The notes under the pieces are model-generated. The model was not told the origin of the DNA, ran no database searches, and saw nothing but the letters and a program-made list of their open reading frames with translations. Shown in pieces: positions 1 through 64,000 of a stretch of 64,000 nt of DNA. Each line of letters starts with the position of its first letter. Positions within the stretch are counted from its first letter, which is position 1. Source of the stretch: a virus; the IMG/VR virus record IMGVR_UViG_3300028837_000933, positions 57,821 through 121,820 of that record. The stretch is one strand, 5' to 3'. A program made the position numbers and the translations under genes.

Positions 1-2839
1 CGGCCACGTTCATCAATAAGAGCGGAACAGTATCAGGCGTCACGCTCGCGGCGTGTATCAGGGCTGCAAAGTTTGCCTCCCCCACGGTGAGAACCACGTC
101 ATCGGGCGTGCTCGAGACAGCGCTCAGCACTGCGGCTAGGTTCGTTGCTAGGTCCAGATTAGCTGTCGGCGTGGTCGACTGAGCGGCAATGATAGCCGCC
201 ATGCGGAAGATGATCCCCAGCATGGCAGTATCGGGAGTGATGGACCCCGTGGCTATCGCTGCGACATAGGCTCTAGTAACCGCCAGCACTACCGTATCGG
301 GCGTGCTGCTGTCAACACCAACCGCCGCGGCTATCGGCAGCACCAGCCCCAGGATCGCATCGGGCGTTGTCGAAACCGCATCCAAGGACGCCGTCATCGC
401 CATGACGGCGGTCATGTCTACTGTGTCGGGCGTAGTCGATGCAGCCTCCAGCGATGCGACCATCTCCCGGCTAACTGCCAATGGCACCGTGTCGGGCGTT
501 GTGGTCGCGCTATCCAGAGCCGCCGCGAATGACTTGATGATGTCCAGCGAAATGTTGTCGGGCGTGGTGGATGCGGCCAAAATCAGCGCATCATCGAAAC
601 TCGGTTGTCGGTCGAGCGATGCAGTATCAGGCGTTGTTGAGACTGCGTCCAGGGAAGCCGTCATCTTCATGACGGCAGTCATGTCTACGGTGTCGGGCGT
701 GGTGGAAACCGCGGCAATGGTGGCCGCGAAAAGAATATCAGCCTCCACGTCCAGTTCCACGGTGTCGGGCGTGGTGGAAGCCGTATCGATGGCAGCGGAG
801 TACTTCCTGGACACAGCCAGTTCAAACGTGTCGGGTGTGGTTGACACCGCATCCAGGGACGCGACCATCTCCCGGCTAACTGCCAATGGCACCGTGTCCG
901 GCGTGGTCGTGGCCGTGTCGATGGACGCAACCAAGCTCGGTTGTCGGTCGAGCGCAACGGTATCCGGTGTGGTCGATGCGGCTACCGCTGATGCGGCCAG
1001 TTCGCAGAACACATCCAGGACTACGCTGTCCGGTGTCGTGCTGGCGGTGTCGATGGTAGCCGCGTACTCGCGAGTGACGGCCAGCGGCACCGTGTCGGGC
1101 GTGGTTGATACAGCCGCCAGGATCGCATCCAGTTCGCAGAACACATCCAGGACTACAACGTCCGGTGTGGTGCTCGCGGCAGCGGCCAGGGCCGCGAAGG
1201 TCTTTATGATCGTCAGCTCGACCGTGTCGGGCGTGGTGGAAGCCGTATCGATGGAAGCCGCGAGCTTCCTGGACACAGTCAGTTCAAACGCATCGGGTGT
1301 GGTGGATGCGGCCAAAATCAGTGCATCATCGAAACTCGGTTGTCTGTCGAGAGAGACCGTGTCCGGCGTGGTCGTGGCCGTATCGATGGCGGCCGCGAGT
1401 TTCCTTGTAATTGCCAAGGTAACGGCATCGGGAGTGGTGGAAACGGACGCCAGGATCGCATCCATCTCCACGAACACGTCCAGTTCCACGGTGTCGGGTG
1501 TCGTGCTGGCGGTGTCGATGGTAGCCGCGTACTCGCGAGTGACGGCCAGCGGCACCGTATCGGGTGTGGTTGAAACGGCCGCCAGCGTGGCATCCAGTTC
1601 GCAGAACACGTCCAGGACTACAACGTCTGGGGTTGTAGTCGCGGCAGCGGCGAGGGCTGCGAAGGTCTTTATGATCGTCAGTTCGGCGGTGTCGGGTGTT
1701 GTGGATGCGGCCAAAATCACCGCGTCATCGAAACTCGGTTGCCGATCGAGCGATGCGGTATCAGGCGTTGTTGAGACTGCGTCTAATGAAGCCGCAAACT
1801 CAATGGTGGCCGTGAGACCAACGTTATCGGGTGTGGTTGACGCTGCATCCAGTGTAGCGGCCAGTTCGATCACGGCGGTCAGGGCTACGGTGTCGGGCGT
1901 AGTCGATGCAGCCTCCAACGATGCGACCATCTCCCGGCTAACTGCCAATGGCACCGTGTCGGGTGTAGTCGCAGCCGCATCGATGGCAGCCACGAACTCC
2001 CTAGTGACCGCCAGGGGCACGGTGTCGGGCGTGGTCGAAGCTGCGGTGATGACAGCCACGTACTCGCGCTGCACCGCCAGGGCTACGGTGGTAGGCGTAG
2101 TCGAAACAGCTGCACAGACCGCTGAGAAGTTGACATCCTGCCCAACATCCTCGTACAGCGCAGTGATCGCGCCTACCCACTCAGAAGAAGAGGAGATCGT
2201 ACCCGTGACCGTGTCGCCTGTTAGGGCCGTGGCCAGTCGGTACTCCAGCTGAACGGCCACGTTGGATTCGCCGGCGCCTGCTGTGCCCGACCCGATCGGT
2301 GTCCCTAGGTTGGTGTAATCGGCATCTGCGGAGACCGTGACGTTCGTCTTGTTCTGGATGCCCGTCACGTGCAGCATCAAGTAGTCGCGCTCGGTTAGAC
2401 TGCTGATGGTCGTGCTTACACTGGTTCCGCTACCATTGGAGCCAGTATCAGCCTCTTCGGTAACGCTTCCAGCCGTGGAGAACTCCCAGACGCCGATCGC
2501 CCGTGCGTAGCAGCTGTGGTGCGTACCCGTGACGGTATCGCTGGCCGCGGTGGTCAGCGCGGTTGTCAGTTCGCTCATCCAGAGGCTGACGGTCACGCCA
2601 TCGTTGGCAGAGCCAGATGACCGCGTCCACTCTACGAGTTTTGTGTAGGCGTTGGACTGGTCATCCTGGACCTGCGTGTGATCCGTACTGGCACCGCTGG
2701 TGGTTGTGTTGTTGTCGGTGACGAGAACAACGATCGCAAGGTCTCCGACCGCTATGTCTGCTGTTACATCGACAGCAGAAGTAGTGCCGGTGGACCTAAA
2801 TCCTGCGCCTCCTCGTTCTCCTTGGTAAGCAAATGCCAT
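1..2839 (-). CDS. Large repetitive virion/tail-associated protein, truncated by the window edge
   Basis: Frame read by hand at both ends, from ATG 2839 (alternative in-frame ATG 2911) off the left end. N-terminal ~230 aa beta-rich domain (MAFAYQGERGG...), then ~30 repeats of ~22 aa built on [ST]TPD (e.g. STTPDTVPLAVTREFVAAIDAA). Lies in the structural operon. Confidence 0.8.
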   Translation of the reverse strand, partial: MAFAYQGERGGAGFRSTGTTSAVDVTADIAVGDLAIVVLVTDNNTTTSGASTDHTQVQDDQSNAYTKLVEWTRSSGSANDGVTVSLWMSELTTALTTAASDTVTGTHHSCYARAIGVWEFSTAGSVTEEADTGSNGSGTSVSTTISSLTERDYLMLHVTGIQNKTNVTVSADADYTNLGTPIGSGTAGAGESNVAVQLEYRLATALTGDTVTGTISSSSEWVGAITALYEDVGQDVNFSAVCAAVSTTPTTVALAVQREYVAVITAASTTPDTVPLAVTREFVAAIDAAATTPDTVPLAVSREMVASLEAASTTPDTVALTAVIELAATLDAASTTPDNVGLTATIEFAASLDAVSTTPDTASLDRQPSFDDAVILAASTTPDTAELTIIKTFAALAAAATTTPDVVVLDVFCELDATLAAVSTTPDTVPLAVTREYAATIDTASTTPDTVELDVFVEMDAILASVSTTPDAVTLAITRKLAAAIDTATTTPDTVSLDRQPSFDDALILAASTTPDAFELTVSRKLAASIDTASTTPDTVELTIIKTFAALAAAASTTPDVVVLDVFCELDAILAAVSTTPDTVPLAVTREYAATIDTASTTPDSVVLDVFCELAASAVAASTTPDTVALDRQPSLVASIDTATTTPDTVPLAVSREMVASLDAVSTTPDTFELAVSRKYSAAIDTASTTPDTVELDVEADILFAATIAAVSTTPDTVDMTAVMKMTASLDAVSTTPDTASLDRQPSFDDALILAASTTPDNISLDIIKSFAAALDSATTTPDTVPLAVSREMVASLEAASTTPDTVDMTAVMAMTASLDAVSTTPDAILGLVLPIAAAVGVDSSTPDTVVLAVTRAYVAAIATGSITPDTAMLGIIFRMAAIIAAQSTTPTANLDLATNLAAVLSAVSSTPDDVVLTVGEANFAALIHAASVTPDTVPLLLMNVA

Positions 2840-3049
2840 TTTCTTCGGTTTCTTGGGCTTCTTCGGTTTTTTAGGCTTTTTCTCCTCGGTGCGACCGAGT
2901 GGCGCCCACATGCCTTATAGCCATACCTTTATCCCCCCCAGGAAGGCATGGCGCATCGGCCAGGGCTTACCGCATTGGAAAACCCTGGCCAGTCCAAGGA
3001 CTTGCGCCTACCAATTGATGTGTATCCATGCCCAGCCTCCTTGTCGGAA

Positions 3050-3868
3050 CTAGGACATGGTGATGTCGAGATCCCCCGCGGGGAACTTTGCAGTGTCCCC
3101 GTTGTCAACGGCCTGATCGGTCATGCCGTTGTCATAGAAAAGGAGATCCCCGGCCGTCACGGCCGAACAGATGGCCACGGCTATGATGGTTCCCCAGTTG
3201 GCGGTGGCGGTGGTGAAGGTGATGTCATCGTTGTTGTCCACCAATCCAGCAGCGGCATTGTTCCAATCCGGTGCGGCTCCGCCATTCGGAGTCACTTGCT
3301 CCCTGGCGTACGAGCCACCACTGGGCTCGGTGATCGTGGAACCCGTCATACCGTCCGTGACCGGGTTCGTGATGATCAAGGCCACGTAGGTGTCGGGCGC
3401 CGCGTACGCCTGGTTGCGGAACATCAGATCCAGAAGGTCGATGCACAGGCTGTCGGAGATTTCGCCGGCGCTGAAGGTGACATCGATCTCGCCGGAGGCG
3501 ATGGATGGCGTGTTCCCGCTGACGATCGACTTGCCGGACGCGAACTGTCCGTGGGCGAGCATGTTTCCAGTCCCATGCGCACTGGCGTCCACAATCGCCC
3601 AGTGGGTAACGGTTCCCCAGGAGCCCGTGGCCTCGGGGAACGTCACCGCGCCCGTCTGGTCCACGGCACGGCTGGCCGCAGCGGCAAACGTAATGGCGGT
3701 TCGGGCGTAGGAGCCCGAGTCGGCGCACTCGCTCATCGAGGCGCCCGTACCCGCATCCGTTGGGTCTGCGGTACAGAGCGCCACATACACTGTGGCAACG
3801 GGGCTGTACGCCGCGTTGCACACATGGTCGAGCAACTCAAGTTCTGCGTAGTCTGAAAGGCTTCCCAT
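3050..3868 (-). CDS. Phage tail/structural protein with two tandem copies of one ~130 aa domain
   Basis: Two similar halves (YVAL...GSYAR...TF..AT..WGT...A I); RBS GGAGG upstream; structural operon. Confidence 0.75.
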   Translation of the reverse strand: MGSLSDYAELELLDHVCNAAYSPVATVYVALCTADPTDAGTGASMSECADSGSYARTAITFAAAASRAVDQTGAVTFPEATGSWGTVTHWAIVDASAHGTGNMLAHGQFASGKSIVSGNTPSIASGEIDVTFSAGEISDSLCIDLLDLMFRNQAYAAPDTYVALIITNPVTDGMTGSTITEPSGGSYAREQVTPNGGAAPDWNNAAAGLVDNNDDITFTTATANWGTIIAVAICSAVTAGDLLFYDNGMTDQAVDNGDTAKFPAGDLDITMS

Positions 3869-3920
3869 TGTCTAGTCCTCCCTCTTATGATGGAAGCTAC
3901 CTGAAAATCGCGTTGGAAGC

Positions 3921-4133
3921 TCAGCGCTTCCTCTTGCGTTTGCGTCTCTTGCCAATCTTCCTCATCTTCTTGGCGAAGGACGCTCTTTGCCGGGTCTTCC
4001 GGCTCCGGCTCTTGAGACCTTTCGCGATGCAGGCGTTGGTCACGCCTCCGTAGCCCTGCCGCTTACAGTACGCCGTGAAGGCCCCTGGTTTCTTTACGGC
4101 ACCTTGAATCCACTTCTTCTTTTTCTTGGCCAC
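3921..4133 (-). CDS. Small very basic protein (possible DNA-condensing virion protein)
   Basis: 70 aa, K/R-rich, WIQGAVKKPGA motif, RBS AGGAGG. Confidence 0.7.
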   Translation of the reverse strand: MAKKKKKWIQGAVKKPGAFTAYCKRQGYGGVTNACIAKGLKSRSRKTRQRASFAKKMRKIGKRRKRKRKR

Positions 4134-4448
4134 CGTGTACCTCCTAGCTGAAACAAACGACTGGCTCCCTCGCTAGGCGACCAACGCGACAGGGCCGCGT
4201 GCCCTATGGCACCCGGCCTATACCTTACAGAGAATGAAAGGATTTTGCACTGGGACGCACTGAAAGGCGGGCTTGTTCGGCCCGCTTCTCAAGCTCGTCA
4301 CAGCACTCCAGGGCCATCTATCGACATACCGCACGGTCCCTCCCGATGTGCGAAGTGAGCCGGCGACCGTCTGGACTGCCTGTGACGGTGTGGTAGTGTG
4401 ACGACCTTTCGGTCGCCGGCTCGCACTAATTCCCCACTAGGGGAGGAA

Positions 4449-4877
4449 CTACGTGATAGGCATGGCGTAGATGTAGACGCGGCCAGCGCCTACGTCATCG
4501 CCCGTGTCGTTATCAACGGGCGTAAGGGTCAGGACATCGCCAACATCGACATCCGCATAGGCATCATCGATAGTTCCGGCTGACACGAGCACATTGTCAG
4601 CGCCTGACCAGTCAAACGCATCGGTGATGGCGTTCGCGCCGTTTTTGAGCTGCAACGTATCGGACAGCTCTCCAGCCCCTCCGGTGTGGATGGCATCGAC
4701 GCGGAAGATCCGACACTTGAACGCACAAGTCAGGGTCACATCGGCAGCAGCGCCCGATGCTACCTCCATATAGAAGCATAGCGGCAACTGGCCATCGCCT
4801 CTGGCCCCTGACGCCTTTCTTTCTACCTCGCCGGTTTTTGAACCCGCTGGAACATGGACGTGTTTCTTTCGAGCCAT
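4449..4877 (-). CDS. Putative head decoration/structural protein, paralog 1
   Basis: 142 aa, RBS AAGGAGG, highly similar to 4938-5369, downstream of the capsid gene. Confidence 0.65.
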   Translation of the reverse strand: MARKKHVHVPAGSKTGEVERKASGARGDGQLPLCFYMEVASGAAADVTLTCAFKCRIFRVDAIHTGGAGELSDTLQLKNGANAITDAFDWSGADNVLVSAGTIDDAYADVDVGDVLTLTPVDNDTGDDVGAGRVYIYAMPIT

Positions 4878-4937
4878 TACATCTACCTCCTTAGCCTCAA
4901 GACAGCTAGACTACCTCACGCCTCATACAAGCGATGC

Positions 4938-5369
4938 TTACGTGAGCGGCATGGCGTAGATGTAGACGCGACCGGCTCCCAGATCGCTGCCTGTGTCAAA
5001 GTCCACCGGGACTAGGGTCAGAACATCACCCACATCGACATCCGCATAGGCGTCATCGATGGTCCCAGCTGACACAACAACGTTGTCGGCTCCCGACCAG
5101 TCCATGTCATCCGTGATGGCGTTGGTATCGCCGTTCTGGAGTGTCAGGGTATCGGAAGCCTCGCCGGCGCCGCCAGTATGGATGGCATCGACACGGAACA
5201 CGCGGGCCTTGAACCGGGAAGTCAGGGTCACATTGGCAGCAACGCCCGCTGCCACCTCCATATAGAAGACGAGGGGAAGCTGCCCATCGCCCCTGGCCCC
5301 CGCGGCCTTTGCTACAACCTCGCCGGTTTTGGAACCGGCTGGTACGTGAACGTGTTTTGTACGAGCCAT
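4938..5369 (-). CDS. Putative head decoration/structural protein, paralog 2
   Basis: 143 aa, RBS AGGAGG, tandem paralog of 4449-4877. Confidence 0.65.
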   Translation of the reverse strand: MARTKHVHVPAGSKTGEVVAKAAGARGDGQLPLVFYMEVAAGVAANVTLTSRFKARVFRVDAIHTGGAGEASDTLTLQNGDTNAITDDMDWSGADNVVVSAGTIDDAYADVDVGDVLTLVPVDFDTGSDLGAGRVYIYAMPLT

Positions 5370-5658
5370 TGCAATTGCCTCCTGGTCTCATAAAAGCCGG
5401 GAAGGGACGGACGCAGATTTGGGGGGGTGATGTGCCCGTTGGTTAGGCGGGCGGTGAGCGATCACCCCAACAAACTTTCGTTCGTGGGAATAGGAGTTTG
5501 ACACATGCCCGATAGAGATCCACTAGACCCGGTTCCTCTATCGGCCACCACTGGCTGCTGGAGAACCGAATCCGTACAGGTCATGCAGGAGACTCCAGCG
5601 AGCCAGTGCGGCTATGGGTTTGTATGCCATCCATCCCTATCCCGGCAACGGTCCGTCA

Positions 5659-8433
5659 CTAGGACAGCACCACGTGGGCAGCCTTCTCCGGAACCGGGGA
5701 ATCCGATCCGTTGAACTCTTCCACGTAGTACTGCTCCGCGGCCACCAGCTTCGCATTGGCTGTCGTCCCGTAGGGGCCGAACAGCTGCCAGGGCTGCAAG
5801 ACTCGGTGATGCACGATTTCGCGGTTGCCAACCACGGCATACCCATCGCGCATCTCGGTGGACTGAATGAGCGGCAGGCCCTTGATCCTGCCGATGAAGC
5901 CGTTGGCGTTGAGCATCGCATCGGCGCGAGTGCCAGCGGCGGTGAAGTTGTCCCAGTTGGACGCGACTTCGGCCTGGGTGGCGGACATGAGGATGAAGGT
6001 GGGGTCGTAGTAGCGGTTGATGATGCGGACCTTGGCTGTCCCCAGCCGTTCGATCAGGACATCGATGGTCTCGCTCGAGGAATCCCAGGCAAGGCCGGCG
6101 TTCGCGGGCACCTGGAGGGCGGCCGCGATGGCCATGTCGATCAGTTGCGCGTCGACGTACCTCTGGCACCGGCGGGTCATCATGGCGATGGTGCGGGCGG
6201 TGGCGTCATAGCCGAGCGCGGCGCGGGACAGAACCACGGCCTCGCGGCTGATCTGCATGGCCAGCCTGTCGGCAGCCATGGAGAGCAGCACGAAGTCGAG
6301 CGTCCCCTTGCCTCGTTCGATCTCGCCAAGCTCACCCTTGCGGATGGCCCGGTAGGAGTAGTCCAGGTCCAGGTCGGTCGAATCCCCAATGGTGCCGCCA
6401 TTGGCCGCGGTGATGGTCCAGAGCTTGCCGTTCCGGGCATCCACCACGTAGTCATCGCCCTCGACGAACGGCGTGCCGCCGCCGCCAGGCTCGAGAACCC
6501 ACGTCCCAGGCACAATCGCCTGATTCGCGAGGTCAAACCAGTCGCCCTCGGCCGATGTGACAGTCTCATCGGTGACGGCAACGGTTTCACCCGTCTCGCC
6601 GGCATACGCCTCGTAGTAGACCCGCGTGTCGGCATCGCTGGTCATCTGGACATCGAAGATGCTCGTTGCAACGAGATCGGGAACCGCCTCGGCAACGATG
6701 GCTCGCATCACGGTGTAGGGAAGGTTGAGGTCGGAAACCTGCTCAGCCTCCTCGAAGAGCCGCGCCTCCTGCACCAGATGGTGCTTGTAGCGCTGGTCGA
6801 AGGCCGCCATGTACTGCTGGGCGAAGCGGCTATTGAGCGGGTTGCTCGCGTCTTCCTTGCTGCGATCCTCGAAGTAGCCGTGCCTCACGCACGACTCGAC
6901 AAGCAGCATGGCGGGCTTGGTGAACGCCGGGGCACCGGTCACGCCCTCGATCACGGGACCAAGGACCTCGATCACGGTGGGATCGCCCATCGCTTGTCGC
7001 TTCAGCTGGGACAGCATCTGGTCCGCAAAGGATCTGCGGGCCTTGATGAGTGTCTTGGCTTCGTCGATGCTCTTGGGCTCGCCGGCCATGACCTCTTCCT
7101 GGACCTGCGTCCGCACCCACTCGGGGTAGTTGGCGATGCCCTTGATCTCGCTCTCCACGTACTCCGCCACCTCTCGGGCAGATGACTCGGTCTCCAGCTG
7201 GGCCAGCCTCTCGGCCTGCTCCTGGAGCGCGTTTTCCAGGGAATCGGTCTCTCCCAGATCCAGCTGCTTGCGCAGGGAAGCCTGGGCTTCATCGATGATT
7301 CGCTGGCGATCCGCCTGCTCTTCCTCGATCTCGCGCTCGGCTTCCATGCGGGCAAGCTCGCGCTCGCGGTCGCTCTGGGCCACAATCGACTCGACCAAGT
7401 CGGGTCGCTGGGCCGCGATCTCGGCCGTGGTCAGTTCGGTGACGGGCACCGCGCCTTCCGGGGCCTCTGGTTCTTTCGGTGTCTGTTCCTGGCCTTTCTT
7501 CGGTGGCATAGCTGCAATTCCCTCCTCTTGGGATGTCTGACTTTCTGCGTAAGTGACAGCCGCCTGGGTGTCACTCGGTTCCAGTACGAGATCGTAACCG
7601 GTGATGATGAGTGCCTCCACCACCTCGATAACTTCTCCGCTTTTCTGCTCTTCGCTGACGGAGGTGCCGTATCCGCGCTGGCTGATGCCAGGTTTCACGC
7701 CACCTTTCATCTGGGCACGGAGATCGTGCCCGGCCTGCGTCCCCAGCAGCTTGCCCTCAACGGTCACCTGCTTCCCATCGAACAAGCACTCTTCCCAGTT
7801 GACCACCACCTCATTGAGAAATGGTCGCCTCGTGGGCTTCATGCTCGGATGCTCGACTTCGCCAAGCAACTGCTGAACGCGGCCCTGTCCCGCGCTTTCT
7901 CCCAGATGATCTTGGACTATAGCGACCGCCTCGGCCAAAATCCTACGCTTGTACAGCGTACCGTTGCTGGTCACTTTGTCGGCTGTGATGCCGATGCCAC
8001 GAATCGCCCAGGGGCCGTCTGGACTGGCCCCATCACTCTCCACGAGTTCGACCGTACCCGATAGTTCGGCAAACCGCGTGGCCTGGTCCTTCTCTTCACG
8101 GAGCAGCCTCTCCGCCAGAGGTCGGGCCTTGTAGGCCAGTTCGACTACTTCCCAATCCTCTGTTTCAACAAAGACAAAGGTGTCATCTTCCGCCTCAAAA
8201 CCCACCTTCCAAAATGACTCGATGGGTAGGCAACGGCAGAAGACGATGACGTAATCCTCGAAGACTTCGTGGACCCATCGCCCCCAGTCCTGGTTCAGCC
8301 ACTCCTCGAACTGGACACGGAAAGCTCGCTCCACACTTCTCAGCGTGTGATTCAGTGATCCTCGCACCTCGGAGATTTCTTTGCCCCGAGCGATCTTCCG
8401 CACTTCCATTTGCTCGCTGTTTGGGTCTGGCAT
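5659..8433 (-). CDS. Prohead protease-scaffold-major capsid fusion protein
   Basis: 924 aa. T4 gp21-like protease motifs (LGEVEHP, GISQRGYG, YDLVLEPS), an acidic coiled-coil scaffold, and a C-terminal capsid-like region (GRIKGLPLI). Confidence 0.85.
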   Translation of the reverse strand: MPDPNSEQMEVRKIARGKEISEVRGSLNHTLRSVERAFRVQFEEWLNQDWGRWVHEVFEDYVIVFCRCLPIESFWKVGFEAEDDTFVFVETEDWEVVELAYKARPLAERLLREEKDQATRFAELSGTVELVESDGASPDGPWAIRGIGITADKVTSNGTLYKRRILAEAVAIVQDHLGESAGQGRVQQLLGEVEHPSMKPTRRPFLNEVVVNWEECLFDGKQVTVEGKLLGTQAGHDLRAQMKGGVKPGISQRGYGTSVSEEQKSGEVIEVVEALIITGYDLVLEPSDTQAAVTYAESQTSQEEGIAAMPPKKGQEQTPKEPEAPEGAVPVTELTTAEIAAQRPDLVESIVAQSDRERELARMEAEREIEEEQADRQRIIDEAQASLRKQLDLGETDSLENALQEQAERLAQLETESSAREVAEYVESEIKGIANYPEWVRTQVQEEVMAGEPKSIDEAKTLIKARRSFADQMLSQLKRQAMGDPTVIEVLGPVIEGVTGAPAFTKPAMLLVESCVRHGYFEDRSKEDASNPLNSRFAQQYMAAFDQRYKHHLVQEARLFEEAEQVSDLNLPYTVMRAIVAEAVPDLVATSIFDVQMTSDADTRVYYEAYAGETGETVAVTDETVTSAEGDWFDLANQAIVPGTWVLEPGGGGTPFVEGDDYVVDARNGKLWTITAANGGTIGDSTDLDLDYSYRAIRKGELGEIERGKGTLDFVLLSMAADRLAMQISREAVVLSRAALGYDATARTIAMMTRRCQRYVDAQLIDMAIAAALQVPANAGLAWDSSSETIDVLIERLGTAKVRIINRYYDPTFILMSATQAEVASNWDNFTAAGTRADAMLNANGFIGRIKGLPLIQSTEMRDGYAVVGNREIVHHRVLQPWQLFGPYGTTANAKLVAAEQYYVEEFNGSDSPVPEKAAHVVLS

Positions 8434-8445
8434 ACATCTGCCTCC

Positions 8446-8637
8446 TTATCGGCGCCTGCGGGATCGTTTTGCCCGCTTCCGGCGCTTCCTGCGTCGCCTC
8501 GATGAGTGCGAGCCAACGTTTATATTGAGAGCCGTGTGGTGCTTCTTGGCCTTCGTGACGGATGGGTGGCACTTCAGCGTCCGCCACTTCCCGCCTTTCT
8601 TGACCTTGACGCACTTGCCGACTCTACGATACGGCAT
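8446..8637 (-). CDS. Small basic protein with Arg-rich tail
   Basis: MPYRRVGKCVKVKKGGKW...RRRRKRRKRAKRSRRRR, 63 aa, immediately before the capsid gene. Confidence 0.65.
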   Translation of the reverse strand: MPYRRVGKCVKVKKGGKWRTLKCHPSVTKAKKHHTALNINVGSHSSRRRRKRRKRAKRSRRRR

Positions 8638-8639
8638 CA

Positions 8640-8933
8640 GCCTTGGTTCTCTGCGCTTCCTATAGGAACGGCAGGGGGATTGTACTCGAACGGCGCGTGC
8701 CCGCCCAACCAGCATAGGTTGAGCAGCCACGGATGGCCGTTCACGAAAACAGCAGCGGGGCTGGCCATCTCCCCCCGCGGTTTGGGAACAGACTGACGAC
8801 CAGCCCCTTTGATTGGGGTATCCTCGGTTTGGGGCGGGTAGCCACAAATCGCGTCCTGCACGATAGTCCCCTCTCCATCCTTCCAGGATGGCAACACGGT
8901 GCTCTGCTACAACGTGACTCTAGTGGCTCCCGC
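8640..8933 (-). ncRNA. Candidate structured 5' leader/ncRNA of the capsid operon
   Basis: Begins at the predicted TSS. Stems GCGGGAGCCAC/GTGGCTACCCGC, CCATCC/GGATGG, GGGGCTGGTCGTC/GATGGCCAGCCCC and GCTCAACC/GGTTGGGC, with G-U pairs. Confidence 0.5.
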
Positions 8934-8939
8934 GTGAAC

Positions 8940-8968
8940 AGTATACCACATCTCGTATAGGGAGTCAA
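8940..8968 (-). promoter_or_regulatory. Sigma70-type promoter for the capsid operon
   Basis: TTGACT-17 nt-TATACT with TG extension. Confidence 0.75.
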
Positions 8969-9029
8969 GTCACGGTATACCGAAACTTATACTGCCATGG
9001 TTGAAAACTCCATTTTCAACCAAATCGGT

Positions 9030-9530
9030 TCAGTACTCCAGCTGATTCTCTACGGACCGCAAGCGTGCTTGCAAATCGGCCACCTGTTGTTCCAGTGCCT
9101 TGCAGCGCAAGGCCAGCTGCTCAGGCGTCTCTTCGGGCGTGACTGGCCACTCGGCGGGCACCGTCCATTTCCACTCGCTGCCATCATCGCACCAGACCGT
9201 TTCGCCGCACTCGCAGTAGTCGCCCGGCATCGCCCGCTGGAAGTAGTGGATGCCATTCTGGCACATGGGCGTGCAATTCATGCCGGTCGAATCCCCTGTG
9301 TTGAAATCGGTGCGCTCGCGGTATTCTGGCCCGTCAAAGACATACTGGACGTGCTCATCGGCCGTCACGACTGGCTGCCAGGGCCAGGATGGCCACCTTC
9401 TAGGATCTTTCACGAGCTTATCAGCCCAATCATCCGACCACGTTACGCTCATCGCCTTCGGGTCCAACCCCCTCGTAGATACAGCGCGACTGTCCCAACT
9501 GAACACGAACGCGGCAAGCACTGCACCCAA
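9030..9530 (-). CDS. Hypothetical protein (Cys motifs, C-terminal coiled coil); start uncertain
   Basis: ORF track; overlaps the upstream ORF by ~80 nt. Confidence 0.5.
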   Translation of the reverse strand: MGAVLAAFVFSWDSRAVSTRGLDPKAMSVTWSDDWADKLVKDPRRWPSWPWQPVVTADEHVQYVFDGPEYRERTDFNTGDSTGMNCTPMCQNGIHYFQRAMPGDYCECGETVWCDDGSEWKWTVPAEWPVTPEETPEQLALRCKALEQQVADLQARLRSVENQLEY

Positions 9531-9844
9531 ATGTACGGTGTGACGTAGATCCCGGTTAGCTGGCCAGTGTACCAGAACGTTTTCGACCTCTTACCCAAGA
9601 ACAGCCATATCGGTAGGCCGTGAATCCAATACTTTCGATACTTGCGGTAGGTGACGCGGACTCTAGGCCCCAGCAGCGGACGAACCGTAATCTTGACCTT
9701 CTCCGCACCACGGCGCACGACCGCGACTTGTCCTCTGCGGATGGTGCCGGCGCGATTCCACCCCGGTTTGTACGCGGCCACGTCTGCGGGGACCGTGGCC
9801 GCCAGCAAAACGAGCAACGCCAGTACAGCAATGACTTTCTTCAT
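9449..9844 (-). CDS. Hypothetical secreted basic protein
   Basis: Signal-peptide-like N-terminus MKKVIAVLALLVLLAA; RBS AGGAG. Confidence 0.6.
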   Translation of the reverse strand: MKKVIAVLALLVLLAATVPADVAAYKPGWNRAGTIRRGQVAVVRRGAEKVKITVRPLLGPRVRVTYRKYRKYWIHGLPIWLFLGKRSKTFWYTGQLTGIYVTPYIWVQCLPRSCSVGTVALYLRGGWTRRR

Positions 9845-9847
9845 CGT

Positions 9848-10267
9848 TCACTCTCCTGCGAAGGCTGCCCTAGACAACTTGGCCGCACTCACCCGCGCCT
9901 GTTCCGCTCCCATCGACGCGCGTTGTGCCAGCCTAGTGAGATCCGCGGCTTGCTCCTCCCACGCTTCTGCGAGCTGCATCAAGATGTGCGCGGCGTCTGC
10001 GGCCTCGCTCACTACGCCCCACTCGACTTCGCCGCAAATGCACTTCTGTCCTCGGAATGGCTCGCTCACCGCCCACAGGTGCAAGTTCTGCTCCTTACGG
10101 CAGAGCATCTGGCCTTCTTGGTTCTCTTCCCACCGGACGGTATCATCAGTACTCCCATACTCTCCAGGTTCGAGCGGCGGCGGCCAGCCCAGTTCCACCT
10201 CAAAGGCTTGTGCGGCCTCGTGGAAAGACATGGTCATCGTGTCTGTTTCCTGACCCTCGTCCTGCAT
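9848..10267 (-). CDS. Hypothetical protein
   Basis: RBS GGAGG, follows terL. Confidence 0.6.
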   Translation of the reverse strand: MQDEGQETDTMTMSFHEAAQAFEVELGWPPPLEPGEYGSTDDTVRWEENQEGQMLCRKEQNLHLWAVSEPFRGQKCICGEVEWGVVSEAADAAHILMQLAEAWEEQAADLTRLAQRASMGAEQARVSAAKLSRAAFAGE

Positions 10268-10276
10268 TGTACCTCC

Positions 10277-12112
10277 CTATCGCATCATGGCTTCCATTTG
10301 CCAACGGGGTACAGCCTGGCTGCTGATCCGAGCCACTCGCGGGGCCTCTTCGGCGGCTCTCTGATAGCCTTCGGCATGGGCGTAGTGGTCGGCGGCGGTG
10401 CCCACGTAGACGGCCAGTTGGGTGTGTTGGCGCTCCTCAACGACCCGCACCATGTGGCAAATCTGGTCATAGTAGCCCGGCACATCGCGCATGTGGGCCG
10501 GCAGCGTGTGGCTCTTGGTATAGAAGCCCTCATACATGCGGTCAAGCCCGCGGGTGCGATCTATGTTGATCTCGCCCTGCTCGGGCCGCCACAGGTACAT
10601 ATCCGGGCGCCGACTGGACGCCGGGCTGCTGCTGTAGTAGGCCAGCCACACAAGCCCCGGTTCAAACTTGGCTTGAAGCTCTCTGGCCTTCTTGGTCTCG
10701 GGCATGGCGTCCACGACCACGCGCTTACAGTTCCAGCGTATGATCTCCGCTGCTATGGCCTCGAAGCTGTCCACAACGCCGGCCATCCGGAGCGGTTTTT
10801 CTCCGGTGAGGTAGTCCTTGGGGCCGCGCACCACGAAATGGAGCACGTTCCCCACGTCAACGCCCATGGTGGTCTCTTCGGTCGGCATCACACCAAAGGC
10901 GTAATCGCGGCGCAATAGATCCAGGAGTTGATTCGTCATCCTACCGCCTCTCGGCTGGTAGGGAAGGCCCAAGTCCTGATTGACACACTCTTTGCGTTGG
11001 GTCTCGTTGATGACCCGCAAGCGCTCGATGATCTCGAGAGGGTCCTGGCGGGCACTGTACAGTTTGGTGAGGTGGTAGCCGTGGCGCTTGATGTGGGGAA
11101 ACTCAGCTATCCACTCGCCCGGCCCCAGCCTGTCCATCACACCATCACACTTCTGACAATGGGCAACGGCCTTGTCCTCGTCCATCCCATTCCAGATAAT
11201 CGGGCGCTCGAGCGCATCGTACTCGACAACGAAGTGGTCCAGTGTGAGGTACTGGCGTTTGCCACAGTGGTCACAGCGGATAAACCAGTACATCTGATTG
11301 GTGAGCACCCATAGTTGCTCGATCCCCATGCCGGGGTACGTGGGCGTGCTCACGGCTCGCATCTCGCCCAGCGAGTCGGCCCCCAGCCGTTTCTCGGCAA
11401 TGGGGATGGCCCGCTGGTCCATCTCATCAACCTCGTCCAAGAGCACGACGTCGGCGTCCACCGACTTCAATTGCGGAGCCCCGCCATCCTTTTTCACGCG
11501 GGCACCGCGCAAGTACCAGAAACGGTCTCCCACCCTTTTCAGGGTAACGCGGTCTGCTGCTTTTCGACGCGCGGCCTCGGAAGATGTCTGATCTCCTCCG
11601 GAGACGATCAGCCGCTGAAGGTAGGGTGAAGCCTCGATAGCCGGACCGATGCGGGCAACGCTGAAATCCGAAACGTGGGTGTCGGTGGGGAACACGTACA
11701 GGACGGTCGCTTTCCGGACATCGCACGCGTGCATGGCATAGCTGATGAGAAGCTCGCTGGCTCCCATCTGGGCGGCTTTGCGCACAGTCATGTGTTCGGA
11801 CGTGTCGCCGTACAGGGCCACCAGATAGGGGTGTTTCACAAAGTCCAGCGGGCGGTCCGGGATGAGGAACTGGCGATGGCGCATGGTCCAGGCAAGCAGC
11901 CCCAGCGGCGCCTCGTCTATCGCCTCTCCCGCCCTGGTGCTGATCTGCCCTTGCCGTCTCTGCAATTGCTGGGCCAGCGCGGCAGCCAGCCGAATCTTAT
12001 CGAGTCGGTTTGCAGCGCCCTCGCCTGGCGTTGGATGCCCCGTGCCGAGCAGTTCTTCGAGCCCTGACCCGGCCGCAGGCGCGGCTCCCAGTAGTTCGCG
12101 AATCTCGCTCAT
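10277..12112 (-). CDS. terL: Terminase large subunit, lambda gpA family
   Basis: KAAQMGASE (Walker A-like), VVLLDEVD (Walker B), STPT coupling motif, CxxC...CxxC, nuclease motifs MGVDVG and DHYAHA. Confidence 0.92.
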   Translation of the reverse strand: MSEIRELLGAAPAAGSGLEELLGTGHPTPGEGAANRLDKIRLAAALAQQLQRRQGQISTRAGEAIDEAPLGLLAWTMRHRQFLIPDRPLDFVKHPYLVALYGDTSEHMTVRKAAQMGASELLISYAMHACDVRKATVLYVFPTDTHVSDFSVARIGPAIEASPYLQRLIVSGGDQTSSEAARRKAADRVTLKRVGDRFWYLRGARVKKDGGAPQLKSVDADVVLLDEVDEMDQRAIPIAEKRLGADSLGEMRAVSTPTYPGMGIEQLWVLTNQMYWFIRCDHCGKRQYLTLDHFVVEYDALERPIIWNGMDEDKAVAHCQKCDGVMDRLGPGEWIAEFPHIKRHGYHLTKLYSARQDPLEIIERLRVINETQRKECVNQDLGLPYQPRGGRMTNQLLDLLRRDYAFGVMPTEETTMGVDVGNVLHFVVRGPKDYLTGEKPLRMAGVVDSFEAIAAEIIRWNCKRVVVDAMPETKKARELQAKFEPGLVWLAYYSSSPASSRRPDMYLWRPEQGEINIDRTRGLDRMYEGFYTKSHTLPAHMRDVPGYYDQICHMVRVVEERQHTQLAVYVGTAADHYAHAEGYQRAAEEAPRVARISSQAVPRWQMEAMMR

Positions 12113-13095
12113 TCGGCGGCCTCGGCTGTCTCCACGGCGCTGACTTCCCCTTCCACTACATCGCTGTCCCGGAGATCCGTCCCCTGGTTTGAGCCATTGT
12201 TCCCGGCCATGAGCTGTGCTACGCCTTGGGCGGGATCTACGGCCACCATAAGGTTTCCAATCAGTTGATCAAGCTCGCCCTCGCTCATCTTGGCGTACTG
12301 GGCAGCGGGATCGTTGACGTTGACCTGCTGCTGGGCCAAGATATTGACGTGGGCGCCTCTCAGCTGGATACCCAAGAGGGCAAGGATCTGTTCCTCGGCC
12401 TCCATGACGACCCGTAGGGCCTGCATGTTTTTCGGAGTGGATTTATCGAAAGCCAGCCAGCCCGCTTGCTGTACCGCCCGGAACTGGGCCACTGACGCGG
12501 CCTTGGCCCGATCTATGGTCGGACGCGCCAAGTCCTGCCACAGCACGAAGACGCGGGCGATGTCGCGTTTGGCGGTTCTCAGCCCACAGTGAATGGCCTG
12601 GGCGATCTGGTGCGGTTTCGCCCCTCTCACGATCAAGGCACTGACCAGTTCCAGACGCGCCAGGATGACCGGATCTTTCTTCCAGTAGCGACTTTGTATG
12701 CCCTTCTGCGGTCTCTGAACCAGCCGGCCTTCGGCCTCGGTGAACTGGCGCACGCGGGACAGTACCTCGCCCACGCCGTCCTCGGCTTGCTGGCCACCGA
12801 CATCGGCCCACTCTAGGTTCTGGCTTTGCTGTTTCTTTGTCTGCTCAGGGGGATACGCGTCGATCGCAGCCGGCTCCGGGACGTACTCGTTCAGTTCAGC
12901 GAGCACGTCCTCGGGCTTGAGGTGTTCCACGCCTTCCATCATCTCGCCGTCCTCTTCGTCGATGTCTTCATCGGCAAGTTCGGCAAGTTCGGAAGGTGTA
13001 GCGCCCCAGAGGTTCACTTCCTCGCGCATCCGTTCCAGGGCGTTCCAGGGCTGTTCAACGGTATCTATGGCAGCGATCTCTTCGTCGGTTTTCAT
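12109..13095 (-). CDS. Putative terminase small subunit (HTH)
   Basis: Overlaps the terL start; HTH-like IAQAIHCGLRTAKRDI; acidic N-terminus. Confidence 0.6.
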   Translation of the reverse strand: MKTDEEIAAIDTVEQPWNALERMREEVNLWGATPSELAELADEDIDEEDGEMMEGVEHLKPEDVLAELNEYVPEPAAIDAYPPEQTKKQQSQNLEWADVGGQQAEDGVGEVLSRVRQFTEAEGRLVQRPQKGIQSRYWKKDPVILARLELVSALIVRGAKPHQIAQAIHCGLRTAKRDIARVFVLWQDLARPTIDRAKAASVAQFRAVQQAGWLAFDKSTPKNMQALRVVMEAEEQILALLGIQLRGAHVNILAQQQVNVNDPAAQYAKMSEGELDQLIGNLMVAVDPAQGVAQLMAGNNGSNQGTDLRDSDVVEGEVSAVETAEAAE

Positions 13096-13128
13096 GTAGT
13101 AGGTTCGCTTTCCGGCTCCCTCAAGCGA

Positions 13129-14112
13129 CTAGGTGGGTAGCGCAAGCGGCTCCCTCATCGGCTCATCCACGTCATGTTCTTCAAGCTCGCCCTTCTCCAG
13201 CCGGATCTGGGCTAGGCGCTCCATGGCCAGTCTGGCCATCTCAACCACGGCGGTCGGGATCGAAAAAATCTCACACTCATCCCGGACGGTTTGCAGGGCC
13301 TTCCGCCAGGAATCGTAAAAGTCACGGTTCGCCATGTACATGCGATCCACATCGACACTCGGTACAATGGCCTCGGCGGCGGCCACGAAATCATCGTGCT
13401 GGGATGAAAGGAACATCAGCAGCACAACGCGGGAATTGCCAAGAAGGTTCACGTCTGGCGGATTGAACTTGACCGGGTCCGGTATCAGATCGATGATGCG
13501 CGGGTCAACGTAGGCCGCAAACTGCTCGGCCACATCGGTGATCGCCCCGAACACCCTGGCCACCAGTTCGGGATCATCCGAGCCGGCGATAGTGTTGTGG
13601 CTCAGCTGCTTGGAGTACATGGCGCTCTTGCTCAAGTCCTCGTAGAGCAGCACAAGCACCACCTTCACGCCAGCCGCCCGGCCTGCGCGGACGCGGTGGT
13701 TCCCGCTGACTATCTCGATCCCCTTATCCGTCCGTACGCACAACGGCACCGACTCCAGACCACCCACGGTGGAGATATTGTCGACCAGCTGGTCGAACGT
13801 TTTCTTGGTCATGGAGCGCGGGTTCACATCCTGTTCGATCAACTCGCTGATGTTCGCCACGAACAGACTCAAATGCTCAGGGAGCACCATCTTGCTCAAT
13901 TCCTTGAGCATGGAGTTGATCTGTTCGCGGTCGCCGTGAAGCATCTCGGGGTTGATCACCCCCCGCATGATCGACTCGAAGCCGTCTACATCCTCGGGGC
14001 TTACGCCGGCTGCGTCTGTGGCTTGCGCTTCTTGCGGCCCCTGCGCTTCCTCCCGCGCCTCGACTTCTTCGGTGTCTCCTGCTTCGGCCTCTGCTTGAAC
14101 TTCTGATACCAT
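13129..14112 (-). CDS. ParB/Srx N-terminal domain protein
   Basis: NPRSM...LVDNI...EIVSGNHRVRA motif; coupled to the modification gene upstream. Confidence 0.8.
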   Translation of the reverse strand: MVSEVQAEAEAGDTEEVEAREEAQGPQEAQATDAAGVSPEDVDGFESIMRGVINPEMLHGDREQINSMLKELSKMVLPEHLSLFVANISELIEQDVNPRSMTKKTFDQLVDNISTVGGLESVPLCVRTDKGIEIVSGNHRVRAGRAAGVKVVLVLLYEDLSKSAMYSKQLSHNTIAGSDDPELVARVFGAITDVAEQFAAYVDPRIIDLIPDPVKFNPPDVNLLGNSRVVLLMFLSSQHDDFVAAAEAIVPSVDVDRMYMANRDFYDSWRKALQTVRDECEIFSIPTAVVEMARLAMERLAQIRLEKGELEEHDVDEPMREPLALPT

Positions 14113-15512
14113 AGGGCTAGGGTCTCCTCCCTCGTACGGTCTGCAACGTGCGCCTCGTAGACCAGCTTGTACTCCCCATCTGATTGTCGCTCGCGGCTCC
14201 GCATTGTCATGCCTGTCCCTCGAGCGGTCTTATTCTCTGGGTGTGGGGTGAGCATGGTACTCTGGATCATCTCCGGCACACCCCGGATCTGGAACCAACC
14301 CAACGCGCCGAACACGTCCTCCCAGAACCAGGCGCTACACATGCTCATCAGGGTCAGTTTGTGCAGGCGCGGCTCCAACTCCTGCGGCGCCGTGAACGCA
14401 AACACAATCTTGGCCGGCAGTTCGCTCGTGGGCGTGCCGGCGAGAACACCACTCCCGGTGCGGTAACTCTGCATGTGCGCTCCCACGATACCCAGCAAAT
14501 GCCCATCCAGGAGCACCGCGCAGTAGTTTTCCGCCCCACCTCCAGGCAACCGATGAACGAACAGATCCCGGTAGTAGTCACCCTCCTGTTGGGAGATCAT
14601 CTTCGCCCGGAGTTCCATCCCCTCCTTCACAGGAGCGTGAAAGAGGGGAAAGCTCGATCTCCCTTCATGCAGCTTGGTGCGCACCATGACGTGCGGGAGT
14701 AGTGTCTTGTTGGACACGATCCAGTTGAGCGATGTCAGCCGCGTGTTTCCGGGCCTGTCAGCGAACACCGACCGCCAGGGCGGCCCCCACGTGGGGGAAG
14801 GGTCTTCTCCCTTGGAAGCGTAGTACATGAGCACAAGCGCCTCGGATGCGGCGAGATAGTCCATCAGCCCCTTCTAGTCACGCTCGACAAACTGGGCCAC
14901 CTCTGGTTCGTCCCAGTCAAAGATCGCCTCGATGCCCTCGAACATCTTGTCATAGCCGCCCGTGTACCTAGGCGGGTTGAGCAGGATAGCAGTGGAAGCG
15001 TCACTCCGCGGCTCGTCAATCACTTCCCACATATCCTGTGTCTCGTAGTTGATGCCGTCCAGCTGCGCCGCCATGGTCTTCAACTGCTCAATCAGTTGAG
15101 GGACGTAGCTTCCCACGTTTCTCAGCAATTCCTGCTGGTTCTGGATGTGCCACGCCTTCTTGGTCTTGCGCTCGTACTGGAGCACCCTCAATAGGAACAT
15201 GATCGCCGCCGTCTTACCCAACGGCCCCTCGTCCAGCCACGGTAGAACCACATCGGCGGCCTCGTGCTTCGGCTCTAATCGGTAATCTCTGCCCACTAAC
15301 GCATGACCCAAGGCGTGAGAGTAGACAGATATGTCCGATGCGTAGATGCTCTCCGGCGTAGCTCCGCCGGCGACCGCGCTCACCGCCAGGCTGAACGTGC
15401 CACAGCAAGGCAGAATCACCCGGTTGGGGCGATAGGCTTTGACCATCTGGCTGGTGTAGCCTCGCGTGCGCCCTCGCGGGATGCCTTTGAACAGTATGTC
15501 AGGATTGGACAT
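14001..15512 (-). CDS. Putative DNA adenine methyltransferase/modification protein, split by one in-frame TAG at 14874-14876
   Basis: Motif I-like VILPCCGTF and motif IV NPPRY. ORFs 14874-15512 and 14001-14864 share a frame: ERD-TAG-KGLMDY. Confidence 0.65.
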
Positions 15513-15517
15513 AGATG

Positions 15518-15628
15518 CTACCCATTATGCCAGGACTCCACCCACACACCTACCCAGAGCAGCACGGACAGCACGGCCCAGGCAAGGAAGCCACGCATCA
15601 AGAGCGCAACCGCGAGTTCTAATGTCAT
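15518..15628 (-). CDS. 36-aa membrane peptide
   Basis: RBS GAGGAGG; MTLELAVALLMRGFLAWAVLSVLLWVGVWVESWHNG. Confidence 0.55.
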   Translation of the reverse strand: MTLELAVALLMRGFLAWAVLSVLLWVGVWVESWHNG

Positions 15629-15642
15629 TCGGCCTCCTCACG

Positions 15643-15668
15643 AAAGAAAGCCCCACAGCGGGGCCTCT
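15643..15668 (-). terminator. Intrinsic terminator downstream of the tRNA-like gene
   Basis: GCCCC-GCTGT-GGGGC followed by TTTCTTT. Confidence 0.5.
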
Positions 15669-15709
15669 GCTTGCCACCGTGCCCAGCCGCTACCCGGCGA
15701 ACACTCAGG

Positions 15710-15851
15710 ACCAGGGAGTAGGAGTCGAACCTACATCTTCCCCTTGAGAGGGGGCTGTCCTCGGCCTAGGGCCTTGCCATCGCTTAGTCGCCTCTTACGG
15801 CGAAACCTACAGCCACAGTCAAAGACTGGCGGGGCGTTAGACGATCCCTGG
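15710..15851 (-). tRNA. tRNA-Glu(CTC)-like gene with a ~70 nt insertion in the D-loop
   Basis: Acceptor CCAGGGA/TCCCTGG, D stem GTCT/GGAC, anticodon arm GCCCC-CTCTCAA-GGGGA, T arm GTAGG-TTCGACT-CCTAC; D-loop is 78 nt; CCA not encoded. Confidence 0.8.
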
Positions 15852-15857
15852 ACCACC

Positions 15858-15886
15858 AGTATACCGCATCCTTCCCGATTTGTCAA
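15858..15886 (-). promoter_or_regulatory. Sigma70-type promoter of the tRNA-like gene
   Basis: TTGACA-17 nt-TATACT; predicted TSS at about 15851. Confidence 0.8.
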
Positions 15887-15931
15887 CTTCTACACGGTTC
15901 CCTTGGCAATCGCAAAGGTATACACAGATGG

Positions 15932-15960
15932 TTGACGGATGGCACGATTTGTGATAAGAT
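15932..15960 (+). promoter_or_regulatory. Divergent sigma70-type promoter
   Basis: TTGACG-17 nt-TAAGAT with TG extension. Confidence 0.65.
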
Positions 15961-15977
15961 GGCACAAAGGAGGCACG

Positions 15978-16436
15978 ATGTCACCAAGGGATAAGGTGTA
16001 CGGCGACCCCATCACGTACAATGGCAAGACGCATACGCTAGAAGAATGGGCCAAGCGGTTGAACACCACCTATTCCGTGCTCGCTCACCGCCTGCGTAGG
16101 GGCTGGTCTGTCAATCGCACGCTCTCCACCCCACCTGAAAAAGTCGTGAAGCGTATGCGATTCGATGGACGCAACATGACGTACCAGGAATGGGAGTACG
16201 AGACAGGCATCAAGCAACGTAGGCTCCGACGTCGACGGGCGGCAGGATGGACAGAGGAACAGACCGTCACAACCCGCGTCCGCAAATACGGCCGACAAAT
16301 CAACTACGCGGGCCAGAATAAGACACTCCGCGAGTGGGCAGAAACGCTCGGCATCAACTACAACACGCTCTACTACCGCCTGTACAGGCTCGGACTCCCG
16401 ATAGAAGAAGCGTTCACAGCACCCCTCAGACGCTAA
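15978..16436 (+). CDS. DNA-binding protein with three tandem HNH-endonuclease-associated HTH repeats
   Basis: Three repeats of ITYNGKTHTLEEWA...L..RL.RGWS.E.A; RBS AGGAGG. Confidence 0.75.
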   Translation: MSPRDKVYGDPITYNGKTHTLEEWAKRLNTTYSVLAHRLRRGWSVNRTLSTPPEKVVKRMRFDGRNMTYQEWEYETGIKQRRLRRRRAAGWTEEQTVTTRVRKYGRQINYAGQNKTLREWAETLGINYNTLYYRLYRLGLPIEEAFTAPLRR

Positions 16437-16699
16437 CACACACACACCCACGGTTCCCATAGGAAGGGCAAAGGGCCAAGCACCCAACGCGCACAACGGG
16501 TTTTCGGGTCAACCGAAATCCGGGTCAAGCCGATTCTGGGTAGGGCCTCACCCCCAGGCACGCCCGCTGTGTCACCCACAGGGCGAAAACCCAAAAAATC
16601 GCTGCGCGGTCGGAGACGCAAAAAAGGCCGACGCCCCCTCTGAGTACGGCGGGCTTATGTAAAGAGGCAAACTCAAAAATCCAGTGCGTGGTCGAAATG

Positions 16700-19300
16700 A
16701 CCCAAATGGCGAGAAACGCACAGAATCCACCAAAAAATGCGCGAAACCGAGTGAACTCGCTTGAACTCCACAGAAGCCGGATGAACTCGACAGAACCCGA
16801 GGGGAACCCGGTGAACCGTGAGCAAACCGAGTGAACTGTGAGCAAATCGAGTGAAAGTGTAGGAAACCGTAGCAAACGTGATGAAACCCATAGAAGCGCG
16901 ATCAAACCGCGTGATCAGCTCTGAAACCATCGCAAACCGTATAGAACCAGGGGCAACCGTAGCAAAGCCGGAGAAACGTGTTGAAACCGTAGAAACCCGA
17001 GTGGAATCGTGTAGCCGGCTATAGATAGGGTAGAGACCGACAGAAACCGCATGAACCCCGTTGAAAGCCTCTCTTCCTCATCGAACCCGTGAGAAATCGT
17101 AGGAAACCGCATAGAAGCCCAGCAAACCGAGAGACCAGGCCGGCAACCGTGAGGAACCGTGAGAACTGGTAGCATAGTGACAGGAACCGTAGGAAAACGG
17201 GAGAGAATAGAGCAACCCGTGAGTAACTCACCGAACCCGTGAGAAACCACATAGAAGCACAGTGAACCGGGAGAAACCGAGTGGCCGGCGACAGTATGCC
17301 CGGAAACCGTGAGAGAATGGCAAGAATGGCAGCAAACCGGGAGAAAGCGACAGAAAGCACAGCAGACGGCCGGATCTCCCTGGAAACCGTGCGGAATCGA
17401 TAGGCCGGCACAGCTATCGTGTGAACCCGGTTGGAATCGATAGCAATCGTGTAGTATACGTGCATATCGACAGGAAGCAGGAGCAACCAGTAGCCGGCGA
17501 CAGTAACCCAGTGACCGCGTGCGCAATCGGCAGGACTCATAGCAAACCAACAGTAACCCAGTGCAATCACTAGGCCGGCGCAGCTATCGAGTGACCACGG
17601 TTGAACCTCTGCAATTCCGATAGCAACCGCAAAGAAACCAGAGACCCCAAGAGCAACCAGCAGCAAGCGACAGGCGGCCGGAGAAACCCGCAAACCACGC
17701 GAGAAACCGAGAGACCACGCCCCAAACCCACAGGAACCGCGAGCAATCGAGTGGCCGGCAACGATACGCGTGTATATCGTCAACTATAGTGTGATGGTGA
17801 GTGAGAGTGAGTGAGGGTGAGTGAGACCAGCAACAAGCGACAGGTCTCCAGTGACCAGGTAGCAAACCGTGAGCAATCGTGTGAACTGGTAGCAAACCGA
17901 GCGGGACGGTGAGAAAGCGACAGGCCCCGCGAGCAATCGAGTGGCCGGCCGCGAAACCGTGAGACCAGCTCAGGAACAGTGGGATAACGACAGGTCAAGC
18001 CAGCAACGCAACAAAAGAGGCAGGAACCGAGAGAACCCGGCAACCCGAGCACCAACTCGCCCAAACCCGTCACCAACCGTCAATCCACGTGTGACCGCGT
18101 GAGAGTAGCCTTGCCAACCGTCACGAACCGTCAACCTAATAGGGTCAATCGGCCTAATTTGAGTGAAACCGTATAGAACCGAGAGAACCGTCGACAGTGA
18201 AACCGTGTGAAAGCAAACCGTGAGAAACCGTGTGAAACGTGAGAGAGAGAAACCGTGTGAAACGTGAGCGCCAAAACCCGCGAAAACAAACCGTGTGAAA
18301 CCGTGTGAAACGTGAGAGAGTGAAACCGTGTGAAACGTGAGAACCAAAACACTCCAAAACCGAACCGCGAGAAACCGTGAGAAACCGTGTGAACCTAGAC
18401 CCCTAGAAACCGTGTGAAACCCATAGCAAACCATAGTAGAATCGTGAGAAACCGTGTGAGAACCAAACCCGGTCAAACCGAACCACCAAAACCCGCGAAA
18501 ACAAACCGTGTGAAACCGTGTGAAACGTTAGTAGTAGAAACCGTGTGAAACGTGAGAACCAAAACACCCCGGTCCAAACCGTGAGAAACCGTGTGAAACG
18601 TGAGAGAGAGAAACCGTGTGAAACGTAACCACCAAAACACCCAAAAAGCAAACCGTGTGAAACCGTGTGAAACCCAGTGAACCGTTTTTCATCTTCTGCC
18701 GTCGCCTGAAACCGTGAGAAACCGTGTGAAACCGTCAACCAGGTTGAAACCGTGAGAAACCGTGAGAAACGCAACCCGCGGACCTCTCACCCAGAAACCG
18801 CGAGAAACCGTGAGAAACCGATCACGGTCCCTGGTTGGCATTGAAACCGTGTGAAACGATAGCAACCCAGCTCAAACCGTATAGATCCATACAGTCAGAC
18901 CAGTTTTTTTCCCGCTAGTTATGGGTCAAGTTATTGAAACCGTGTGAAACCCATAGCAAACCCTAGGCAAACCATATCAAAACCGATTGAAAAACGGTCC
19001 CAACGCGTTTTTGGAGTATCAGCCGGGTTGGTGGTATAATTCTCGCGTAACCTATAGGCCAACGGGACGCACCAACCGAACCCTTGACCCTCTCCCTACT
19101 CCATCCCAACCCGAACCACTATCACCCAACCCGAACCACTATCACGCGGGACCGTTGACCGAACCGGAACCGGAAAAGACCACCAACCGCAACCACCGCA
19201 ACCACCAACCCAACCCGCACCACGTCAACCGTACATTTCCAACGGTCCAGAAACCGAGAATATAACCTAATCCCTACCAACCCGAACCCGAACCGGAACC
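16700..19300. repeat. Strand-skewed non-coding simple-repeat region
   Basis: T-poor plus strand with dozens of GAAACCGTG(T/A)GA words; densest at 18200-18960, with about 17 copies of GTGTGAAAC. Confidence 0.85.
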
Positions 19301-19520
19301 CTAAACGGTTGGATTATACCTCTCCCTCTCCCTAGTCAGTTTCTATAGCTAGAATACCCGCACCTCTCCAACGTCAGTGGAACCCAAAACGCGGAAACGC
19401 GTTCCCAGTCGCGGAAAACAAACCAACAAACCCGCACCCACAAAAACGGTGGTGATAGGCAAAAATCACAAAAAAATCGGGACAATCAGCCGGAACACTC
19501 GTCAACTCACGTGCGGCATT

Positions 19521-19551
19521 TTTCCCGAACCGGGACCTTGACGGGTATAAT
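19521..19551 (+). promoter_or_regulatory. Putative promoter heading the gene array
   Basis: GGTATAATTCTC -10 element just upstream of the first repeat; a similar GGTATAATTCTC occurs near 19033; -35 is weak. Confidence 0.55.
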
Positions 19552-19720
19552 TCTCTCATAACTAGGGTCTCTCCCTTGAATCACAATCGGGACGGTTGGC
19601 CTTTTCCGCGTTTCGCGGGAATTGCCAACGGTCCCTTTTGTGGTGAGAGACCCAACCGCGGAACCGTCCTATTGTGGGTCGGTTCGGTCGGGTTTCATCA
19701 CAAAAAGGGAGAGTGATACA

Positions 19721-19834
19721 ATGGAGTTGGTGGAAATGTTGGTCAATATGCAACCCGCGTTTCAGATTCTTCTGGGTGCGTTCGTGTTGTTGGTGGTTGC
19801 GGTTTGTCTGGAGTTGGTTGGTATGATGCGATAG
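19721..19834 (+). CDS. Array gene: 37-aa membrane peptide
   Basis: ATG after the repeat SD; hydrophobic. Confidence 0.65.
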   Translation: MELVEMLVNMQPAFQILLGAFVLLVVAVCLELVGMMR

Positions 19835-19995
19835 ACCAACCACCAAGACCCACAATAGAATAGAACCGAGAGACCCACAATCGGGACGGTTGGCAATTGC
19901 CAACGGTCCCTTTTGTGGTGAGAGACCCAACCGCGGAACCGTCCTATTGTGGGTCGGTTCGGTCGGGTTTCATCACAAAAAGGGAGAGTGATACA

Positions 19996-20379
19996 ATGTC
20001 AGATTATAGGTTGTATTGTGAGATTGACGAAACGGTTTTGAGGGAGTTGGTTGCCAGTATTGAAACCGTGTCAATCCGCGTGCGTGCGGAACCCAACCCT
20101 ATTCTACAATCGTTGGTTCCACTGGAGATTGTGGAATTGTCGCGGGAACGTGCGTGGTTGACAATCCATCGGATACCCGCAACCGGAACCGTCAACCGGT
20201 ATAGTCCAGCCGTCAACGTGGACGTTCCCGGTTGGGTTGACGTGGATCGGTTGGGTTTGTTGGATTGTCTGGACGGTTGGGTCGGTTGCGGGATTGTAAC
20301 CCTTTTTTCCACTCACGATGGAATAGGGTATGCTTCTGACGGTTGTTTTGACGTGGACGTTTCCGCGGAAACGTATTGA
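19996..20379 (+). CDS. Array gene: hypothetical protein
   Basis: Fills the space between two repeats exactly. Confidence 0.75.
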   Translation: MSDYRLYCEIDETVLRELVASIETVSIRVRAEPNPILQSLVPLEIVELSRERAWLTIHRIPATGTVNRYSPAVNVDVPGWVDVDRLGLLDCLDGWVGCGIVTLFSTHDGIGYASDGCFDVDVSAETY

Positions 20380-20531
20380 CCAACCACCAAGACCCACAAT
20401 AGAATAGAACCGAGAGACCCACAATCGGGACGGTTGGCCTAGGCCAACGGTCCCTTTTGTGGTGAGAGACCCAACCGCGGAACCGTCCTATTGTGGGTCG
20501 GTTCGGTCGGGTTTCATCACAAAAAGGGAGA

Positions 20532-20828
20532 GTGAGGTTCGACTACAATCCCGATGCTATTGGGACGTGTCAACGGGTTGGTATCTTGGTTCGACTATAC
20601 CACGATGGGAACCATTATCTTGTATATGACCGTTGGGACGTGATTGACGGTCAATCGCAACCCGTTTTTCTCGCGGGTTTTGGTGGTCCCGATTATACAA
20701 GAAACGGTCAATTGACCTATTCCAGTATTGACCGTGTGACGCGTTTTCTAATGCAAAACGCGGAAAAGGTTGAATTGTGGTTGACCCATCGGAACCATAT
20801 TGACGTCAAAACGCACGATCCACAATAG
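20532..20828 (+). CDS. Array gene: hypothetical protein (TYSSIDR motif)
   Basis: GTG after the repeat SD; stop lies in the next repeat. Confidence 0.65.
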   Translation: MRFDYNPDAIGTCQRVGILVRLYHDGNHYLVYDRWDVIDGQSQPVFLAGFGGPDYTRNGQLTYSSIDRVTRFLMQNAEKVELWLTHRNHIDVKTHDPQ

Positions 20829-20965
20829 AATAGAACCGAGAGACCCACAATCGGGACGGTTGGCCTAGGCCAACCGTCCCTTTTGTGGTGAGAGACCCAA
20901 CCGCGGAACCGTCCTATTGTGGGTCGGTTCGGTCGGGTTTCATCACAAAAAGGGAGAGTGATACA

Positions 20966-21403
20966 ATGTTGTTGGTTGACGTACAATTGACGGTTGTTTT
21001 CCGGAACCGTCCAGTGATGCGGGACGTGAACGGGAAACGTCAAAAAAACCGGGAACGGTCGACGGGTGATAGGCGTGGTATGATGCGGGATGAAACGTGG
21101 TTATGTCTCACGTGGAACCATGAAACCGGATTCAAGGTTGCGGATTGGACGTGGTATAGTGGTGGAAACAAACCCTATTGGAATAGGGAATATGGTTCCG
21201 GTGGTCAACGTGCGGTATATTCCTATAGGGACAATCGGTTGACCGCAAACCTAGATGACACGTGGATCACTGACTACCAACCACGAAAACCCATCACTGA
21301 CGCGTCAGTGAAACGGTTGTTTCGGGTTTGTCGAAAATACGGGATGATTGTCGCCTATCTTGGCGACGGTTGGTATACTGATTGTGGTGACGTTTCGATA
21401 TAA
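20966..21403 (+). CDS. Array gene: hypothetical protein (TDASVKRL motif)
   Basis: Between repeats. Confidence 0.75.
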   Translation: MLLVDVQLTVVFRNRPVMRDVNGKRQKNRERSTGDRRGMMRDETWLCLTWNHETGFKVADWTWYSGGNKPYWNREYGSGGQRAVYSYRDNRLTANLDDTWITDYQPRKPITDASVKRLFRVCRKYGMIVAYLGDGWYTDCGDVSI

Positions 21404-21559
21404 CCCGCATCACTGACAATAGAATAGAACCGAGAGACCCACAATCGGGACGGTTGGCCTAGGCCAACGGTCCCTTTTGTGGTGAGAGACCCAACCGCGG
21501 AGCCGTCCTATTGTGGGTCGGTTCGGTCGGGTTTCATCACAAAAAGGGAGAGTGATACA

Positions 21560-21934
21560 ATGTTGTTTTTCGTGGATCGTGATATACTCGCGGAAACGTT
21601 CTATGGTGACGAGTTGGACGATTGGGACCACGTACAGTGGAACGTCAAGTATTGGGGAGAGTTGGTTATAATTCCCTACGCAAGAATAGGTCAAAAACGT
21701 CCCGCGTTCGGTGCGTGGACTATCCCGGTTTCCGTTTTGGAGAGTGCGGAAAACGTCACAATCGATTGTATGGAGTTGGATACATTTTTGACCTATTCAA
21801 ACGTGGAAAAACCCGGTTCGGGTTGTATTGTCGCGTTCCGTTCCGATGGAGAGGGAACCGTTTCCGCGGGTATTGTACGTCAATCCCGATGGAAACCTAT
21901 ACAAGACCCGTTTTGGTTCGACATTTCACCATAG
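21560..21934 (+). CDS. Array gene: hypothetical protein
   Basis: Between repeats. Confidence 0.75.
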   Translation: MLFFVDRDILAETFYGDELDDWDHVQWNVKYWGELVIIPYARIGQKRPAFGAWTIPVSVLESAENVTIDCMELDTFLTYSNVEKPGSGCIVAFRSDGEGTVSAGIVRQSRWKPIQDPFWFDISP

Positions 21935-22096
21935 CACGCACCCACAATAGAATAGAACCGAGAGACCCACAATCGGGACGGTTGGCCTAGGCCAACGGTC
22001 CCTTTTGTGGTGAGAGACCCAACCGCGGAACCGTCCTATTGTGGGTCGGTTCGGTCGGGTTTCATCACAAAAAGGGAGAGTGAGACGGTCCAAAAA

Positions 22097-22242
22097 TGAA
22101 ACCGGTGCCGGATACGCTATTTTTCCATCGTTCCGCGATTGACGGTCCCAAAAGGAACGGGACCGAACCCGCAACCGTTGACGCGGAAAACCCGCATCGG
22201 TTGAAACCCGTGCCGGATACGCTATTTTTCCATCGTTCCGCG
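22097..22242 (+). repeat. 41-bp direct repeat pair inside one array unit
   Basis: TGAAACC(G/C)GTGCCGGATACGCTATTTTTCCATCGTTCCGCG at 22097 and 22202. Confidence 0.85.
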
Positions 22243-22400
22243 GGTTGACCAACCACCAAGACCCACAATAGAATAGAACCGAGAGACCCACAATCGGGAC
22301 GGTTGGCCTAGGCCAACGGTCCCTTTTGTGGTGAGAGACCCAACCCAACCAACCACGATCCACCAACCCAACCGCGGGAACCGTTGACGGGTTGACCAAC

Positions 22401-22548
22401 GGGACCCAACCGCACGCGGGACCCTTGACCCTTTTTCCGGTCGGGACCCAACCGCACGCGGGACCCTTGACCCTTTTTCCGGTCGGGAACCCAACCGCAC
22501 GCGGGAACCCTTGACCCTTTTTCCGGTCGGGACCCAACCGCACGCGGG
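22401..22548 (+). repeat. Tandem repeat, ~3.5 copies of 42-44 bp
   Basis: GGGACCCAACCGCACGCGGGACCCTTGACCCTTTTTCCGGTC. Confidence 0.9.
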
Positions 22549-23056
22549 GAATCCGCGTCAATTCGGTTGAACGCACCCACAACACAAAAACGGGTTACAC
22601 CGTGCAAAAAATCCCGCACATTTCCGGTCAATTGACCCTTTTTTGGTGAGACCAACCAACCAAAAACAACCGGGTTGACCGATTTTTGGGTCAATCGTTC
22701 CGGTTCCTAGGTCAACGGTCCCTTTTTTGGCCAACCTGGTCGGTTTCCAACCACAACCCTTGGAGCTGGTTCCAACCCATAGCGCGAGCGTGAGGGACTT
22801 ACACCTGGTGGAATCGGGCTGGCGTTTGGAGCCGCCAGCCAAAACGGCGCTAGATTCTACACCAACCGCGGAGCGCGTGAGCGCACATCTGGCGCATCTT
22901 TTCCCACGTTTGGAGTCGATAGCACGGGGCGGTCAGCTGGCCACAGCTGGCGGTCCCTTTTCGGGTGAGAGAGTCGGTAGTCGGCTCAGGCCGCGCTAGG
23001 CTGGAATCGGTCCAGCTTTTCTACGCCGACTCACAACCACAGAGAGGGAGAGTGTC

Positions 23057-23266
23057 ATGGCATGCGGAATCCCGCTATACGCGAGCGTGGCGCTGGAATA
23101 TCCCACGTGCCCGCCAACCACAGCCGGGGACGATGGCCGCGGTTTTCCAGCGGCCGGCGAACCTGGTGACTGGCGAATTGGCGACCCGCTGGACGATGAC
23201 GAGATCGGTATCCAGATGGGTGAGCCAATCGGGGTCGAGCACCTGGCTGGTATCGTGCTGGCGTAA
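23057..23266 (+). CDS. Array gene: small acidic hypothetical protein
   Basis: After the repeat SD. Confidence 0.65.
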   Translation: MACGIPLYASVALEYPTCPPTTAGDDGRGFPAAGEPGDWRIGDPLDDDEIGIQMGEPIGVEHLAGIVLA

Positions 23267-23415
23267 CGCAAGCTGAGCATCACAACAGAAAACGAGAGAC
23301 CCGAATTGGGGCGAACCGGGACGGTCCGGTTGGTCCCTTTTCGGGTGAGAGAGCCAACCACCAACCGGGGTCGTCCCGGCTGGCCTGGTTCTCATCACCA
23401 CAGAGGGAGGGAACG

Positions 23416-23763
23416 ATGTACAGCTATTGCGATGTGGAAACCTATTGGGTGCCAGTCGAACATGGTCCAACTCTCCAGCCAATGGCCGGGATGTTCTTGG
23501 CGCCGGACGGCTGGAATGCCCGAACGGTCAAAACGCCGCGACCCCATTGGGGCGGTGAGACGCTGCTGGAATGCACCGATTGGGACAAGGCAGCCTTCCG
23601 CTTGCCAACGCGGCACATCGGCATCGAAGTCGCGATCAACGTGCGCATCACGGGCCACCGCGTCCACGTGTGGGACGGTCGCCATTGGGTGAGGACACGG
23701 ATCACGTGGGTCGGGGACTGCGAGCCGGACAGCTATAGCGGCGGCTGGCTTTGCATCCGCTAG
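23416..23763 (+). CDS. Array gene: hypothetical protein
   Basis: Between repeats. Confidence 0.75.
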   Translation: MYSYCDVETYWVPVEHGPTLQPMAGMFLAPDGWNARTVKTPRPHWGGETLLECTDWDKAAFRLPTRHIGIEVAINVRITGHRVHVWDGRHWVRTRITWVGDCEPDSYSGGWLCIR

Positions 23764-23887
23764 AACACAACAACCGAATACTCGCGAGAGACCCGAATTG
23801 GGACGGCGTGGCCTTATTCCACGTGGTCCCTTTTCGGGTGCCGGCGCCCCTGGTTCGGGCGTCGAGTACAGAGAGGGAGGGCATATC

Positions 23888-24118
23888 ATGGCAGCAGTAT
23901 CGTACATGGCGCGTTTTCACTCGGGGCGTTTGCTCCGGCTGGTCGGCAAGCTGGTCATGGTCCAGCTGGCATACGGTGTGGCCGAGGGCACGCTGTCGGT
24001 TGACGGCGAGCTGGCCAATTGCGTTTACACCGTGACCGGATCTGGCACGCATCTGGAGTTCCGCGTGGAGAAGGTGCGGGACGTGGAGTACAGCGAGCGC
24101 CTGGTGGTGCTCGTCTAG
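23888..24118 (+). CDS. Array gene: small beta-rich hypothetical protein
   Basis: Between repeats. Confidence 0.7.
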   Translation: MAAVSYMARFHSGRLLRLVGKLVMVQLAYGVAEGTLSVDGELANCVYTVTGSGTHLEFRVEKVRDVEYSERLVVLV

Positions 24119-24240
24119 CACAACAACCGAATACTCGCGAGAGACCCGAATTGGGACGGCGTGGCCTTATTCCACGTGGTCCCTTTTCGGGTGCCGGCGT
24201 CCGATCTGCTGACGCCGAGTACAGAGAGGGAGGGCATATC

Positions 24241-24624
24241 ATGGATAGCTTGGAATTGGGTGCCACGGCGGAGTTGCGCGTGCTGGTCAGGGGTTACAAG
24301 GGCCAGGACGGGCTCGATGTCCGGAAGTTCTACAATGGCAAGCCAACCAAAAAGGGTGCTTTTCTCTGCATCCCTGGACAGGCGGAGTTCGCCGTCAAGG
24401 CGCTTGGCCTGGTCCTGGCTGGCGAGAGCGCGGAAGAGGCGCTTCCCATCGATCGCGCCGCCAAGGGCACAACCAACCTGGTCGTGCGGCGCTTCGAGTT
24501 CAAGGGGATGGATGGTATCAGCATCCGGAAAGAGGGCGAGCGCTGGGGCAAGGGGATCTGGCTCAAGCTGGCTCAGGCCGAGTGGGCGTTCGGCGCGATG
24601 AAAGCCGCTCTGGCTGGCAAGTAG
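24241..24624 (+). CDS. Array gene: tandem PC4/YdbC-like ssDNA-binding protein
   Basis: Two copies of [YF]KG.DG[LI][DS][VI]RK...KG..L...QAE. Confidence 0.7.
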   Translation: MDSLELGATAELRVLVRGYKGQDGLDVRKFYNGKPTKKGAFLCIPGQAEFAVKALGLVLAGESAEEALPIDRAAKGTTNLVVRRFEFKGMDGISIRKEGERWGKGIWLKLAQAEWAFGAMKAALAGK

Positions 24625-24774
24625 CACGCATCACCACAACCGAATAGCGAGAGACCCGAATTGGGGCGAACCGGGATGTTCCGGTTGGTCCCTTTTCGGG
24701 TGAGAGAGCCAGTCACCCAACCGGGGTTGTCCCGGCTGGCCGCTGGGTCTCATCACAGAGAGGGAGGGATTGCA

Positions 24775-25446
24775 ATGGCGATGCACAAGACGGACGAGCT
24801 GTATCTGGACGCGCTGCCGCCGTTTCCACACAGCGACGAGGAGTTCTACAAGATGGAGACCACGCGGGACGTTCCGACATCGGCGCTGTGGTTCGAGCGC
24901 TGTGGTGACCATCTGGACGGTCGCAAGCTGGCAATCTGGCCACGCGAGCGGAGCGCGTGGAACGTGGTCCACAACGTCTTCTGGATGACGTTCTATCCGG
25001 ACGGCGCTGTGGTCGGCGGCTATGGCACGCGGATCGAGGGCGTGGATACGCCGTACAACTGGCGCAGTCACATCGAGCACCTGGCTCGCCGGAACGGCTA
25101 CAAGGTGACGGAGCCGGGACGGAACCGGACAATCCGGGTGGACTGGCATCCTGGTGACGTGGTGGCCGTGGTGTTCAAGTACATCGAGCGCCGCGAGACG
25201 CTGGACCAGTCGGAGTTGAACCGGCTGTACGACTACCGCCAGTTCTGGAACCCGCGGAAGGTGCGCAAGCTGTCGCTGTGGGTGGGCAGCGCGTGCCCTG
25301 GACAGCGCCAAGCTGGGCGCATAGCAACACAACAACCGAATACTCACGAGAGACCCGAATCGGGGCGGCTGGGCTTCATTCCCAGTGGCCCCTTTTCGGG
25401 TGCCGGCGCCCCTGGTTCGGGCGCCGAGTACAGAGAGGGAGAGTGA
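24775..25446 (+). CDS. Array gene: hypothetical protein that reads through the next repeat
   Basis: The TAG at 25322 before the repeat is out of frame; possible frameshift. Confidence 0.65.
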   Translation: MAMHKTDELYLDALPPFPHSDEEFYKMETTRDVPTSALWFERCGDHLDGRKLAIWPRERSAWNVVHNVFWMTFYPDGAVVGGYGTRIEGVDTPYNWRSHIEHLARRNGYKVTEPGRNRTIRVDWHPGDVVAVVFKYIERRETLDQSELNRLYDYRQFWNPRKVRKLSLWVGSACPGQRQAGRIATQQPNTHERPESGRLGFIPSGPFSGAGAPGSGAEYREGE

Positions 25447-25803
25447 ATGATGGACGTCGAGACTACGGTTTGTCGGCTCAAAGCAACGCTGGTATCCAGC
25501 GAGGGTGAGAATCTCAGCGTCAAGGCTCGCGGTGACGGAACGCTGTCGGTGACAGAGCTTGACACCAACAACGCGTTCACCACAACGCGGACGCTGGTCG
25601 GCGTGATCGTCTACGCGGCGGGCCGGAGCGTGATACACCGGGCTTCCGCGCTGGACACGCTCCGCGGACTGCGTGGCGACAAGGCGGTCAAGCTGGTGGA
25701 CGATGGCGAGGGCGCGTTGATTGGCTGGGAGTGCTCCGGCTGTCCCCATGGTGAGCACTGGCACGATGTGAGCGTGGTGCCAGCCGACATCACAACCGAA
25801 TAG
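25447..25803 (+). CDS. Array gene: hypothetical protein with a SWIM-like Cys/His cluster
   Basis: WECSGCPHGEHWH. Confidence 0.65.
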   Translation: MMDVETTVCRLKATLVSSEGENLSVKARGDGTLSVTELDTNNAFTTTRTLVGVIVYAAGRSVIHRASALDTLRGLRGDKAVKLVDDGEGALIGWECSGCPHGEHWHDVSVVPADITTE

Positions 25804-25905
25804 CGAGAGACCCGAAACGGGGCGGTTGGCCGATGGTGGCCGCGGTCCCTTTTCGGGTGCCGGCGCCTGGGGCTTAGGCGCTGGACAACAGAGAGGGAGG
25901 GTATC

Positions 25906-26286
25906 ATGCCGCACGGAATCAGTGGACTGTGTTTCGAGTTGGAAGTTGGCATATTCCGGCGAGCGTTGCTGGCCAACGTGTCGCGGAGCGTGTCGATCCT
26001 GGCTACGCACATCGGCAAGGCGCCAGTGATAATCCGGGACCTGGACTACAATCCGGGGATCGTGACGGAGCGCCGGATCGAGCGCAGCCAGATCGTGCTG
26101 TCGGTTGGTCGCATGGCTCTGGACAGCAGCAAGCTGCTGGGGTTCCTGGCCGGGATGGCCAACAGCGCACGCGTCCAGGTGGCCTACAACGCGGACAGCG
26201 AGCCGTGCATCACCGGGCTGTGCTGGGGCCAAAAGCGATGGCACACAATAGCCGACCTGGAGCCGTTCCAGTCGCCCGCCAGCTAG
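25906..26286 (+). CDS. Array gene: hypothetical protein
   Basis: Between repeats. Confidence 0.7.
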   Translation: MPHGISGLCFELEVGIFRRALLANVSRSVSILATHIGKAPVIIRDLDYNPGIVTERRIERSQIVLSVGRMALDSSKLLGFLAGMANSARVQVAYNADSEPCITGLCWGQKRWHTIADLEPFQSPAS

Positions 26287-26408
26287 ACTGGCGCACAACC
26301 GAATAGCGAGAGACCCGAATGGGGGCGAGCCGGGACGGTCCGGTTGGTCCCTTTTCGGGTGCCAGCGGCTTAGGGTTAGCCGTTGAGTACAGAGAGGGAG
26401 GGAGTAAC

Positions 26409-26732
26409 GTGAATCTCAGCATGGATACGGTATTGGACATCTGCAAGCGGTATGGCAAGCTGGGTTCGGCTGGTCAGGACGTGCTGGAGTCGGCGTTGAA
26501 CCGGGACCTGGGGTACGAGAACACAACGCCGTCCTTGGTGGAAGAGGCGCGGTCGTTCCTGGAGCTTCTGGCTGTCGAGTTCCCAGCTGAGGCTGGGGTG
26601 GCTTGTGAGGCTGAGTCCACAGCCGAGTACTGCGCCGAGTATCTGGCCAACGAACCGGAAGACGGCGAGGAGTGGGGCGAGTTGGAATGGACGGAATGGG
26701 GATTGGGCTGGAGTGGCGCGAGAGGCGGATAG
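26409..26732 (+). CDS. Array gene: acidic hypothetical protein
   Basis: GTG after the repeat SD. Confidence 0.7.
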   Translation: MNLSMDTVLDICKRYGKLGSAGQDVLESALNRDLGYENTTPSLVEEARSFLELLAVEFPAEAGVACEAESTAEYCAEYLANEPEDGEEWGELEWTEWGLGWSGARGG

Positions 26733-26877
26733 GACTGTTCATCCCTACCGTTCCCAACGGAATCACAACCGAATAGCGAGAGACCCGAAACGGGGCGGTT
26801 GGCCAACGGTGGCCAGCGGTCCCTTTTCGGGTGCCGGCGTCCGATCTGCTGACGCCGAGTACAGAGAGGGAGAGTGA

Positions 26878-27573
26878 ATGATGGAGAGCAAGAGGGAAGT
26901 AGTTCACCTGGCCCTGATGGAAACCACGTGGCCGGACGCGCCGCACATCGGGAGGTGGTCGTACACGCTTGGCGACTATGCCGGGGAGTGCAGCCAGTTG
27001 TACCCGACAGCTGACGCGTGCGATGCCGCCCTGGAAGAGCTGATGCCGAAAGCTCGCTGGGACAGGCGGGTTGTCGTCTGCTGCAAGGTCCACCACGAGA
27101 GTGCAGATGTGGACGTGGTGACCGACTACAGCATCGCGGACGGCGAGGTCATCGGCGTACACCGAGTGGAGCCAGGCGGCTGGCTGCGCAAGGTGCAGCA
27201 GCTGCTGGAGTCGGCGGTCAACGCCGACCTGGCCGAAACGGAAGTCCGTCGACAGATGCTGCAAAGCGCCCGGTGGCCACGGGCGGCGACCATCGCAAAG
27301 TTCTTGTACACCACAGACGGCGAGCAGGCGCTGTGGTTCGCCAACGCCGACCGCACACGGTTCGCGAGCGCCTCGCCGCACCACGCGCACAACGTGATGG
27401 GGCGGGCCGTCACCACGTGGCACGAGAACGGAGACGTTGACACGCACGTCTGGATGCCCAAACCGTCGCTACAGTTCTGGGTGACGGGGATGGTGCTGTT
27501 CGTCAAGGTCAACTACGATCTCGATCCGGTGAGCCGGGAAGAGGTCATGGCCTGCATCACAGCGCCGGAATAG
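26878..27573 (+). CDS. Array gene: hypothetical protein
   Basis: Between repeats. Confidence 0.75.
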   Translation: MMESKREVVHLALMETTWPDAPHIGRWSYTLGDYAGECSQLYPTADACDAALEELMPKARWDRRVVVCCKVHHESADVDVVTDYSIADGEVIGVHRVEPGGWLRKVQQLLESAVNADLAETEVRRQMLQSARWPRAATIAKFLYTTDGEQALWFANADRTRFASASPHHAHNVMGRAVTTWHENGDVDTHVWMPKPSLQFWVTGMVLFVKVNYDLDPVSREEVMACITAPE

Positions 27574-27695
27574 GCGCCAGTACAACCGAATACAGAGAGA
27601 CCCGAAACGGGACGGTTGGCCTATGGTGGTCGCGGTCCCTTTTCGGGTGCCAGCGCCAGCGGCTTAGGCGCTGAGTAACAGAGAGGGAGGGCAGT

Positions 27696-27995
27696 ATGAC
27701 GGAATACGAGAAGGCGGTCGAGCGCACGGAGCTTGCGATGTTCGAGCTGGGCGTGGACGCGGGGTTCAATGAGCACGCGTTCTGCATCGGGCGCGATCAG
27801 GGCGACACCGAGATCAAGCTGTGGAGCGTCTACACTCCGCTGGCTGGCGGCGGCAAGCGGCGCATCACAACGGTCATGGGGCGCACGGAGCTTGAGGCTC
27901 AGGACAGAGCGTGGGACACGTTGAACCGGCCGGGGCGCGTGGCAATCGCGCTCGAGTGGCGCGACATGGGTTGTCGCGTAGAACCGAAAGAGTAA
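27696..27995 (+). CDS. Array gene: hypothetical protein
   Basis: Between repeats. Confidence 0.75.
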   Translation: MTEYEKAVERTELAMFELGVDAGFNEHAFCIGRDQGDTEIKLWSVYTPLAGGGKRRITTVMGRTELEAQDRAWDTLNRPGRVAIALEWRDMGCRVEPKE

Positions 27996-28097
27996 CACGA
28001 GAGATCCGAATCGGGACGGTGGCCAATGGCCGCGGTCCCTTTTCGGGTGCCGGCGCCTGGGGCTTAGGCGCTGGACAACAGAGAGGGAGGGTGTATC

Positions 28098-28328
28098 ATG
28101 GCCGGAAACGGCAAGCCAAGTCTCCGCTATAATCGGGGGCGCCGCGTGCTTCTGGACGCACGCTCAGCGCACTTTCAGCGGACGGGGCACAAGCGCATCC
28201 ACGTGGGCTTGAACTACATCGAGTGCGAGGTCTGCAAGGCACACGCGCACCTGGATCGGTTCGCCCGGCAGCTGCTACAGCATGGCCGAGTGGGGCCGCT
28301 GTACCAGATTCAGCCAGCCGAGTTCTAG
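28098..28328 (+). CDS. Array gene: small basic protein with CxxC
   Basis: After the repeat SD; H...CEVC. Confidence 0.7.
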   Translation: MAGNGKPSLRYNRGRRVLLDARSAHFQRTGHKRIHVGLNYIECEVCKAHAHLDRFARQLLQHGRVGPLYQIQPAEF

Positions 28329-28464
28329 CATCGGCGGCGGGACAGTAGCACAGAGAGACCCGAAACGGGGCGGTTGGGGTGCCGCAGAGTCATGGTCCCA
28401 ACGGTCCCTTTTCGGGTGCCGGCGCCTGGGGCTTAGGCGCTGGACAACAGAGAGGGAGGGTATC

Positions 28465-28767
28465 ATGCGGAGAGTGTTCAAGGTCGCGGAGAAGGACGGC
28501 GACGAGATCAACGAGAAGGCGCTCCGGCTGGCCGCCAAGGCGCTCCGGCGTGAGCGTGACGGCGGTGCTCTGCTACGTGTCGGGCGGGACTACGAGCCGA
28601 TGGAAGTGGAGCGGATCAACGTTGGCACGGAGTGCCGCGGGCTGATGGGGCGCACGCTGTTCCTGGAAGTCGTCGACGGGCGCAAGCGCGTACACAAGGT
28701 AGCCGCCGAGATGGTTCGGGGCGTCTACGTCTACGGCGGGACACGGACGGTCGAGACAGTCGAGTAG
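28465..28767 (+). CDS. Array gene: hypothetical protein
   Basis: Between repeats. Confidence 0.75.
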   Translation: MRRVFKVAEKDGDEINEKALRLAAKALRRERDGGALLRVGRDYEPMEVERINVGTECRGLMGRTLFLEVVDGRKRVHKVAAEMVRGVYVYGGTRTVETVE

Positions 28768-28853
28768 AGAGATCCGAAACGGGACGGTGGCCAGCGGCTG
28801 CGGTCCCTTTTCGGGTGCCGGCGCAACACGCGCCGAGTACAGAGAGGGAGGGA

Positions 28854-29267
28854 ATGATGGAGACGCTACACTTTGCTATCGTGAGAGTCTCGCACAAGAC
28901 GGACGGCGCTGTGGAGTGGTGTGCTCTGGTCATGGTGGAGCACACGAGCGCATGGGACCGTCCAGCGCGGTTCGAGTGGCAGGGGATCTATCCCACGCTG
29001 GCCAGCCTGGAGCGTGGACTCGCCAAGGTGTACCCTGGCTCAGAGTTGGGCAAGGGCCGTGGCCTAACGTTCATGGTACACGTGACGCGCCACGACACCG
29101 ACACCACCGACCGCATCCAGCGCTATCTGCTACCGCCGCCCGATGGCCGCGAGGTGGAAGTGCCGAGTCATGGCAACGATGCCGAGATCACGATCCAGTC
29201 CTGGCTGCTGGACGAGGTCGTCCAGCGGAAGGCGCTGGCCTTCGATGCGGCGCGGAACGCGGAGTAG
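28854..29267 (+). CDS. Array gene: hypothetical protein
   Basis: Between repeats. Confidence 0.75.
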   Translation: MMETLHFAIVRVSHKTDGAVEWCALVMVEHTSAWDRPARFEWQGIYPTLASLERGLAKVYPGSELGKGRGLTFMVHVTRHDTDTTDRIQRYLLPPPDGREVEVPSHGNDAEITIQSWLLDEVVQRKALAFDAARNAE

Positions 29268-29367
29268 AGAGAGACCCGAAACGGGACGGTTGCCACCGGC
29301 AGCGGTCCCTTTTCGGGTGCCAGCGCCAGCGGCTTAGGCGCTGAGTGACAGAGAGGGAGGGAGTATC

Positions 29368-29589
29368 ATGGCTGAGGAGTTGAAACGGGCGGAGCGGGTG
29401 TTGCGGACGAAGCTGGCTCGAATGTACAGAGTCTACGGTGAGGCTGTCATCCGGAAGGTCGCGGCCGTGGAGTTCTTGGGCGTGGTGGACGGGTTCTACC
29501 AGTTCCAAGTGGAGTTCGAGCGAGAGTTGCTTCCCCAGTTCTACGAGGTGCGCTTGTACGCCAAGAGCGCCAGGGTGTACAGCGCCTAG
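29368..29589 (+). CDS. Array gene: small hypothetical protein
   Basis: Between repeats. Confidence 0.75.
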   Translation: MAEELKRAERVLRTKLARMYRVYGEAVIRKVAAVEFLGVVDGFYQFQVEFERELLPQFYEVRLYAKSARVYSA

Positions 29590-29681
29590 AGAGACCCGAG
29601 ATGGGACGGTGGCCAATGGCCGCGGTCCCTTTTCGGGTGCCGGCGCACTGCGCCGAGTACATCACAGAGAGGGAGGGTATC

Positions 29682-30449
29682 ATGGGTAGACGCGAGATGC
29701 TCAAGAGGGACGCGGGCGTCCGGTTCCTGTATCTGGTCTCCGAGAAGATTCTGGAGACCTACGAGATCAAGCACTGGCCAAGCGTCATGCGGAACCGCAA
29801 GACCAGTCTACACCGACGCCGGAACGGGACGAGCCAGCTGCTGTTCAGCTGGTCCAACGTCCAGCGGCAGTGGTACTGCGGAGCCAGGGAGTACAAGACG
29901 GTGGCCAGGGCAATGCGCGAGGTCAACGAGCGCTCAGAGCCTGGCTGGCACGCACTCCGGCAGGTCCTGCTCCACGAGTGCGCCCACGCGCTTCAGTATG
30001 AGGTGCCGAACGGGCGGACGCGGGGCAGCATCCACAACGAAGTGTTCATGGCCGAGTACCGTGCTCTGCTGGAACGCTACGATCTGGATCGGTGCCTGAC
30101 GATGGCTGGTCTCACGCTGGACAGCAAGCCGCCGTGGGAAGAGCCGAAAGTGGAAGAGCCAACCACCGCACAGACATCGTTCATCGCACCCAAACCGCAG
30201 ACAGAACTGCTCATCGGACGGATCAAGATCAAGGAAAAGGCGCAGTTCTGGTCAGCGAGACAGCAAAAGGACGGCAAGATCAACCTGTCGTTCGGCCGCA
30301 AGTACTACGCTAAGATGACGTCGACGGAGCGCCAGCTGCTGCTCGAGTACTGCATGGCCACGATGCGGAAGTCGCTATTCCGCGTGCCGATCCCGCCCGA
30401 CCTCCGCGGCCAGTACCTGGCGCTGAGGCTGCGAGTGGGCGGCTGGTAG
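29682..30449 (+). CDS. Array gene: SprT-like zinc metalloprotease domain protein
   Basis: VLLHECAHALQ...H...F (HExxH plus third His). Confidence 0.7.
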   Translation: MGRREMLKRDAGVRFLYLVSEKILETYEIKHWPSVMRNRKTSLHRRRNGTSQLLFSWSNVQRQWYCGAREYKTVARAMREVNERSEPGWHALRQVLLHECAHALQYEVPNGRTRGSIHNEVFMAEYRALLERYDLDRCLTMAGLTLDSKPPWEEPKVEEPTTAQTSFIAPKPQTELLIGRIKIKEKAQFWSARQQKDGKINLSFGRKYYAKMTSTERQLLLEYCMATMRKSLFRVPIPPDLRGQYLALRLRVGGW

Positions 30450-30549
30450 AGAGACCCGAGATGGGACGATGGCCCGGCCTGGGCTGTGGTCCCTTTTCGG
30501 GTGCCAGCGCCAGCGGCTTAGGCGCTGAGTAACAGAGAGGGAGGGCAAT

Positions 30550-30858
30550 ATGGAAACGGCGGACTTGGGGTATGGAACCGTGCTGGCGCTCAAGCCAACG
30601 GGACGGCACGCGGACGTGTTCCAGCAAGTCATCTTGATCAGCGATGGCAGCGCTGTGTTCCCGCGAGGCGAGGAGACGCGGTTCTTCGGTCTTTTCGTAG
30701 ACGACTACGAGCAGCCAACGAAGTATGGGTTGGCCAACGTGTACGTCCCGGAAGAGGCGGAAGAGCGTGTCGGTCAAGTCGAGGAAACGCAGGTGCCGAT
30801 CATGGTCGTTGATGCCGGCTTTGGCTGGCCTGGACGACTCACACCGAAGGAGGGCTGA
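30550..30858 (+). CDS. Array gene: hypothetical protein
   Basis: After the repeat SD. Confidence 0.7.
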   Translation: METADLGYGTVLALKPTGRHADVFQQVILISDGSAVFPRGEETRFFGLFVDDYEQPTKYGLANVYVPEEAEERVGQVEETQVPIMVVDAGFGWPGRLTPKEG

Positions 30859-30859
30859 G

Positions 30860-31021
30860 ATGGCATTCGATCCGAGATACAGACCGCGCCCCGAGAACTG
30901 GGGCAAGCTGCACACCGCGCTCAAAGCTGGCGATGAGGCCAAGGCTGAGCGCATCCTCCGCACAATCGAGGCCGAAACCGAGCTGATGATACGCGAGGCA
31001 GAGGCGTACAAGGGCGACTAG
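30860..31021 (+). CDS. Second gene in a two-gene array unit
   Basis: Own RBS AAGGAGG; stop abuts the next repeat. Confidence 0.65.
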   Translation: MAFDPRYRPRPENWGKLHTALKAGDEAKAERILRTIEAETELMIREAEAYKGD

Positions 31022-31110
31022 AGAGATCCGAAACGGGACGGTGGCCAGTGGCCGCGGTCCCTTTTCGGGTGCCGGCGCAACACGCGCCGAGTACAGAGAG
31101 GGAGGGAGAT

Positions 31111-31521
31111 ATGGTTTTCCATGTGAAGCAGTACGTCTTGATGCGGCTGCTGTCGAATTGCCGCGTCAGGGCGCCGTGGATGGACACGATCCGTCTGCAC
31201 GCCATGCACCCGCAAGACCTACATCTGGTGAGGCTGGATCTGTTCGTGGAGGACGCGGGCGGCAACGTGGATGGTATCGGCATGATGCACACTATCGAAG
31301 AGTGCTACGACACCGTACACGTTGACAGTCCTGGCGCTGTCCTGGTCAGCTTGCACGAGCTGGGCAACGTGGTTCGTCACCACGCACCCGACCAGTACGT
31401 GACACTGGCGCTGTACGAGAAGGGCGAAGAGCGCGTCATGGTGAGCATCGGCAATGGCCATCCGAAGTATGTGGCCCGCATCGATGCGAGCACGCTCCGC
31501 ACCTTGCCAGATGCGGAGTAG
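31111..31521 (+). CDS. Array gene: beta-clamp domain I-like single-domain protein
   Basis: VHVDSPGAVLVSLHELGNVVR...YVTL resembles the DnaN N-terminal domain. Confidence 0.55.
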   Translation: MVFHVKQYVLMRLLSNCRVRAPWMDTIRLHAMHPQDLHLVRLDLFVEDAGGNVDGIGMMHTIEECYDTVHVDSPGAVLVSLHELGNVVRHHAPDQYVTLALYEKGEERVMVSIGNGHPKYVARIDASTLRTLPDAE

Positions 31522-31624
31522 TAGGAGAGACCCGAAACGGGACGGTTGCCACCGGCAGCGGTCCCTTTTCGGGTGCCAGCGCCAGCGGCTTAGGCGCTGA
31601 GTAACAGAGAGGGAGGGAACAGTC

Positions 31625-32269
31625 ATGGAGATGAAGTGGAGTCACGAGATGTCCAAGCTGACGCTGGTCATCGAGACGGAACAGGGCGCCATCACAGATC
31701 CCGATGAAGTGCTACGCGCCGCCGAGGTCATCTTGATGACGGCGGTCAGCCATCTGGAGCCGGACACGGCGCCCGAGATCGTGCAGCGCGTGATCGATCA
31801 CGTCACCACCACCAACGATGCCATCGAGAGCGGCGACTGGAGTGGCGAGGCTGGACCAGACGAGTGCGACACGTGCTACAATCTGCTGGACAGCCACGAT
31901 GGGTGTGTGTTCTGCGACCAGGACGAACCCGATCCGCCGCCACGCGAGTACCGCAAGGTCAAGCAAGGCGACACGGTGCGGTTCGCCCACAAGCTGGGCT
32001 ACGAGGTGACGGCTGTGGTGGTCGGCAAGCGGTTCTACGCACACGCAGCGGACGCGTCCAGCATCACCGTGTACAGCGCTGACCACGGCACGCTGTACGG
32101 TCTCTCGCTGGGCGCTTACGAGATTCTCGCACAGCCGGACGATGCGACCCGCGAGAAGAAGTTCGTGGAGGCGGACGAGAACTACAAGGCGCATCTGAAA
32201 CAGTACGGGATCTGGGCGGCCAGATTCGAGCAGGAGCCCGACTACCGATTCTTCGAGTGGGAGGGCTAG
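31625..32269 (+). CDS. Array gene: Zn-ribbon-containing hypothetical protein
   Basis: CDTC...CVFC. Confidence 0.7.
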   Translation: MEMKWSHEMSKLTLVIETEQGAITDPDEVLRAAEVILMTAVSHLEPDTAPEIVQRVIDHVTTTNDAIESGDWSGEAGPDECDTCYNLLDSHDGCVFCDQDEPDPPPREYRKVKQGDTVRFAHKLGYEVTAVVVGKRFYAHAADASSITVYSADHGTLYGLSLGAYEILAQPDDATREKKFVEADENYKAHLKQYGIWAARFEQEPDYRFFEWEG

Positions 32270-32368
32270 ACGAGAGACCCGAGATGGGACGGTTGCCACC
32301 GGCAGCGGTCCCTTTTCGGGTGCCAGCGTCCGATCTGCTGACGCTGAGTAACAGAGAGGGAGGGTATC

Positions 32369-32914
32369 ATGGGTAAGAGGTATCGAACGATCAACCTGGG
32401 CTGGGGCGCGGGTGAGCGCCGCTACGTCCGCCATGCGCTGGAGTCGACCGAGACCGGAATGCTCCGGCACCAGTTCAAGGTGTCAGACGAGGAGTGGGCC
32501 GCCAAGGTGAGCCCGACACCCGCCAGCGTGCGCCGCTTGCTTCGCGTGCTGGTCAAGAACGGCTGGAGCATCTGCGCCGAGGGAATGCTCAAGCCGGAAG
32601 TCGCCAAGGGCCGCGTGTGCGGCAACAACGCGCCCCGCTACGTCCACGTTGACTACAACGACTACGATGGCCGCGAGCAGCTGGTGCCGCCGCGCTGCTA
32701 CAGCCGGACACCACCGCCCTGCGTCCACGAGGGCGTCCACGTTGACCAGCCCCGCGCCGTGACGGAGTTCGAGAACGTCACCCAGGCATCCGTGGGCCGC
32801 ATCCTGGAGCTTCTGGACGAGGACGATGTGACAGTCTGGGCGGCTGTGGAGCCGTCCGTCACTCGCGTCCAGTTCCTTGGCTACGTGCCAACGGGCGAGG
32901 AAGAGGACGCTTAG
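32369..32914 (+). CDS. Array gene: hypothetical protein (two T.ASV.R motifs)
   Basis: Between repeats. Confidence 0.75.
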   Translation: MGKRYRTINLGWGAGERRYVRHALESTETGMLRHQFKVSDEEWAAKVSPTPASVRRLLRVLVKNGWSICAEGMLKPEVAKGRVCGNNAPRYVHVDYNDYDGREQLVPPRCYSRTPPPCVHEGVHVDQPRAVTEFENVTQASVGRILELLDEDDVTVWAAVEPSVTRVQFLGYVPTGEEEDA

Positions 32915-33001
32915 AGAGACCCGAAACGGGACGGTCAGCCTAGCTGGCGGTCCCTTTTCGGGTGCCGGCGCAACGCGCCGAGTACAGAGAGGGAGGGAGA
33001 T

Positions 33002-33379
33002 ATGCTGTTCACAGTGAGACAGAACTACCTGTTCCGTATGCTGGCGGATGCCCGCCGTACCGTGCCGTTCCTGGAGCGGGTCACGCTCAGCGCGGAGTAC
33101 GTTGGCAACGGACGGGCAAAGCTGACGATGACGTTTCTCGATGACGAGATGAGCTTGTCGCACAAGTTCTCGACTGAATGCACCGTGCGCATCGAAGTGG
33201 AGGGTGCGTGCAGCGCGGACGTATCGGAGCTTGCCGACTTTGTCGGCCAGTGCAAGCCGACTGAGCACATCGATGTCAGCTTGCTAGGCAGCGATGCCGG
33301 CGACCGCCAGGTGTTGGTGTCCTCTGGCGGCTACGGGAACGCGATCAAAGGCGAGCGCGTCATGCTGATGCGTGACTGA
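33002..33379 (+). CDS. Array gene: beta-clamp domain I-like single-domain protein
   Basis: MLFTVRQ..L...L...P.LERVTLSAE...LTMTFLDDEMSL...IEVEGACS...LADFV. Confidence 0.6.
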   Translation: MLFTVRQNYLFRMLADARRTVPFLERVTLSAEYVGNGRAKLTMTFLDDEMSLSHKFSTECTVRIEVEGACSADVSELADFVGQCKPTEHIDVSLLGSDAGDRQVLVSSGGYGNAIKGERVMLMRD

Positions 33380-33476
33380 GAGATCCGAAAACGGGACGGT
33401 TGGCCTAGGCCAGCGGTCCCTTTTCGGGTGCCGGCGCCCCTGGTTCACGCGCCGAGTACAGAGAGGGAGGTGTGTG

Positions 33477-33815
33477 ATGATGAAAGTACGTGTTCGCCAG
33501 AAAGCGCTGGTCGCTGCTCTTGCAGACGCGGCCAGTTCGAGCCACGTCCAGCTGGAGGCCACGCGTCCGCATCAGCTGGCCGTGACGGGGCCGGAGGGTG
33601 ACGTGAGGTACATCGGGCGATGCTTCTACGAGTGTTTCACGGAGCGTGTCGGTTCCGTCACCGTCTCCGCCAACAAGTTGCTGGCCGTGCTCGATGAGTG
33701 GATGCGGTGGGACTACGTGACTCTGCTCGCATCGCCAGTGCTGGGCGGTTGGATGCTCGTGAGCAACGAGCAGACCAACGAGGCCAAGGCCATCAAGCTG
33801 GCCAGCTACAGCTAG
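33477..33815 (+). CDS. Array gene: beta-clamp domain I-like single-domain protein
   Basis: MKVRVRQKALVAAL...VQLEA...GSVTVSANKLLAVL...YVTL. Confidence 0.6.
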   Translation: MMKVRVRQKALVAALADAASSSHVQLEATRPHQLAVTGPEGDVRYIGRCFYECFTERVGSVTVSANKLLAVLDEWMRWDYVTLLASPVLGGWMLVSNEQTNEAKAIKLASYS

Positions 33816-33924
33816 GAGAGATCCGGAATCGGGCGTGTCAGTTCAACGTTAGACTGATAGGCCCGTTTTCGGGTGCCAGCGCCCGCTACCACGGGCGTTG
33901 AGTATCACAGAGAGGGAGGGTACG

Positions 33925-34128
33925 ATGGAAGGGCATGAGCATGACGACACGGACCTGTGCGCCTGTGGCGCGGATCTGCTCGAGGCCATCACCAATGGCT
34001 ACGCGCACTACGCCTACACCGAGGGCACGTTCACGATCGAATGCTACGAGTGCGGCCTGGAGATCGAGGTCGAGGCCGAGGCGCACGTCACGTTCAAGGT
34101 GACGGTTCCGAAGGAGAGTGCGACATGA
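33925..34128 (+). CDS. Array gene: small Zn-ribbon protein
   Basis: CAC...CYEC. Confidence 0.7.
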   Translation: MEGHEHDDTDLCACGADLLEAITNGYAHYAYTEGTFTIECYECGLEIEVEAEAHVTFKVTVPKESAT

Positions 34129-34487
34129 GAGAGTTTCTCAAGAGAGAGGTGAGGGGTGAGCGCCCCGCCGAGGCGCCCGATGGCTGGATCGTCTACAACG
34201 CGCCGCGTCCCATCTGGGGCCACACGAAGTGGCAAGGCGACTTTGTGACTGGCGTGTTCTACGCGGCTGTAGATCCCGAGATGGACGATGCGGACGAGAT
34301 GGTCGCCCACAACCAGCTACAGCACGCGGCCGAGCTGACGTTCATCAGCGAAGAGGAATGGCGCCGGCGCGTCGAAGAGTACGGTCGAAAGATGTCGGCG
34401 GAGTACGAGATCAACCTGGACGACTTCGAGTGGGCCGACATAGAGGCCAGCTACGCCAACTGGCTCCGGCAGGAGCACGAAACGTGA
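34125..34487 (+). CDS. Second gene in a two-gene array unit, acidic
   Basis: ATGA overlap, RBS AAGGAG. Confidence 0.7.
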   Translation: MREFLKREVRGERPAEAPDGWIVYNAPRPIWGHTKWQGDFVTGVFYAAVDPEMDDADEMVAHNQLQHAAELTFISEEEWRRRVEEYGRKMSAEYEINLDDFEWADIEASYANWLRQEHET

Positions 34488-34564
34488 GAGATCCGAACCG
34501 GGACGGCTACCCTGTCAAGGGGTGGCGGTCCCTTTTCGGGTGCCGGCGCAAGACGAGTCGCCGC

Positions 34565-34592
34565 TTGCCGTTCTGCACGTTTTGTGTATAAT
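34565..34592 (+). promoter_or_regulatory. Sigma70-type promoter embedded in the last array repeat
   Basis: TTGCCG-16 nt-TATAAT inside the loop of hairpin 2. Confidence 0.6.
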
Positions 34593-34641
34593 GGACACGG
34601 TTGGCGCGGAGCGCCGAGTAATCACAGAGGGAGGGAGAAAC

Positions 34642-34839
34642 ATGACAAGTCGCAAGTGGAGTGGAGTCGGAAAGCTAGTGCTGTACGCACTGGTCATCGC
34701 GGCCGCGGTAGCACTGTCGGTCGCGGTGGAGGGTGCCGAACGCACGGTCTCGCTGGTCGTGTTCGCCGCCATGCTCAGGACGCTTCTGCTCTTATACAGA
34801 GAGAGCGCAAAATGGGCGGAGGCGTGCGTCTATGACTAG
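34642..34839 (+). CDS. Small membrane protein
   Basis: Two hydrophobic segments. Confidence 0.65.
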   Translation: MTSRKWSGVGKLVLYALVIAAAVALSVAVEGAERTVSLVVFAAMLRTLLLLYRESAKWAEACVYD

Positions 34840-35428
34840 TGAGGAGTACGAAGAGATGCTTCGTCAGGAACAGATGGCGAGTGAACGCGAGTCCCATCGC
34901 AGCCGCTCAGGAGTGCCGGGCTTGGCCGTGGCGCTGTTCGTGGTGATCGTGATCCTAACGTTCATCAGCGCCGGCTGGCAGTACGGCTGGTTCGACAGGT
35001 TCCCGTGGCTCCCCGCAGCCTTTGCCCTGGTGGTCGCTCTGTTCCTGCTGAGCGTCTGGAAGGGCTACCGAGAGGCACAACGCGAGGCGCCGCTCGAGCC
35101 GGAACCTGGAGAGCAAGTCTGGTACTACAATCCCGACTGGAGACCAGCAGAGCCGCCAGACGCGATCCCGATGGCGGGCGGCGGGCTGCTGCTGGAGCCA
35201 GTCCAGAGTCCGTACCCCGAGTCAGAGGAAGAGCCGTTCATCGTCCAGCAAGAGGTGATAGCGGAGGGCGAGACGGTCGACCGCATAGTGGTGCTGCTGC
35301 ATGGCATAGCACCGATCAAGATCATCGTGCCGAGAGAACAGGCAGATGCAGTCATCCGACTGCTGGACCCCGACGATGTCGGTCCAGTGCAAGCAGAGAT
35401 CCGTGTCGAGACCGTCCCCGCCGACTGA
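34832..35428 (+). CDS. Membrane protein (2 TM) with acidic tail
   Basis: Overlapping start; followed by a terminator. Confidence 0.7.
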   Translation: MTSEEYEEMLRQEQMASERESHRSRSGVPGLAVALFVVIVILTFISAGWQYGWFDRFPWLPAAFALVVALFLLSVWKGYREAQREAPLEPEPGEQVWYYNPDWRPAEPPDAIPMAGGGLLLEPVQSPYPESEEEPFIVQQEVIAEGETVDRIVVLLHGIAPIKIIVPREQADAVIRLLDPDDVGPVQAEIRVETVPAD

Positions 35429-35443
35429 GGCGAGGGCGCGAGA

Positions 35444-35475
35444 AGGCCAGGGCATCCGCCCTGGCCTTTTGTTTT
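35444..35475 (+). terminator. Intrinsic terminator closing the array transcript
   Basis: AGGCCAGGGC-ATCC-GCCCTGGCCT then TTTGTTTT. Confidence 0.8.
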
Positions 35476-35829
35476 GCCCGCGCTCGCTCTGGCCGGTCTT
35501 TACGGTTTCCGTCGCGCGTCTGCGCGTTTTTTTGCCCGAGAGGGGGAGGGCGAGCGCCGCCGCCGAGGCCGCACACCTGACGCGCAAGCGTGGTGTTTGG
35601 AGTCGCTCAGAGCTATTGCGGAGGCATGATATTGCCGCGCCCATACACCTAGGCGAATGTGCTGGTGTTTGGAGTCGACCGAGTGTTATGCTGTCACGCT
35701 TACCGCGAGCGCCGTTTGTAGGCGTGCCTGTTACCGATGTCTGTCACAAAACGCGATCGCCGTAAGAGCCTATGCCGTTCCCAAAGGAGTGGCACTGAAC
35801 TCGCCCCGAGATGTGCCCTGACATAGTGA

Positions 35830-35857
35830 CAATCGTTTACTCGATTCATGCGTTAGA
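35830..35857 (+). promoter_or_regulatory. CAATCG-N15-CGTT promoter motif (representative of 13 copies)
   Basis: Copies start at 33826, 35830, 39293, 40131, 46468 (N14), 46650, 52841, 54149, 54816, 56997, 58417, 59853 and 62524. Confidence 0.75.
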
Positions 35858-35890
35858 TAGGGTACAATCCTTGTTCGATGGAGGGAGCCT

Positions 35891-36409
35891 ATGCACGAAT
35901 TACCAGAAGATCGCATCCCCGACCACTGTCTTGCGAGTGGCACGGCCACGTTCAGCATCGAGGAACTCAAGGAGCATCCTCACAATGCCATCCCTGGCAC
36001 ACGCTGCGTTGAGTTCAGGCTGTTTCGGAAGGTCGTGTTCCGCCTCTTGCTTTTCCCGCGGCGCTACGAAAAACAGGTCTTGGGCCACAGGACACTTGTC
36101 AGAGGTCCAGAGGGTGGCAGTACGCTTGTCAGTGATACGGGCTGGCAGACCAAGCGCGTCACCACCAACCGGCGCAAGCCGGTTTGCTTTATGGCGCTCC
36201 GCCCAGATGGCATGTGGTTCCAGATTCACACCGCCTGGAGCTACGTCAAGGAGTATCTCGAGCAGCGCGGCATCATCGCCGCGGCCATCGAGAACGTCTT
36301 GCGCGAACTGGGTTGGGGCAACGTCATCGTACCCGACCAGCCCCAGACCATCCCCGACTACGTGGTCATAAAGACCGAACCCGAACAGGCCGAGGGCCAT
36401 GACGGATAG
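35891..36409 (+). CDS. Hypothetical protein
   Basis: RBS GGAGGGAG after the promoter motif. Confidence 0.7.
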   Translation: MHELPEDRIPDHCLASGTATFSIEELKEHPHNAIPGTRCVEFRLFRKVVFRLLLFPRRYEKQVLGHRTLVRGPEGGSTLVSDTGWQTKRVTTNRRKPVCFMALRPDGMWFQIHTAWSYVKEYLEQRGIIAAAIENVLRELGWGNVIVPDQPQTIPDYVVIKTEPEQAEGHDG

Positions 36410-36887
36410 ACAATCGGCTGACGATGCGGAATGGCCCACCGTCTCAATGCAGCCTTGGGGTGTTGTAACCCACGCGTGTCTGTACAGTGACCGCGGACTA
36501 AGGTGGTGGGAGCGCCCTCTGATCTGGCTCAAGCTGATGAAGGACCCCCGACTTATCGCAATATGGCGCTTCGAGGTGGAAACGATGCAACCGAATACAT
36601 GGAGGGTAGCAAGCATGGAAAAGAAGTTGAGGGACGGCAGCACCGTTCAGCTGAGGAACAGCGGCTCAGTCCCGTACTCGTACATCGACATTGTCTCACC
36701 AGCCGGCGAGTGGTTCACGGGCGTTGCCCACGTCGAGCATCCGAACACGGACAGGCCCACGCTTACGCTGAATCGCCCGCTCGACTTTCAGCACGTCCAG
36801 GCTATCATGGATCTGGTCGCGAGAGACGCCGAACTCAGCGGCGTGTCCCCGGCCCCTTGGCTGGAGCCCGTAGCGGATGGAGAGTGA
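36399..36887 (+). CDS. Hypothetical protein
   Basis: Operon-coupled ORF. Confidence 0.6.
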   Translation: MTDRQSADDAEWPTVSMQPWGVVTHACLYSDRGLRWWERPLIWLKLMKDPRLIAIWRFEVETMQPNTWRVASMEKKLRDGSTVQLRNSGSVPYSYIDIVSPAGEWFTGVAHVEHPNTDRPTLTLNRPLDFQHVQAIMDLVARDAELSGVSPAPWLEPVADGE

Positions 36888-36890
36888 GCA

Positions 36891-37583
36891 ATGACGCTAT
36901 CACTGTCCGAGATCGATTCACTCGATGCCAACGAGGTCGCGGAGCTTCTCGACACGCCTTGGCGCCCATCCTTTCCATCCGGTCGGCTCGCCCACGGCTG
37001 GCTGTCCGAACGCCGCCCGCTTTGCCAAAAAACGCTCATTTGGGATGACGATGACACCGAAGAAGGACGCGAGCGCTGTCAGATGTGCGTTGACCGCTAC
37101 TCCCGTCTACAGCACCGTGACTTTCTGCTCAACCTGGACGTTGAGGGCTTGAACGAGGTCCTCAACAACGTGCGGTGGCACTTTCCCATGAGCATGATGG
37201 TGCGCCACGCGTTTTTTGGCGGAGACCGCACCCTTTGCGGCGTCCCGTTCGAGCCAGGGCAACACGAATGGCCCGGCCGGCATTGTAGTCGGTGCATGGA
37301 CGTGGTCGAGGAGTTACGTTTCCGGCTGTCCGATCTGCTGACGCAACGCGGCGAGGTAGTCGCCGTGGTACTGGCCGCTACGATAGCACAGGGCCAGATA
37401 ATCCGCAGCTTGATCCCCGCTGAACAGTGCTGGAGTTGCATGTACCGCTACAACCATGTGTCCGGCCTGAGCTTTTGCGAGAAGGGATTCGCGGGTTGGC
37501 TCCATCCAGGCGCCAACTGGAACCATCCCATCCTCAACTGTACCGACTATGAGAAAGAGTCGGTAGACCCCTCTATGACCTAG
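36891..37583 (+). CDS. Cys/His-rich putative multi-zinc-finger protein
   Basis: Repeated H...LC...CxxC units. Confidence 0.65.
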   Translation: MTLSLSEIDSLDANEVAELLDTPWRPSFPSGRLAHGWLSERRPLCQKTLIWDDDDTEEGRERCQMCVDRYSRLQHRDFLLNLDVEGLNEVLNNVRWHFPMSMMVRHAFFGGDRTLCGVPFEPGQHEWPGRHCSRCMDVVEELRFRLSDLLTQRGEVVAVVLAATIAQGQIIRSLIPAEQCWSCMYRYNHVSGLSFCEKGFAGWLHPGANWNHPILNCTDYEKESVDPSMT

Positions 37584-37691
37584 CGGGGAAAGGAGTCCGC
37601 GTATGCGCTAGAATGGCTGTACTCTGTGAGGGAGCCGGGGCCGATGTTCCTGGGGGGACATCGGCCCCATCACACCAAAGGAGAGTGAGAG

Positions 37692-37964
37692 ATGGAATGG
37701 ACAATCGAGGCGACCGTGTCGTTCGAGCTGTATGACGAGGACAACACGCCGCAGGAGTGGCTGGACAACGTGGCCTGCGTGGTGAAAACGCGAACCGTAG
37801 ACGCCGAGGACAAGGTTTCGGACTTTGTAGGCCAGGTTCTGGATACGGCTCCGAATCTGACACCAGCAGAGCGCTCGCGGCTCCGCTGCGAGGCCATCCG
37901 GCGTTTTCAGCAGAACAAGGCGCATCTGATCGAGGAACAGGCGAAGGAGGAAGGCCGTGGCTGA
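37692..37964 (+). CDS. Hypothetical protein
   Basis: RBS AAGGAG. Confidence 0.65.
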   Translation: MEWTIEATVSFELYDEDNTPQEWLDNVACVVKTRTVDAEDKVSDFVGQVLDTAPNLTPAERSRLRCEAIRRFQQNKAHLIEEQAKEEGRG

Positions 37965-38247
37965 CAAGGACGAGGTCAAAGGAGACGAGTCTCAGTTAGC
38001 AGTTATCATCCTCAAGTCGGGAATGGTTCTGTCGAAGGAAGATATTCGAGAGAAACATTTGGTCACCGACCCTGAGTGCGACTGGTGTCACAAGAGCTTG
38101 TACGAGCCCATCGAAGCTATCTGGCATGAGAAGTGGCAGAAAGGATGTAGGCGTTTTTTGATCGAGTGTCCGCATTGTGGCAATCACAACGGGGTTGAAC
38201 CGCTTCTCAGTATCGTGTTCGGAATCAGGAGGGTGGCAGGGAGATGA
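37957..38247 (+). CDS. Zn-ribbon protein
   Basis: CDWC...CPHC. Confidence 0.65.
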   Translation: MADKDEVKGDESQLAVIILKSGMVLSKEDIREKHLVTDPECDWCHKSLYEPIEAIWHEKWQKGCRRFLIECPHCGNHNGVEPLLSIVFGIRRVAGR

Positions 38248-38543
38248 CTACGAAGAAGGACGAGACCAAGATGATCCAGGTGACCGCGGTGGCTCAGTTC
38301 CGGTTCCACGGCCCGCTCACGGGCGATGTGTACGGTCCCGAGCGCGTGCTGGAGCTTCCTCTGGATGGCGCGGTTCTCTGTTCGCGGGTGAGGTTCAAGA
38401 CGTTCGTCCAGAGCCTGCTCAAGCGAGCCGGCACCAGCACGTTCCACGCACGCCATGCCCTGGCCGATGAGGCTATGGCTCACTTTGACTGGATCGCACA
38501 ACAGGCCGAGGAGGCAGCGAGTGGCGGCAAAGAAGACGGGTAA
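38244..38543 (+). CDS. Hypothetical protein
   Basis: ATGA overlap. Confidence 0.6.
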   Translation: MTTKKDETKMIQVTAVAQFRFHGPLTGDVYGPERVLELPLDGAVLCSRVRFKTFVQSLLKRAGTSTFHARHALADEAMAHFDWIAQQAEEAASGGKEDG

Positions 38544-38799
38544 GCGTCTGCGGCTAGGCCGCGGACGCAACACGATAGCCGTGGGCCAGATCCGCAAGCA
38601 TCTGCTGACCGTCCAGGCGTGCCGCGGTTGTGGCGCAACCATGACAGACGAGATGATCCAGATGTGGTACGAAACCTGGAACAACGAGATACACCCGTTC
38701 ACCGTTGTCTGTCCAGAGTGCGACCAGCGAAACCGAGTCCATCCGTCTGTCGGCATCAGCTTCTACGTGGGCAAGCCCGCGCCGCTGGAGAAGGAATGA
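38521..38799 (+). CDS. Zn-ribbon protein
   Basis: CRGC...CPEC; RBS GAGGAGG. Confidence 0.65.
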   Translation: MAAKKTGKRLRLGRGRNTIAVGQIRKHLLTVQACRGCGATMTDEMIQMWYETWNNEIHPFTVVCPECDQRNRVHPSVGISFYVGKPAPLEKE

Positions 38800-39257
38800 G
38801 TGGACCGCGCCCCAAACGCACGCCACCACTGTCGAAGAGAGAAGCTATGTATCTAGCCCTTTGCACCACTGATCCTGCCGAGTACGGACTCGAAGAGAGC
38901 GAGTGCTGGTCCCACGGCTCCTATTGCCGCGCCGCCATCGAATGGGTGACGGCACCGGACACGGGGTTTGCAGAGACGGCGCCGACCGCTTTCCTGCAAG
39001 CCACCGCCGCATGGGGCCACATCACCCACTGGGCCATTGTAGATTCGCCCGTCCGCGGTCAGGGCCGCATCATCGTTTCCGGTGCGTTCCATGTTGCCCA
39101 TGACGTTCTCACGGGCGATACGGTCAAGGTCGATTCCATGCTTCTGACGTTCAGCAACGGAACCATCAGAGAGGAAGAGATGCCCGAGCCTGAGCCGATG
39201 CCAGCGCTGAAGTCGGGCGAAGAGTACGAATTGCCGGACCTGACGTACTATTTTTGA
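38796..39257 (+). CDS. Single-domain paralog of the structural protein at 3050-3868
   Basis: YLALCTTDP...GSYCR...AT.AWG.ITHWAIVD matches YVALCTADP...GSYAR...ATGSWGTVTHWAIVD. Confidence 0.75.
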   Translation: MSGPRPKRTPPLSKREAMYLALCTTDPAEYGLEESECWSHGSYCRAAIEWVTAPDTGFAETAPTAFLQATAAWGHITHWAIVDSPVRGQGRIIVSGAFHVAHDVLTGDTVKVDSMLLTFSNGTIREEEMPEPEPMPALKSGEEYELPDLTYYF

Positions 39258-39350
39258 GCCATACCGTTACCATAGCAACCGCAACCATGACCCAATCGCC
39301 CACGCGGTTGGGTCGTTTGATTAGGTACAACACAGAAGGGAGCGTGTACA

Positions 39351-39446
39351 ATGGAAGTGATAGTCGCCTTGATCGTTGGCGCCGCCATCGCCCTAATCGG
39401 CATCCTGGTCGGCACGTGGATCGTAGGCAGGGAGAGAGAGAAGTGA
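39351..39446 (+). CDS. 31-aa membrane peptide
   Basis: MEVIVALIVGAAIALIGILVGTWIVGREREK after promoter motif and RBS. Confidence 0.55.
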   Translation: MEVIVALIVGAAIALIGILVGTWIVGREREK

Positions 39447-40126
39447 ACAAGAGATGTGGTATCAGGAAGTGCCAACGCATCGCCGTCTACACCGTCAACG
39501 ATGGAGAGTCCACCGTGGATGTGTGCGGCCAGTGCGCAGATGCTATGAAAGTCGCCATTCCGAATCTCGAGCGTCGACCTTTAGCGGAATCGCTCGCCAC
39601 CCTGGAAGGCGCGAACTGCGTCCTGATCCTTGGGCGCCGGCTCCGCACGTACCACGCCGTGGCAGTTGCCCGTGATGAGAAAGGGCTCCCCGTCTGGTCA
39701 GAGAGCCGCGTGAAGTGCGACCAGCCGCTACCGAAAGATGACCAGTTCCGCATCCCTGGCCCAGTTCTTGCCCACGATTACGACCACAACGTGCATCCAT
39801 GCAAGAAGTGCGGGCCAGCCACCGCGATGGAGTCGCTGTACAAGCGGCAGCAGGCGCACAATCTCGCTCTGCTCAAGCAGTGGCACAGGGAGTGGGAAGA
39901 GCACCACCTAGCCAAGCGAAGGGCCGAGCAGGAGTTGAGCCGTATCAGAACCCAGGCATTCGACCTCAACCACGCCACGCTCGGAATCCCAGAGGCCCTC
40001 AAGGTAGGTGACTACACGTTTCCAATCGCCATCGGAATGGTTCAGTTGTGGATCGAGAACCACGCAGACAATCAGCCGAACGCAATAGGCTGGTCCAAGT
40101 GGATCTTGCCCGATAGCCACGAGTAG
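39443..40126 (+). CDS. Hypothetical protein with Cys clusters
   Basis: GTGA overlap; C....C...CxxC. Confidence 0.65.
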   Translation: MNKRCGIRKCQRIAVYTVNDGESTVDVCGQCADAMKVAIPNLERRPLAESLATLEGANCVLILGRRLRTYHAVAVARDEKGLPVWSESRVKCDQPLPKDDQFRIPGPVLAHDYDHNVHPCKKCGPATAMESLYKRQQAHNLALLKQWHREWEEHHLAKRRAEQELSRIRTQAFDLNHATLGIPEALKVGDYTFPIAIGMVQLWIENHADNQPNAIGWSKWILPDSHE

Positions 40127-40186
40127 TACCCAATCGCCCTACCCGCCAGCACGTTATACACTCATACCACAGAGAAGGGAGACCGG

Positions 40187-41185
40187 ATGCAGCCTAACGC
40201 AAAGAAAGTCAACCATGTGCCCTGCGCGGAGATCATCGCTGGCGACAACGACCGTCAGGAGTTCGAGACCCAAGCGCTACAGGCGCTTGCGGAGAGCATC
40301 GCGGATCAGGGCTTGATCCAGCCTATCACCGTCCGCCCCCTGTCTTTCTGTCCAGAGTGCAACACTCGCCGCGCCATTCTGGACGATCAGACCTGGGTGG
40401 ACTGTCCCGCGTGCGGCGCGTCAACGATCTATATGTACGAGATTGTCGCCGGCGAGCGCCGTTTCCGAGCCGTTTCCATCGTGCTCAAATGGCAACGAAT
40501 CGCCGCGTTCATCGTCCCTATGTCGGACGAGGATACAGACGGCGTGATGCTGGCCGAGAACATCGCGAGGGCGGATCTGTTGCCCATCGAAGAGGCCAAG
40601 GCGTACAGGAAACGCATGGACAAGCACGGCTGGTCCAAGACCGAGACAGCGAGGCGGTCCAACGTGAGCGAGGGCATCGTGAGCGGTCGGCTCAAGTTGC
40701 TTGAGCTTACCGAACCGATTCAGCGGATGGTCAATCAGGGAGATTTGCCCATCGCGTTCGGTGAGGCCATGTCGGGACTGAACTCCGACCGCCAACAGAT
40801 GGTGCTCACCTGGCTTGGCAAGATGAACAGTCGTCCGAACGTGGACACGTTCAAGGCGTACTGCACAGAGCTTCTGATCCAGCAGCAACAGGCATCGATG
40901 TTCGATATGACGGCGCTCTTGTCGCCCCAAGTGATGACCATCGTCCAGGCCAACGGTGGCAAGCTCGAAGAGATTCTACCGCGCCGCAACGACTTGCCGG
41001 AATTGCCCCGCAAGATGGGTGGCCTGGCTCGCGTCCTGGACGAGTACATCGTTGAACTGCTCACCGCCGACCCCGATGCCGCCCTGGTTCTGATGGACTT
41101 TTGGAGCAAGCTACTTGGTGCCAACTACGCCAAGATGGCACCGCTCGAGAGCCAGACCGTCAAGATTCTGGCCGGGAAAGCGTAG
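40187..41185 (+). CDS. parB: ParB/Spo0J family protein with a Zn-ribbon insertion
   Basis: LAESIADQGLIQPITVRP...YEIVAGERRFRA, ENIARADL.PIEEA, HTH; CPEC...CPAC inserted between the boxes. Confidence 0.88.
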   Translation: MQPNAKKVNHVPCAEIIAGDNDRQEFETQALQALAESIADQGLIQPITVRPLSFCPECNTRRAILDDQTWVDCPACGASTIYMYEIVAGERRFRAVSIVLKWQRIAAFIVPMSDEDTDGVMLAENIARADLLPIEEAKAYRKRMDKHGWSKTETARRSNVSEGIVSGRLKLLELTEPIQRMVNQGDLPIAFGEAMSGLNSDRQQMVLTWLGKMNSRPNVDTFKAYCTELLIQQQQASMFDMTALLSPQVMTIVQANGGKLEEILPRRNDLPELPRKMGGLARVLDEYIVELLTADPDAALVLMDFWSKLLGANYAKMAPLESQTVKILAGKA

Positions 41186-41199
41186 AGAGGAGAACGCGC

Positions 41200-41529
41200 A
41201 TGTTGGATGAGGTTTTCATGTTGGATGCAGAGGATGGAGAGAGCGAGGCCGATCCGTTCCCGCCAGGAGAACTGCTACAGCTGAATGACCGCGAACAGGC
41301 TGTCTGTCCCGAGTGCGGTGAACCAGTCGAGGGAGTAGCGAAAGTCGCTTTTGATCGATTCAGGATCGGCTGGGACTCAGCCACTGAATGCTGGAAGTAC
41401 GATGTGATTTTCGGTGGAGCCCGGATCATCGACTCGGAACTGACCCGACTGTACTGTGACTGCGGATGGTCGAATGACTCACCACCCAGCGTTCGTATCG
41501 AAGGGCGTGACGGGTTTATCTACGAGTGA
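41200..41529 (+). CDS. Zn-ribbon protein
   Basis: CPECG...CDCGW. Confidence 0.65.
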   Translation: MLDEVFMLDAEDGESEADPFPPGELLQLNDREQAVCPECGEPVEGVAKVAFDRFRIGWDSATECWKYDVIFGGARIIDSELTRLYCDCGWSNDSPPSVRIEGRDGFIYE

Positions 41530-41540
41530 AAGGAGCGAGC

Positions 41541-41915
41541 ATGAGCGACAATGTGCCAGTAAAGGAGCCCCCGCTGGAAAGAATCGGTTACGCTATGCGT
41601 GAGTTGTTTGAAGGCTCTAGGGATATGGCCCTAGGCAGCCAGGACTTGCGCGAGGTGATGCAAGATGCCGGGCTGATTCTCAAGTTCGTGCAACGCGACC
41701 TTGAGGCCGCCCAGGCGGAAGCCGAGACCGCGGCAGAAGACGAGGACGAGTTCTATTCCGCCGACCTACCGAATCCCTTTGAGATGGGGTCATGGGCCGC
41801 GGTCGGAACATACGACACGCTGGCCGAGGCTGTGGCAGAGTTGCGAGAGCTTGGCTACCACGTGGATGACGAGGGCCGTCTAGCCCTGATCTCGCACTGT
41901 GAGGGCCGCGTATGA
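41541..41915 (+). CDS. Acidic hypothetical protein
   Basis: RBS AAGGAG. Confidence 0.65.
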   Translation: MSDNVPVKEPPLERIGYAMRELFEGSRDMALGSQDLREVMQDAGLILKFVQRDLEAAQAEAETAAEDEDEFYSADLPNPFEMGSWAAVGTYDTLAEAVAELRELGYHVDDEGRLALISHCEGRV

Positions 41916-42220
41916 CCACTGATGAACAGTTCGCCCCACCAGAAACGATCAGCGTTGACGACAAGGATATGCTGCTATGCCCTAGGTGCGGACAGCATCT
42001 GGTCGGTGATGCCGACCTCACGTACACAGGTTTCAAGGTTGGCTGGAACCAAGACGACACTTTCCGATTCGATGTCGAAAAGGGCGACTTGGCGTTCAAA
42101 ACGCTCACGTCACTGACCTGCGAGGCGTGTGGCTGGACGACCTGGGACCCCCAGGATCACCCGATCAAGTGGACGATCAAGGGCGTGCTGGTAACGCCCA
42201 CAAACGAGGAGGGAACATGA
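41912..42220 (+). CDS. Zn-ribbon protein, paralog of 41200-41529
   Basis: CPRCG...F.VGW...CEACGW. Confidence 0.7.
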   Translation: MTTDEQFAPPETISVDDKDMLLCPRCGQHLVGDADLTYTGFKVGWNQDDTFRFDVEKGDLAFKTLTSLTCEACGWTTWDPQDHPIKWTIKGVLVTPTNEEGT

Positions 42221-42654
42221 GCGCTGACACAGAGCACGGAAAGAAACGAGAGGAAGAGGCGGTCATTGTCGCTATGGAGTGGCGAGATGGTAGGCCGTTC
42301 GAGGTCATCGTCTGTACGGAGACGTATTGTGACCTCTACGATGTCGAATGGTCACAGAAACATGGGCAGTTGTTCTGGCACCTATCGGGTGGGATGCCGA
42401 GAGATACAGTGCAGGAGCCTAGCGCTGGTCTGGAGCACTTGCCACCGGGCGTCACTACGTTTGAGGCATTGTGCGAACGCCTGGAAATGCACCAAGGGGA
42501 AGTAGTGTACTGTCAGGAATGTGATGACCACTTACCTACTAGTGGTGATTTGTGCGAGCATATCTGGTGGGACGATGAAGGTGGCTGGTGGAGCGGTCCC
42601 GGCTATGTTGAGTGCACCCACCAAGCCAAAGAGAGGAGACAACATGAGCACTGA
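42217..42654 (+). CDS. Hypothetical protein with Cys/His cluster
   Basis: CQEC...CEH. Confidence 0.65.
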   Translation: MSADTEHGKKREEEAVIVAMEWRDGRPFEVIVCTETYCDLYDVEWSQKHGQLFWHLSGGMPRDTVQEPSAGLEHLPPGVTTFEALCERLEMHQGEVVYCQECDDHLPTSGDLCEHIWWDDEGGWWSGPGYVECTHQAKERRQHEH

Positions 42655-43018
42655 CACAGAGCACATAGACGAGGATGGTTTCGCGAAGATGGAAAGCCAA
42701 AAGTCCTGGCGCGAGCATGGCGGCAGTCACTGTCCCTGGTGCGCAGCAACGGATGTGGAGGGCGACAGCGTGGAGATCACCGAGGAAGGCGCAGAGCAGA
42801 TCGTCAACTGTCTGTACTGCGGCGGGAGCTGGATGGAGCATCACAAGCGCCACGCCTTCGAGGTCCTCAGCGAGCCCACGCTCAGTTGTGGCGAGGTCGA
42901 CGAACTCGAAGAGCGGGTGATGGCCGAGGCGGACCGCCTTGACGAAGTCTTCGGCGCCATCGACCTGCGCGGCAGTTGGGCCGAGGCTCAGGCGGAGGCG
43001 AATCTCGCATGGCAGTAG
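42644..43018 (+). CDS. Zn-ribbon protein
   Basis: CPWC...CLYCGGSW. Confidence 0.7.
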   Translation: MSTDTEHIDEDGFAKMESQKSWREHGGSHCPWCAATDVEGDSVEITEEGAEQIVNCLYCGGSWMEHHKRHAFEVLSEPTLSCGEVDELEERVMAEADRLDEVFGAIDLRGSWAEAQAEANLAWQ

Positions 43019-43197
43019 ACGCCGCAACCCGATTCACGTTGAGCTTGTCAGGAGCCGCTGGCGGCTGCGTTTGCTGGCGACTCCTGGCCAATGGACGCAA
43101 TACCGGCGTCTCCGGCGTAACGTCCAAGGACAAGATCCGCGAAGACTTTCCGCAGATCAAGGCCGACTACCTGGCACAAAAGGCCGAAACGGAGTAG
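43009..43197 (+). CDS. Small hypothetical protein
   Basis: RBS GGAGG. Confidence 0.5.
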   Translation: MAVDAATRFTLSLSGAAGGCVCWRLLANGRNTGVSGVTSKDKIREDFPQIKADYLAQKAETE

Positions 43198-43200
43198 AAT

Positions 43201-43491
43201 ATGGCGCACACAAGGACACGAACGCTTCTTGTGGCCGAGGTCAAGGTGGATGGGCAGACCTGGAACGTAGGTTTTCACGGCACGGTCGAGAATGGCTTGC
43301 TCAAGGAGTGCGAACTGATCGACTGTGCCGGCGAGGGTCATACAATCTGCCTGTCCAGTCCCGCCGATGTCGATGCGCTCAAGGTGGCCCTAGAGGATTT
43401 TGGAGCACAACTGACACGGACGATGGACACCCACCTCGCGGCCGCGAAGTTGTTCGCCACTATCGATCCAGAAGAGGAGGTGATCATGTGA
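43201..43491 (+). CDS. Hypothetical protein
   Basis: Operon ORF. Confidence 0.6.
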   Translation: MAHTRTRTLLVAEVKVDGQTWNVGFHGTVENGLLKECELIDCAGEGHTICLSSPADVDALKVALEDFGAQLTRTMDTHLAAAKLFATIDPEEEVIM

Positions 43492-43928
43492 GAGTCCATA
43501 CAGCCGGCTACATCGGAGCCTGGACGCTGGCAACCCTAGTCGCTAAGGTCGAGGAGATAGACGCCGTTGTTGTCGACGTGCGTCTTTCGCCACGTTCCCG
43601 CAATCCCCAATGGCGCGGGCCGACTTTGGCATCGGCACTCAAGGAGCGCTACGTCCACATTAGAGAGTTCGGCAACGTCAACTATCGCTTGCGCGGGATG
43701 CACAACGTGCGTCTGAAGGACTTTGTGAAAGGAGTCGCGAAACTGGATCTGATGAACCAGCCTGACGTTGTGCTGTTGTGTGCCTGTCGCGACTACGATC
43801 ATTGTCATCGGAGCATCATCGTAGATATGCTTCTGGAGCAACACGCTGACCGCTTCGAGTACGAGGGCGAACTGTTCCCCATTGGCTACAAGCCGCCGCC
43901 TGTAGTCGAACAGTCAAGTTTTTTGTAA
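43488..43928 (+). CDS. DUF488-family protein
   Basis: HTAGY...VVDVRLSPRSR...YVHI..FGN...LLCAC.D...CHR. Confidence 0.8.
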   Translation: MRVHTAGYIGAWTLATLVAKVEEIDAVVVDVRLSPRSRNPQWRGPTLASALKERYVHIREFGNVNYRLRGMHNVRLKDFVKGVAKLDLMNQPDVVLLCACRDYDHCHRSIIVDMLLEQHADRFEYEGELFPIGYKPPPVVEQSSFL

Positions 43929-43947
43929 CGTTTTGCACACAGCACAG

Positions 43948-43981
43948 AAAAAAGCCGCGTCAGGTATTGGCGCGGCTTTTT
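43948..43981. terminator. Bidirectional intrinsic terminator
   Basis: AAAAAAGCCGCG...CGCGGCTTTTT. Confidence 0.8.
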
Positions 43982-44053
43982 GCGTCCCCCCCACCTGGCT
44001 AGGGAACGCCCAGGCCCTCTTTTCTATGCAATTCCCATCGGAACCACATAGGG

Positions 44054-44082
44054 TTGACAAGCTGAGCCAGATATGGTATAAT
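44054..44082 (+). promoter_or_regulatory. Perfect consensus sigma70 promoter
   Basis: TTGACA-17 nt-TATAAT with TG extension. Confidence 0.85.
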
Positions 44083-44087
44083 GTACT

Positions 44088-44250
44088 CGCCAGGGGCCAG
44101 GCCGAGCACTTAGCGTAGGTGACGACCCGAGAACCCCGCAAGCGGACGCTAGTGGCGATGCCCTGACGAGGGCAGCCGTAGGCCAGCGGTAGCCGCTAGG
44201 ACAGACGCTCCACAGGGGACGCGGTGTTATCGGACTGGTTCTTGTTTTCT
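44088..44250 (+). ncRNA. Candidate small structured RNA
   Basis: No ORF after the consensus promoter. Closing stem 44094-44109/44224-44241, internal hairpins, then a TTGTTTT tract. Confidence 0.6.
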
Positions 44251-44258
44251 AGGTGCCG

Positions 44259-44690
44259 TTAGGTGCCGTTACGGAACCCGTTGGAAACAAAACCGTGAGT
44301 AAGAGTCCCCGTGGAGCCAGCTACGCCACCCGCAACGACAGCCCGCCAGAACCATTCTACCGTCCAAGGCGCATAGCCGACTGCCGCCGTTAGTAATGCG
44401 AAGAGCAGGGGCACTGCCAGCGCGATGAGGAAAAAGATAATTCGTTTAGTGAGTGGCCGCATGTTCTCAAAAGGCTTTGGAATGTACTCCATGACGAGAC
44501 CGATTACAATGCCGATAGGAATTGCCGCCATCGGTCCCGACATAGCGAAGAGGAACCCCTCAAGCGTGGCGAACTCTGGAGGCGCGGCCTGCGCGTAGAC
44601 GGTCACCGCCCCAACCAGCAAGACGATGACCGCCAAGAACACAACCAGCACAACGCGTTTTCTCGTGACGTACTGAAACATGACTTTCAC
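44259..44690 (-). CDS. Multi-pass membrane protein (holin-like)
   Basis: Four hydrophobic segments; own promoter; the only convincing minus-strand gene in the right arm. Confidence 0.65.
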   Translation of the reverse strand: MKVMFQYVTRKRVVLVVFLAVIVLLVGAVTVYAQAAPPEFATLEGFLFAMSGPMAAIPIGIVIGLVMEYIPKPFENMRPLTKRIIFFLIALAVPLLFALLTAAVGYAPWTVEWFWRAVVAGGVAGSTGTLTHGFVSNGFRNGT

Positions 44691-44714
44691 CCCCCGTTGA
44701 GATAATATGCCGCC

Positions 44715-44743
44715 AGTATAGCACAGTTCGGCTCAGATGTCAA
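44715..44743 (-). promoter_or_regulatory. Sigma70-type promoter
   Basis: TTGACA-17 nt-TATACT. Confidence 0.8.
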
Positions 44744-44766
44744 GGACTACACCCAACGTGTAAGGC

Positions 44767-44795
44767 TTGCAGAACCGCCGGAAGTGTGCTATACT
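44767..44795 (+). promoter_or_regulatory. Divergent sigma70-type promoter
   Basis: TTGCAG-17 nt-TATACT with TG extension. Confidence 0.7.
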
Positions 44796-44812
44796 ACCGT
44801 CAAGGAGGGAGT

Positions 44813-45289
44813 ATGACGGACCAGCCCAACTACGAAGTCCTAACGGCGACCGAGTACCGCCAGCGCCTTCGGGCAACCACCCAGACCAGCCGCATAGCGT
44901 TCATCCTCAACCGCCAACGACCCGCCGCGGCCCTGGTTCCCTTTATTTTCCCCGTCCCCACCGAGCGCGTAGAGGCAGACACCCGCACACTGGCCGAGGC
45001 GATCAACGCCAACGGCGCCGCTGATCATCCAGTGCGTTTCTCCGTATGGGCCATGAGTGACGTACATCGCCGCATCGGGGATGTGTTCAGAGAGATGATC
45101 CGCGGCAACCTTATCGCGCTTCAGAACTTCGCAAACGTGATCGGCTGCTTGCTGCCGCTACCCGAACCAATCACAGCAGAGCAAATGGACGAGATGGCCA
45201 ACCGTCTTTACCGCGCCCAGAAGGCTATCGCTTCGGATCTCGCGGAGACCCTGGCCGCGGATGTACCCGATCTTGGCGGCGATGAGTGA
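44813..45289 (+). CDS. Protein with two Phd/YefM-like segments
   Basis: LTATEYRQRL...RPAAALVP and AMSDVHRRIGDV...VIGCLLP. Confidence 0.5.
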   Translation: MTDQPNYEVLTATEYRQRLRATTQTSRIAFILNRQRPAAALVPFIFPVPTERVEADTRTLAEAINANGAADHPVRFSVWAMSDVHRRIGDVFREMIRGNLIALQNFANVIGCLLPLPEPITAEQMDEMANRLYRAQKAIASDLAETLAADVPDLGGDE

Positions 45290-45473
45290 GCTTACTCCGG
45301 AACAGAAGGATCTGGTGATGGACAAGCTGATCTACATCGCCGCCGGCGTAGCCTTCGAGCGCGACCGCTGCCTCAATGCCGTGTTGGACTATCTCGAACG
45401 CTACGAGGACGAGCTTGGCCCCCTGTCCCTTAGACTATTCAGGGAGTTGCGTGATGACATCAGCGAACCATGA
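45282..45473 (+). CDS. Small hypothetical protein
   Basis: Overlapping start. Confidence 0.55.
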   Translation: MSELTPEQKDLVMDKLIYIAAGVAFERDRCLNAVLDYLERYEDELGPLSLRLFRELRDDISEP

Positions 45474-45708
45474 CACCGACCGTCCCGAGCCCTATCCTAC
45501 CGAGCCGTGGCCAATCCCGCCCGCTCGCCACCAACAGTCGGCTGACCACGAGGCTTGGCCAGTTGACCAACGCGAGTGGTCGCCAACCGAACCATCGCCC
45601 GAACACGTAGAGGCGATAGAGCGGCTATTCGCTCCCCCAACACCCCAGCAAATGGGTGTCATGCGCCGCTGGACCAACCGTGTTCGCAACGCGATCATGC
45701 GCCGTTAG
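45454..45708 (+). CDS. Pro-rich hypothetical protein
   Basis: RBS GGGAG. Confidence 0.5.
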   Translation: MTSANHDTDRPEPYPTEPWPIPPARHQQSADHEAWPVDQREWSPTEPSPEHVEAIERLFAPPTPQQMGVMRRWTNRVRNAIMRR

Positions 45709-45733
45709 TCAGCTGCGTCGGCCCTTGCCCCGC

Positions 45734-45761
45734 TTGACAATTTGCACGAAATGTGTATAAT
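45734..45761 (+). promoter_or_regulatory. Sigma70-type promoter of the phage sigma gene
   Basis: TTGACA-16 nt-TATAAT. Confidence 0.75.
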
Positions 45762-45788
45762 ATACCCACCATAGAGAAGGAGGGAACG

Positions 45789-46415
45789 ATGCAAAGCGGA
45801 CGGCAAGCCAAAGTATGGAACCTCTACGACCCCCAGGACTACGCCGAGTTGTACAAGCGCGTCAGATCAGCTGCCACGGTCGTCTGCCGTGGCCCAGAGG
45901 ATTACGAGGACGCAGTAGCGGATATGCTCGCCGCCCTGGTCGAGCTTCACGCCACCAAGCCGCAAGTGTTCACTCAGACCCCGAGCTACATCGTGAACGG
46001 TGCCAAGTTCAAGGCTCTCGACATTCGACGTCGAAACGCCAAGGACCAGCTGGACAGGCGCCACGCCAACATCGCCCTGGATGATTCGAGAGAGGGCAAG
46101 GATGGCGCCGGCCGCCCGCTGCATGAGGTGATCGCCGGGGATGACTCACCCGACATTGGCTATCTCAGGCGCAAGTATGGCGAGGCCGTTATCGCCGCCT
46201 TGAAGGACGCGATCCGCAACCTGGTGAGTGATGAGGATGACGAGAGAGGCATGATTCGCCAGACCATCATCCTGCGCCGTTTCTGGATGGGCGAAACGGT
46301 CAGCCAGATCGCCCGACATCTAGGAATCCCAAAGGGCACCGCTTGCACGTACTCCGCCCAGGCGCTCCGCCAACTGAAAGAGGCCATGGCCCCGGTCAGA
46401 ATCGAATGGGCCTAG
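45789..46415 (+). CDS. Phage RNA polymerase sigma factor (ECF-like, regions 2 and 4)
   Basis: DYEDAVAD...SYIVNGAKFKALDIRRR (region 2); GETVSQIARHLGIPKGT...QALRQLK (region 4 HTH). Confidence 0.82.
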   Translation: MQSGRQAKVWNLYDPQDYAELYKRVRSAATVVCRGPEDYEDAVADMLAALVELHATKPQVFTQTPSYIVNGAKFKALDIRRRNAKDQLDRRHANIALDDSREGKDGAGRPLHEVIAGDDSPDIGYLRRKYGEAVIAALKDAIRNLVSDEDDERGMIRQTIILRRFWMGETVSQIARHLGIPKGTACTYSAQALRQLKEAMAPVRIEWA

Positions 46416-46426
46416 ACTCACAGCCA

Positions 46427-46459
46427 AGAGAGCGCCGCCATGAGCGGCGCTTTTTTGTT
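46427..46459 (+). terminator. Intrinsic terminator
   Basis: AGCGCCGC-CATGA-GCGGCGCT then TTTTT. Confidence 0.8.
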
Positions 46460-46805
46460 CCAGCGCTCAATCAATTCTGAGTTTTTGCGTTAGATAGATA
46501 GGTGAGCGCGGTGGCCGAGTCCGCGGCCTACTGATACGCTCTTCTTCTCTGTGAGGGTTGCCCAGCATCGCAAGGTGCTGGGCAGCTTTCGTTTCCCCCG
46601 CAAGCGTGCCATAAACGCGCCATAAACGCGACAAACGCGCCATCCAGCTCAATCAGATCGTAGCAAATCACGTTAGATACGTGCCTAGTGTTCGTGTGGC
46701 CCACAACACGGCACGAAGGCACTTCTTCCTTTGTTCGGCCCGTGGCGGGGCTGTACCCCCGCCACGGGCAAGGGGAGCCACATAAACCACAGACAGGGAG
46801 GGCAC

Positions 46806-48401
46806 GTGATCACGATCTATCAGAGCCGTTCGCTAGGCAAGGATGACGTTTACTGCAAGGTCAGTGTCGCGCTCCGCGACAAGCTCCACGAGTTCAACAC
46901 CGGGAAAACATTCAGTTCGCTCGGCGTGTTTCTCGCCATCGCGCTCCGTACCAATGACTCCGGCTGGTCCTGGCCATCACGCGATAGGATCAAGGGCGAC
47001 ACCGGCTTAGGGAATACGGCGCTCAGTTCAGCCCTGGCCCACTTGAGGAGCGTCCGCCTTGACGGCAAGCGCATCCTGGCTCACTACCGCGTCCGGGAAC
47101 CTGGTAGTCAGCGTTGGGGCAGGAGCGCATACCTCATTTTCCCCGATTCCGCCCATGGCCCCCCGCCATTCGAGCATCTTGTCGAGTTCGACCCCAAACA
47201 GGAAAAGCCCAGTGGGTACATGCTGTTCCTGGCCCATTGTGAGGTTGGCTACCGCCTTGAGCATTGCCAGTTCGCGGATATGAAGCACCGTGTCGGTGCG
47301 CTCAAGAAAGAATACGCCGATTTGCAAATCATGGCCAGCCGGGAGACCGAAAACCCCATCTATGACGTTGGCGTCTGGTTCACACGTTGGACGCCGTATC
47401 GTCTCCAAAGCGCCTACCACGATTTGCCCGATGCCGAGGTCAAGCATTTTACCCAGTGGAGCAAAACCGGTTCCTGGACCGAGGAGGAGCTACCAGCCAG
47501 ATCCGCATATCCAGATGTGGATCAGCCAGATGCGGATCAGCCAGATGTGGCTGATCCAGACCAAGAAGAAGAACCATCTGTAAGTAGAACCAGCTTAGAA
47601 GAAGAAACCCCAAGCGGCGCAGACGCGCCGCCCGAGGAGTCGGCAGAAGAGGAACAGCCGAACGGTTTTCCTGCTGATGGCAGGAGGGCTGTGATCATGA
47701 CCCCCGAGCAAGAGGAAGAGTTCATGGTCCAGACGCGCATCCGCGGCGAGACGAAGATGGACGAACTCACCGATGCCGAAAAAGCCGAGGTCGGCGCACC
47801 TGGCGCGTCCGCGGAGATGCACGTGCCAGCCAGCACGGCCCCGCCATGGCTGAGTATCTACTCCGATGCACTCAAGGGCTACAGCCAACCGTATGGACTG
47901 GTAGCTGTGGACGTGCTCGAGTGGTTACAGGACTTCCGTGAGAAGTTCCAAATCGTTCCACCACGCAAGCGTATCGGTGACGTGCGCGGTTGGCTCAAGG
48001 CAGCCGTTGACTGCATCGTGCCGTTCGGCAACGCCATGGAAGATATGGGCGAAACCTACGACCGCGAGACCGTTATGGCCCACGCACTGTGGGGACTGGA
48101 GGTGTTCTACGCGCGTCGGCGCCACGGGAAGGCGTACCGTTTCAACGTCACCAGCCCCAACAGCCTCAAGCGCACCATGCACGCGCTCGCCGGCGAACTG
48201 GCAGCCATGCAGGATCGCTTCAGTCTGGCCTCCGATGAACTACCGACTAGTGAGCAGGTAGAACAGTTCTACAACGAGCAACAGCCGCCCACGAAGGCTG
48301 GCGGTTTCACGGCCGCCCAGCAGGCCGCCCAAGCGTTACTCCAAAAACGCACCGAGCAGGAACAGGCCCAGGCCGCCGCCGTGGAGACGGCTGGTTTCTG
48401 A
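46806..48401 (+). CDS. Putative replication initiator (N-terminal wHTH)
   Basis: SWPSRDRIKGDTGLG...L..L motif; P(D/A)VDQP repeats; upstream of the loader and DnaB genes. Confidence 0.7.
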   Translation: MITIYQSRSLGKDDVYCKVSVALRDKLHEFNTGKTFSSLGVFLAIALRTNDSGWSWPSRDRIKGDTGLGNTALSSALAHLRSVRLDGKRILAHYRVREPGSQRWGRSAYLIFPDSAHGPPPFEHLVEFDPKQEKPSGYMLFLAHCEVGYRLEHCQFADMKHRVGALKKEYADLQIMASRETENPIYDVGVWFTRWTPYRLQSAYHDLPDAEVKHFTQWSKTGSWTEEELPARSAYPDVDQPDADQPDVADPDQEEEPSVSRTSLEEETPSGADAPPEESAEEEQPNGFPADGRRAVIMTPEQEEEFMVQTRIRGETKMDELTDAEKAEVGAPGASAEMHVPASTAPPWLSIYSDALKGYSQPYGLVAVDVLEWLQDFREKFQIVPPRKRIGDVRGWLKAAVDCIVPFGNAMEDMGETYDRETVMAHALWGLEVFYARRRHGKAYRFNVTSPNSLKRTMHALAGELAAMQDRFSLASDELPTSEQVEQFYNEQQPPTKAGGFTAAQQAAQALLQKRTEQEQAQAAAVETAGF

Positions 48402-48414
48402 GCCAGGGGGAGCC

Positions 48415-48966
48415 ATGGCAACGCTAGAGCAGACCATAGAGGCGCTTACTCTTCTGAGCGCCCAGTTCCCGCACCGCCAGCAGTCAACGGTAGATTGGGA
48501 GAGGATGTTCGAGGCGTACCACGCCGTACTGAGCGACCTAGATCCCAGTTTGCTCCAAGCCGCTACGCTCAAGGTGGGAGCCGAGAGCGAGTGGTTTCCA
48601 TCGGCCAGCCAACTCCGCACCGCCGCCCTGGACATTGTGCAAGAGGCGGACGAGCTTCCAGGTGCCGCAGAGGCTTGGGCGGAGATTCATCAGGAGATCC
48701 GCCGTGTCGGTTCCTGGGGCCAGCCGCAGTTTGCGCACCGCATCGTCCAACAGTCGGTCGATGCCTTGGGGGGCTGGCAAGCTCTCTGTGAGAGCGATTC
48801 TGCGATGGCCGACCGCGCCCACTTCCTCAGAATCTACGCTTCCTTGCTCACAAGAGACCGCACAGACCGCGTCCAGTTGCCGGCTGTGGCTGACTACATC
48901 GCCCAACTGGCAGCGGCGAAGAGTGTCGAACCGAAAAGCATACCAGGGCCGGAGCCAGAAGAATGA
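48415..48966 (+). CDS. Replicative helicase loader/inhibitor-like protein
   Basis: LSDLD...WFPSASQLR...AEAW...V.ALGGW..LC; overlaps dnaB. Confidence 0.7.
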   Translation: MATLEQTIEALTLLSAQFPHRQQSTVDWERMFEAYHAVLSDLDPSLLQAATLKVGAESEWFPSASQLRTAALDIVQEADELPGAAEAWAEIHQEIRRVGSWGQPQFAHRIVQQSVDALGGWQALCESDSAMADRAHFLRIYASLLTRDRTDRVQLPAVADYIAQLAAAKSVEPKSIPGPEPEE

Positions 48967-50318
48967 GTGCGCTCCAAAAGCTACCCCCGCACAACAGAGA
49001 GGCCGAAGAGGCGCTTCTCGGCAGCATCGTGATCGATGCGGATTGCTACATCACCGTGGCCACCGTGGTCAAGCCAGAGGACTTTTACGTTGAAAAGCAC
49101 CGATGGGTCTACGAGGCAATCGCTGAGCTTCACGGCAAGCGGGATGCCATCGACTATCTGACGGTATGCAGCAAGCTAGAGGAACAGGGTCAGCTGGACG
49201 AGGTCGGTGGTCCCGCCTACGTCACCGAACTGATCACGAGGGTTCCCACATCGATCCATGCAGAGACGTACGCCAAGCTGATCGCTACCACGGCCACGCG
49301 TCGACGCTTGATCCAGGCAGCAGGGAAAATTGCGCAAGCGGCCTATGACGAAGAGGGCGAGATTGACGGCGCGATCGATGACTCGGAGGCGGCTCTCTTT
49401 GCCGTGACGCAAGCTCGCGACCGCCGCGCACTGCGTCCCGTCAAGTTCCTGGCCAGCCGATTCTACGACCACCAAGAGTGGTTGGCCAAGCACGCGGGCG
49501 AGCTTCGAGGCATCCCGTCCGGCTTTGGTGACATTGACGCCATCCTGGGCGGTTTCCACCGTAGCGACTTTATCGTAATCGCCGCCCGGCCTGCGGTTGG
49601 CAAGAGTATTCTGTCGCTCAATCTCGCCTGCAACGCGGCTAGATATAACCAGCGCGTTGCGTTTTTCAGTCTGGAGATGAGTGCCGAGCAGACGATGGAG
49701 CGCATCGTAGCAGCAGAGGGTGACTTCGATAGCCGCACGCTCCGCATGGGCAACGTCCCATCCGAGTTGTGGGGACAGCTGATGACGGCCCTGTCCAATG
49801 TCAGCGAGTGGAACCTCTGGATCGATGACACGCCGGCACTGGCTACAAACGAACTCCGGAGTAAAGCACGGCGCTTGCACGCGGAGTATGGACTGGACAT
49901 GATCGTGCTGGACTATCTCCAGCTTATGCGCACCGAACGGCGCGAGAACCGACAGATCGAGGTCACTCTGATCTCCCAAGCGCTCAAGGCGCTTGCCCGC
50001 GAACTGAATATCCCGGTTATCGCAGTCAGCCAGCTGAGCCGTGGTGTTGAAGCCCGCACCGACAAGAGGCCCACGCTGTCCGATCTGCGGGAGTCTGGCA
50101 GCATCGAGCAAGAGGCGGACGTGGTAATGATGATCTACCGTGACGAGATGTACAACGAGAATACAGAACGCCCGAACATCGCGGACGTGATGGTCAGCAA
50201 GCACCGCCACGGGCCGACCGGCATCCTGTCACTGTACATGAACAAGCCACGTTGCCTGTTCCGACAAGCAGAGCTAACGTCAAGTGGTGAGGTTGAGGAA
50301 GAGCCACTACAGTTCTAG
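48963..50318 (+). CDS. dnaB: Replicative DNA helicase DnaB
   Basis: PPHN.EAE, IAARPAVGKS, FFSLEM, VLDYLQL, SQLSR, LSDLRESGSIEQEAD, KHRHGPTG. Confidence 0.96.
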   Translation: MSALQKLPPHNREAEEALLGSIVIDADCYITVATVVKPEDFYVEKHRWVYEAIAELHGKRDAIDYLTVCSKLEEQGQLDEVGGPAYVTELITRVPTSIHAETYAKLIATTATRRRLIQAAGKIAQAAYDEEGEIDGAIDDSEAALFAVTQARDRRALRPVKFLASRFYDHQEWLAKHAGELRGIPSGFGDIDAILGGFHRSDFIVIAARPAVGKSILSLNLACNAARYNQRVAFFSLEMSAEQTMERIVAAEGDFDSRTLRMGNVPSELWGQLMTALSNVSEWNLWIDDTPALATNELRSKARRLHAEYGLDMIVLDYLQLMRTERRENRQIEVTLISQALKALARELNIPVIAVSQLSRGVEARTDKRPTLSDLRESGSIEQEADVVMMIYRDEMYNENTERPNIADVMVSKHRHGPTGILSLYMNKPRCLFRQAELTSSGEVEEEPLQF

Positions 50319-50335
50319 CAAGCGAAGGGAGACCA

Positions 50336-50752
50336 ATGCCAGGAGTAGGAAAACCAAGAGTGCGAAAACCAACCGCCGCGGAAAAGGCGGCCTGGGTGAG
50401 CATGAACCACAACGGAGACAGGGTGTGGAGCGAGTGGAAAGAGAGCTTCACCGCCTTTTTCCTGGATGCTGGCCCGCGTCCGGCCCCTGGTTACGTGTTC
50501 CGAAGACTCGATCCCGATGGCCCATGGACGCCGCGCAACACCAGCTGGCTGCACAAGACCAGCAAAACCAAGTTCGACCGCCATCGCATACTCACGTACA
50601 AAGGCCAGTCCAAACCACTTTCGGCATGGGCGAACGCGGTTGGACTCCCAAGGGCCACGCTCTGGAACCGCATCGTTCGTCATGGTTGGACGGTTGAACG
50701 GGCACTCGAGACGCCAGTCAGAGCATTCGAGAACCGCGAAGGTAGCGGGTAG
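50336..50752 (+). CDS. Degenerate HNH endonuclease-like protein with C-terminal HTH
   Basis: W.ESF.AF..D.GPRP...RLD.DGPWTP.N..W followed by TYKGQ...L..WA...R..GW..ERAL.TP. Confidence 0.65.
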   Translation: MPGVGKPRVRKPTAAEKAAWVSMNHNGDRVWSEWKESFTAFFLDAGPRPAPGYVFRRLDPDGPWTPRNTSWLHKTSKTKFDRHRILTYKGQSKPLSAWANAVGLPRATLWNRIVRHGWTVERALETPVRAFENREGSG

Positions 50753-51210
50753 TGCGAAAACAGCCAGACCCCCGAGCCGAGAGAGGTCGGTTGCTGGCCG
50801 GGCCACTGGCATCACCGCACCACTCTGGACCGGATGGAGTCTACATCGTTGACAGTCCGACAACACCGCTCTAGGTCATCGCCAGCCGGGGCCTAGGCTG
50901 GGAGCACGTCAGCGTGTCGATGGTTGGCCAGTACCGTTGTCCTACCTGGGAGGAGATGTGCTTTGTTCAAAGCCTGTTCTGGCGCGAGGATGAGTGTGTG
51001 ATGCAACTGCACGTGCCGCAGAACGAATGGGTCTCTCACCATCCGTACACGCTGCACCTGTGGAAACCCATCGGCCAGATGATCCCGAGGCCGCCAGCGG
51101 TGATGGTTGGCCTCAAGGGTGTTGAGATCACGGGTGAAGGATTGAAGGCGATGGACGAAAAGATCGCCAAGACGCGGAAGCGCAGACGCAGAAGGCGCAA
51201 ACAGAAATGA
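50752..51210 (+). CDS. Conserved phage protein (WEHVSVS...PTWEEMC...LHLW family), interrupted by an in-frame TAG at 50872-50874
   Basis: Frame continues from GTG 50752 through PL-TAG-VIASRGLGWEHVSVS. Confidence 0.6.
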
Positions 51211-51597
51211 ACGGTGAGAACAAGCGCTACATCACGTACAAAGGTCAGTGCCTATCACTGGGCGAGTGGTCCCGCCGCTCCGGCATATGCCGGACTGCGT
51301 GACTCCCACGCAGCGGAACATCGCGTGCTATCTGATCAATCGCAAGCCTCACGGCGAGACCATCGGCTCGCTACGGTTCGTTCTTGACCAGAACTGCGGC
51401 CATGCCTGGAAAGAGTATCGAGTAGCGCGGGCCATCGCAGGATTGGCCCGAAAGGGTCACGTTTCCGACCAGGATGGAACCTGGAAGATCACCCCCGAGG
51501 GGGAAGAGTATTGGCGCTGGCATACATCGCACAAGCGCACTAAGCACAACGTTCCAAACCGTTCCCATCGGAACGGCAAACCATAAGGAGGGATGCT

Positions 51598-51957
51598 ATG
51601 GACCAGATGAGAGTATCGACAACCGCCGTGGCCAACCCGCACCCGACCAAGGTGCGCAACGCCATCCGTCTCGCAGCCTTGCAGGATGCCGCGAGTGCCG
51701 TCTGCAAGCACTGTGCCAATGCCGCAGATCCTGCGCCCGAGCGAGAGACACGAGCCGCTGTGCCAATCTCCACAGGCGCGTGGACCCACGCCGTCAAGGT
51801 CGACCGCCTATGGATGACTCGCATGTGTGACGCGGCCGACATTCACAGCATCGCCTTGCGCGAGGGCATCGGCAAATACCCCGAGCCGGCGTTGCAGCAG
51901 GACACGTTACGCGAGCAGCTGGCGGCTTTACCGCTGGAGGCCGCGGAAGTCGCGTAG
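51598..51957 (+). CDS. Hypothetical protein
   Basis: RBS AAGGAGG; CKHC...H...C. Confidence 0.65.
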   Translation: MDQMRVSTTAVANPHPTKVRNAIRLAALQDAASAVCKHCANAADPAPERETRAAVPISTGAWTHAVKVDRLWMTRMCDAADIHSIALREGIGKYPEPALQQDTLREQLAALPLEAAEVA

Positions 51958-51969
51958 CAAGGAGGCCCC

Positions 51970-52839
51970 GTGACTGAAGAACCTACGAAGCACACCGTTA
52001 GAAAACTCAAGCTGTGGTCCGTTACGGTCTCTCGGCACGCGTCTCAATCCATCGAGCTGACAATCGTGGATGACGCAGACAAGGCGCCAGAGGCCGTGGC
52101 GGCCACAGTACGGGAGATGATAGGTGAACAGGGCGAAAATGTACAGGACACGTCCTGGCGTTTCGACCAATCGGTCGTGCCTGCTGTAAACGTGAGCAAT
52201 GTAACCCACACGGAAGGCCCCTGGATAGGCGAGCAGTTCGCCATCAGCGTGCCCGGCGAGCGCATGTCATCGATCAAGATCCCGTTTGCGGCTAACATTG
52301 AGACCGCCGCGCTTCTGGCCCCAGGCGTCCGGGATGAGGTGGAAAGGCCCATGCGTCGGTTCTACGTCCATCACCTGGACAACCTAGACGGACGCGGGTG
52401 TCGGTCGCCCATCGGCAAGCTGTACCACAGCACGAGCTTCCACCTAGCGCCTAGGTGGCAGGGCCAAAGCGTATCATGGGCGGATCTCCGCTGGTTCGCG
52501 GTTAGGCTCAAGGCCAGTGAGGCTCTCGGCCCGTCCGTCCTGGTTCGCGCCGCCCAAGCGCTCGATGCGGCAGAGGCGCTCCGTGGTCTCTACGAAGTAG
52601 CCTCTTGTGACAGGGCAAGCCTAGTCCATGGGAACTGGTGTGTGCTCAGCCCTGGCTACACGATGGTCGAGGCGGATATACCGGAAGAACTGAGCGGCCG
52701 GCCCATGACGCGCTTCCTCAACAGCGACCTAGCGATCGAGGCCATCAAGAAACACGTGAACCGCATCGGCTTCTTTCACTTGCTCGACCAGGACAGCGGG
52801 CGCTGGTCGTCTTACCGCGTAGGGCCAGAGCCAGACTGA
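51970..52839 (+). CDS. Hypothetical protein
   Basis: RBS AAGGAGG. Confidence 0.65.
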   Translation: MTEEPTKHTVRKLKLWSVTVSRHASQSIELTIVDDADKAPEAVAATVREMIGEQGENVQDTSWRFDQSVVPAVNVSNVTHTEGPWIGEQFAISVPGERMSSIKIPFAANIETAALLAPGVRDEVERPMRRFYVHHLDNLDGRGCRSPIGKLYHSTSFHLAPRWQGQSVSWADLRWFAVRLKASEALGPSVLVRAAQALDAAEALRGLYEVASCDRASLVHGNWCVLSPGYTMVEADIPEELSGRPMTRFLNSDLAIEAIKKHVNRIGFFHLLDQDSGRWSSYRVGPEPD

Positions 52840-52900
52840 TCAATCGCCCTGTCGGCTGCATCGTTTGACAGATACAATCTATCACAGAAAGGAGAGTATC

Positions 52901-53146
52901 ATGTCAACAGACGACAAGAAACCGGACGATCTGATCAGTGTGTCCATGCTCGAACAGCAAGTGGATGTAGCCTCACGAGTCCGTGACGGCGAGACCGTGC
53001 TGTCCTGGAACGATGAGAACGAGGACTTGTTCTTGTTCTCTGGCGTTGTCAACCTACTCGCGTTCATCCACCAAGAACTGAACCACTGGGGCGTAGTCAC
53101 GCTCAAGGCGGCCCCGCCCGAAGTGGAAAGTGAGGTGGCCGTATGA
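52901..53146 (+). CDS. Small acidic hypothetical protein
   Basis: Promoter motif and RBS upstream. Confidence 0.65.
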   Translation: MSTDDKKPDDLISVSMLEQQVDVASRVRDGETVLSWNDENEDLFLFSGVVNLLAFIHQELNHWGVVTLKAAPPEVESEVAV

Positions 53147-53547
53147 GTCGGTTTCACGACCATCCCGTGTTCGAGGCCAAGGCAGAAGTTCAGCAGCCAG
53201 ACCGCGAGGAGACCAAGGACTATCACCGCTTCTACCAGTTGCACCCCCGCGGCCAAGTACTCGTCAGCGCCGTCACTCTGTCCCACCACGAGCGCCAGCT
53301 TCTTGGCGAACCGTTCTGGGGCAAGGTCTGGCCGGCCCGCGTGCGCATCGTACCCGTCAACAGCCGCGGCAAGGACGGCCCAGTGGAAGTGGAAATGCCG
53401 CCCGAGGCGATGGACAAGCTGGCGGTGGAATGGATACGGCACCGCATCGAGCACGGCGCCATCGATGGGTTCCACAAGGAATCGGACACGGGCGCCGACT
53501 GGATGCTAGAGGCTGCATCGAAGGAGCAAGATGACGGAGACCTATAA
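53143..53547 (+). CDS. Hypothetical protein
   Basis: ATGA overlap. Confidence 0.65.
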   Translation: MSRFHDHPVFEAKAEVQQPDREETKDYHRFYQLHPRGQVLVSAVTLSHHERQLLGEPFWGKVWPARVRIVPVNSRGKDGPVEVEMPPEAMDKLAVEWIRHRIEHGAIDGFHKESDTGADWMLEAASKEQDDGDL

Positions 53548-54085
53548 GACGACGCGCTACGAGAACGTCTTCCTGGCCGAAGGCGTGCCAGACAGCGGCG
53601 TGGGTTGCCGCTGGTATCGGGCCGAGGCTGACGGCAAGAGCTACATGGTTCTCGCCCAGAACATCCTTGTGGCCGGCGACACGCTCCGTGCGAATGGGAT
53701 AGAGCCAACGAGCTTCTTGGCCAAGGCAAGGCTCACCGACATAGCGAGCCTACCCGGCTGCTGGCTCATTCTCGTTGAGCGGAAGGGCAAGGCGGTGTGG
53801 GTGCGCGTCAAGACAGAGCACAACGCGGTCGCCGCCGTTCACAAAGTCCAGGCCCAAGGCCACACAGTTCTCACCGTTGCCGATCCTGGGCTTCTACATG
53901 ACGAGATCCGTTGTCCCCGCTGCATATCGGAGCTGGACTGGTTCCCACGGTTGGTGGCGGAGTTCCGCTGTCGCGCCCAATGCGGCTACAAGTTCTTGCC
54001 GAAGGATCATGGCCTAGATCCGCGCCTAGTGGATCTGGTCAGCCTACCAGTCGTCAGCGAGGATGGAGAACTGGTTATTCCCTAA
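53531..54085 (+). CDS. Hypothetical protein with C-terminal Zn ribbon
   Basis: CPRC...C...C. Confidence 0.65.
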   Translation: MTETYKTTRYENVFLAEGVPDSGVGCRWYRAEADGKSYMVLAQNILVAGDTLRANGIEPTSFLAKARLTDIASLPGCWLILVERKGKAVWVRVKTEHNAVAAVHKVQAQGHTVLTVADPGLLHDEIRCPRCISELDWFPRLVAEFRCRAQCGYKFLPKDHGLDPRLVDLVSLPVVSEDGELVIP

Positions 54086-54110
54086 CGTTCCCAACGGAAC
54101 CGCAAACCAT

Positions 54111-54190
54111 GACCGGGGCCACGCGCCCCGGTCTTTATCGTTTCCGCACAATCGTCCTGCGCGTTCGGTCGTTTGAAAGATACCACAGAA
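54111..54190 (+). repeat. Terminator plus promoter module, duplicated at 59815-59893
   Basis: GACCGGGGCCACGCGCCCCGGTCTTTATCGTTTCCGCACAATCG...CGTTTGA.AGATACCACAGA present twice. Confidence 0.85.
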
Positions 54191-54203
54191 AAGGAGAGGT
54201 CTA

Positions 54204-54866
54204 GTGAGCACAATCCGCTGGCACCGCATGGAACGCGACTCGCTCAGTGACGGCCCAGGCAAACGCGCCGTCCTTTGGCTCGTTGGTTGTGACCGCCATT
54301 GTGACGGTTGCCAGAACCCCGACCTATGGGATGTCGGCCCCTCAACGCAGACCACGCACGCTGACACGCTCGGCATGATACTGTCGCACATGGCCCATGA
54401 TCAAAGCATCACGATCACTGGTGGCGAACCGTTGCAGCAAGTTGCCGCTCTTGGGGAGTTACTGCAATCGTTCCGCGAGATGGGTGACGAGTACGGCCAG
54501 CTGATGCGGACGGTTGTCGTCTACACGGGGTATACCTGGGAAGAGCTTGACAAGACCGACCCCGCTGTACTCGCGGCCCTGTCGGAGATTCACTTTCTGG
54601 TGGACGGCCCGTACATCGCTGAACAAGACGATGATTGGATTCAGTACAGGGGCAGCCGGAACCAACGTGTGATCAACGTGCCGGCGAGTCTGCGCACGGG
54701 CCAAGTTGTCGAGCATCCATCATGGGACGACCCAACGCTCAAGCGTGACAAGGATGGTCTCTGGCACGGTCCCAAGGGCTTGATCCGTGCCCTGTTTCCC
54801 GACCAGTTTTTCGCCCAATCGAAGATGTGCGGTGAACGTTCAACAGATACCACAGAGAGGGAGTGA
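54204..54866 (+). CDS. NrdG-like radical SAM protein
   Basis: DGPG.R..LW..GC...C.GC.NP (CxxxCxxC), ITITGGEP, YTGY, LVDGPY, RGS.NQR. Confidence 0.88.
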   Translation: MSTIRWHRMERDSLSDGPGKRAVLWLVGCDRHCDGCQNPDLWDVGPSTQTTHADTLGMILSHMAHDQSITITGGEPLQQVAALGELLQSFREMGDEYGQLMRTVVVYTGYTWEELDKTDPAVLAALSEIHFLVDGPYIAEQDDDWIQYRGSRNQRVINVPASLRTGQVVEHPSWDDPTLKRDKDGLWHGPKGLIRALFPDQFFAQSKMCGERSTDTTERE

Positions 54867-54871
54867 GAGTC

Positions 54872-55294
54872 ATGGGTAAGCATCTGATGTTCTTGCGACT
54901 ACGGTCAACGTCCAAGAACGACCGCGCGACCGAGCACGTACTCCGCTTGGACGTGAAGGCGGGACGCTACACCGTCCAGTTTTTCAGAGGGCCAAGCTAC
55001 AAGTACTACGATGGCTACGAGAGCAGGATGAAACGCACCGTGCTATGCACGGGCGCTTGCCCTGCATCGGCCAGCCGGTGTTTCGATGACTACGCCCGAA
55101 AGCTGCTCAAGCGCAAGAACTACGATGTGATCGAGAAATACATCACCGAGGGCTGGCAGTCCGTTTCTCTGGCCGATGAAACCACGCAGCAAAAGGTGCA
55201 GGAACACGAACAGAAACAGGCCACGTTGTTCGATATGCTCGGTTCCAAGGGCCAGGCCGAAAGCACGACCCGCGCCCAGATGGTGGACTTTTAG
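54872..55294 (+). CDS. Possible WGR-like domain protein
   Basis: YTVQFFRG...A.R.FD....K..K.K.Y pattern. Confidence 0.45.
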   Translation: MGKHLMFLRLRSTSKNDRATEHVLRLDVKAGRYTVQFFRGPSYKYYDGYESRMKRTVLCTGACPASASRCFDDYARKLLKRKNYDVIEKYITEGWQSVSLADETTQQKVQEHEQKQATLFDMLGSKGQAESTTRAQMVDF

Positions 55295-55302
55295 GAGAGG
55301 CG

Positions 55303-56010
55303 ATGATACACCCAAGAGATCAAGAGTGTCTCGGAACAGGCGATATGCAAGACTACGCCCATGCACTGACCCTGGCGCTTGGGTTCGGCTACAGGGTCAT
55401 TGGCTTATCGGCCAAGAACCGCGCCAACATCGAGACTCCGAACGGGCTGGTGTTTTTCATTCGGGCAGAGGCTGTGGCTGGCAGCAATTGGTTCGAGAGC
55501 ACGAGCGCCTGGATGGAGCACGATCCGGCTGGCAAGTGGGCACTCGGCCCGGTTTGGCCCTTGTCGGATGACGGCTACGAGGGCGACCACTGCGCCACAA
55601 CAGAGGCGAAATGCCAAGAGATCCTGGTTCCGCACTCCAGACCCATGCTCTATGTTGCCAAACAGGTGAAAACCAAGCTGTTACCAGCGCTCGAGCTTGC
55701 CCACCACTGGCGCGTGGAAGGCATCACAGTCTACGATGCCCGCATCGCCGCCCGCAAGGCGCTGATGGACACGGTGGGCAACGCTCTAGGAATCGAACCA
55801 CAGGTCTATTCCGCATCCCTACGCCGAGAAACGAGCTTCGCCTTGCCGGACCGAGCGTACCAGCATCCTAGGGACAACGGAGCCGTGACCTTGCACATGA
55901 GGGTCTACACGATGGACAACCTGTATCTGAATCTGCAAAACCTACCCGTTGAGCTTGCTGTTGAGATAGGCAAGCTGGTCAACGGTTGGCTGGAGACCAA
56001 GGACACCTAG
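55303..56010 (+). CDS. Hypothetical protein
   Basis: RBS AGGAGAGG. Confidence 0.65.
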   Translation: MIHPRDQECLGTGDMQDYAHALTLALGFGYRVIGLSAKNRANIETPNGLVFFIRAEAVAGSNWFESTSAWMEHDPAGKWALGPVWPLSDDGYEGDHCATTEAKCQEILVPHSRPMLYVAKQVKTKLLPALELAHHWRVEGITVYDARIAARKALMDTVGNALGIEPQVYSASLRRETSFALPDRAYQHPRDNGAVTLHMRVYTMDNLYLNLQNLPVELAVEIGKLVNGWLETKDT

Positions 56011-56153
56011 CTGTATGACAGAGTCGGCGCCAACGTTAGCGCCGACTCTGTACCACAGAGCACGGAGGGTACTAGGAGTACCGTGTGCGCCCCGCAGTAT
56101 AGCACAGTCCCGCTCGCAGAGCAAACCACAGGCGCACGAATGGAGGGCTAGAA

Positions 56154-56801
56154 ATGCACGTAGTTGTCGTCAAGTCGGCCTCATTATCCGCCGAACAGTG
56201 CAAGGCGCTGGCTGGCTTTGGGCGCTTGCACTATGAGGCCCAGCACGCAGAGGTTCTTGTCGAGCCGCCGTATCCGCGCCGACCGAACGTTGAGCGCTTG
56301 ATTCTGCTCTTGGCCGACTTGGGCATCCGGGCCTGGGGTTCGTACCGCAAGCTGCCGGAGTACTCGCTGTACGTGCCCGTTGAGCGGCTCGAGTGGAGCG
56401 AGTATCGCCGTGAGCCCTATCTCGGAGGGACGCAGTTGCTCGGGAGCCTAATTGCCGCCAAGCGCACCAACATCATGTGCCGATGGTGCCACGAGGGCTT
56501 GCTCTCAGGCGTCCTCAGCGTTGACAACGTCTCACGCCCGAATCTGTACACGACCATCTTGTATTGTGACGTGTGTCGGCGCAAGGCGCGGTTTCTTGGC
56601 AGTATCCCGCAGGACGAATGGCTTGCCCTGGCAGTCTATGCCGAAAAGGCACCGCGTGTTGAGCGTGGTGAGGAGTACGTCCAGCACGAGTCCTGGCTCA
56701 CCAAAGCCGCCAAGGCCGACTTGCGAGCCATGCCGTTCCAGTACAAGGCGAATCTCGGGCTCGTCAAACGGAAGAAGAAAACGGAGCTGTCCGATGGCTA
56801 A
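56154..56801 (+). CDS. Hypothetical protein with Zn ribbon
   Basis: CRWC...CDVC. Confidence 0.6.
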   Translation: MHVVVVKSASLSAEQCKALAGFGRLHYEAQHAEVLVEPPYPRRPNVERLILLLADLGIRAWGSYRKLPEYSLYVPVERLEWSEYRREPYLGGTQLLGSLIAAKRTNIMCRWCHEGLLSGVLSVDNVSRPNLYTTILYCDVCRRKARFLGSIPQDEWLALAVYAEKAPRVERGEEYVQHESWLTKAAKADLRAMPFQYKANLGLVKRKKKTELSDG

Positions 56802-56821
56802 GCCAACCCGCACGTTGACGC

Positions 56822-56894
56822 CTGTCTCTTATACACATCTCCGAGCCCACGAGACTAGGCATGATCTCGTATGCCGTCTTCTGCTTGAAAAAAA
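56822..56894 (+). other. Illumina Nextera adapter read-through (assembly contaminant)
   Basis: CTGTCTCTTATACACATCT-CCGAGCCCACGAGAC-TAGGCATG (N706 index)-ATCTCGTATGCCGTCTTCTGCTTG then poly-A. Confidence 0.99.
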
Positions 56895-57054
56895 GCTTGA
56901 CCGGCGAGCAAACGCGTTTTGCTGGCCTTAGTCCCTAAGCCGTCATTTTTGCGTTTCGTTAGTCTCCTAATCGTTCACTTACGAATCCTATCGGCACAAT
57001 CGCCGCGCACGGTTCAACGTTCAATAGGTATCACAGAGAAAGGGAGGGAGTCCG

Positions 57055-58329
57055 ATGAAAGTAACGATCCGCGTAGAAGATTTACAGTCTGCTCTCGGGC
57101 GCACGCTACCAGCCGCCGTGAAGAACTCCAGCTTGCGCGTCCTGAGCATGGTCAGGATCAAGGCAGAGGAAGACGCCCTGGTTCTCGCCGCGAACAATCT
57201 GGAACTGTCCGTGACCGTCACGCTCGACAAGGGCGTTGAGGTCGAAGAGACGGGTGCTGTCTGCATCCCGGCTCACACGCTCTACGACTTGGTGCGCGAA
57301 CTGAACGGTTCCGCCGATGTCACCCTGGCGACCCCGCCACCGCCCGACCCGCCCCAAGCGCTCGTAGATGATGCGATCGAGAACGGCACCGAGTTGGAAT
57401 GGGAGCCACCGCTACCGTTCCGCTTGCTGATCAACAGCGAGGCCAGCGAGGCGTATCTCGATGGCCTCACCGATGACGAGTACCCGCTACCGATGACAGG
57501 CGCCGAGGAACTCGAACTGTACGAGTGGGCGAAGGGTTCCGACTTTGCCCGCCAGTCCAACACCGTGATCACCAGCGCCGCGAGTGACGAATCGGTCATC
57601 GTGCTGACCCAGATCCTGTTCGACTTTGAGCAGGAAACGCCCGCCCTGGCCACCGCCGATGGATTCCGAATGGCCTGCCTGGGGACACCCCGCAAGCCGG
57701 AAGGAAACGCCAGAGAGGTCTTGCTCAGCGCGTCAGCCGTCAAGGCTATCATGCGGAGCATCGATGCGAAAGAACCGTTGACCGCCGCCTTGCTCTACGA
57801 TGAAGAGGACGCGACACAGCGCCACGTTCGGTTCGAGTCGGGCAACGCTATCATCGTCTGCCAGAGCATGGGTGCCAAGTTCCCGCCCTATCCCGACTTT
57901 GCACCCAAGACGCAGTTGTTTGGCGTCACGCTCAACGCCGAGCCGTTCCTGCGCAAGTTGGCGCTGGCTAACCTGTTCACGGGTGGCACGCACGTCCTAC
58001 GTCTTACCGTCCGGAACGGCGAGAGCCCTGAGCTTGCGATGAACGCCGTGGATGACAGCCTTGGCACGCTCAACGATTCCGTTCCAGTGACCTTGGAGTT
58101 CTACCATGACAGCGACGATGCAGAGGAAGAGGATTCCGAACCCGCGCCGTTCCAGTACGGCCTCAATCTGGTCTACTTTCGCGACTTGCTCAAAAGCGCG
58201 GTCGGTGCATCGGGGGAGAGCAATGTAACCCTGGAGTTTTCCGACTCTGGTTCTCCGATGACCGTCAAACCCGCTGACGAGGCCGAGTTCTTGGGAGTGT
58301 GTATGCCGTTGAGTCTGCTTATCCAGTAG
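57055..58329 (+). CDS. dnaN: DNA polymerase III beta sliding clamp
   Basis: LAANNLEL, GAVCIPA, EYPLP, ATADGFRMA, KFP.Y, LNL.Y..D.L, GVCMPL; contains Pro-rich and acidic insertions. Confidence 0.9.
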   Translation: MKVTIRVEDLQSALGRTLPAAVKNSSLRVLSMVRIKAEEDALVLAANNLELSVTVTLDKGVEVEETGAVCIPAHTLYDLVRELNGSADVTLATPPPPDPPQALVDDAIENGTELEWEPPLPFRLLINSEASEAYLDGLTDDEYPLPMTGAEELELYEWAKGSDFARQSNTVITSAASDESVIVLTQILFDFEQETPALATADGFRMACLGTPRKPEGNAREVLLSASAVKAIMRSIDAKEPLTAALLYDEEDATQRHVRFESGNAIIVCQSMGAKFPPYPDFAPKTQLFGVTLNAEPFLRKLALANLFTGGTHVLRLTVRNGESPELAMNAVDDSLGTLNDSVPVTLEFYHDSDDAEEEDSEPAPFQYGLNLVYFRDLLKSAVGASGESNVTLEFSDSGSPMTVKPADEAEFLGVCMPLSLLIQ

Positions 58330-58347
58330 CCCAACGCGCCGTTGGCT

Positions 58348-58378
58348 AGGGCCGGGACCATCCCGGCCCTTTTCTTTT
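58348..58378 (+). terminator. Intrinsic terminator
   Basis: AGGGCCGGGA-CCA-TCCCGGCCCT then TTTCTTTT. Confidence 0.8.
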
Positions 58379-58473
58379 GCCCGCATCCTCTGTCGTTCCC
58401 ATCGGAACCGCAAACACAATCAAAAGGGCCTGTTCTACGTTAGACAGATACCACAGAAAGGGAGGGAGCCAAG

Positions 58474-59793
58474 ATGGAGAAAAAGGTAACGTTCGATGAA
58501 CTGTTTCCTGGTCTTACGGACGGCTTGACGGTCGCCAAGCCAGATCAGGAAACGCATCTGGACGCCATGCGCGAACAGATCGCCGCGCAGTTCGGGATCG
58601 AGGAGCCGTCCACCCTGCAAGGGCGCCGGCTCGAAATGGACTATCTGCGCGAAAATGGTATCTGGATCAGCGTCCACTGTCACGGCACATCGATGTTCAC
58701 GCGCACCGTGTCCTGGGAAGAGTTGGGCATCCCCCACGATGACCCCCGCGTTGGGCTTATCACGAGAGGCATCAAGCACGTCATCCCCAAGAAAGCAAGT
58801 GACAAGCTGCTCAGCTTGGAGCGCCGCGCCCGCTACGCTCTCCGCAAGTGGGGCGTGTCGGTCGGCGGGATGACCGGCTACTACTGGCTCTGCGGAACCG
58901 TGGCACCAGAGGACGAGGGCGATCCCGATGTGAAGTCGGCCTACGAGAAATGGAAAGAGGCCCACGATGCAATCCTGGCCGAACTCGAAGAGCACAAGGC
59001 CATGATCATCGAGAACCTTGACGAATGGCGTGACGTGCGGTTGCCAGAAGTCTTTGGCGAGATCGCAGACAAGGCGTATACCCAGCGCAAGGCGATCACG
59101 AACGGCTCGAACGGCACACGCAAGGCTTACCGCGAGCTGATCATCCGCGCCGCTCAGCAAGCCATGCCGATAGCAAAAGACGTGCAGTATGGCATCTGGT
59201 TCGGCCACAGCACCCAGTTCCTGCTGAACCCGAAAGAGGTCGAGGCAGAGCTTGCGGTCATCGATGAGATCCGCGCCGTCTCCAAGGCCAAGCGCGATGT
59301 GGTCGAGGCTAGGGCCAGCGCCGAGAAAGCCAAGGCCACGAAACAAGAGGATGTCGCGTGGGCGGAGCGTCGGGCTGAACTGTCCCGGCTAGAGGCCATG
59401 CGCGAGGCGGAGATCGCCCACGCAGCCGAAGAGCTTCAGCGGATGGGTTCCCCGTTACAGACCGTGCTCGACTCGATGGAGAGCCAGCTGTACTCCGCGG
59501 TCGTGGCCATGCGCGACAAGGTGAGCGCCAAGGGTTATCTGCACGGCAAGCAGAAAGAGCAAGCGAACAACGTCATCGAACTGTACAACACGCTCAAGGG
59601 GCTAGGCGGCGACCGTCTCCGCTCGGAGATCCTCAAGCTCGAGATCGCCATGGAGACACCTGGCGAGAAGTTCGCCACAGACGGTGACGCGGTCGTTGCC
59701 GCACTCAACGAACTGGCCCGCCAGACCGTAGAGGCCGCGCAGCGAGTGGCCAAGTCCGCAGGTTCGGGCCGTGCAGCCTACGTTGACTTTTAG
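58474..59793 (+). CDS. Helical coiled-coil hypothetical protein (possibly DUF3150-like)
   Basis: 439 aa; promoter motif and RBS; L.SLE.RAR..L.K.G pattern. Confidence 0.6.
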   Translation: MEKKVTFDELFPGLTDGLTVAKPDQETHLDAMREQIAAQFGIEEPSTLQGRRLEMDYLRENGIWISVHCHGTSMFTRTVSWEELGIPHDDPRVGLITRGIKHVIPKKASDKLLSLERRARYALRKWGVSVGGMTGYYWLCGTVAPEDEGDPDVKSAYEKWKEAHDAILAELEEHKAMIIENLDEWRDVRLPEVFGEIADKAYTQRKAITNGSNGTRKAYRELIIRAAQQAMPIAKDVQYGIWFGHSTQFLLNPKEVEAELAVIDEIRAVSKAKRDVVEARASAEKAKATKQEDVAWAERRAELSRLEAMREAEIAHAAEELQRMGSPLQTVLDSMESQLYSAVVAMRDKVSAKGYLHGKQKEQANNVIELYNTLKGLGGDRLRSEILKLEIAMETPGEKFATDGDAVVAALNELARQTVEAAQRVAKSAGSGRAAYVDF

Positions 59794-59908
59794 ACCCACT
59801 GGACAACGAACCGAGACCGGGGCCACGCGCCCCGGTCTTTATCGTTTCCGCACAATCGCTGTGCCCGCTCGGACGTTTGACAGATACCACAGAGTGAGGA
59901 GGGATAGA

Positions 59909-60289
59909 ATGGACACGAAAAAGCGTAGTGAACTGGTCAACACGCTCTTGAATGGCATGATCCCCGTCCTGCGGATCACTGGTCATCTGAGCGGTGAGCG
60001 GCAGATCGTTGTCATCGACTGCCGCCAGGAAAATGGCAACATGCCCGTCCAGAGCTTGGTCATGCCATTGGCCGAAGTCCTCAAGATAGCCGATGGCAAA
60101 GAGGCGCAGAAGATGCGCAAGCTCGCACGGCGCCTGGAGCCAGGGTTCCCCGAACTGGGTGTGCTGGTGTACTTTATGGCCGAGAAGAAGGCCGAATCTG
60201 ACACTCGGTTGGTGCTGCCTCAGCTTGACGTTTGCCGACCGTTGCTCACGATGCACACCGCCAAGGAACTAGAGGTGATGCCATCGTGA
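59909..60289 (+). CDS. Hypothetical protein
   Basis: Promoter motif and RBS GAGGAGG. Confidence 0.65.
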   Translation: MDTKKRSELVNTLLNGMIPVLRITGHLSGERQIVVIDCRQENGNMPVQSLVMPLAEVLKIADGKEAQKMRKLARRLEPGFPELGVLVYFMAEKKAESDTRLVLPQLDVCRPLLTMHTAKELEVMPS

Positions 60290-60498
60290 CGCACCAGCTG
60301 ACGACCATCAAGATCGAGGTGCTCAGCGAGGGGCCGTACGAGTACCATTCCCTGCACCGTCTTGCCTATGACACCGACGAAGGCCCTTGCAGCGCCAAGG
60401 TTCGCATCACGGGCCAGCGGGAATTGACCGAGGACGAGCTTATCGCTGAGTGCGAACGCCAGCACACCGAGCCTGAGTTTTTCCTAGTGACGGAGTAG
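60286..60498 (+). CDS. Small hypothetical protein
   Basis: GTGA overlap. Confidence 0.6.
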   Translation: MTHQLTTIKIEVLSEGPYEYHSLHRLAYDTDEGPCSAKVRITGQRELTEDELIAECERQHTEPEFFLVTE

Positions 60499-60505
60499 GG
60501 CGGCG

Positions 60506-61036
60506 ATGCAAGCGAAACGGTTCTTGCTCAGCGAGTTTGAACTGCTACGGGCCACCAACCACATCAGTAAGACGTGGGGTGGTTCGCGGCTCGGCAACAT
60601 AGGACAAGTCGGCGTCTACCATGACGAGGATGGTCGGTTGCGCCCTGACACGTGCGGAACGTACCTACGCCAGTTCTTGATCAGCGTGGAGTTACAGGAC
60701 GACAACGCCTACCCACTACCTGGCGAGGAAACGGTCGGCAAGGCATGGCGCATCCGTATGGGCTTTTGCCAGACGAACATCACGAGAGCGCCATCGGGCG
60801 GTTTCACGCTGGAGATAGGCCCCATGGCGCTGTCTCTTTGTGGTACGGTCGAGCACGTGGTAGGACTGGTCGAGTGTATGCTCGGCAACGCGCCTGAGCG
60901 AGAGAACAAGCTCGAACGCTGGCTAGACCAAGTAATCCGCTGGCGTGAAGAGCGCACCGCGATCGCGCTCGACATCACCGCCCTAATCCGCGAGGACGTA
61001 CTCGCCCACCAGATGGAAGAGGCTTTGATCGACTAA
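60506..61036 (+). CDS. Hypothetical protein
   Basis: Operon ORF. Confidence 0.6.
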   Translation: MQAKRFLLSEFELLRATNHISKTWGGSRLGNIGQVGVYHDEDGRLRPDTCGTYLRQFLISVELQDDNAYPLPGEETVGKAWRIRMGFCQTNITRAPSGGFTLEIGPMALSLCGTVEHVVGLVECMLGNAPERENKLERWLDQVIRWREERTAIALDITALIREDVLAHQMEEALID

Positions 61037-61836
61037 TGGCCAAGAAGAAAGACAAGCGACAGGCTACGTTCATAGACGAGCAGATGGACGCGTTCCTGGA
61101 ACGAGAGACCGAACGCCTTGAGCGCATCGGAGCTGTCAAGGTCACGTGGTCCAAGGCCCAGGAACGCGGCATCTGGAATATGTTCGCGGGCCTACTCACG
61201 TGGGCCATCTGCGATGGAGTTACCGTGTTCCGTGGTGCCGGCTGGACGGCCGGCATGGCGCAGGAGCGCCGCACCGAGGTCGTGCTCGAGCGGCTAGTTC
61301 GCGTAATGCGTTGGGCCAGGGAGTTCCGGGATGCTGAGAAAGAGGCCGTTACCACCGCCGAGTACAAGGACGCGTACCAGCGGTTCTTGTGGCGCAAGAA
61401 ACGACTGACGAAGAGCATGACCAATTGGGAAGCCCTGATCATGCTCAGCGAGGCATCGATGGAGGGACCGCTCAGCCGGGACGCACTGGCGGAGATGATG
61501 CGCTGTTTCGCGCACTGCTACGGTCTCAAGAAATTGGCCGAACTGTGCAAGGACGAGGGCCAGTATGGTCCCTACATCGATCTAAACGCTGTCCAGGAGT
61601 TCCGGTTTCGCAAGCAAACGGGCCGGTTCCCCGCCATCGATGACGCCGAGATTGCCTGGATCAAGTGGGCCAACAGGGAGTGCAAGCGCATCAATACTCC
61701 GCCAGAACTCTGGCCAGGGCTGGGCTTACCCGTAGTCGTGGCCGATCAAGAGCCGCCCGTGCTTGGAATCCCCATGCAAGAAGTGGCACAGGAGATAGGA
61801 AATGAGCGACAGCCAACAGATCCGCATCACGATTGA
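61036..61836 (+). CDS. Hypothetical protein
   Basis: TAATG coupling. Confidence 0.65.
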   Translation: MAKKKDKRQATFIDEQMDAFLERETERLERIGAVKVTWSKAQERGIWNMFAGLLTWAICDGVTVFRGAGWTAGMAQERRTEVVLERLVRVMRWAREFRDAEKEAVTTAEYKDAYQRFLWRKKRLTKSMTNWEALIMLSEASMEGPLSRDALAEMMRCFAHCYGLKKLAELCKDEGQYGPYIDLNAVQEFRFRKQTGRFPAIDDAEIAWIKWANRECKRINTPPELWPGLGLPVVVADQEPPVLGIPMQEVAQEIGNERQPTDPHHD

Positions 61837-62296
61837 CGTGCCGACTGGCGATGTCAGCACAAGCAGCCAGCCTGACGCGATAGCCGAACTGGCTAGACAG
61901 ATCCAGCGCAACCGCAAGGCTTTGGATGACCTATGGCAAGCGTTCCGCGAGGTCTCTCCCGAACTGGTAACGATCTCACCAGAGGCCGAGCGGTATCTGC
62001 ACGACCTATACGTCCAGGCCGCAGCCGCTGTCCGCCGCGCCCGCGAGAGCGAGCGTCTGTATGTCGGCATCCGCACGAATGGTCCAGAGTTACAGTTTTG
62101 CGCGTTGCAGAAACCCTGGACGCTGAGCATAGTTCTGGAAGATGGCGAGAGCCTCACGGAATCGGCCCGCCGACTCATGCGCAAGGCGCACAAGCACGAG
62201 CTGATCAGCGATGCTCTGCCAGTCGAAAGGTTCCTGGCATCGGTCACGCTCTCGCTCCAGGACTTATGCGTAAACGCGACCGAACAGGAGAGCTAG
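61802..62296 (+). CDS. Hypothetical protein
   Basis: Operon ORF. Confidence 0.6.
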   Translation: MSDSQQIRITIDVPTGDVSTSSQPDAIAELARQIQRNRKALDDLWQAFREVSPELVTISPEAERYLHDLYVQAAAAVRRARESERLYVGIRTNGPELQFCALQKPWTLSIVLEDGESLTESARRLMRKAHKHELISDALPVERFLASVTLSLQDLCVNATEQES

Positions 62297-62581
62297 ATGG
62301 CCGCGCTTTGGATCGCTCTAGGTGTAATGCTGATTGCGGTTCTGATCAGCATCCACGAGAAGAACAAGAAACGAAAGGGAGGGAACTGAAATGGACGCCA
62401 TTGTCTGGTGTTTGATTGGGGCCATGCTGGTGGTTGTTATGGCGGATGTTACCATCCAGATTCGCCGCCACAGTCAGTAGTGTAGCCGTTTCCAATCTTT
62501 GTCATTCCCATAGTAAAATTATACAATCGACTCGCCCCGTTTGTCGTTAGATAGGTATCACAGAGAAAGGGAGGGTCAGAA

Positions 62582-63982
62582 ATGCACGGTCACATGGAGA
62601 ATGGTCGGACGGCCACCGAGAAAACGGTGGCTGAACTGGACAAGATGATTAGGTCACGCGCCGGCGTGATCTACATCGTTGGTGAGGAGCGCCGCGTGCT
62701 GGAGTCCCTGGTCAAGTACGCGGCCGAGCCCGTCAACAGCCTCAGCGGACAGCAGTTGTTGCCGTCCCGCCAGGTCTGGACCTGGCGCATGACTCGCGGC
62801 ATCGAGCCCCTGGAACTCAGCGGTACTGGCGATGTGGTGGTCAGCAAGGACGCCTCACGCAACGCCAAGTTCGATAGCGATGCCACAAAGCATCCCGCCC
62901 AGGCGCTCGATCACATCGGCGCGTTCATCAGCGGTGACGGCGCCACGACCAGCGCGGACAGGGCAGCGGCCAAGACCCGAAATGCCAGCTTGTTCGTCCT
63001 GCTGGACTTTCACCGCCACGTGGCCAGCGCCAGCGAGAACGGCACCGCTCAGCCTTTGTTCGAGAGGGCCTTGCGTGACCTGTACAGCGTGGCGTCCACG
63101 TCCCGCTCGGTTATCATCCTCTTGTCGCCCCGCCCCATGACGTGGATCGATGCGGAGCAAGAGGTACGGCTTATCGAGTGGCCGAACCCCGACCGACTGG
63201 AGTTGTTCACGCTGATCGAAGAGGTCGCCAACGATATGCCGGATCACATCGACACCGCGATGGACGATGATGGCAAGGCTGGCGGGACTCGTCCTCTGAT
63301 CCGCCAGAACGTGGGCGACCAGTTCAACAGTGCGCTAGGCGGGACTGAGGCGAATATCCGCTCAACGTTCCGCTTGCTCGAGTCGGTCGGCCCCGCTATC
63401 TGGCAGATTGACGAGATCGAGAAGATGTTCCCCAAGGGCCAAGGCGAGCAGGATGGTGGGACGGGACGCAGGGTGCTCGGAATGATGCTGACGTTCATGG
63501 AAGAGCGGAAGGAACGCGCCCCGCTGGTCTTGCCCGTTGTGACCGCCAACGATGTATCGAGCATCCCGCCCGAACTGCTCTCGCGGTTCGAGTGGATCTT
63601 TGGCGTGGACTTGCCCACCGAGCCCGAGTGCGAACAGATTCTGCGCATCCACGCTGCCAAGCGCGAGATCGAGTTCAGCAACGAGGAGTTCGCTGGTCTG
63701 GCAGCCGTTGCCAACGAGCGAAGTCTAACAGGCCGCGAGATCGAGCGCTGCGTCAAGGCATCCAAGCGCCGATGCTATAAGACCGACTTTGACTTGTTCG
63801 ATGCCCTGATCAACGCGCTAAAGCAGATCAAGGGTCTCGCCGCCAGCCGTCCGAAGGACGTAGCCGCGATCAGGGCCTGGATCGCTGAACATGCCATGGC
63901 CGCATCCAGCGCTGCCCATCTGGGCGATGACGATGCACCCACCGTGGAAGAGGATGGCGATCCGGTCGAGTACCTCATGTAG
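62582..63982 (+). CDS. Ycf46-like AAA+ ATPase apparently lacking its Walker A segment
   Basis: EERRV, LFVLLDFH, ERALRDL N-domain; WQIDEIEK (Walker B), TAND..IPPELL.RF; no GxxxxGK[ST]. Confidence 0.75.
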   Translation: MHGHMENGRTATEKTVAELDKMIRSRAGVIYIVGEERRVLESLVKYAAEPVNSLSGQQLLPSRQVWTWRMTRGIEPLELSGTGDVVVSKDASRNAKFDSDATKHPAQALDHIGAFISGDGATTSADRAAAKTRNASLFVLLDFHRHVASASENGTAQPLFERALRDLYSVASTSRSVIILLSPRPMTWIDAEQEVRLIEWPNPDRLELFTLIEEVANDMPDHIDTAMDDDGKAGGTRPLIRQNVGDQFNSALGGTEANIRSTFRLLESVGPAIWQIDEIEKMFPKGQGEQDGGTGRRVLGMMLTFMEERKERAPLVLPVVTANDVSSIPPELLSRFEWIFGVDLPTEPECEQILRIHAAKREIEFSNEEFAGLAAVANERSLTGREIERCVKASKRRCYKTDFDLFDALINALKQIKGLAASRPKDVAAIRAWIAEHAMAASSAAHLGDDDAPTVEEDGDPVEYLM

Positions 63983-64000
63983 CCAAGGCCAGGGCGGGCC

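Follow-up and report, generated by a model that had tools for sequence, protein, structure and literature searches.

A one-strand array of structured repeats, putative RNA modules, heads about 30 early-type genes in an uncultured marine-sediment phage

Introduction

In the early region of phage T7, about five RNase III processing sites lie between the early genes; these hairpins are irregular, span about two helical turns and contain an internal loop, and their cleavage leaves a protective 3' hairpin. T4-type phages carry promoter-early stem-loop (PeSL) regulatory cassettes (PMC2839356; PMC4122927), in which the stop codon is followed by a regulatory motif, the ribosome-binding site and then the start codon (PMC2839356). 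Start-associated sequences (SAS) and extended SAS (ESAS) elements are reported from cluster K mycobacteriophages and from Microbacterium phages of cluster EF (PMC3203893; PMC7302621) and comprise a conserved block at the ribosome-binding site and an upstream inverted repeat (PMC3203893). Here we describe an uncultured marine-sediment phage in which about 30 small, mostly unique, early-type genes stand in one row on one strand, interspersed with structured units. The virus record is a short-read assembly of 121.8 kb, 87% complete; the window is a 64,000-nt stretch of it, to which the array coordinates refer.

Results

Trained on 19 type B units, a covariance model recovered 30 copies of the unit, each of about 90-160 nt and all on the + strand between 19578 and 34644: 28 full copies at E<1e-6, scoring 41-108 bits, a degenerate copy (22918-23059, E 1e-5, 27.6 bits) and a truncated one (22288-22331, 23.3 bits, partial). 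In the whole 121.8-kb record the model found no convincing copy outside the array, the strongest match beyond it (46733-46809) scoring 21.7 bits at E 5e-4. A sequence-only reading, which had proposed such a model, counted seven type A and 23 type B repeats and thus reached the same total. Likewise, the core pattern with up to two mismatches matched 32 times, always on the + strand (19630-34527), against 0.27 matches expected, a count reached by none of 100 shuffled controls, and all 27 exact core matches in the record fall within the array. The array separates the structural from the replication modules, with promoter-like sites directly ahead of it and terminators behind it, and its placement is supported as the one expected of an early region.

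Each unit consists of a short purine run, hairpin 1, hairpin 2 and a near-invariant ribosome-binding block, followed by the start codon. Hairpin 1, of about 20 bp, has conserved lower stems, a small internal loop, a conserved G.G mismatch and a variable apex, while hairpin 2 is variable, short and G+C-rich, and the block 3' of it is predicted to be single-stranded. The seven type A copies, which are the promoter-proximal ones, are nearly identical over about 130 nt; among type B copies the divergence sits in the two hairpin tips, and the 16-nt core, found in a single orientation, is invariant in 19 of the 22 units aligned. By coordinate arithmetic, 13 of 22 type B units begin overlapping the upstream stop codon or at most 3 nt from it, eight begin 17-45 nt past it, and one, at 25348, lies inside an ORF that reads through the unit; the ribosome-binding block stands 4-8 nt before the start codon in every unit with a called gene. 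These observations bear out the description, in the sequence-only reading, of a one-strand array of small unrelated genes, each with a structured unit that begins at or just after the previous stop codon and ends in the ribosome-binding site of the next gene, with a nearly invariant core, near-identical proximal copies and diverged distal ones; the -10 element and the terminator that it placed near 19546 and at the array end are also present. The elements of the region are listed below, the units having been located with the covariance model.

19031-19039, +, extended -10-like element TGnTATAAT upstream of the array, read by eye and absent from the two-hexamer scan list
19546-19551, +, -10 hexamer TATAAT just before unit 1, without a good -35 at 16-18 nt
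19578-19723, +, unit 1, type A, enlarged hairpin-1 tip, no purine run, 40.8 bits
19721-22000, +, type A cassettes, ORFs 19721-19834, 19996-20379, 20493-20828, 20966-21403 and 21560-21934
19868-19998, +, unit 2, type A, promoter-like site upstream at 19832-19861
20412-20539, +, unit 3, type A, no start codon in the record, promoter-like site 20376-20405, Logan contigs differ at the 3' end
20838-20968, +, unit 4, type A
21432-21562, +, unit 5, type A
21960-22087, +, unit 6, type A, no start codon in the record (contig comparison), promoter-like site 21925-21953
22281-22331, +, unit 7, type A, hairpin 1 only, promoter-like site 22245-22274, partial match
22918-23059, +, unit 8, degenerate type B, long hairpin 2
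23057-35428, +, type B cassettes, 26 ORFs of 65-255 aa, GC3 0.68-0.86, starting at 23057, 23416, 23888, 24241, 24775, 25447, 25906, 26409, 26878, 27696, 28098, 28465, 28854, 29368, 29682, 30550, 30725, 31111, 31625, 32369, 33002, 33474, 33925, 34125, 34642 and 34832
23294-23418, +, unit 9, type B hairpin 1 with type-A-like long hairpin 2
23786-23890, +, unit 10, type B
24139-24243, +, unit 11, type B
24649-24777, +, unit 12, type B hairpin 1 with type-A-like long hairpin 2
25348-25449, +, unit 13, type B, upstream ORF reads through in the record
25805-25908, +, unit 14, type B
26308-26411, +, unit 15, type B
26778-26880, +, unit 16, type B
27595-27698, +, unit 17, type B, top score, 107.5 bits
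27999-28100, +, unit 18, type B
28353-28467, +, unit 19, type B, enlarged hairpin-1 tip
28767-28856, +, unit 20, type B, start inside stop codon
29269-29370, +, unit 21, type B
29589-29684, +, unit 22, type B, start inside stop codon
30449-30552, +, unit 23, type B, start inside stop codon
31021-31113, +, unit 24, type B
31525-31627, +, unit 25, type B
32272-32371, +, unit 26, type B
32914-33004, +, unit 27, type B, start inside stop codon
33378-33476, +, unit 28, type B, hairpin-1 tip resembling type A
33816-33927, +, unit 29, type B, most diverged, pairing kept through compensatory changes
34486-34644, +, unit 30, type B, hairpin-2 insertion with promoter-like site 34565-34592 (promoter scan)
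35445-35476, +, canonical intrinsic terminator directly after the last ORF, 9-bp G+C stem, T4-G-T4 tail
35513-35534, +, second terminator-like hairpin with a T7 tail (terminator scan)

Sigma-70-like two-hexamer sites, which are consensus matches only, precede four of the six full type A units, and two of the six are without a good -35. In type A, 6 nt separate the -10 hexamer from the first base of the unit, and this base coincides with the predicted +1. The 23 type B units lack a promoter of this kind; a promoter-like site lies inside unit 30. The type A ORFs encode 37-145 aa, with a GC of 0.50 and a GC3 of about 0.5. Among 30 proteins scanned, Pfam returned four single-member families, so that at most four proteins have any match, and PHROGs matched none. 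The genome encodes a gpA-type terminase and several DNA binders of helix-turn-helix, ParB-like, Mor-like and Lsr2-like types.

All 30 bins of 18000-37000 are covered by Logan contigs of two runs, X1 and X2; these contigs break at the repeats and, for two type A units, have a 3' end unlike that in the record, and consequently the order and fine sequence of type A are those of the short-read record alone. The sequencing runs that contain the sequence are exclusively DNA runs. In a run X2 variant with a 29-nt insertion, the TAG at 25322 would fall in frame upstream of unit 13.

In the alignment, which was fitted to the covariance model, standard pairs fill 96.3% of 616 cells, compared with 82.6% in shuffles, and pairing falls to 37-56% when the partner is slid by 1-3 columns. 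Changes on both sides are seen at 12 of 22 pairs, most such cells in hairpin 1 stemming from the single split between types A and B, and none of 500 shuffles reached any of five pairing measures, a control that does not amount to a probability since the units are related by descent. Two outer-stem pairs switch on both sides in the six type A alignment rows, in agreement with the covariation between types that had been noticed earlier, and the hairpin-1 tips of all 30 units form stems, at least about 6-8 bp long, despite their differing sequences. The excess of G.U over A.C cells (33 vs 6) assigns the fold to the sense strand, and the folded molecule is probably this strand, as mRNA; with the model run on the reverse strand no score exceeds 24.8 bits, compared with 41-108 bits forward, and read from that strand the G.U cells would become mismatches.

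The tip variants of the two hairpins, read by eye, combine differently among units, the same hairpin-1 tip occurring with different hairpin-2 variants and the reverse (23786/24139, 29269/32272, 27999/29589, 24139/26778), a mosaic that argues for recombinational exchange among the units. When the 121.8-kb record (87% complete) was searched in six frames, neither a tyrosine or serine recombinase nor a Y1 HUH transposase was found, and neither an integrase nor a resolvase is encoded there; the absence of an integrase, previously noted for the window, extends to the whole record, and the recombinase or HUH nuclease that might have been sought in the remaining genome did not appear. The record encodes no phage RNase III. 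Reads joining non-adjacent repeats had also been suggested as a sign of shuffling; the contigs contain no joint between non-adjacent type B units, rare forms being invisible to contigs. Accordingly, what stands of the gene-cassette system proposed earlier is the sharing of structured units and a mosaic suggestive of recombination, and not a dedicated acquisition machinery, for which no recombinase or Y1 HUH enzyme was found in the 87%-complete record.

Discussion

Based on sequence and predicted structure, we consider it somewhat probable that the repeat is a cis-acting RNA module, serving as a complete 5' leader, or as a spacer between cistrons, in front of each of some 30 early genes, which host RNA polymerase would transcribe in one direction. 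In type A, the module would follow its own sigma-70-type promoter and the transcript would begin at the first base of the unit, whereas in type B the promoter has decayed or is absent, so that these genes would be transcribed as one long message of about 12.5 kb ending at the two canonical terminators. Within the RNA, each unit would fold as hairpin 1 and hairpin 2 followed by the single-stranded ribosome-binding block, and its most likely job would be to punctuate the message: hairpin 1 may be a recognition site for a protein or for a double-strand nuclease of the RNase III type, and also a 3' protective hairpin for the gene upstream, hairpin 2 may be a 5' protective hairpin, and the strong ribosome-binding block would provide an efficient, insulated and uniform start of translation for all the foreign genes. 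Moreover, the same 90-130 nt repeated 30 times in direct orientation would provide crossover points for ordinary homologous recombination, by which cassettes could be shuffled, deleted or swapped.

At paired positions of hairpin 1, the 22 type B units show three deviations on the 3' strand against 27 on the 5' strand. Such near-invariance is not needed for a plain protective hairpin and suggests that something reads, or pairs with, the 3' strand. One possibility, to which we give a small chance, is a translational switch, in which the 3' strand is an anti-ribosome-binding-site sequence kept inactive by the 5' strand until a factor, a nuclease cut or a ribosome strips the latter, whereupon it pairs with the ribosome-binding block across hairpin 2 and all early genes are shut off together. 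This would account for an invariant 3' strand alongside a wobble-tolerant 5' strand. When the first 22 nt were forced to be unpaired, the core strand was predicted to pair with the block in all 19 standard type B units, and the mean unpaired probability of the block fell from 0.76 to 0.20, compared with 0.46 for a shuffled 16-nt core; the real core was lower than all 30 shuffles in 11 of the 19 units, although 33 of 570 shuffles matched it overall and the 19 units, having identical core and block, are in effect one observation. Furthermore, a pyrimidine run pairs with any purine-rich ribosome-binding site, the hairpin 1 fold exceeds the alternative helix in stability by a wide margin (about -50 vs -38 kcal/mol for whole units), and a ribosome at the stop codon, judging from known footprint sizes, would open the outer stem only. 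Such a switch would refine the RNA-module reading and does not exclude it.

We regard it as improbable that the units are transcription attenuators like the T4 PeSL stem-loops, the inner part of hairpin 1 and its four U's partly terminating after each gene, which would impose a falling expression gradient or require a phage antiterminator. A simple scan for a G+C stem with a T-rich tail does flag most units as terminator-like (45 sites vs 17.2 expected), and PeSL stem-loops have been shown to terminate (PMC2839356). However, the U run has just four residues with C and G's after them, and every predicted fold has it paired with the 5' strand; the true array-end terminators, by comparison, have T4-G-T4 and T7 tails. 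In type A units hairpin 1 lies just past the predicted start and cannot therefore be an efficient terminator, which would kill its own transcript, and after 23 such units in a row, none with a promoter, distal genes would hardly be expressed.

Slightly less probable again is that the units are double-stranded DNA sites for a phage or host protein that silences or times the whole region, comparable to the stoperators of cluster A mycobacteriophages or, as has been suggested of them, to ESAS. The invariance of the core, its strictly single orientation and the DNA binders encoded in the genome would fit such sites, and DNA binding was favoured by the ESAS authors for their inverted repeats (PMC3203893). 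A duplex site does not require, however, that compensatory and wobble changes preserve pairing in both hairpins, nor that tips be free in sequence yet not in pairing, and the ESAS repeats, in contrast, are described as lacking covariation (PMC3203893). Finally, an integron-like site-specific system, with hairpin 1 as an attC-like folded site cut by a dedicated recombinase, is highly improbable, for although the topology is alike (an imperfect hairpin with conserved outer stem, small unpaired spacer, conserved inner stem and variable tip), the single, unrelated, mostly promoter-less ORFs are each followed by such a hairpin in a one-orientation array and the tip and hairpin-2 variants are mosaic, the 121.8 kb (87% complete) hold no integrase, other tyrosine or serine recombinase or Y1 HUH enzyme, the wobble pairs favour the top, sense strand whereas attC sites act via the bottom strand, the irregularities are symmetric mismatches with no extrahelical bulged bases, the second hairpin and ribosome-binding site of each unit are foreign to attC sites, and the contigs, blind to rare forms, show no joints between non-adjacent type B units.

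Returning to the RNA module, no Rfam family matched the unit even at E<=1, and no copy was found in relatives or in the other collections searched, which hold no close relative of the phage. A distant relative (G012, loci L162 and L207), whose terminase is about 50% identical, has six same-strand intergenic units within about 5 kb, in which, likewise, a variable hairpin and a further one are accompanied by a conserved linker, and the start codon is preceded at a few nt by a conserved ribosome-binding block; these are only six, are likened by layout and not by covariation, and are unrelated in sequence, the unit model having no match there. The T7 RNase III sites, too, are irregular hairpins that contain an internal loop and stand between successive genes of an early operon transcribed by the host, but they number about five vs 30 here and have no sequence in common with the units, and cleavage of the present units is putative.

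As reported, SAS/ESAS share with the units an unusually conserved block of about 13 nt that takes the place of the ribosome-binding site a few nt ahead of the start codon, a single orientation and a restriction to non-structural genes, often after an inverted repeat with a variable spacer. Their sequences are unrelated to the unit, which has a second hairpin and 30 contiguous copies vs 11-19 scattered ones, and the inverted repeats here covary and use G.U pairs, whereas the ESAS authors found no support for RNA pairing. PeSLs, as reported, are repeated intergenic motifs with the same order of stop codon, stem-loop motif, ribosome-binding site and start codon, lie before ORFans in a plastic early region in tens of copies per genome, and shuffle genes by recombination between copies; the type A units, like them, have a sigma-70-like promoter. 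In contrast, 23 of the 30 units here lack a promoter, the stem-loop stands downstream of the promoter, neither inside nor ahead of it, the units make up a single uninterrupted array in a phage that is not T4-like, as its gpA-type terminase indicates, and a conserved two-hairpin structure of about 100 nt with covariation replaces a loose composite. The unit, which the sequence-only reading did not recognise as any known family, is a member of neither group, while it resembles both the T4 PeSLs and the mycobacteriophage SAS/ESAS in role.

Genomic setting of the array

The window covers the final 64 kb of a linear IMG/VR virus record of 121,820 bp with an estimated completeness of 87%, and the position of the array relative to the remaining genes is as follows.

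Features of the array and its surroundings
1-15.5 kb, minus strand: structural and packaging genes, including a gpA-type large terminase, a prohead protease domain and a ParB-like protein
16.5-19.5 kb, no strand: non-coding stretch upstream of the array
19.6-35.5 kb, plus strand: array of units and cassettes, between the non-coding stretch and the replication genes
34565-34592, plus strand: promoter-like site from a promoter-like scan, in the hairpin-2 insertion of unit 30
35445-35476, plus strand: textbook terminator with a long T tail, at the array end
35513-35534, plus strand: second terminator with a long T tail, at the array end
after the array, plus strand: replication genes, including DnaB helicase and beta clamp

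Identity of the large terminase reaches at most ~30% with cultured phages and is ~50% with many uncultured ones, some of which are binned with Chloroflexota. The runs with the sequence are labelled marine sediment metagenome and come from one study, in which three DNA runs carry the array stretch, in contigs only; no RNA run is listed for it. A Pfam scan of 73 further proteins detected thymidylate synthase ThyX, DUF5131, a Dam-like methylase, ParB-like proteins, a sigma-70 region 4 protein and Mor-, Lar- and Lsr2-like domains, and neither an RNA polymerase nor an obviously relevant nuclease.

Directly 5' of the array, ~2.3 kb of non-coding DNA (16700-19000) consists of degenerate 10-bp phased repeats, with a base identity of 0.40-0.45 at lags of 10, 20, 30 and 40 compared with ~0.25-0.28 in a coding control, a strong skew of A (34%) over T (13%) and, at 18209-18673, a 73-bp higher-order unit present in 6.4 copies. 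These phased repeats may represent iterons, a centromere-like ParB array or bent DNA, and a ParB-like gene is located at 13129-14112 on the minus strand. Tandem 8-10-bp units resembling this region are found near the packaging genes of one terminase relative (locus L208, 11680-11800), and a tandem array of a 24-bp unit near those of another (locus L192, 1800-2300).

Organization of the repeated units

An array of about 30 cassettes, each headed by a structured repeat, had been proposed in the sequence-only reading, and a covariance model (R1) trained on 19 type B units bears this out: 28 full units were recovered at E<1e-6, together with one degenerate and one truncated copy, giving 30 units on one strand with paired hairpins, confined to the array and split, as claimed, into 7 promoter-proximal type A and 23 downstream type B units. 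The 28 full units score 41-108 bits against 21.7 bits for the best match outside the array, and no convincing further unit was found outside it in the 124 kb searched with R1. Likewise, the pattern of the core, the near-invariant 3' strand of hairpin 1, with up to 2 mismatches gave 32 matches where 0.27 were expected, all on the plus strand and all within 19630-34527. The units' conserved ribosome-binding block, lacking hairpin 1, precedes a few replication-region genes as well (46733-46809, 54842-54872 and 58443-58473), and these sites are weak R1 matches of 10.6-21.7 bits.

Each unit runs from a six-base purine run through hairpin 1, hairpin 2 and a ribosome-binding block to a spacer of 4-8 nt and the start codon. 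The base of hairpin 1 is formed by an outer stem of 7-8 bp, a 1x1 or 2x2 internal loop and an inner stem of 5 bp, and its top by a G.G mismatch (27 of 30 units), a tip stem of ~6-8 bp or more and a loop of 3-8 nt, while hairpin 2 is variable, G+C-rich and short. The ribosome-binding block is purine-rich and near-invariant, with ~12 nt (nearly) invariant across 22 type B units. It had been suggested that a unit usually begins at or just after the preceding stop codon; this is the case in 13 of 22 type B units, which overlap the upstream stop codon or start at most 3 nt from it, and does not apply to the other 9.

Unit 13 is traversed by ORF 24775-25446 in the record. In one contig of sequencing run X2, however, 29 additional bases follow position 25281, an insertion which, if free of stop codons, would bring the TAG at 25322 into frame and end this ORF. 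We read the record at this position as a 29-nt deletion variant; the discrepancy may reflect an assembly difference or population heterogeneity. Short-read contigs break at the repeats, and in runs X1 and X2 two contig joints (19724 to 20536 and 19726 to 22084) occur at the 3' ends of identical type A units. Each joint leads from the 3' end of a type A unit bearing a start codon to the sequence downstream of unit 3 or unit 6, in one case with an additional 12 letters. Units 3 and 6 are without a start codon in the record, which may have suffered small losses there. The joints were rejected as rearrangements and taken as graph ambiguity or small deviations from the record.

Conservation of the fold

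In an alignment of 28 units, 96.3% of 616 cells are paired, compared with 82.6% in shuffled alignments, and 12 of the 22 pairs display changes on both sides; none of 500 shuffles reached any of the covariation measures, and a shift of the partner by 1-3 columns lowers pairing to 37-56%. These figures are to be read with the alignment having been fitted to the model, with the units sharing descent, and with the both-sided changes in hairpin 1 reflecting mostly the single split between type A and type B. Support independent of the alignment fit comes from the hairpin tips, since all 30 fold despite widely different sequences. The alignment further contains 33 G.U cells against 6 A.C cells and, because G.U pairs become mismatches on the opposite strand, the fold belongs to the plus strand. 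The fold is thus under selection, on the sense strand. Its position, flanked by a stop codon and a ribosome-binding site, leads us to infer that it is an mRNA structure; any mechanism beyond the fold and its strand we can likewise only infer.

The two strands of hairpin 1 are unequally conserved. Per-column counts, summed over the positions that pair in 22 type B units, give 27 deviations for the 5' strand, nearly all of them transitions that preserve a wobble pair, and 3 for the 3' strand.

Predicted transcription signals

Type A units continue 5' into a conserved segment, in which a promoter scan reads a -35/-10 pair before 4 of the 6 full units. The -10 hexamer ends six bases 5' of the first base of the unit, which places the predicted transcription start right at the 5' boundary of the conserved module. 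In proximal type B units a decayed version of this upstream segment persists, and distal ones start at the purine run; the scan detected no promoter-like site in the 23 type B units, except for the insertion within hairpin 2 of the last one. Four T's of the hairpin-1 stem are paired, unlike the T tails of the two terminators at the array end, and in type A the hairpin lies 3' of the predicted start. These features argue against strong termination at hairpin 1, which is unlikely to be an efficient terminator.

Cassette genes

The 31 called ORFs encode products of 37-255 aa. Type B genes have a GC3 of 0.68-0.86, typical of the genome. Type A genes have a GC3 of ~0.5 and lie within a stretch of 50% G+C (19600-22400), compared with 60-64% G+C and a GC3 of 0.7-0.85 in the rest, which suggests that the type A cassettes, together with their unit variant, came from another phage of lower G+C content.

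Among 30 cassette proteins, at most 4 gave a weak Pfam match, to four single-member families (PC4-like, SprT-like, DUF2157 and a holin-like family); the product of 29682-30449 carries an HExxH motif, consistent with the SprT-like match. None of the 30 matches PHROGs, tblastn of three of them against cultured phages gave no match, and a 231-aa protein compared with 5.8 billion proteins found itself alone. BLAST among the cassette proteins yielded a single pair of paralogues. Cassettes 31111-31521, 33002-33379 and 33474-33815 form a small paralogous family of 113-136 aa, with no strong match other than itself among 1.84 billion representatives. An assignment of this family to the first domain of the phage's own beta clamp was rejected, as it rested on one BLAST segment (E 0.003) and no PDB sequence matched at E<=1.

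Search for copies in other genomes

The array had no megablast match in 50,697 phage records. In IMG/VR the exact type B core was found in 7 contigs, with one match each, and a type A 18-mer in none. A type B 18-mer searched against one genome per GTDB species gave 7 single matches in unrelated taxa, so that none of those genomes has it as a host REP-like element. A hairpin-plus-core pattern, loose and in fact too permissive, hit at least 119 stretches of metagenome contigs, with a single match in each of the 80 listed; among the loci compared, the only similarity to the genome was short and unrelated.

Peptide patterns of the terminase alone retrieved no relatives; a terminase profile of 26 homologues led to 80 loci with terminases 43-53% identical. 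R1 had no match at E<=1 in these loci (983 kb), and in 18 whole relative records only chance-level matches, the best at E 0.03. At E<1e-8, only 4 distinct genes are common to this genome and the largest relative (G001); they correspond to 5 matching ORF fragments, two of which are encoded at the terminase locus in opposite orientation. Screening 12 whole relatives by k-mers revealed no array-scale repeat. The same screen gave a 6-copy unit in one relative, G012, and a 16-bp palindrome, present 6-8 times, in G012 and a further record, G010. The six units of G012 are intergenic (27955-32663, equivalent to 1500-6230 of locus L162, which is the same as L207), have a different sequence and accompany a terminase ~50% identical. 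They share the design of the units described here, namely a variable hairpin, a second hairpin, a conserved linker and a conserved ribosome-binding block before the start codon. A design of two hairpins and a ribosome-binding block may accordingly recur in this group of uncultured phages.

Possible exchange between units

Several units, named by their start coordinates, have the same hairpin-1 tip and different hairpins 2 (23786 and 24139; 29269 and 31525 versus 32272; 27999 and 29589), and others the same hairpin-2 variant and different tips (24139 and 26778; 25805, 27999 and 28353; 27595, 29269 and 30449). In addition, hairpin 1 is of type B but hairpin 2 long and type-A-like in units 22918, 23294 and 24649. 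A mosaic of this kind would require the invariant core to have undergone crossover or gene conversion, and suggests exchange between units.

The absence of a visible integrase, remarked upon in the sequence-only reading, extends to the whole record (87% complete), as judged by six-frame searches: tyrosine recombinases (PF00589) gave 0 matches, the control being positive in 14 of 14 genomes, and serine recombinases and Y1 HUH transposases were absent as well, with positive controls in 12 of 14 reference genomes and 6 of 14 genomes, respectively. An equivalent search for an RNase III gene was also negative (control positive in 8 of 14 genomes).

Possible role of the units

The feature is real and unusual. 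Its most likely interpretation is an early operon that reiterates one structured RNA module, as a leader or between cistrons, and in which the unit also serves as a substrate of homologous cassette exchange.

A more specific proposal arises from folding predictions. When the 5' strand of hairpin 1 is forced open, the invariant 3' strand pairs with the ribosome-binding block in 19 of 19 standard type B units, although this pairing amounts in effect to one observation, because the units share the core, and an equally low value is reached in about 6% of shuffles. The unpaired probability of the block falls from 0.76 to 0.20 upon opening of the 5' strand, and to a mean of 0.46 with a shuffled core. 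We hypothesize that a 3' strand acting as an anti-ribosome-binding strand would account for the unequal conservation of the two strands. The full proposal is a three-part RNA switch made up of a masking strand, an anti-ribosome-binding strand and the ribosome-binding block, copied before every early gene and at the same time a recombinase-free crossover point; we consider it rather improbable. If true, a single phage- or host-encoded factor that binds or cuts hairpin 1 could control some 30 unrelated genes at once, first by processing and later by silencing them, new genes would be captured at the units without any recombinase, and the whole would constitute an integrase-free, RNA-defined gene-cassette system. 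The unit was rejected as a ribozyme (variable loops, no conserved tertiary pairing partner), as a MITE-like element (one orientation, a ribosome-binding site carried, no target duplications) and as a tRNA-like element (none found by ARAGORN).

Early regions of phages are the main store of uncharacterised host-takeover and counter-defence genes and, to our knowledge, their capture and uniform expression are poorly understood outside T4. Here one well-defined structured leader of ~100 nt occurs in 30 consecutive copies, with a fold that covariation fixes to the sense strand. The unit is a new candidate cis-regulatory RNA motif without an Rfam family. It also represents, in compact natural form, the kind of "insulator plus ribosome-binding site" part that synthetic biologists construct by hand. 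The array, although known from one uncultured genome, offers a test bed for asking if repeated regulatory modules drive cassette exchange in phages that are not T4-like.

Comparison with known systems

In a literature search of open-access papers no published account of a comparable array was found. The sequence-only reading had recognized no known family in the repeat. This stands for Rfam, in which the window has no match at the gathering threshold and, at E<=1, a single chance match (mir-128, E 0.9); the layout nevertheless comes near to those of the promoter-early stem-loops (PeSLs) and the start-associated and extended start-associated sequences (SAS/ESAS), and the units belong to neither.

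By layout and setting, the PeSLs of T4-type phages come closest (PMC2839356; PMC4122927), even though the present phage is not T4-like. In both, a stem-loop separates the stop codon of one gene from the ribosome-binding site and start codon of the next. A PeSL contains a sigma-70-like promoter (-35 and -10) within the motif, its stem-loop acts as a terminator or attenuator (PMC2839356), and PeSL recombination alters gene content between close relatives, with mini-circles. In contrast, a promoter is predicted for 4 of the 6 full type A units and for no type B unit bar the insertion in unit 30, 23 of the 30 units being without one, and strong termination seems unlikely for a hairpin with a paired U4 and a position 3' of the predicted +1.

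In the SAS/ESAS the ribosome-binding position, 3-7 nt ahead of the start codon, is occupied by a conserved, asymmetric 13-nt block in one orientation (PMC3203893). The units carry what is, by analogy, a similar block of ~12 nt, 4-8 nt before the start; its sequence is unrelated to the published consensus (PMC3203893; PMC7302621), and the repeats described here covary. Moreover, SAS/ESAS come from actinobacteriophages of cluster K or EF, and the array matched none of the phage records searched by megablast.

RNase III sites of T7 are irregular hairpins of about 20 bp with an internal loop, located between cistrons, a shape that hairpin 1 shares (7-8 bp, small loop, 5 bp, G.G, ~6-8 bp or more).

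The integron attC site, with the R''/R' core consensus RYYYAAC/GTTRRRY, is alike in topology, and the outer stem of the unit is rich in pyrimidines followed by A, as in R'', without an exact fit to the consensus. Nevertheless, an integron-like cassette system is not borne out: there is no integrase in the 87%-complete record, the excess of G.U over A.C cells favours a fold of the top strand, and extrahelical bases are lacking, the irregularities of the units being symmetric mismatches or loops. The unit family represents a new variant among the phage intergenic regulatory cassettes already known, rather than an integron-like system.

Follow-up and report, generated by a model that had tools for sequence, protein, structure and literature searches.

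In the repeats of this phage early region, the invariant core GGTCCCTTTTCGGGTG is not a crossover site: it makes up the 3' strand of hairpin 1, a long hairpin. The reassortment of variants among the repeat copies is real but patchwise. We think it probable that this mosaic arose because copies of a structured RNA leader underwent gene conversion with one another, with no dedicated cassette machinery.

A two-hairpin unit interspersed through the early genes

The window (the whole 64,000-nucleotide stretch analysed) is part of a 121.8-kb record of an uncultured phage, estimated to be 87% complete. Its early region, at 19.6-34.6 kb, carries ~30 small, mostly orphan genes on a single strand, and interspersed through this array are 30 two-hairpin units, all on the + strand, with one copy 5' of each gene or of each coupled gene pair. 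A unit is 80-150 nt long and comprises hairpin 1, hairpin 2, an unpaired Shine-Dalgarno (SD) block, a spacer and the start codon. Hairpin 1 has a conserved lower stem (ACCCGAA/TTCGGGT), a middle stem (GGGAC/GTCCC), a G-G mismatch (conserved in 28/29 units) and a variable top; hairpin 2 directly adjoins it and has a base of CCGGCG..CGCCGAG, or the covarying CCAGCG..CGCTGAG, below a variable top of its own. The tops differ in size, with loops of 3-9 nt and stems of 6-8 bp and more. The SD block (ACAGAGAGGGAGGG) is purine-rich and is separated from the start codon by 5-9 nt. The units are of two types, A and B, and are listed here with scores from a covariance model (CM); for type B, A, R and S numbers denote variants of the first-hairpin top, second hairpin and spacer.

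~19540-19556: TATAAT-type promoter-like sequence, read directly upstream of type A unit 1
19578..19720, +: type A unit 1; core GGTCCCTTTTGTGGTG at 19630; long first-hairpin top; CM 43.6 bits
19832-19861: promoter-like TAGACC-18-TAGAAT, ending ~8 nt before type A unit 2
19870..19995, +: type A unit 2; core 19905; CM 52.5 bits
20414..20539, +: type A unit 3; core 20449; promoter-like TTGACC-18-TAGAAT at 20376-20405
20840..20965, +: type A unit 4; core 20875; CM hit
21434..21559, +: type A unit 5; core 21469; CM hit
21962..22087, +: type A unit 6; core 21997; promoter-like TTCACC-17-TAGAAT at 21925-21953
22288..22331, +: type A unit 7; core 22318; CM 29.3 bits, model positions 5-50; hairpin 1 only, followed by neither second hairpin nor SD; promoter-like site at 22245-22274
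22911..23059, +: first type B unit; core 22952; CM 36.7 bits; degenerate, lacking the 5' strand of the lower stem; second hairpin long
23296..23418, +: type B r23332; top family A1; long type-A-like second hairpin R0
23788..23890, +: type B r23825; A2, R1, S1
24141..24243, +: type B r24178; A2, R2 (interior TCCGATCTGCTGA), S1
24651..24777, +: type B r24687; A1, long second hairpin R0
25350..25452, +: type B r25387; A2', R1, S2
25807..25908, +: type B r25844; A3, R3, S3
26310..26411, +: type B r26346; A1, R5
26780..26883, +: type B r26818; A3, R2, S2; in both main incompatibility quartets
27597..27698, +: type B r27634; A3, R4
28001..28100, +: type B r28034; A4, R3; 5' strand variant GAGATCC, giving a U.G pair
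28355..28467, +: type B r28403; A6 (long top), R3, S3
28769..28859, +: type B r28802; A4, R6; upstream stop codon 1 nt before the element
29271..29370, +: type B r29304; A5, R4
29591..29684, +: type B r29624; A4, R6', S3; 5' strand variant GAGAT
30451..30552, +: type B r30488; A7, R4
31023..31113, +: type B r31056; A4, R6, S5; 5' of ORF 31111-31521
31527..31627, +: type B r31560; A5, R4
32274..32371, +: type B r32307; A5, R2 interior within R4-type hairpin base and tail, S3
32916..33004, +: type B r32949; A8, R6'', S5; 5' of paralogue 33002-33379
33380..33479, +: type B r33415; type-A-like top (A9), R1'
33818..33927, +: type B r33860; divergent copy; CM 79.6 bits
34488..34644, +: last type B unit, r34527; second hairpin expanded by an insert with promoter-like TTGCCG-16-TATAAT at 34565-34592
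35443..35476, +: canonical terminator-like hairpin directly after the last array gene; 11-bp stem, T-rich tail (TTGTTTTG)
35513-35536: second terminator-like hairpin, from the terminator scan

The core is a hairpin strand

At ≤3 mismatches the core was matched 34 times against 0.62 expected; 30 matches lie on the + strand, and the remaining 4 (- strand) fall on the complementary 5' strand with which the core pairs in the hairpin. Across the whole record, exact cores number 27 forward and 0 reverse. The partner strand, GAGAYCCGAR..GGGRC, lies 25-45 nt upstream of the core. Folding produced the same two-hairpin structure in 27/27 units folded, with the SD unpaired in 26/27, and RNAalifold yielded 22 consensus pairs, 9 of which show compensatory changes. 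Paired cells reached 98.3% as compared to 87.4% in shuffles (0/500 as high) and a maximum of 58.6% in slid controls. The core takes part in this compensation: the 2-nt difference between types A and B is balanced on the 5' strand (CCCACAA/TTGTGG versus CCCGAA/TTCGGG), as are the GGCCCC variant of r25387, which faces a 5'-strand GGGGC (pair 17-52, GC:2), and the core GGCCCGTTTTCGGGTG of r33860. Moreover, the fold is more stable on the + than on the - strand in 27/27 units, G.U pairs number 86 on the + strand and 28 on the - strand, and all 30 CM hits at E ≤ 3e-5 are on the + strand. These data show that the structure of the unit is selected on the sense strand. The original prediction had read this block as a recombination core; its pairing and compensatory changes identify it as a stem strand of an RNA hairpin instead.

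Hairpin tops are reassorted in patches

Of each variable top, and likewise of the spacer between SD and start codon, there are few variants, which are combined differently between copies and are clustered by position; 11 first-hairpin tops and 9 second hairpins make up the repertoire of 22 units. Exact-match sharing tests (chance expectation 0.00 each, 100 shuffles) confirmed the recombined halves that had been described from the sequence. The left loop common to the repeats before 23888 and 24241, GCGTGGCCTTATTCCACGT, occurs twice (23806, 24159), next to differing second hairpins, and the right hairpin attributed to the repeats before 24241, 26878 and 32369, GCGTCCGATCTGCTGACGC, is found at 24197, 26837 and 32326 with three different first-hairpin tops. 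The left loop reported before 29368, 31625 and 32369, TTGCCACCGGCAG, is present at 29290, 31546 and 32293; the first two copies are followed by GCCAGCGGCTTAGGC (4 copies in total, at 27655, 29325, 30509 and 31581) and the third by a different hairpin, GCGTCCGATC... Likewise, the type A loop said to reappear in a type B context before 33477, TTGGCCTAGGCCA, is carried by five type A units and one type B unit (33400). Identical tops of 13-29 nt are found in this way in differing contexts, before unrelated genes.

Pairwise comparison revealed a differing block with at least 20 nt of exact identity on either side in 35 of 231 unit pairs. Units r23825 and r24178 are identical over 59 nt, differ in a 16-nt block in the second hairpin and are identical again over 28 nt; r25844 and r28403 differ in a block comprising the first-hairpin top only, with identical flanks of 22 and 66 nt; and r31560 and r32307 have 43 identical nt, a 13-nt block and 23 identical nt, and beyond that block they differ in the spacer and at 2 nt in the 5' strand. 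Replacement of a single top between identical flanks fits short-patch conversion, not one half-swapping crossover. Four-gamete-type incompatibilities occur between 5'-strand type and top (GAAAC/GAGAT x A4/A5), between top and second hairpin (A3/A5 x R2/R4, a quartet that counts three similar, non-identical A3 tops as one state and becomes a chain when these are split) and between second hairpin and spacer (R1/R2 x S1/S2, with states identical or 1-nt-different). Identical tops in different contexts and these incompatibilities bear out the proposal that copies have exchanged sequence; its second part, crossovers at or near the core, is not borne out in that form, as incompatible pairs fall in three intervals and single tops are replaced between identical flanks.

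A PHI-like test fell below all 5000 permutations, a result inflated by the fact that paired hairpin columns are covarying neighbours. Units that share a first-hairpin top are on average 3.0 ranks apart, as compared to 7.65 when permuted (p = 0.0002), and the other modules are also clustered (p = 0.001-0.046); local conversion would produce such clustering, but it could alternatively reflect blocks inherited together. Assortment between tops and second hairpins is not free: 17 distinct combinations occur in the 22 units versus 20.3 permuted, with a mutual-information permutation p of 0.006.

The record derives from a metagenome assembly, and a short-read assembler that collapsed or mis-threaded repeats might have created the mosaic combinations as chimeras, which we consider the least probable of all the explanations. 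In its favour, type A units have exact blocks of up to 145 nt in common, and the record and Logan contigs disagree at two type A 'joints'; two small indels also distinguish the record from the contigs of the best-holding runs. The ORF downstream of type A unit 3 has no start codon in the record, and extra letters in the run X1 and X2 contigs supply an ATG (joint 19724->20536, 12 letters between); at the first core base of type A unit 4, the run X1 contig has G where the record has C. By contrast, the longest exact block common to two type B units through the core is 81 nt, below typical read length and so short enough for single short reads to span, and the variable tops are at most ~60 nt apart and from unique coding sequence. 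Independent Logan unitigs (k = 31) and contigs from the best-holding runs were checked against the record: in unitig 26332-26847 the top and core of r26818 are linked to 14 nt of its hairpin 2, unitigs 26856-27661 and 29618-30517 link the same parts of r27634 and r30488, and unitig 32299-33002 contains r32949 entire and, for r32307, everything from 8 nt before the end of the first-hairpin top. No alternative junction between type B units was seen in the contigs of 4 runs, in which rare variants are dropped.

Gene conversion as the probable origin, and competing explanations

If gene conversion produced the mosaic, it would be a by-product of the element being multi-copy. The middle stem, the core together with CCGGCG, and GAGTACAGAGAGGGAG are the conserved blocks through which copies would pair; heteroduplex repair or template switching would then convert each non-homologous hairpin top as one block. 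Tops would thereby reassort independently, mostly among nearby copies and without a site-specific recombinase, and genes need not move. The leader units are analogous to T4-type PeSLs and to the mycobacteriophage ESAS/SAS, and their architecture matches the described PeSL layout (PMC2839356): an upstream stop codon, (promoter), stem-loop, SD and start, in an orphan-gene-dense region. This likeness also favours a competing view, in which units are conserved linkers and homologous crossovers between them (intragenomic, between co-infecting relatives or via mini-circles) remove, add or exchange cassettes of orphan genes, with chimeric units as the residue; this view is the original prediction in homologous-recombination form. 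Chimeric units are indeed present, 8/10 array proteins have no Pfam match and 10/10 no PHROG match, and the GC content of the type A block (0.50-0.51 versus 0.60-0.64 in its surroundings) would fit an imported cassette block, possibly from a lower-GC relative with a sister version of the element. The one paralogous pair (31111-31521 / 33002-33379) has its second hairpin and spacer in common and a different first-hairpin top. It is, however, the only pair among 28 proteins compared (1 of them translated in the wrong frame), so no recent duplications can be seen. In the clearest mosaics, moreover, a single top is replaced in otherwise identical units, an outcome for which one crossover per event is insufficient; identical tops precede unrelated genes, and variants cluster by position. 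Contigs of the 4 runs, with rare forms dropped, held no joint of non-adjacent type B units, and a search for a related genome for comparison (including gene order) found none, hence none showing a unit-bounded indel. We regard cassette shuffling of this kind as unlikely, though still as the most serious competitor to gene conversion.

Strand-specific structure, as in these units, is a property of attC sites, and the array, with its ~30 co-oriented unrelated small ORFs between imperfect palindromes of variable centres and conserved ends, resembles an integron. In that case crossovers would take place at the core, within a folded site of the attC kind, and a dedicated recombinase would capture and excise cassettes. 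This is highly improbable. Phage_integrase, Resolvase and Y1_Tnp gave 0 matches each in the 121.8-kb record (of 14 control genomes, 14, 12 and 6, respectively, were positive). These searches revealed neither an integrase (tyrosine recombinase) nor a resolvase (serine recombinase) nor a RAYT (HUH transposase) there; with no type B joint in the contigs of the 4 runs either, the predicted excision and insertion of cassettes gained no support. Exchange involves three or more intervals and not a single site; the units carry an SD 5' of each gene in the sense strand, leader-like and unlike 3' attC sites; and no boxes of the attC-type consensus GTTRRRY/RYYYAAC are visible at unit ends. Only marginally less improbable is selection without exchange, whereby a limited set of tops is kept or re-arises, each addressing a specific RNA-binding factor. 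The small number of families is in line with this, and the strongly conserved stems below the tops, together with the G-G mismatch, suggest that a protein may recognise the element. Yet independent origin of identical 13-29-nt sequences is implausible given their chance expectation of 0.00, tops that vary so widely in length and loop size are unlikely to be recognised specifically, and selection could maintain variants but their placement would still need copying between units.

Predicted role in the early transcript

The element most likely serves to punctuate the early polycistronic transcript; transcription, processing and termination at the elements are all things that we infer. Acting as RNA within a long polycistronic early transcript, it would use hairpin 1 to process the upstream cistron and/or protect its 3' end, and hairpin 2 with the exposed strong SD to give the downstream cistron a translation start that is stabilising and insulated; hairpin 1 may additionally cause weak transcription attenuation. 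No genes for RNase III, RecT, ERF or RecA were found in the record (7 families searched in all; record ~87% complete), so the enzymes for both proposed steps, recombination and processing, would be host-derived or unrecognised.

Under any model of exchange, hairpin 1 might instead be an attenuator or terminator that limits read-through from unit to unit, and not a processing or stabilising structure; we hold this to be possible but doubtful. It is a GC-rich hairpin followed by TTTT, and hairpin 1 tops make up most of the 44 terminator-like sites that a consensus scan detected, as compared to 19.3 +/- 5.0 in shuffles. Promoter-like sites occur at 4/7 type A units and inside the last unit, type A units combining such a site with a hairpin 1 that is followed by TTTTGTGGTG; reporters showed efficient termination by PeSL stem-loops (PMC2839356). 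After the full stem, however, hairpin 1 of type B has 4 U only, then CGGG, and these U residues belong to the paired part of the conserved lower stem; neither that stem nor the conserved internal mismatch is a feature of a plain terminator. Outside the last unit, 0/22 type B units have a plausible promoter of their own, and ~22 serial terminators would starve the distal genes. Canonical long-U terminators are found only after the array, with tails of 6-7 T, and the two at 35443..35476 and 35513-35536 together mark the predicted end of the transcription unit.

A repeated two-hairpin leader folds on the sense strand

Scanning for the core motif at up to three mismatches revealed 30 plus-strand matches as compared to 0.62 expected, and the exact string GGTCCCTTTTNNGGTG occurs in 27 copies in the whole record, all of them forward and all within window positions 19630-34527. 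A covariance model trained on 21 type B units (the later units of the array) recovered 30 plus-strand copies when run over the window. Of type B these comprise 22 full units and the degenerate first unit, and of type A (the seven units that open the array) six full units and a partial one. The model found nothing else notable in the window, and a regular-expression match at 22633 was rejected as a unit because it lacks the flanking element and was missed by the model. The 64-kb window gave no Rfam match at gathering score.

We folded the 27 units that carry the anchor motifs used (three units do not), and all 27 adopt the same architecture. Hairpin 1 rises from a lower stem (ACCCGAA/TTCGGGT) through a middle stem (GGGAC/GTCCC) to a third tier, a top that has 6-8 bp or more and is closed by a loop of 3-9 nt; its 7-8, 5 and 6-8 bp are interrupted by two small conserved internal loops. 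Hairpin 2 directly adjoins it, and 3' of hairpin 2 comes single-stranded GAGUA(A)CAGAGAGGGAGGG, followed after 5-9 nt by the start codon; the Shine-Dalgarno (SD) sequence is unpaired in 26 of the 27 folds. From this shared fold it follows that the core is the 3' strand of hairpin 1. The left half of the original prediction is thus the top and 5' strand of hairpin 1, and its right half is hairpin 2; the predicted reassortment of the halves is seen, but the invariant core around which they were said to reassort is a stem.

Covariation bears out this fold: double compensatory changes are present in 9 of 22 consensus pairs, and 98.3% of cells are paired as compared to 87.4% in column shuffles (0/500 reach the observed value) and at most 58.6% in slid controls. 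The foot pair of hairpin 2 is G-C in nine units, A-U in nine and G-U in three, and where type A and type B cores differ by 2 nt the 5' strand differs to match. In 28 of 29 units a G-G mismatch separates the middle stem from the top; the one exception reads G in sequencing run X1. The plus-strand fold is the more stable in 27/27 units, with 86 G.U pairs as compared to 28 on the minus strand, and all of the 5'-strand changes observed are transitions that retain a wobble pair. The predicted fold is a property of the sense strand, and much of the apparent invariance of the G/U-rich 3' strand stems from this wobble-preserving asymmetry. Pairing of the core segment UCCCUUUU with the SD as a switch, although possible on paper, is absent from all minimum-free-energy folds.

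Leader modules are exchanged patchwise among copies

To follow the parts of the leader separately, we divided the 22 type B units at conserved anchors into hand-defined families: F (5'-strand type), A1-A11 (first-hairpin top), R0-R8 (second hairpin) and S (SD-to-start spacer). Cycles in the bipartite graph of states of adjacent modules, a multi-state analogue of the four-gamete test, were found at three places: between F and A (GAAAC/GAGAT with A4/A5); between A and R (A3/A5 with R2/R4, in units r26818, r27634, r32307 and r29304/r31560, named by core position); and between R and S (R1/R2 with S1/S2, in units r23825, r24178, r25387 and r26818). The R-S quartet is the most robust, as its states are identical or 1 nt apart, and the A-R quartet holds if three similar A3 tops are taken as one state. 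Since cycles occur at three places, exchange points are not limited to the core. All of the motif sharing described in the original prediction was exactly reproduced; crossing over at or near the core, which had been proposed to explain it, proved too narrow, the exchange intervals not being confined to that site. The observation is therefore confirmed and its interpretation partly supported. An invariant core amid reassorting halves can be the hairpin stem of a multi-copy RNA element and not a recombination site.

Among the 231 pairs of units, 35 show a differing block flanked on each side by at least 20 nt of exact identity. The sole difference between r23825 and r24178 is 16 nt within hairpin 2, that between r25844 and r28403 is the top of hairpin 1, and r31560 and r32307 differ by a 13-nt block with 43 nt in common to its left and 23 nt to its right. 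Such flanked blocks would be expected of short-patch conversion or template switching, not of single crossovers that swap whole halves. The assortment of tops and second hairpins is incomplete (17 distinct A-R combinations in 22 units, as compared to 20.3 under permutation; mutual-information p = 0.006). Units with the same first-hairpin top also cluster along the array (mean rank distance 3.0 vs 7.65, p = 0.0002), which fits exchange between neighbours or joint inheritance of blocks. A PHI-like permutation test on the alignment was significant (0/5000), a value inflated by covariation within hairpins. The element is a repeated regulatory cassette of a phage orphan-gene array, evolving by recombination among its copies.

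Exact blocks that type B units share through the core reach at most 81 nt, and Logan unitigs span several of the critical junctions; the type B mosaic is probably not an assembly artefact. The order of the type A units is less certain, because exact blocks of up to 145 nt are present between them. The contigs of four runs, in which rare forms are hidden, contain no joint in the type B region and two in the type A region, with sides of 30-32 nt. These two look like unitig ends or overlaps set on the wrong near-identical copy, together with a real small indel, and not like cassette deletions. The ORF after the third type A unit (core 20449) has no start codon in the record; in contigs of runs X1 and X2 (depths 13 and 8.3) extra letters at 20520-20540 supply an ATG, and one of the two joints carries 12 letters that provide this start codon. 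In the type B region, the record ORF from 24775 reads through r25387 to a stop at 25446. Position 25281 is followed in an X2 contig by 29 additional letters (depth 5.6 of 5.6) that would shift the frame so as to end this ORF at the TAG at 25322-25324, just ahead of the leader, as in other cassettes; the record may hold a deletion or an assembly error at 25281.

The leaders may punctuate the transcript of an early gene array

The record (linear, 121,820 nt, with a CheckV completeness of ~87%) is that of a tailed phage, the window being its bases 57821-121820. In addition to the genes listed below, it encodes ParB-like proteins and an NrdG-like activase.

Recognizable phage genes, in window coordinates
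5659-8433, minus strand: prohead protease fused to capsid-like region
10277-12112, minus strand: large terminase, GpA-type
45753-46415: sigma-70 region 4 protein (PF04545, 29 bits)
48963-50318, plus strand: DnaB
57055-58329, plus strand: beta-clamp

Between the divergent structural and early gene blocks lies a stretch of ~3 kb (16400-19550) with no long plus-strand ORF, a strong skew of A over T (AT skew 0.42 and 0.28) and lower GC. It is full of short tandem repeats, among them 6.4 copies of a period of 73 (18209-18673) and 12 copies of AAACCGTGTG (18650-18770), and may have a role as origin, in packaging or in regulation. Another tandem repeat, a 42-nt unit in 3.5 copies (97% matches) that each contain CTTGACCC and a T-run, lies at 22400-22548, in the interval that separates the type A array from the type B array.

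In the type A block, a sigma-70-like promoter (TTGACC, TAGACC or TTCACC, 17-18 nt, then TAGAAT) is present at four of seven units. These sites would place the start of transcription approximately at the beginning of the element, and hairpin 1 would thus be 5'-terminal. No promoter-like site was found in the 22 ordinary type B units, so that 22 of 23 type B units have none; the last unit carries a promoter-like insert inside hairpin 2 (34565-34592). A leader sequence homologous to the type A promoter region, CACAACCGAATAGCGA, persists in only the first nine or so type B units, where the -10 match is lost and a decayed -10-like CCGAAT is left, and is absent from r28403 onward. In 11 of the last 12 units a stop codon lies 0-5 nt ahead of the element, and the last gene of the array is followed by two canonical terminators (35443-35476 and 35513), whose T-rich tails hold 6-7 T. 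From this layout we infer that the array is probably a single long early transcription unit of ~16 kb with the elements as punctuation. The sigma-70 region 4 protein suggests that host RNA polymerase may be redirected by the phage for later genes.

The array genes are largely orphans. Eight of ten array proteins tested have no Pfam match, the other two giving a PC4-like domain and a SprT-like match under the cut-off, and none of the ten has a PHROG match. Comparing 28 predicted proteins (one in the wrong frame) revealed a single pair of paralogues, 31111-31521 and 33002-33379, at 25% identity. Two cassettes, 30550-31021 and 33925-34487, each have two translationally coupled ORFs behind a single leader, with the junctions TGAgATG (30856-30863) and an overlapping ATGA (34125-34128).

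The role that we favor for the leader as RNA, at roughly even chances, is processing and stabilization of the transcript coupled to an insulated start of translation. T7 offers a parallel: its early RNase III sites are irregular hairpins that span some two helical turns, are broken by small internal loops and stand between the cistrons of a long early transcript, and cleavage leaves a protective 3' hairpin on the upstream message. Hairpin 1, a predicted irregular hairpin of ~20 bp between cistrons of one transcript, is likewise a candidate processing site. The roughly ten T7 sites, unlike the copies here, are not near-identical to one another, and the phage record contains no RNase III gene.

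That hairpin 1 instead acts as an attenuating terminator ranks second and is a good deal less probable. In type B units it is followed by TTTT and then CGGG; judged as a GC-rich hairpin directly followed by a U-tract of ~7-9 nt, the type B tail past the full stem, TTTTCGGG, falls short of an intrinsic terminator and the type A tail, TTTTGTGGTG, is borderline. More speculative still is a new class of cistron-punctuation RNA. Its invariant lower and middle stem with the G-G mismatch would be recognized by a dedicated endoribonuclease or RNA-binding protein, of phage or host origin, that would cut or mark the 16-kb early transcript ahead of every gene, and the conserved blocks would also serve as portable recombination linkers. 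Improbable as we hold it to be, this would make the array an integrase-free gene-cassette array, its orphan genes exchangeable among related phages.

Three other candidate roles were set aside. A promoter function of the core, read by a phage RNA polymerase or through the phage sigma-like protein (45753-46415), was rejected because the core's 5' partner strand covaries with it, including U.G pairs that are meaningful only in RNA, and an N4-type hairpin promoter because the tops are too variable. The put antiterminator of HK022 also has two adjacent stem-loops; a put-like role is considered less likely here, as 30 copies are hard to explain by it.

Exchange without a recognizable recombinase

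We searched the 121.8-kb record for Phage_integrase (PF00589), Resolvase, Ribonuclease_3 (PF00636), RecT, ERF, RecA and Y1_Tnp (PF01797) and found no match to any of these; the PF00589 control was positive in 14/14 genomes, and the absence of recombinases is not absolute as the record is ~87% complete. Pfam and PHROG scans of 40 further ORFs returned no nuclease, recombinase or RNA-binding family. The simplest mechanism would be homologous exchange through the conserved 16-22 nt blocks, each non-homologous top being repaired as a block in heteroduplex or copied by template switching. Since RecT, ERF and RecA were not found in the record, the enzymes would be host-derived or unrecognized.

Patches confined to a single top, identical tops ahead of unrelated genes, and positional clustering each provide some evidence in favor of conversion within the genome. 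An alternative is that the array genes themselves move as cassettes, by shuffling of the kind described for promoter-early stem-loops (PeSLs). The type A block and its genes (18000-22400) have a GC content of 0.50-0.51 as compared to 0.60-0.64 in the remaining window, as a transferred cassette might, and the two paralogues have a common hairpin 2 and spacer with a different first-hairpin top; the low-GC block was either acquired from a source of foreign composition or is a pre-early segment with a special function. The low GC and the paralogue pair speak for such shuffling, which we consider rather unlikely.

Integron-like site-specific recombination is far less probable still. Integron attC arrays do resemble this one: in both, unrelated small genes in one orientation alternate with structured imperfect palindromes that have variable centers, and folding is strand-specific. 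An attC site, however, lies at the 3' end of its cassette and has boxes of GTTRRRY-type consensus; the units here lie 5' of their genes and end in an SD, no R or L box of that type is visible in the aligned units, and exchange occurs in three intervals and not at a single site. The ~87% complete record has no match to an IntI-type tyrosine recombinase (PF00589), nor does it contain a serine recombinase or Y1 transposase. The missing recombinase, the several intervals and the SD-fused 5' position together make this explanation unlikely. REP/BIME and REPIN-RAYT elements are likewise mosaics in which, as here, hairpin modules and linker motifs are joined in different combinations from one intergenic site to another. 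The 30 copies here differ from these in that they occur in a phage, all point the same way within a single 15-kb region, and are each fused to the SD of one gene; no RAYT (PF01797) was matched in the record, and the copies, all on the plus strand, are neither dispersed nor inverted.

PeSLs and start-associated sequences are the closest analogues

Of the known systems, the PeSLs of T4-type phages (Arbiol et al., 2010, PMC2839356; Comeau et al., 2014, PMC4122927) come closest to the element in concept. In the available passages of the former, PeSLs occupy the space from a stop codon to the SD that follows it, in regions of orphan genes; units recombine with one another to give chimeric units and mini-circles, and the authors themselves liken PeSLs to integrons (PMC2839356). 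Judged against these passages, the two are alike in three respects: firstly, both are repeated intergenic regulatory cassettes with a stable, GC-rich stem-loop, running from the stop codon of an orphan gene to the SD and start codon of the next; secondly, the copies are gathered in a block of small non-essential early genes; thirdly, recombining copies are expected to leave chimeric units behind, no dedicated recombinase being known, and mosaic units, the expected scars of such recombination, are present here. A sigma-70-like early promoter in each unit, as in PeSLs, was not found: type A units have it in four of seven cases, the last unit within hairpin 2, and the ordinary type B units in 0/22.

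The two also differ, as far as those passages go. The sequences are not homologous and neither are the phages related (GpA-type terminase here, best isolate identity 27.6%); the element here has two hairpins, a conserved multi-tier stem and strong covariation; 22 of 23 type B units have no promoter, and the U-tract is short, with only 4 U after the type B stem, where the stem-loop of PeSLs acts as a terminator; and exchange is seen here as patchwise replacement of tops, where PeSLs show gene indels between close relatives and mini-circles.

The start-associated sequences (SAS) of Cluster K mycobacteriophages and their extended form (ESAS) (Pope et al., 2011, PMC3203893) are a second, analogous case. 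As described in the available passages, many start codons have, 3-8 bp upstream, a conserved motif that includes the SD, in a single orientation; in about half of cases an imperfect inverted repeat with a variable spacer precedes it, and a role in translation is suspected (PMC3203893). An analogous layout of SD motif, upstream inverted repeat and variable spacer is found here. The phage group and the sequences differ, as do the single 17-bp inverted repeat of ESAS and the two hairpins here, the first of them three-tiered; the copies here are contiguous, one per gene along a 15-kb array, and mosaic reassortment of the parts of ESAS goes unmentioned in those passages of PMC3203893.

PeSL- or ESAS-like regulatory cassettes are thus not peculiar to T4-like phages or mycobacteriophages. 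Orphan early-gene arrays are where phages keep functions for host takeover and anti-defense, and, outside T4-type phages, little is understood of the way in which these arrays are expressed and renewed. The present array is an unusually clean case, with ~30 copies of one structured leader, strong covariation, a strand preference and readable patchwise exchange, in a phage lineage with no cultured relative (terminase relatives at most 54% identical). It provides a defined RNA element of 80-100 nt that can be tested as a processing, stabilizing or insulating module.

Relatives of the phage

Against the isolate-phage collection, the large terminase (TerL) reaches a best identity of 27.6%, and its best relative in a collection of 5.8 billion proteins is 54% identical. 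The few named relatives come from Chloroflexota/Anaerolineae metagenome-assembled genomes (MAGs) and one from a Planctomycetaceae MAG, which gives only a hint as to the host. DNA of the phage was found in four DNA runs, all from one marine-sediment study, and no RNA run was listed as carrying it.

Searches with the element itself returned single matches at most. The exact core 18-mer had no match in viral_contigs and nine single matches in metagenome_contigs; a 16-mer with NN gave at least 116 single, chance-like matches, and none of the 131 loci collected had two or more copies. A gapped core-plus-SD pattern gave none in viral_contigs and six single matches in genome_contigs, as compared to ~8 expected by chance by our own estimate. 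TerL peptide patterns had no match in viral_contigs, and a TerL profile returned 80 viral loci with identities of 43-53%, among which the covariance model gave no convincing match (best E = 0.076, in loci L162 and L163). The searches of viral, metagenome and genome contigs revealed no close relative with which to compare cassette order.

One TerL relative (L207, 51% identical) carries, at 9890-13829 on the minus strand, five copies of a different conserved leader, in which GC-rich hairpins are followed by ...CTACACA..CACA and then CCCAGGAGGTATGA ahead of start codons. This leader is analogous and non-homologous to the element described here, and its presence suggests that repeated leaders may recur in this phage lineage. 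Another TerL relative (L199) contains, at 11684-11800 and elsewhere, eight copies of GAAGTGACTAAAGT, four of them in a tandem cluster just past its terminase gene.
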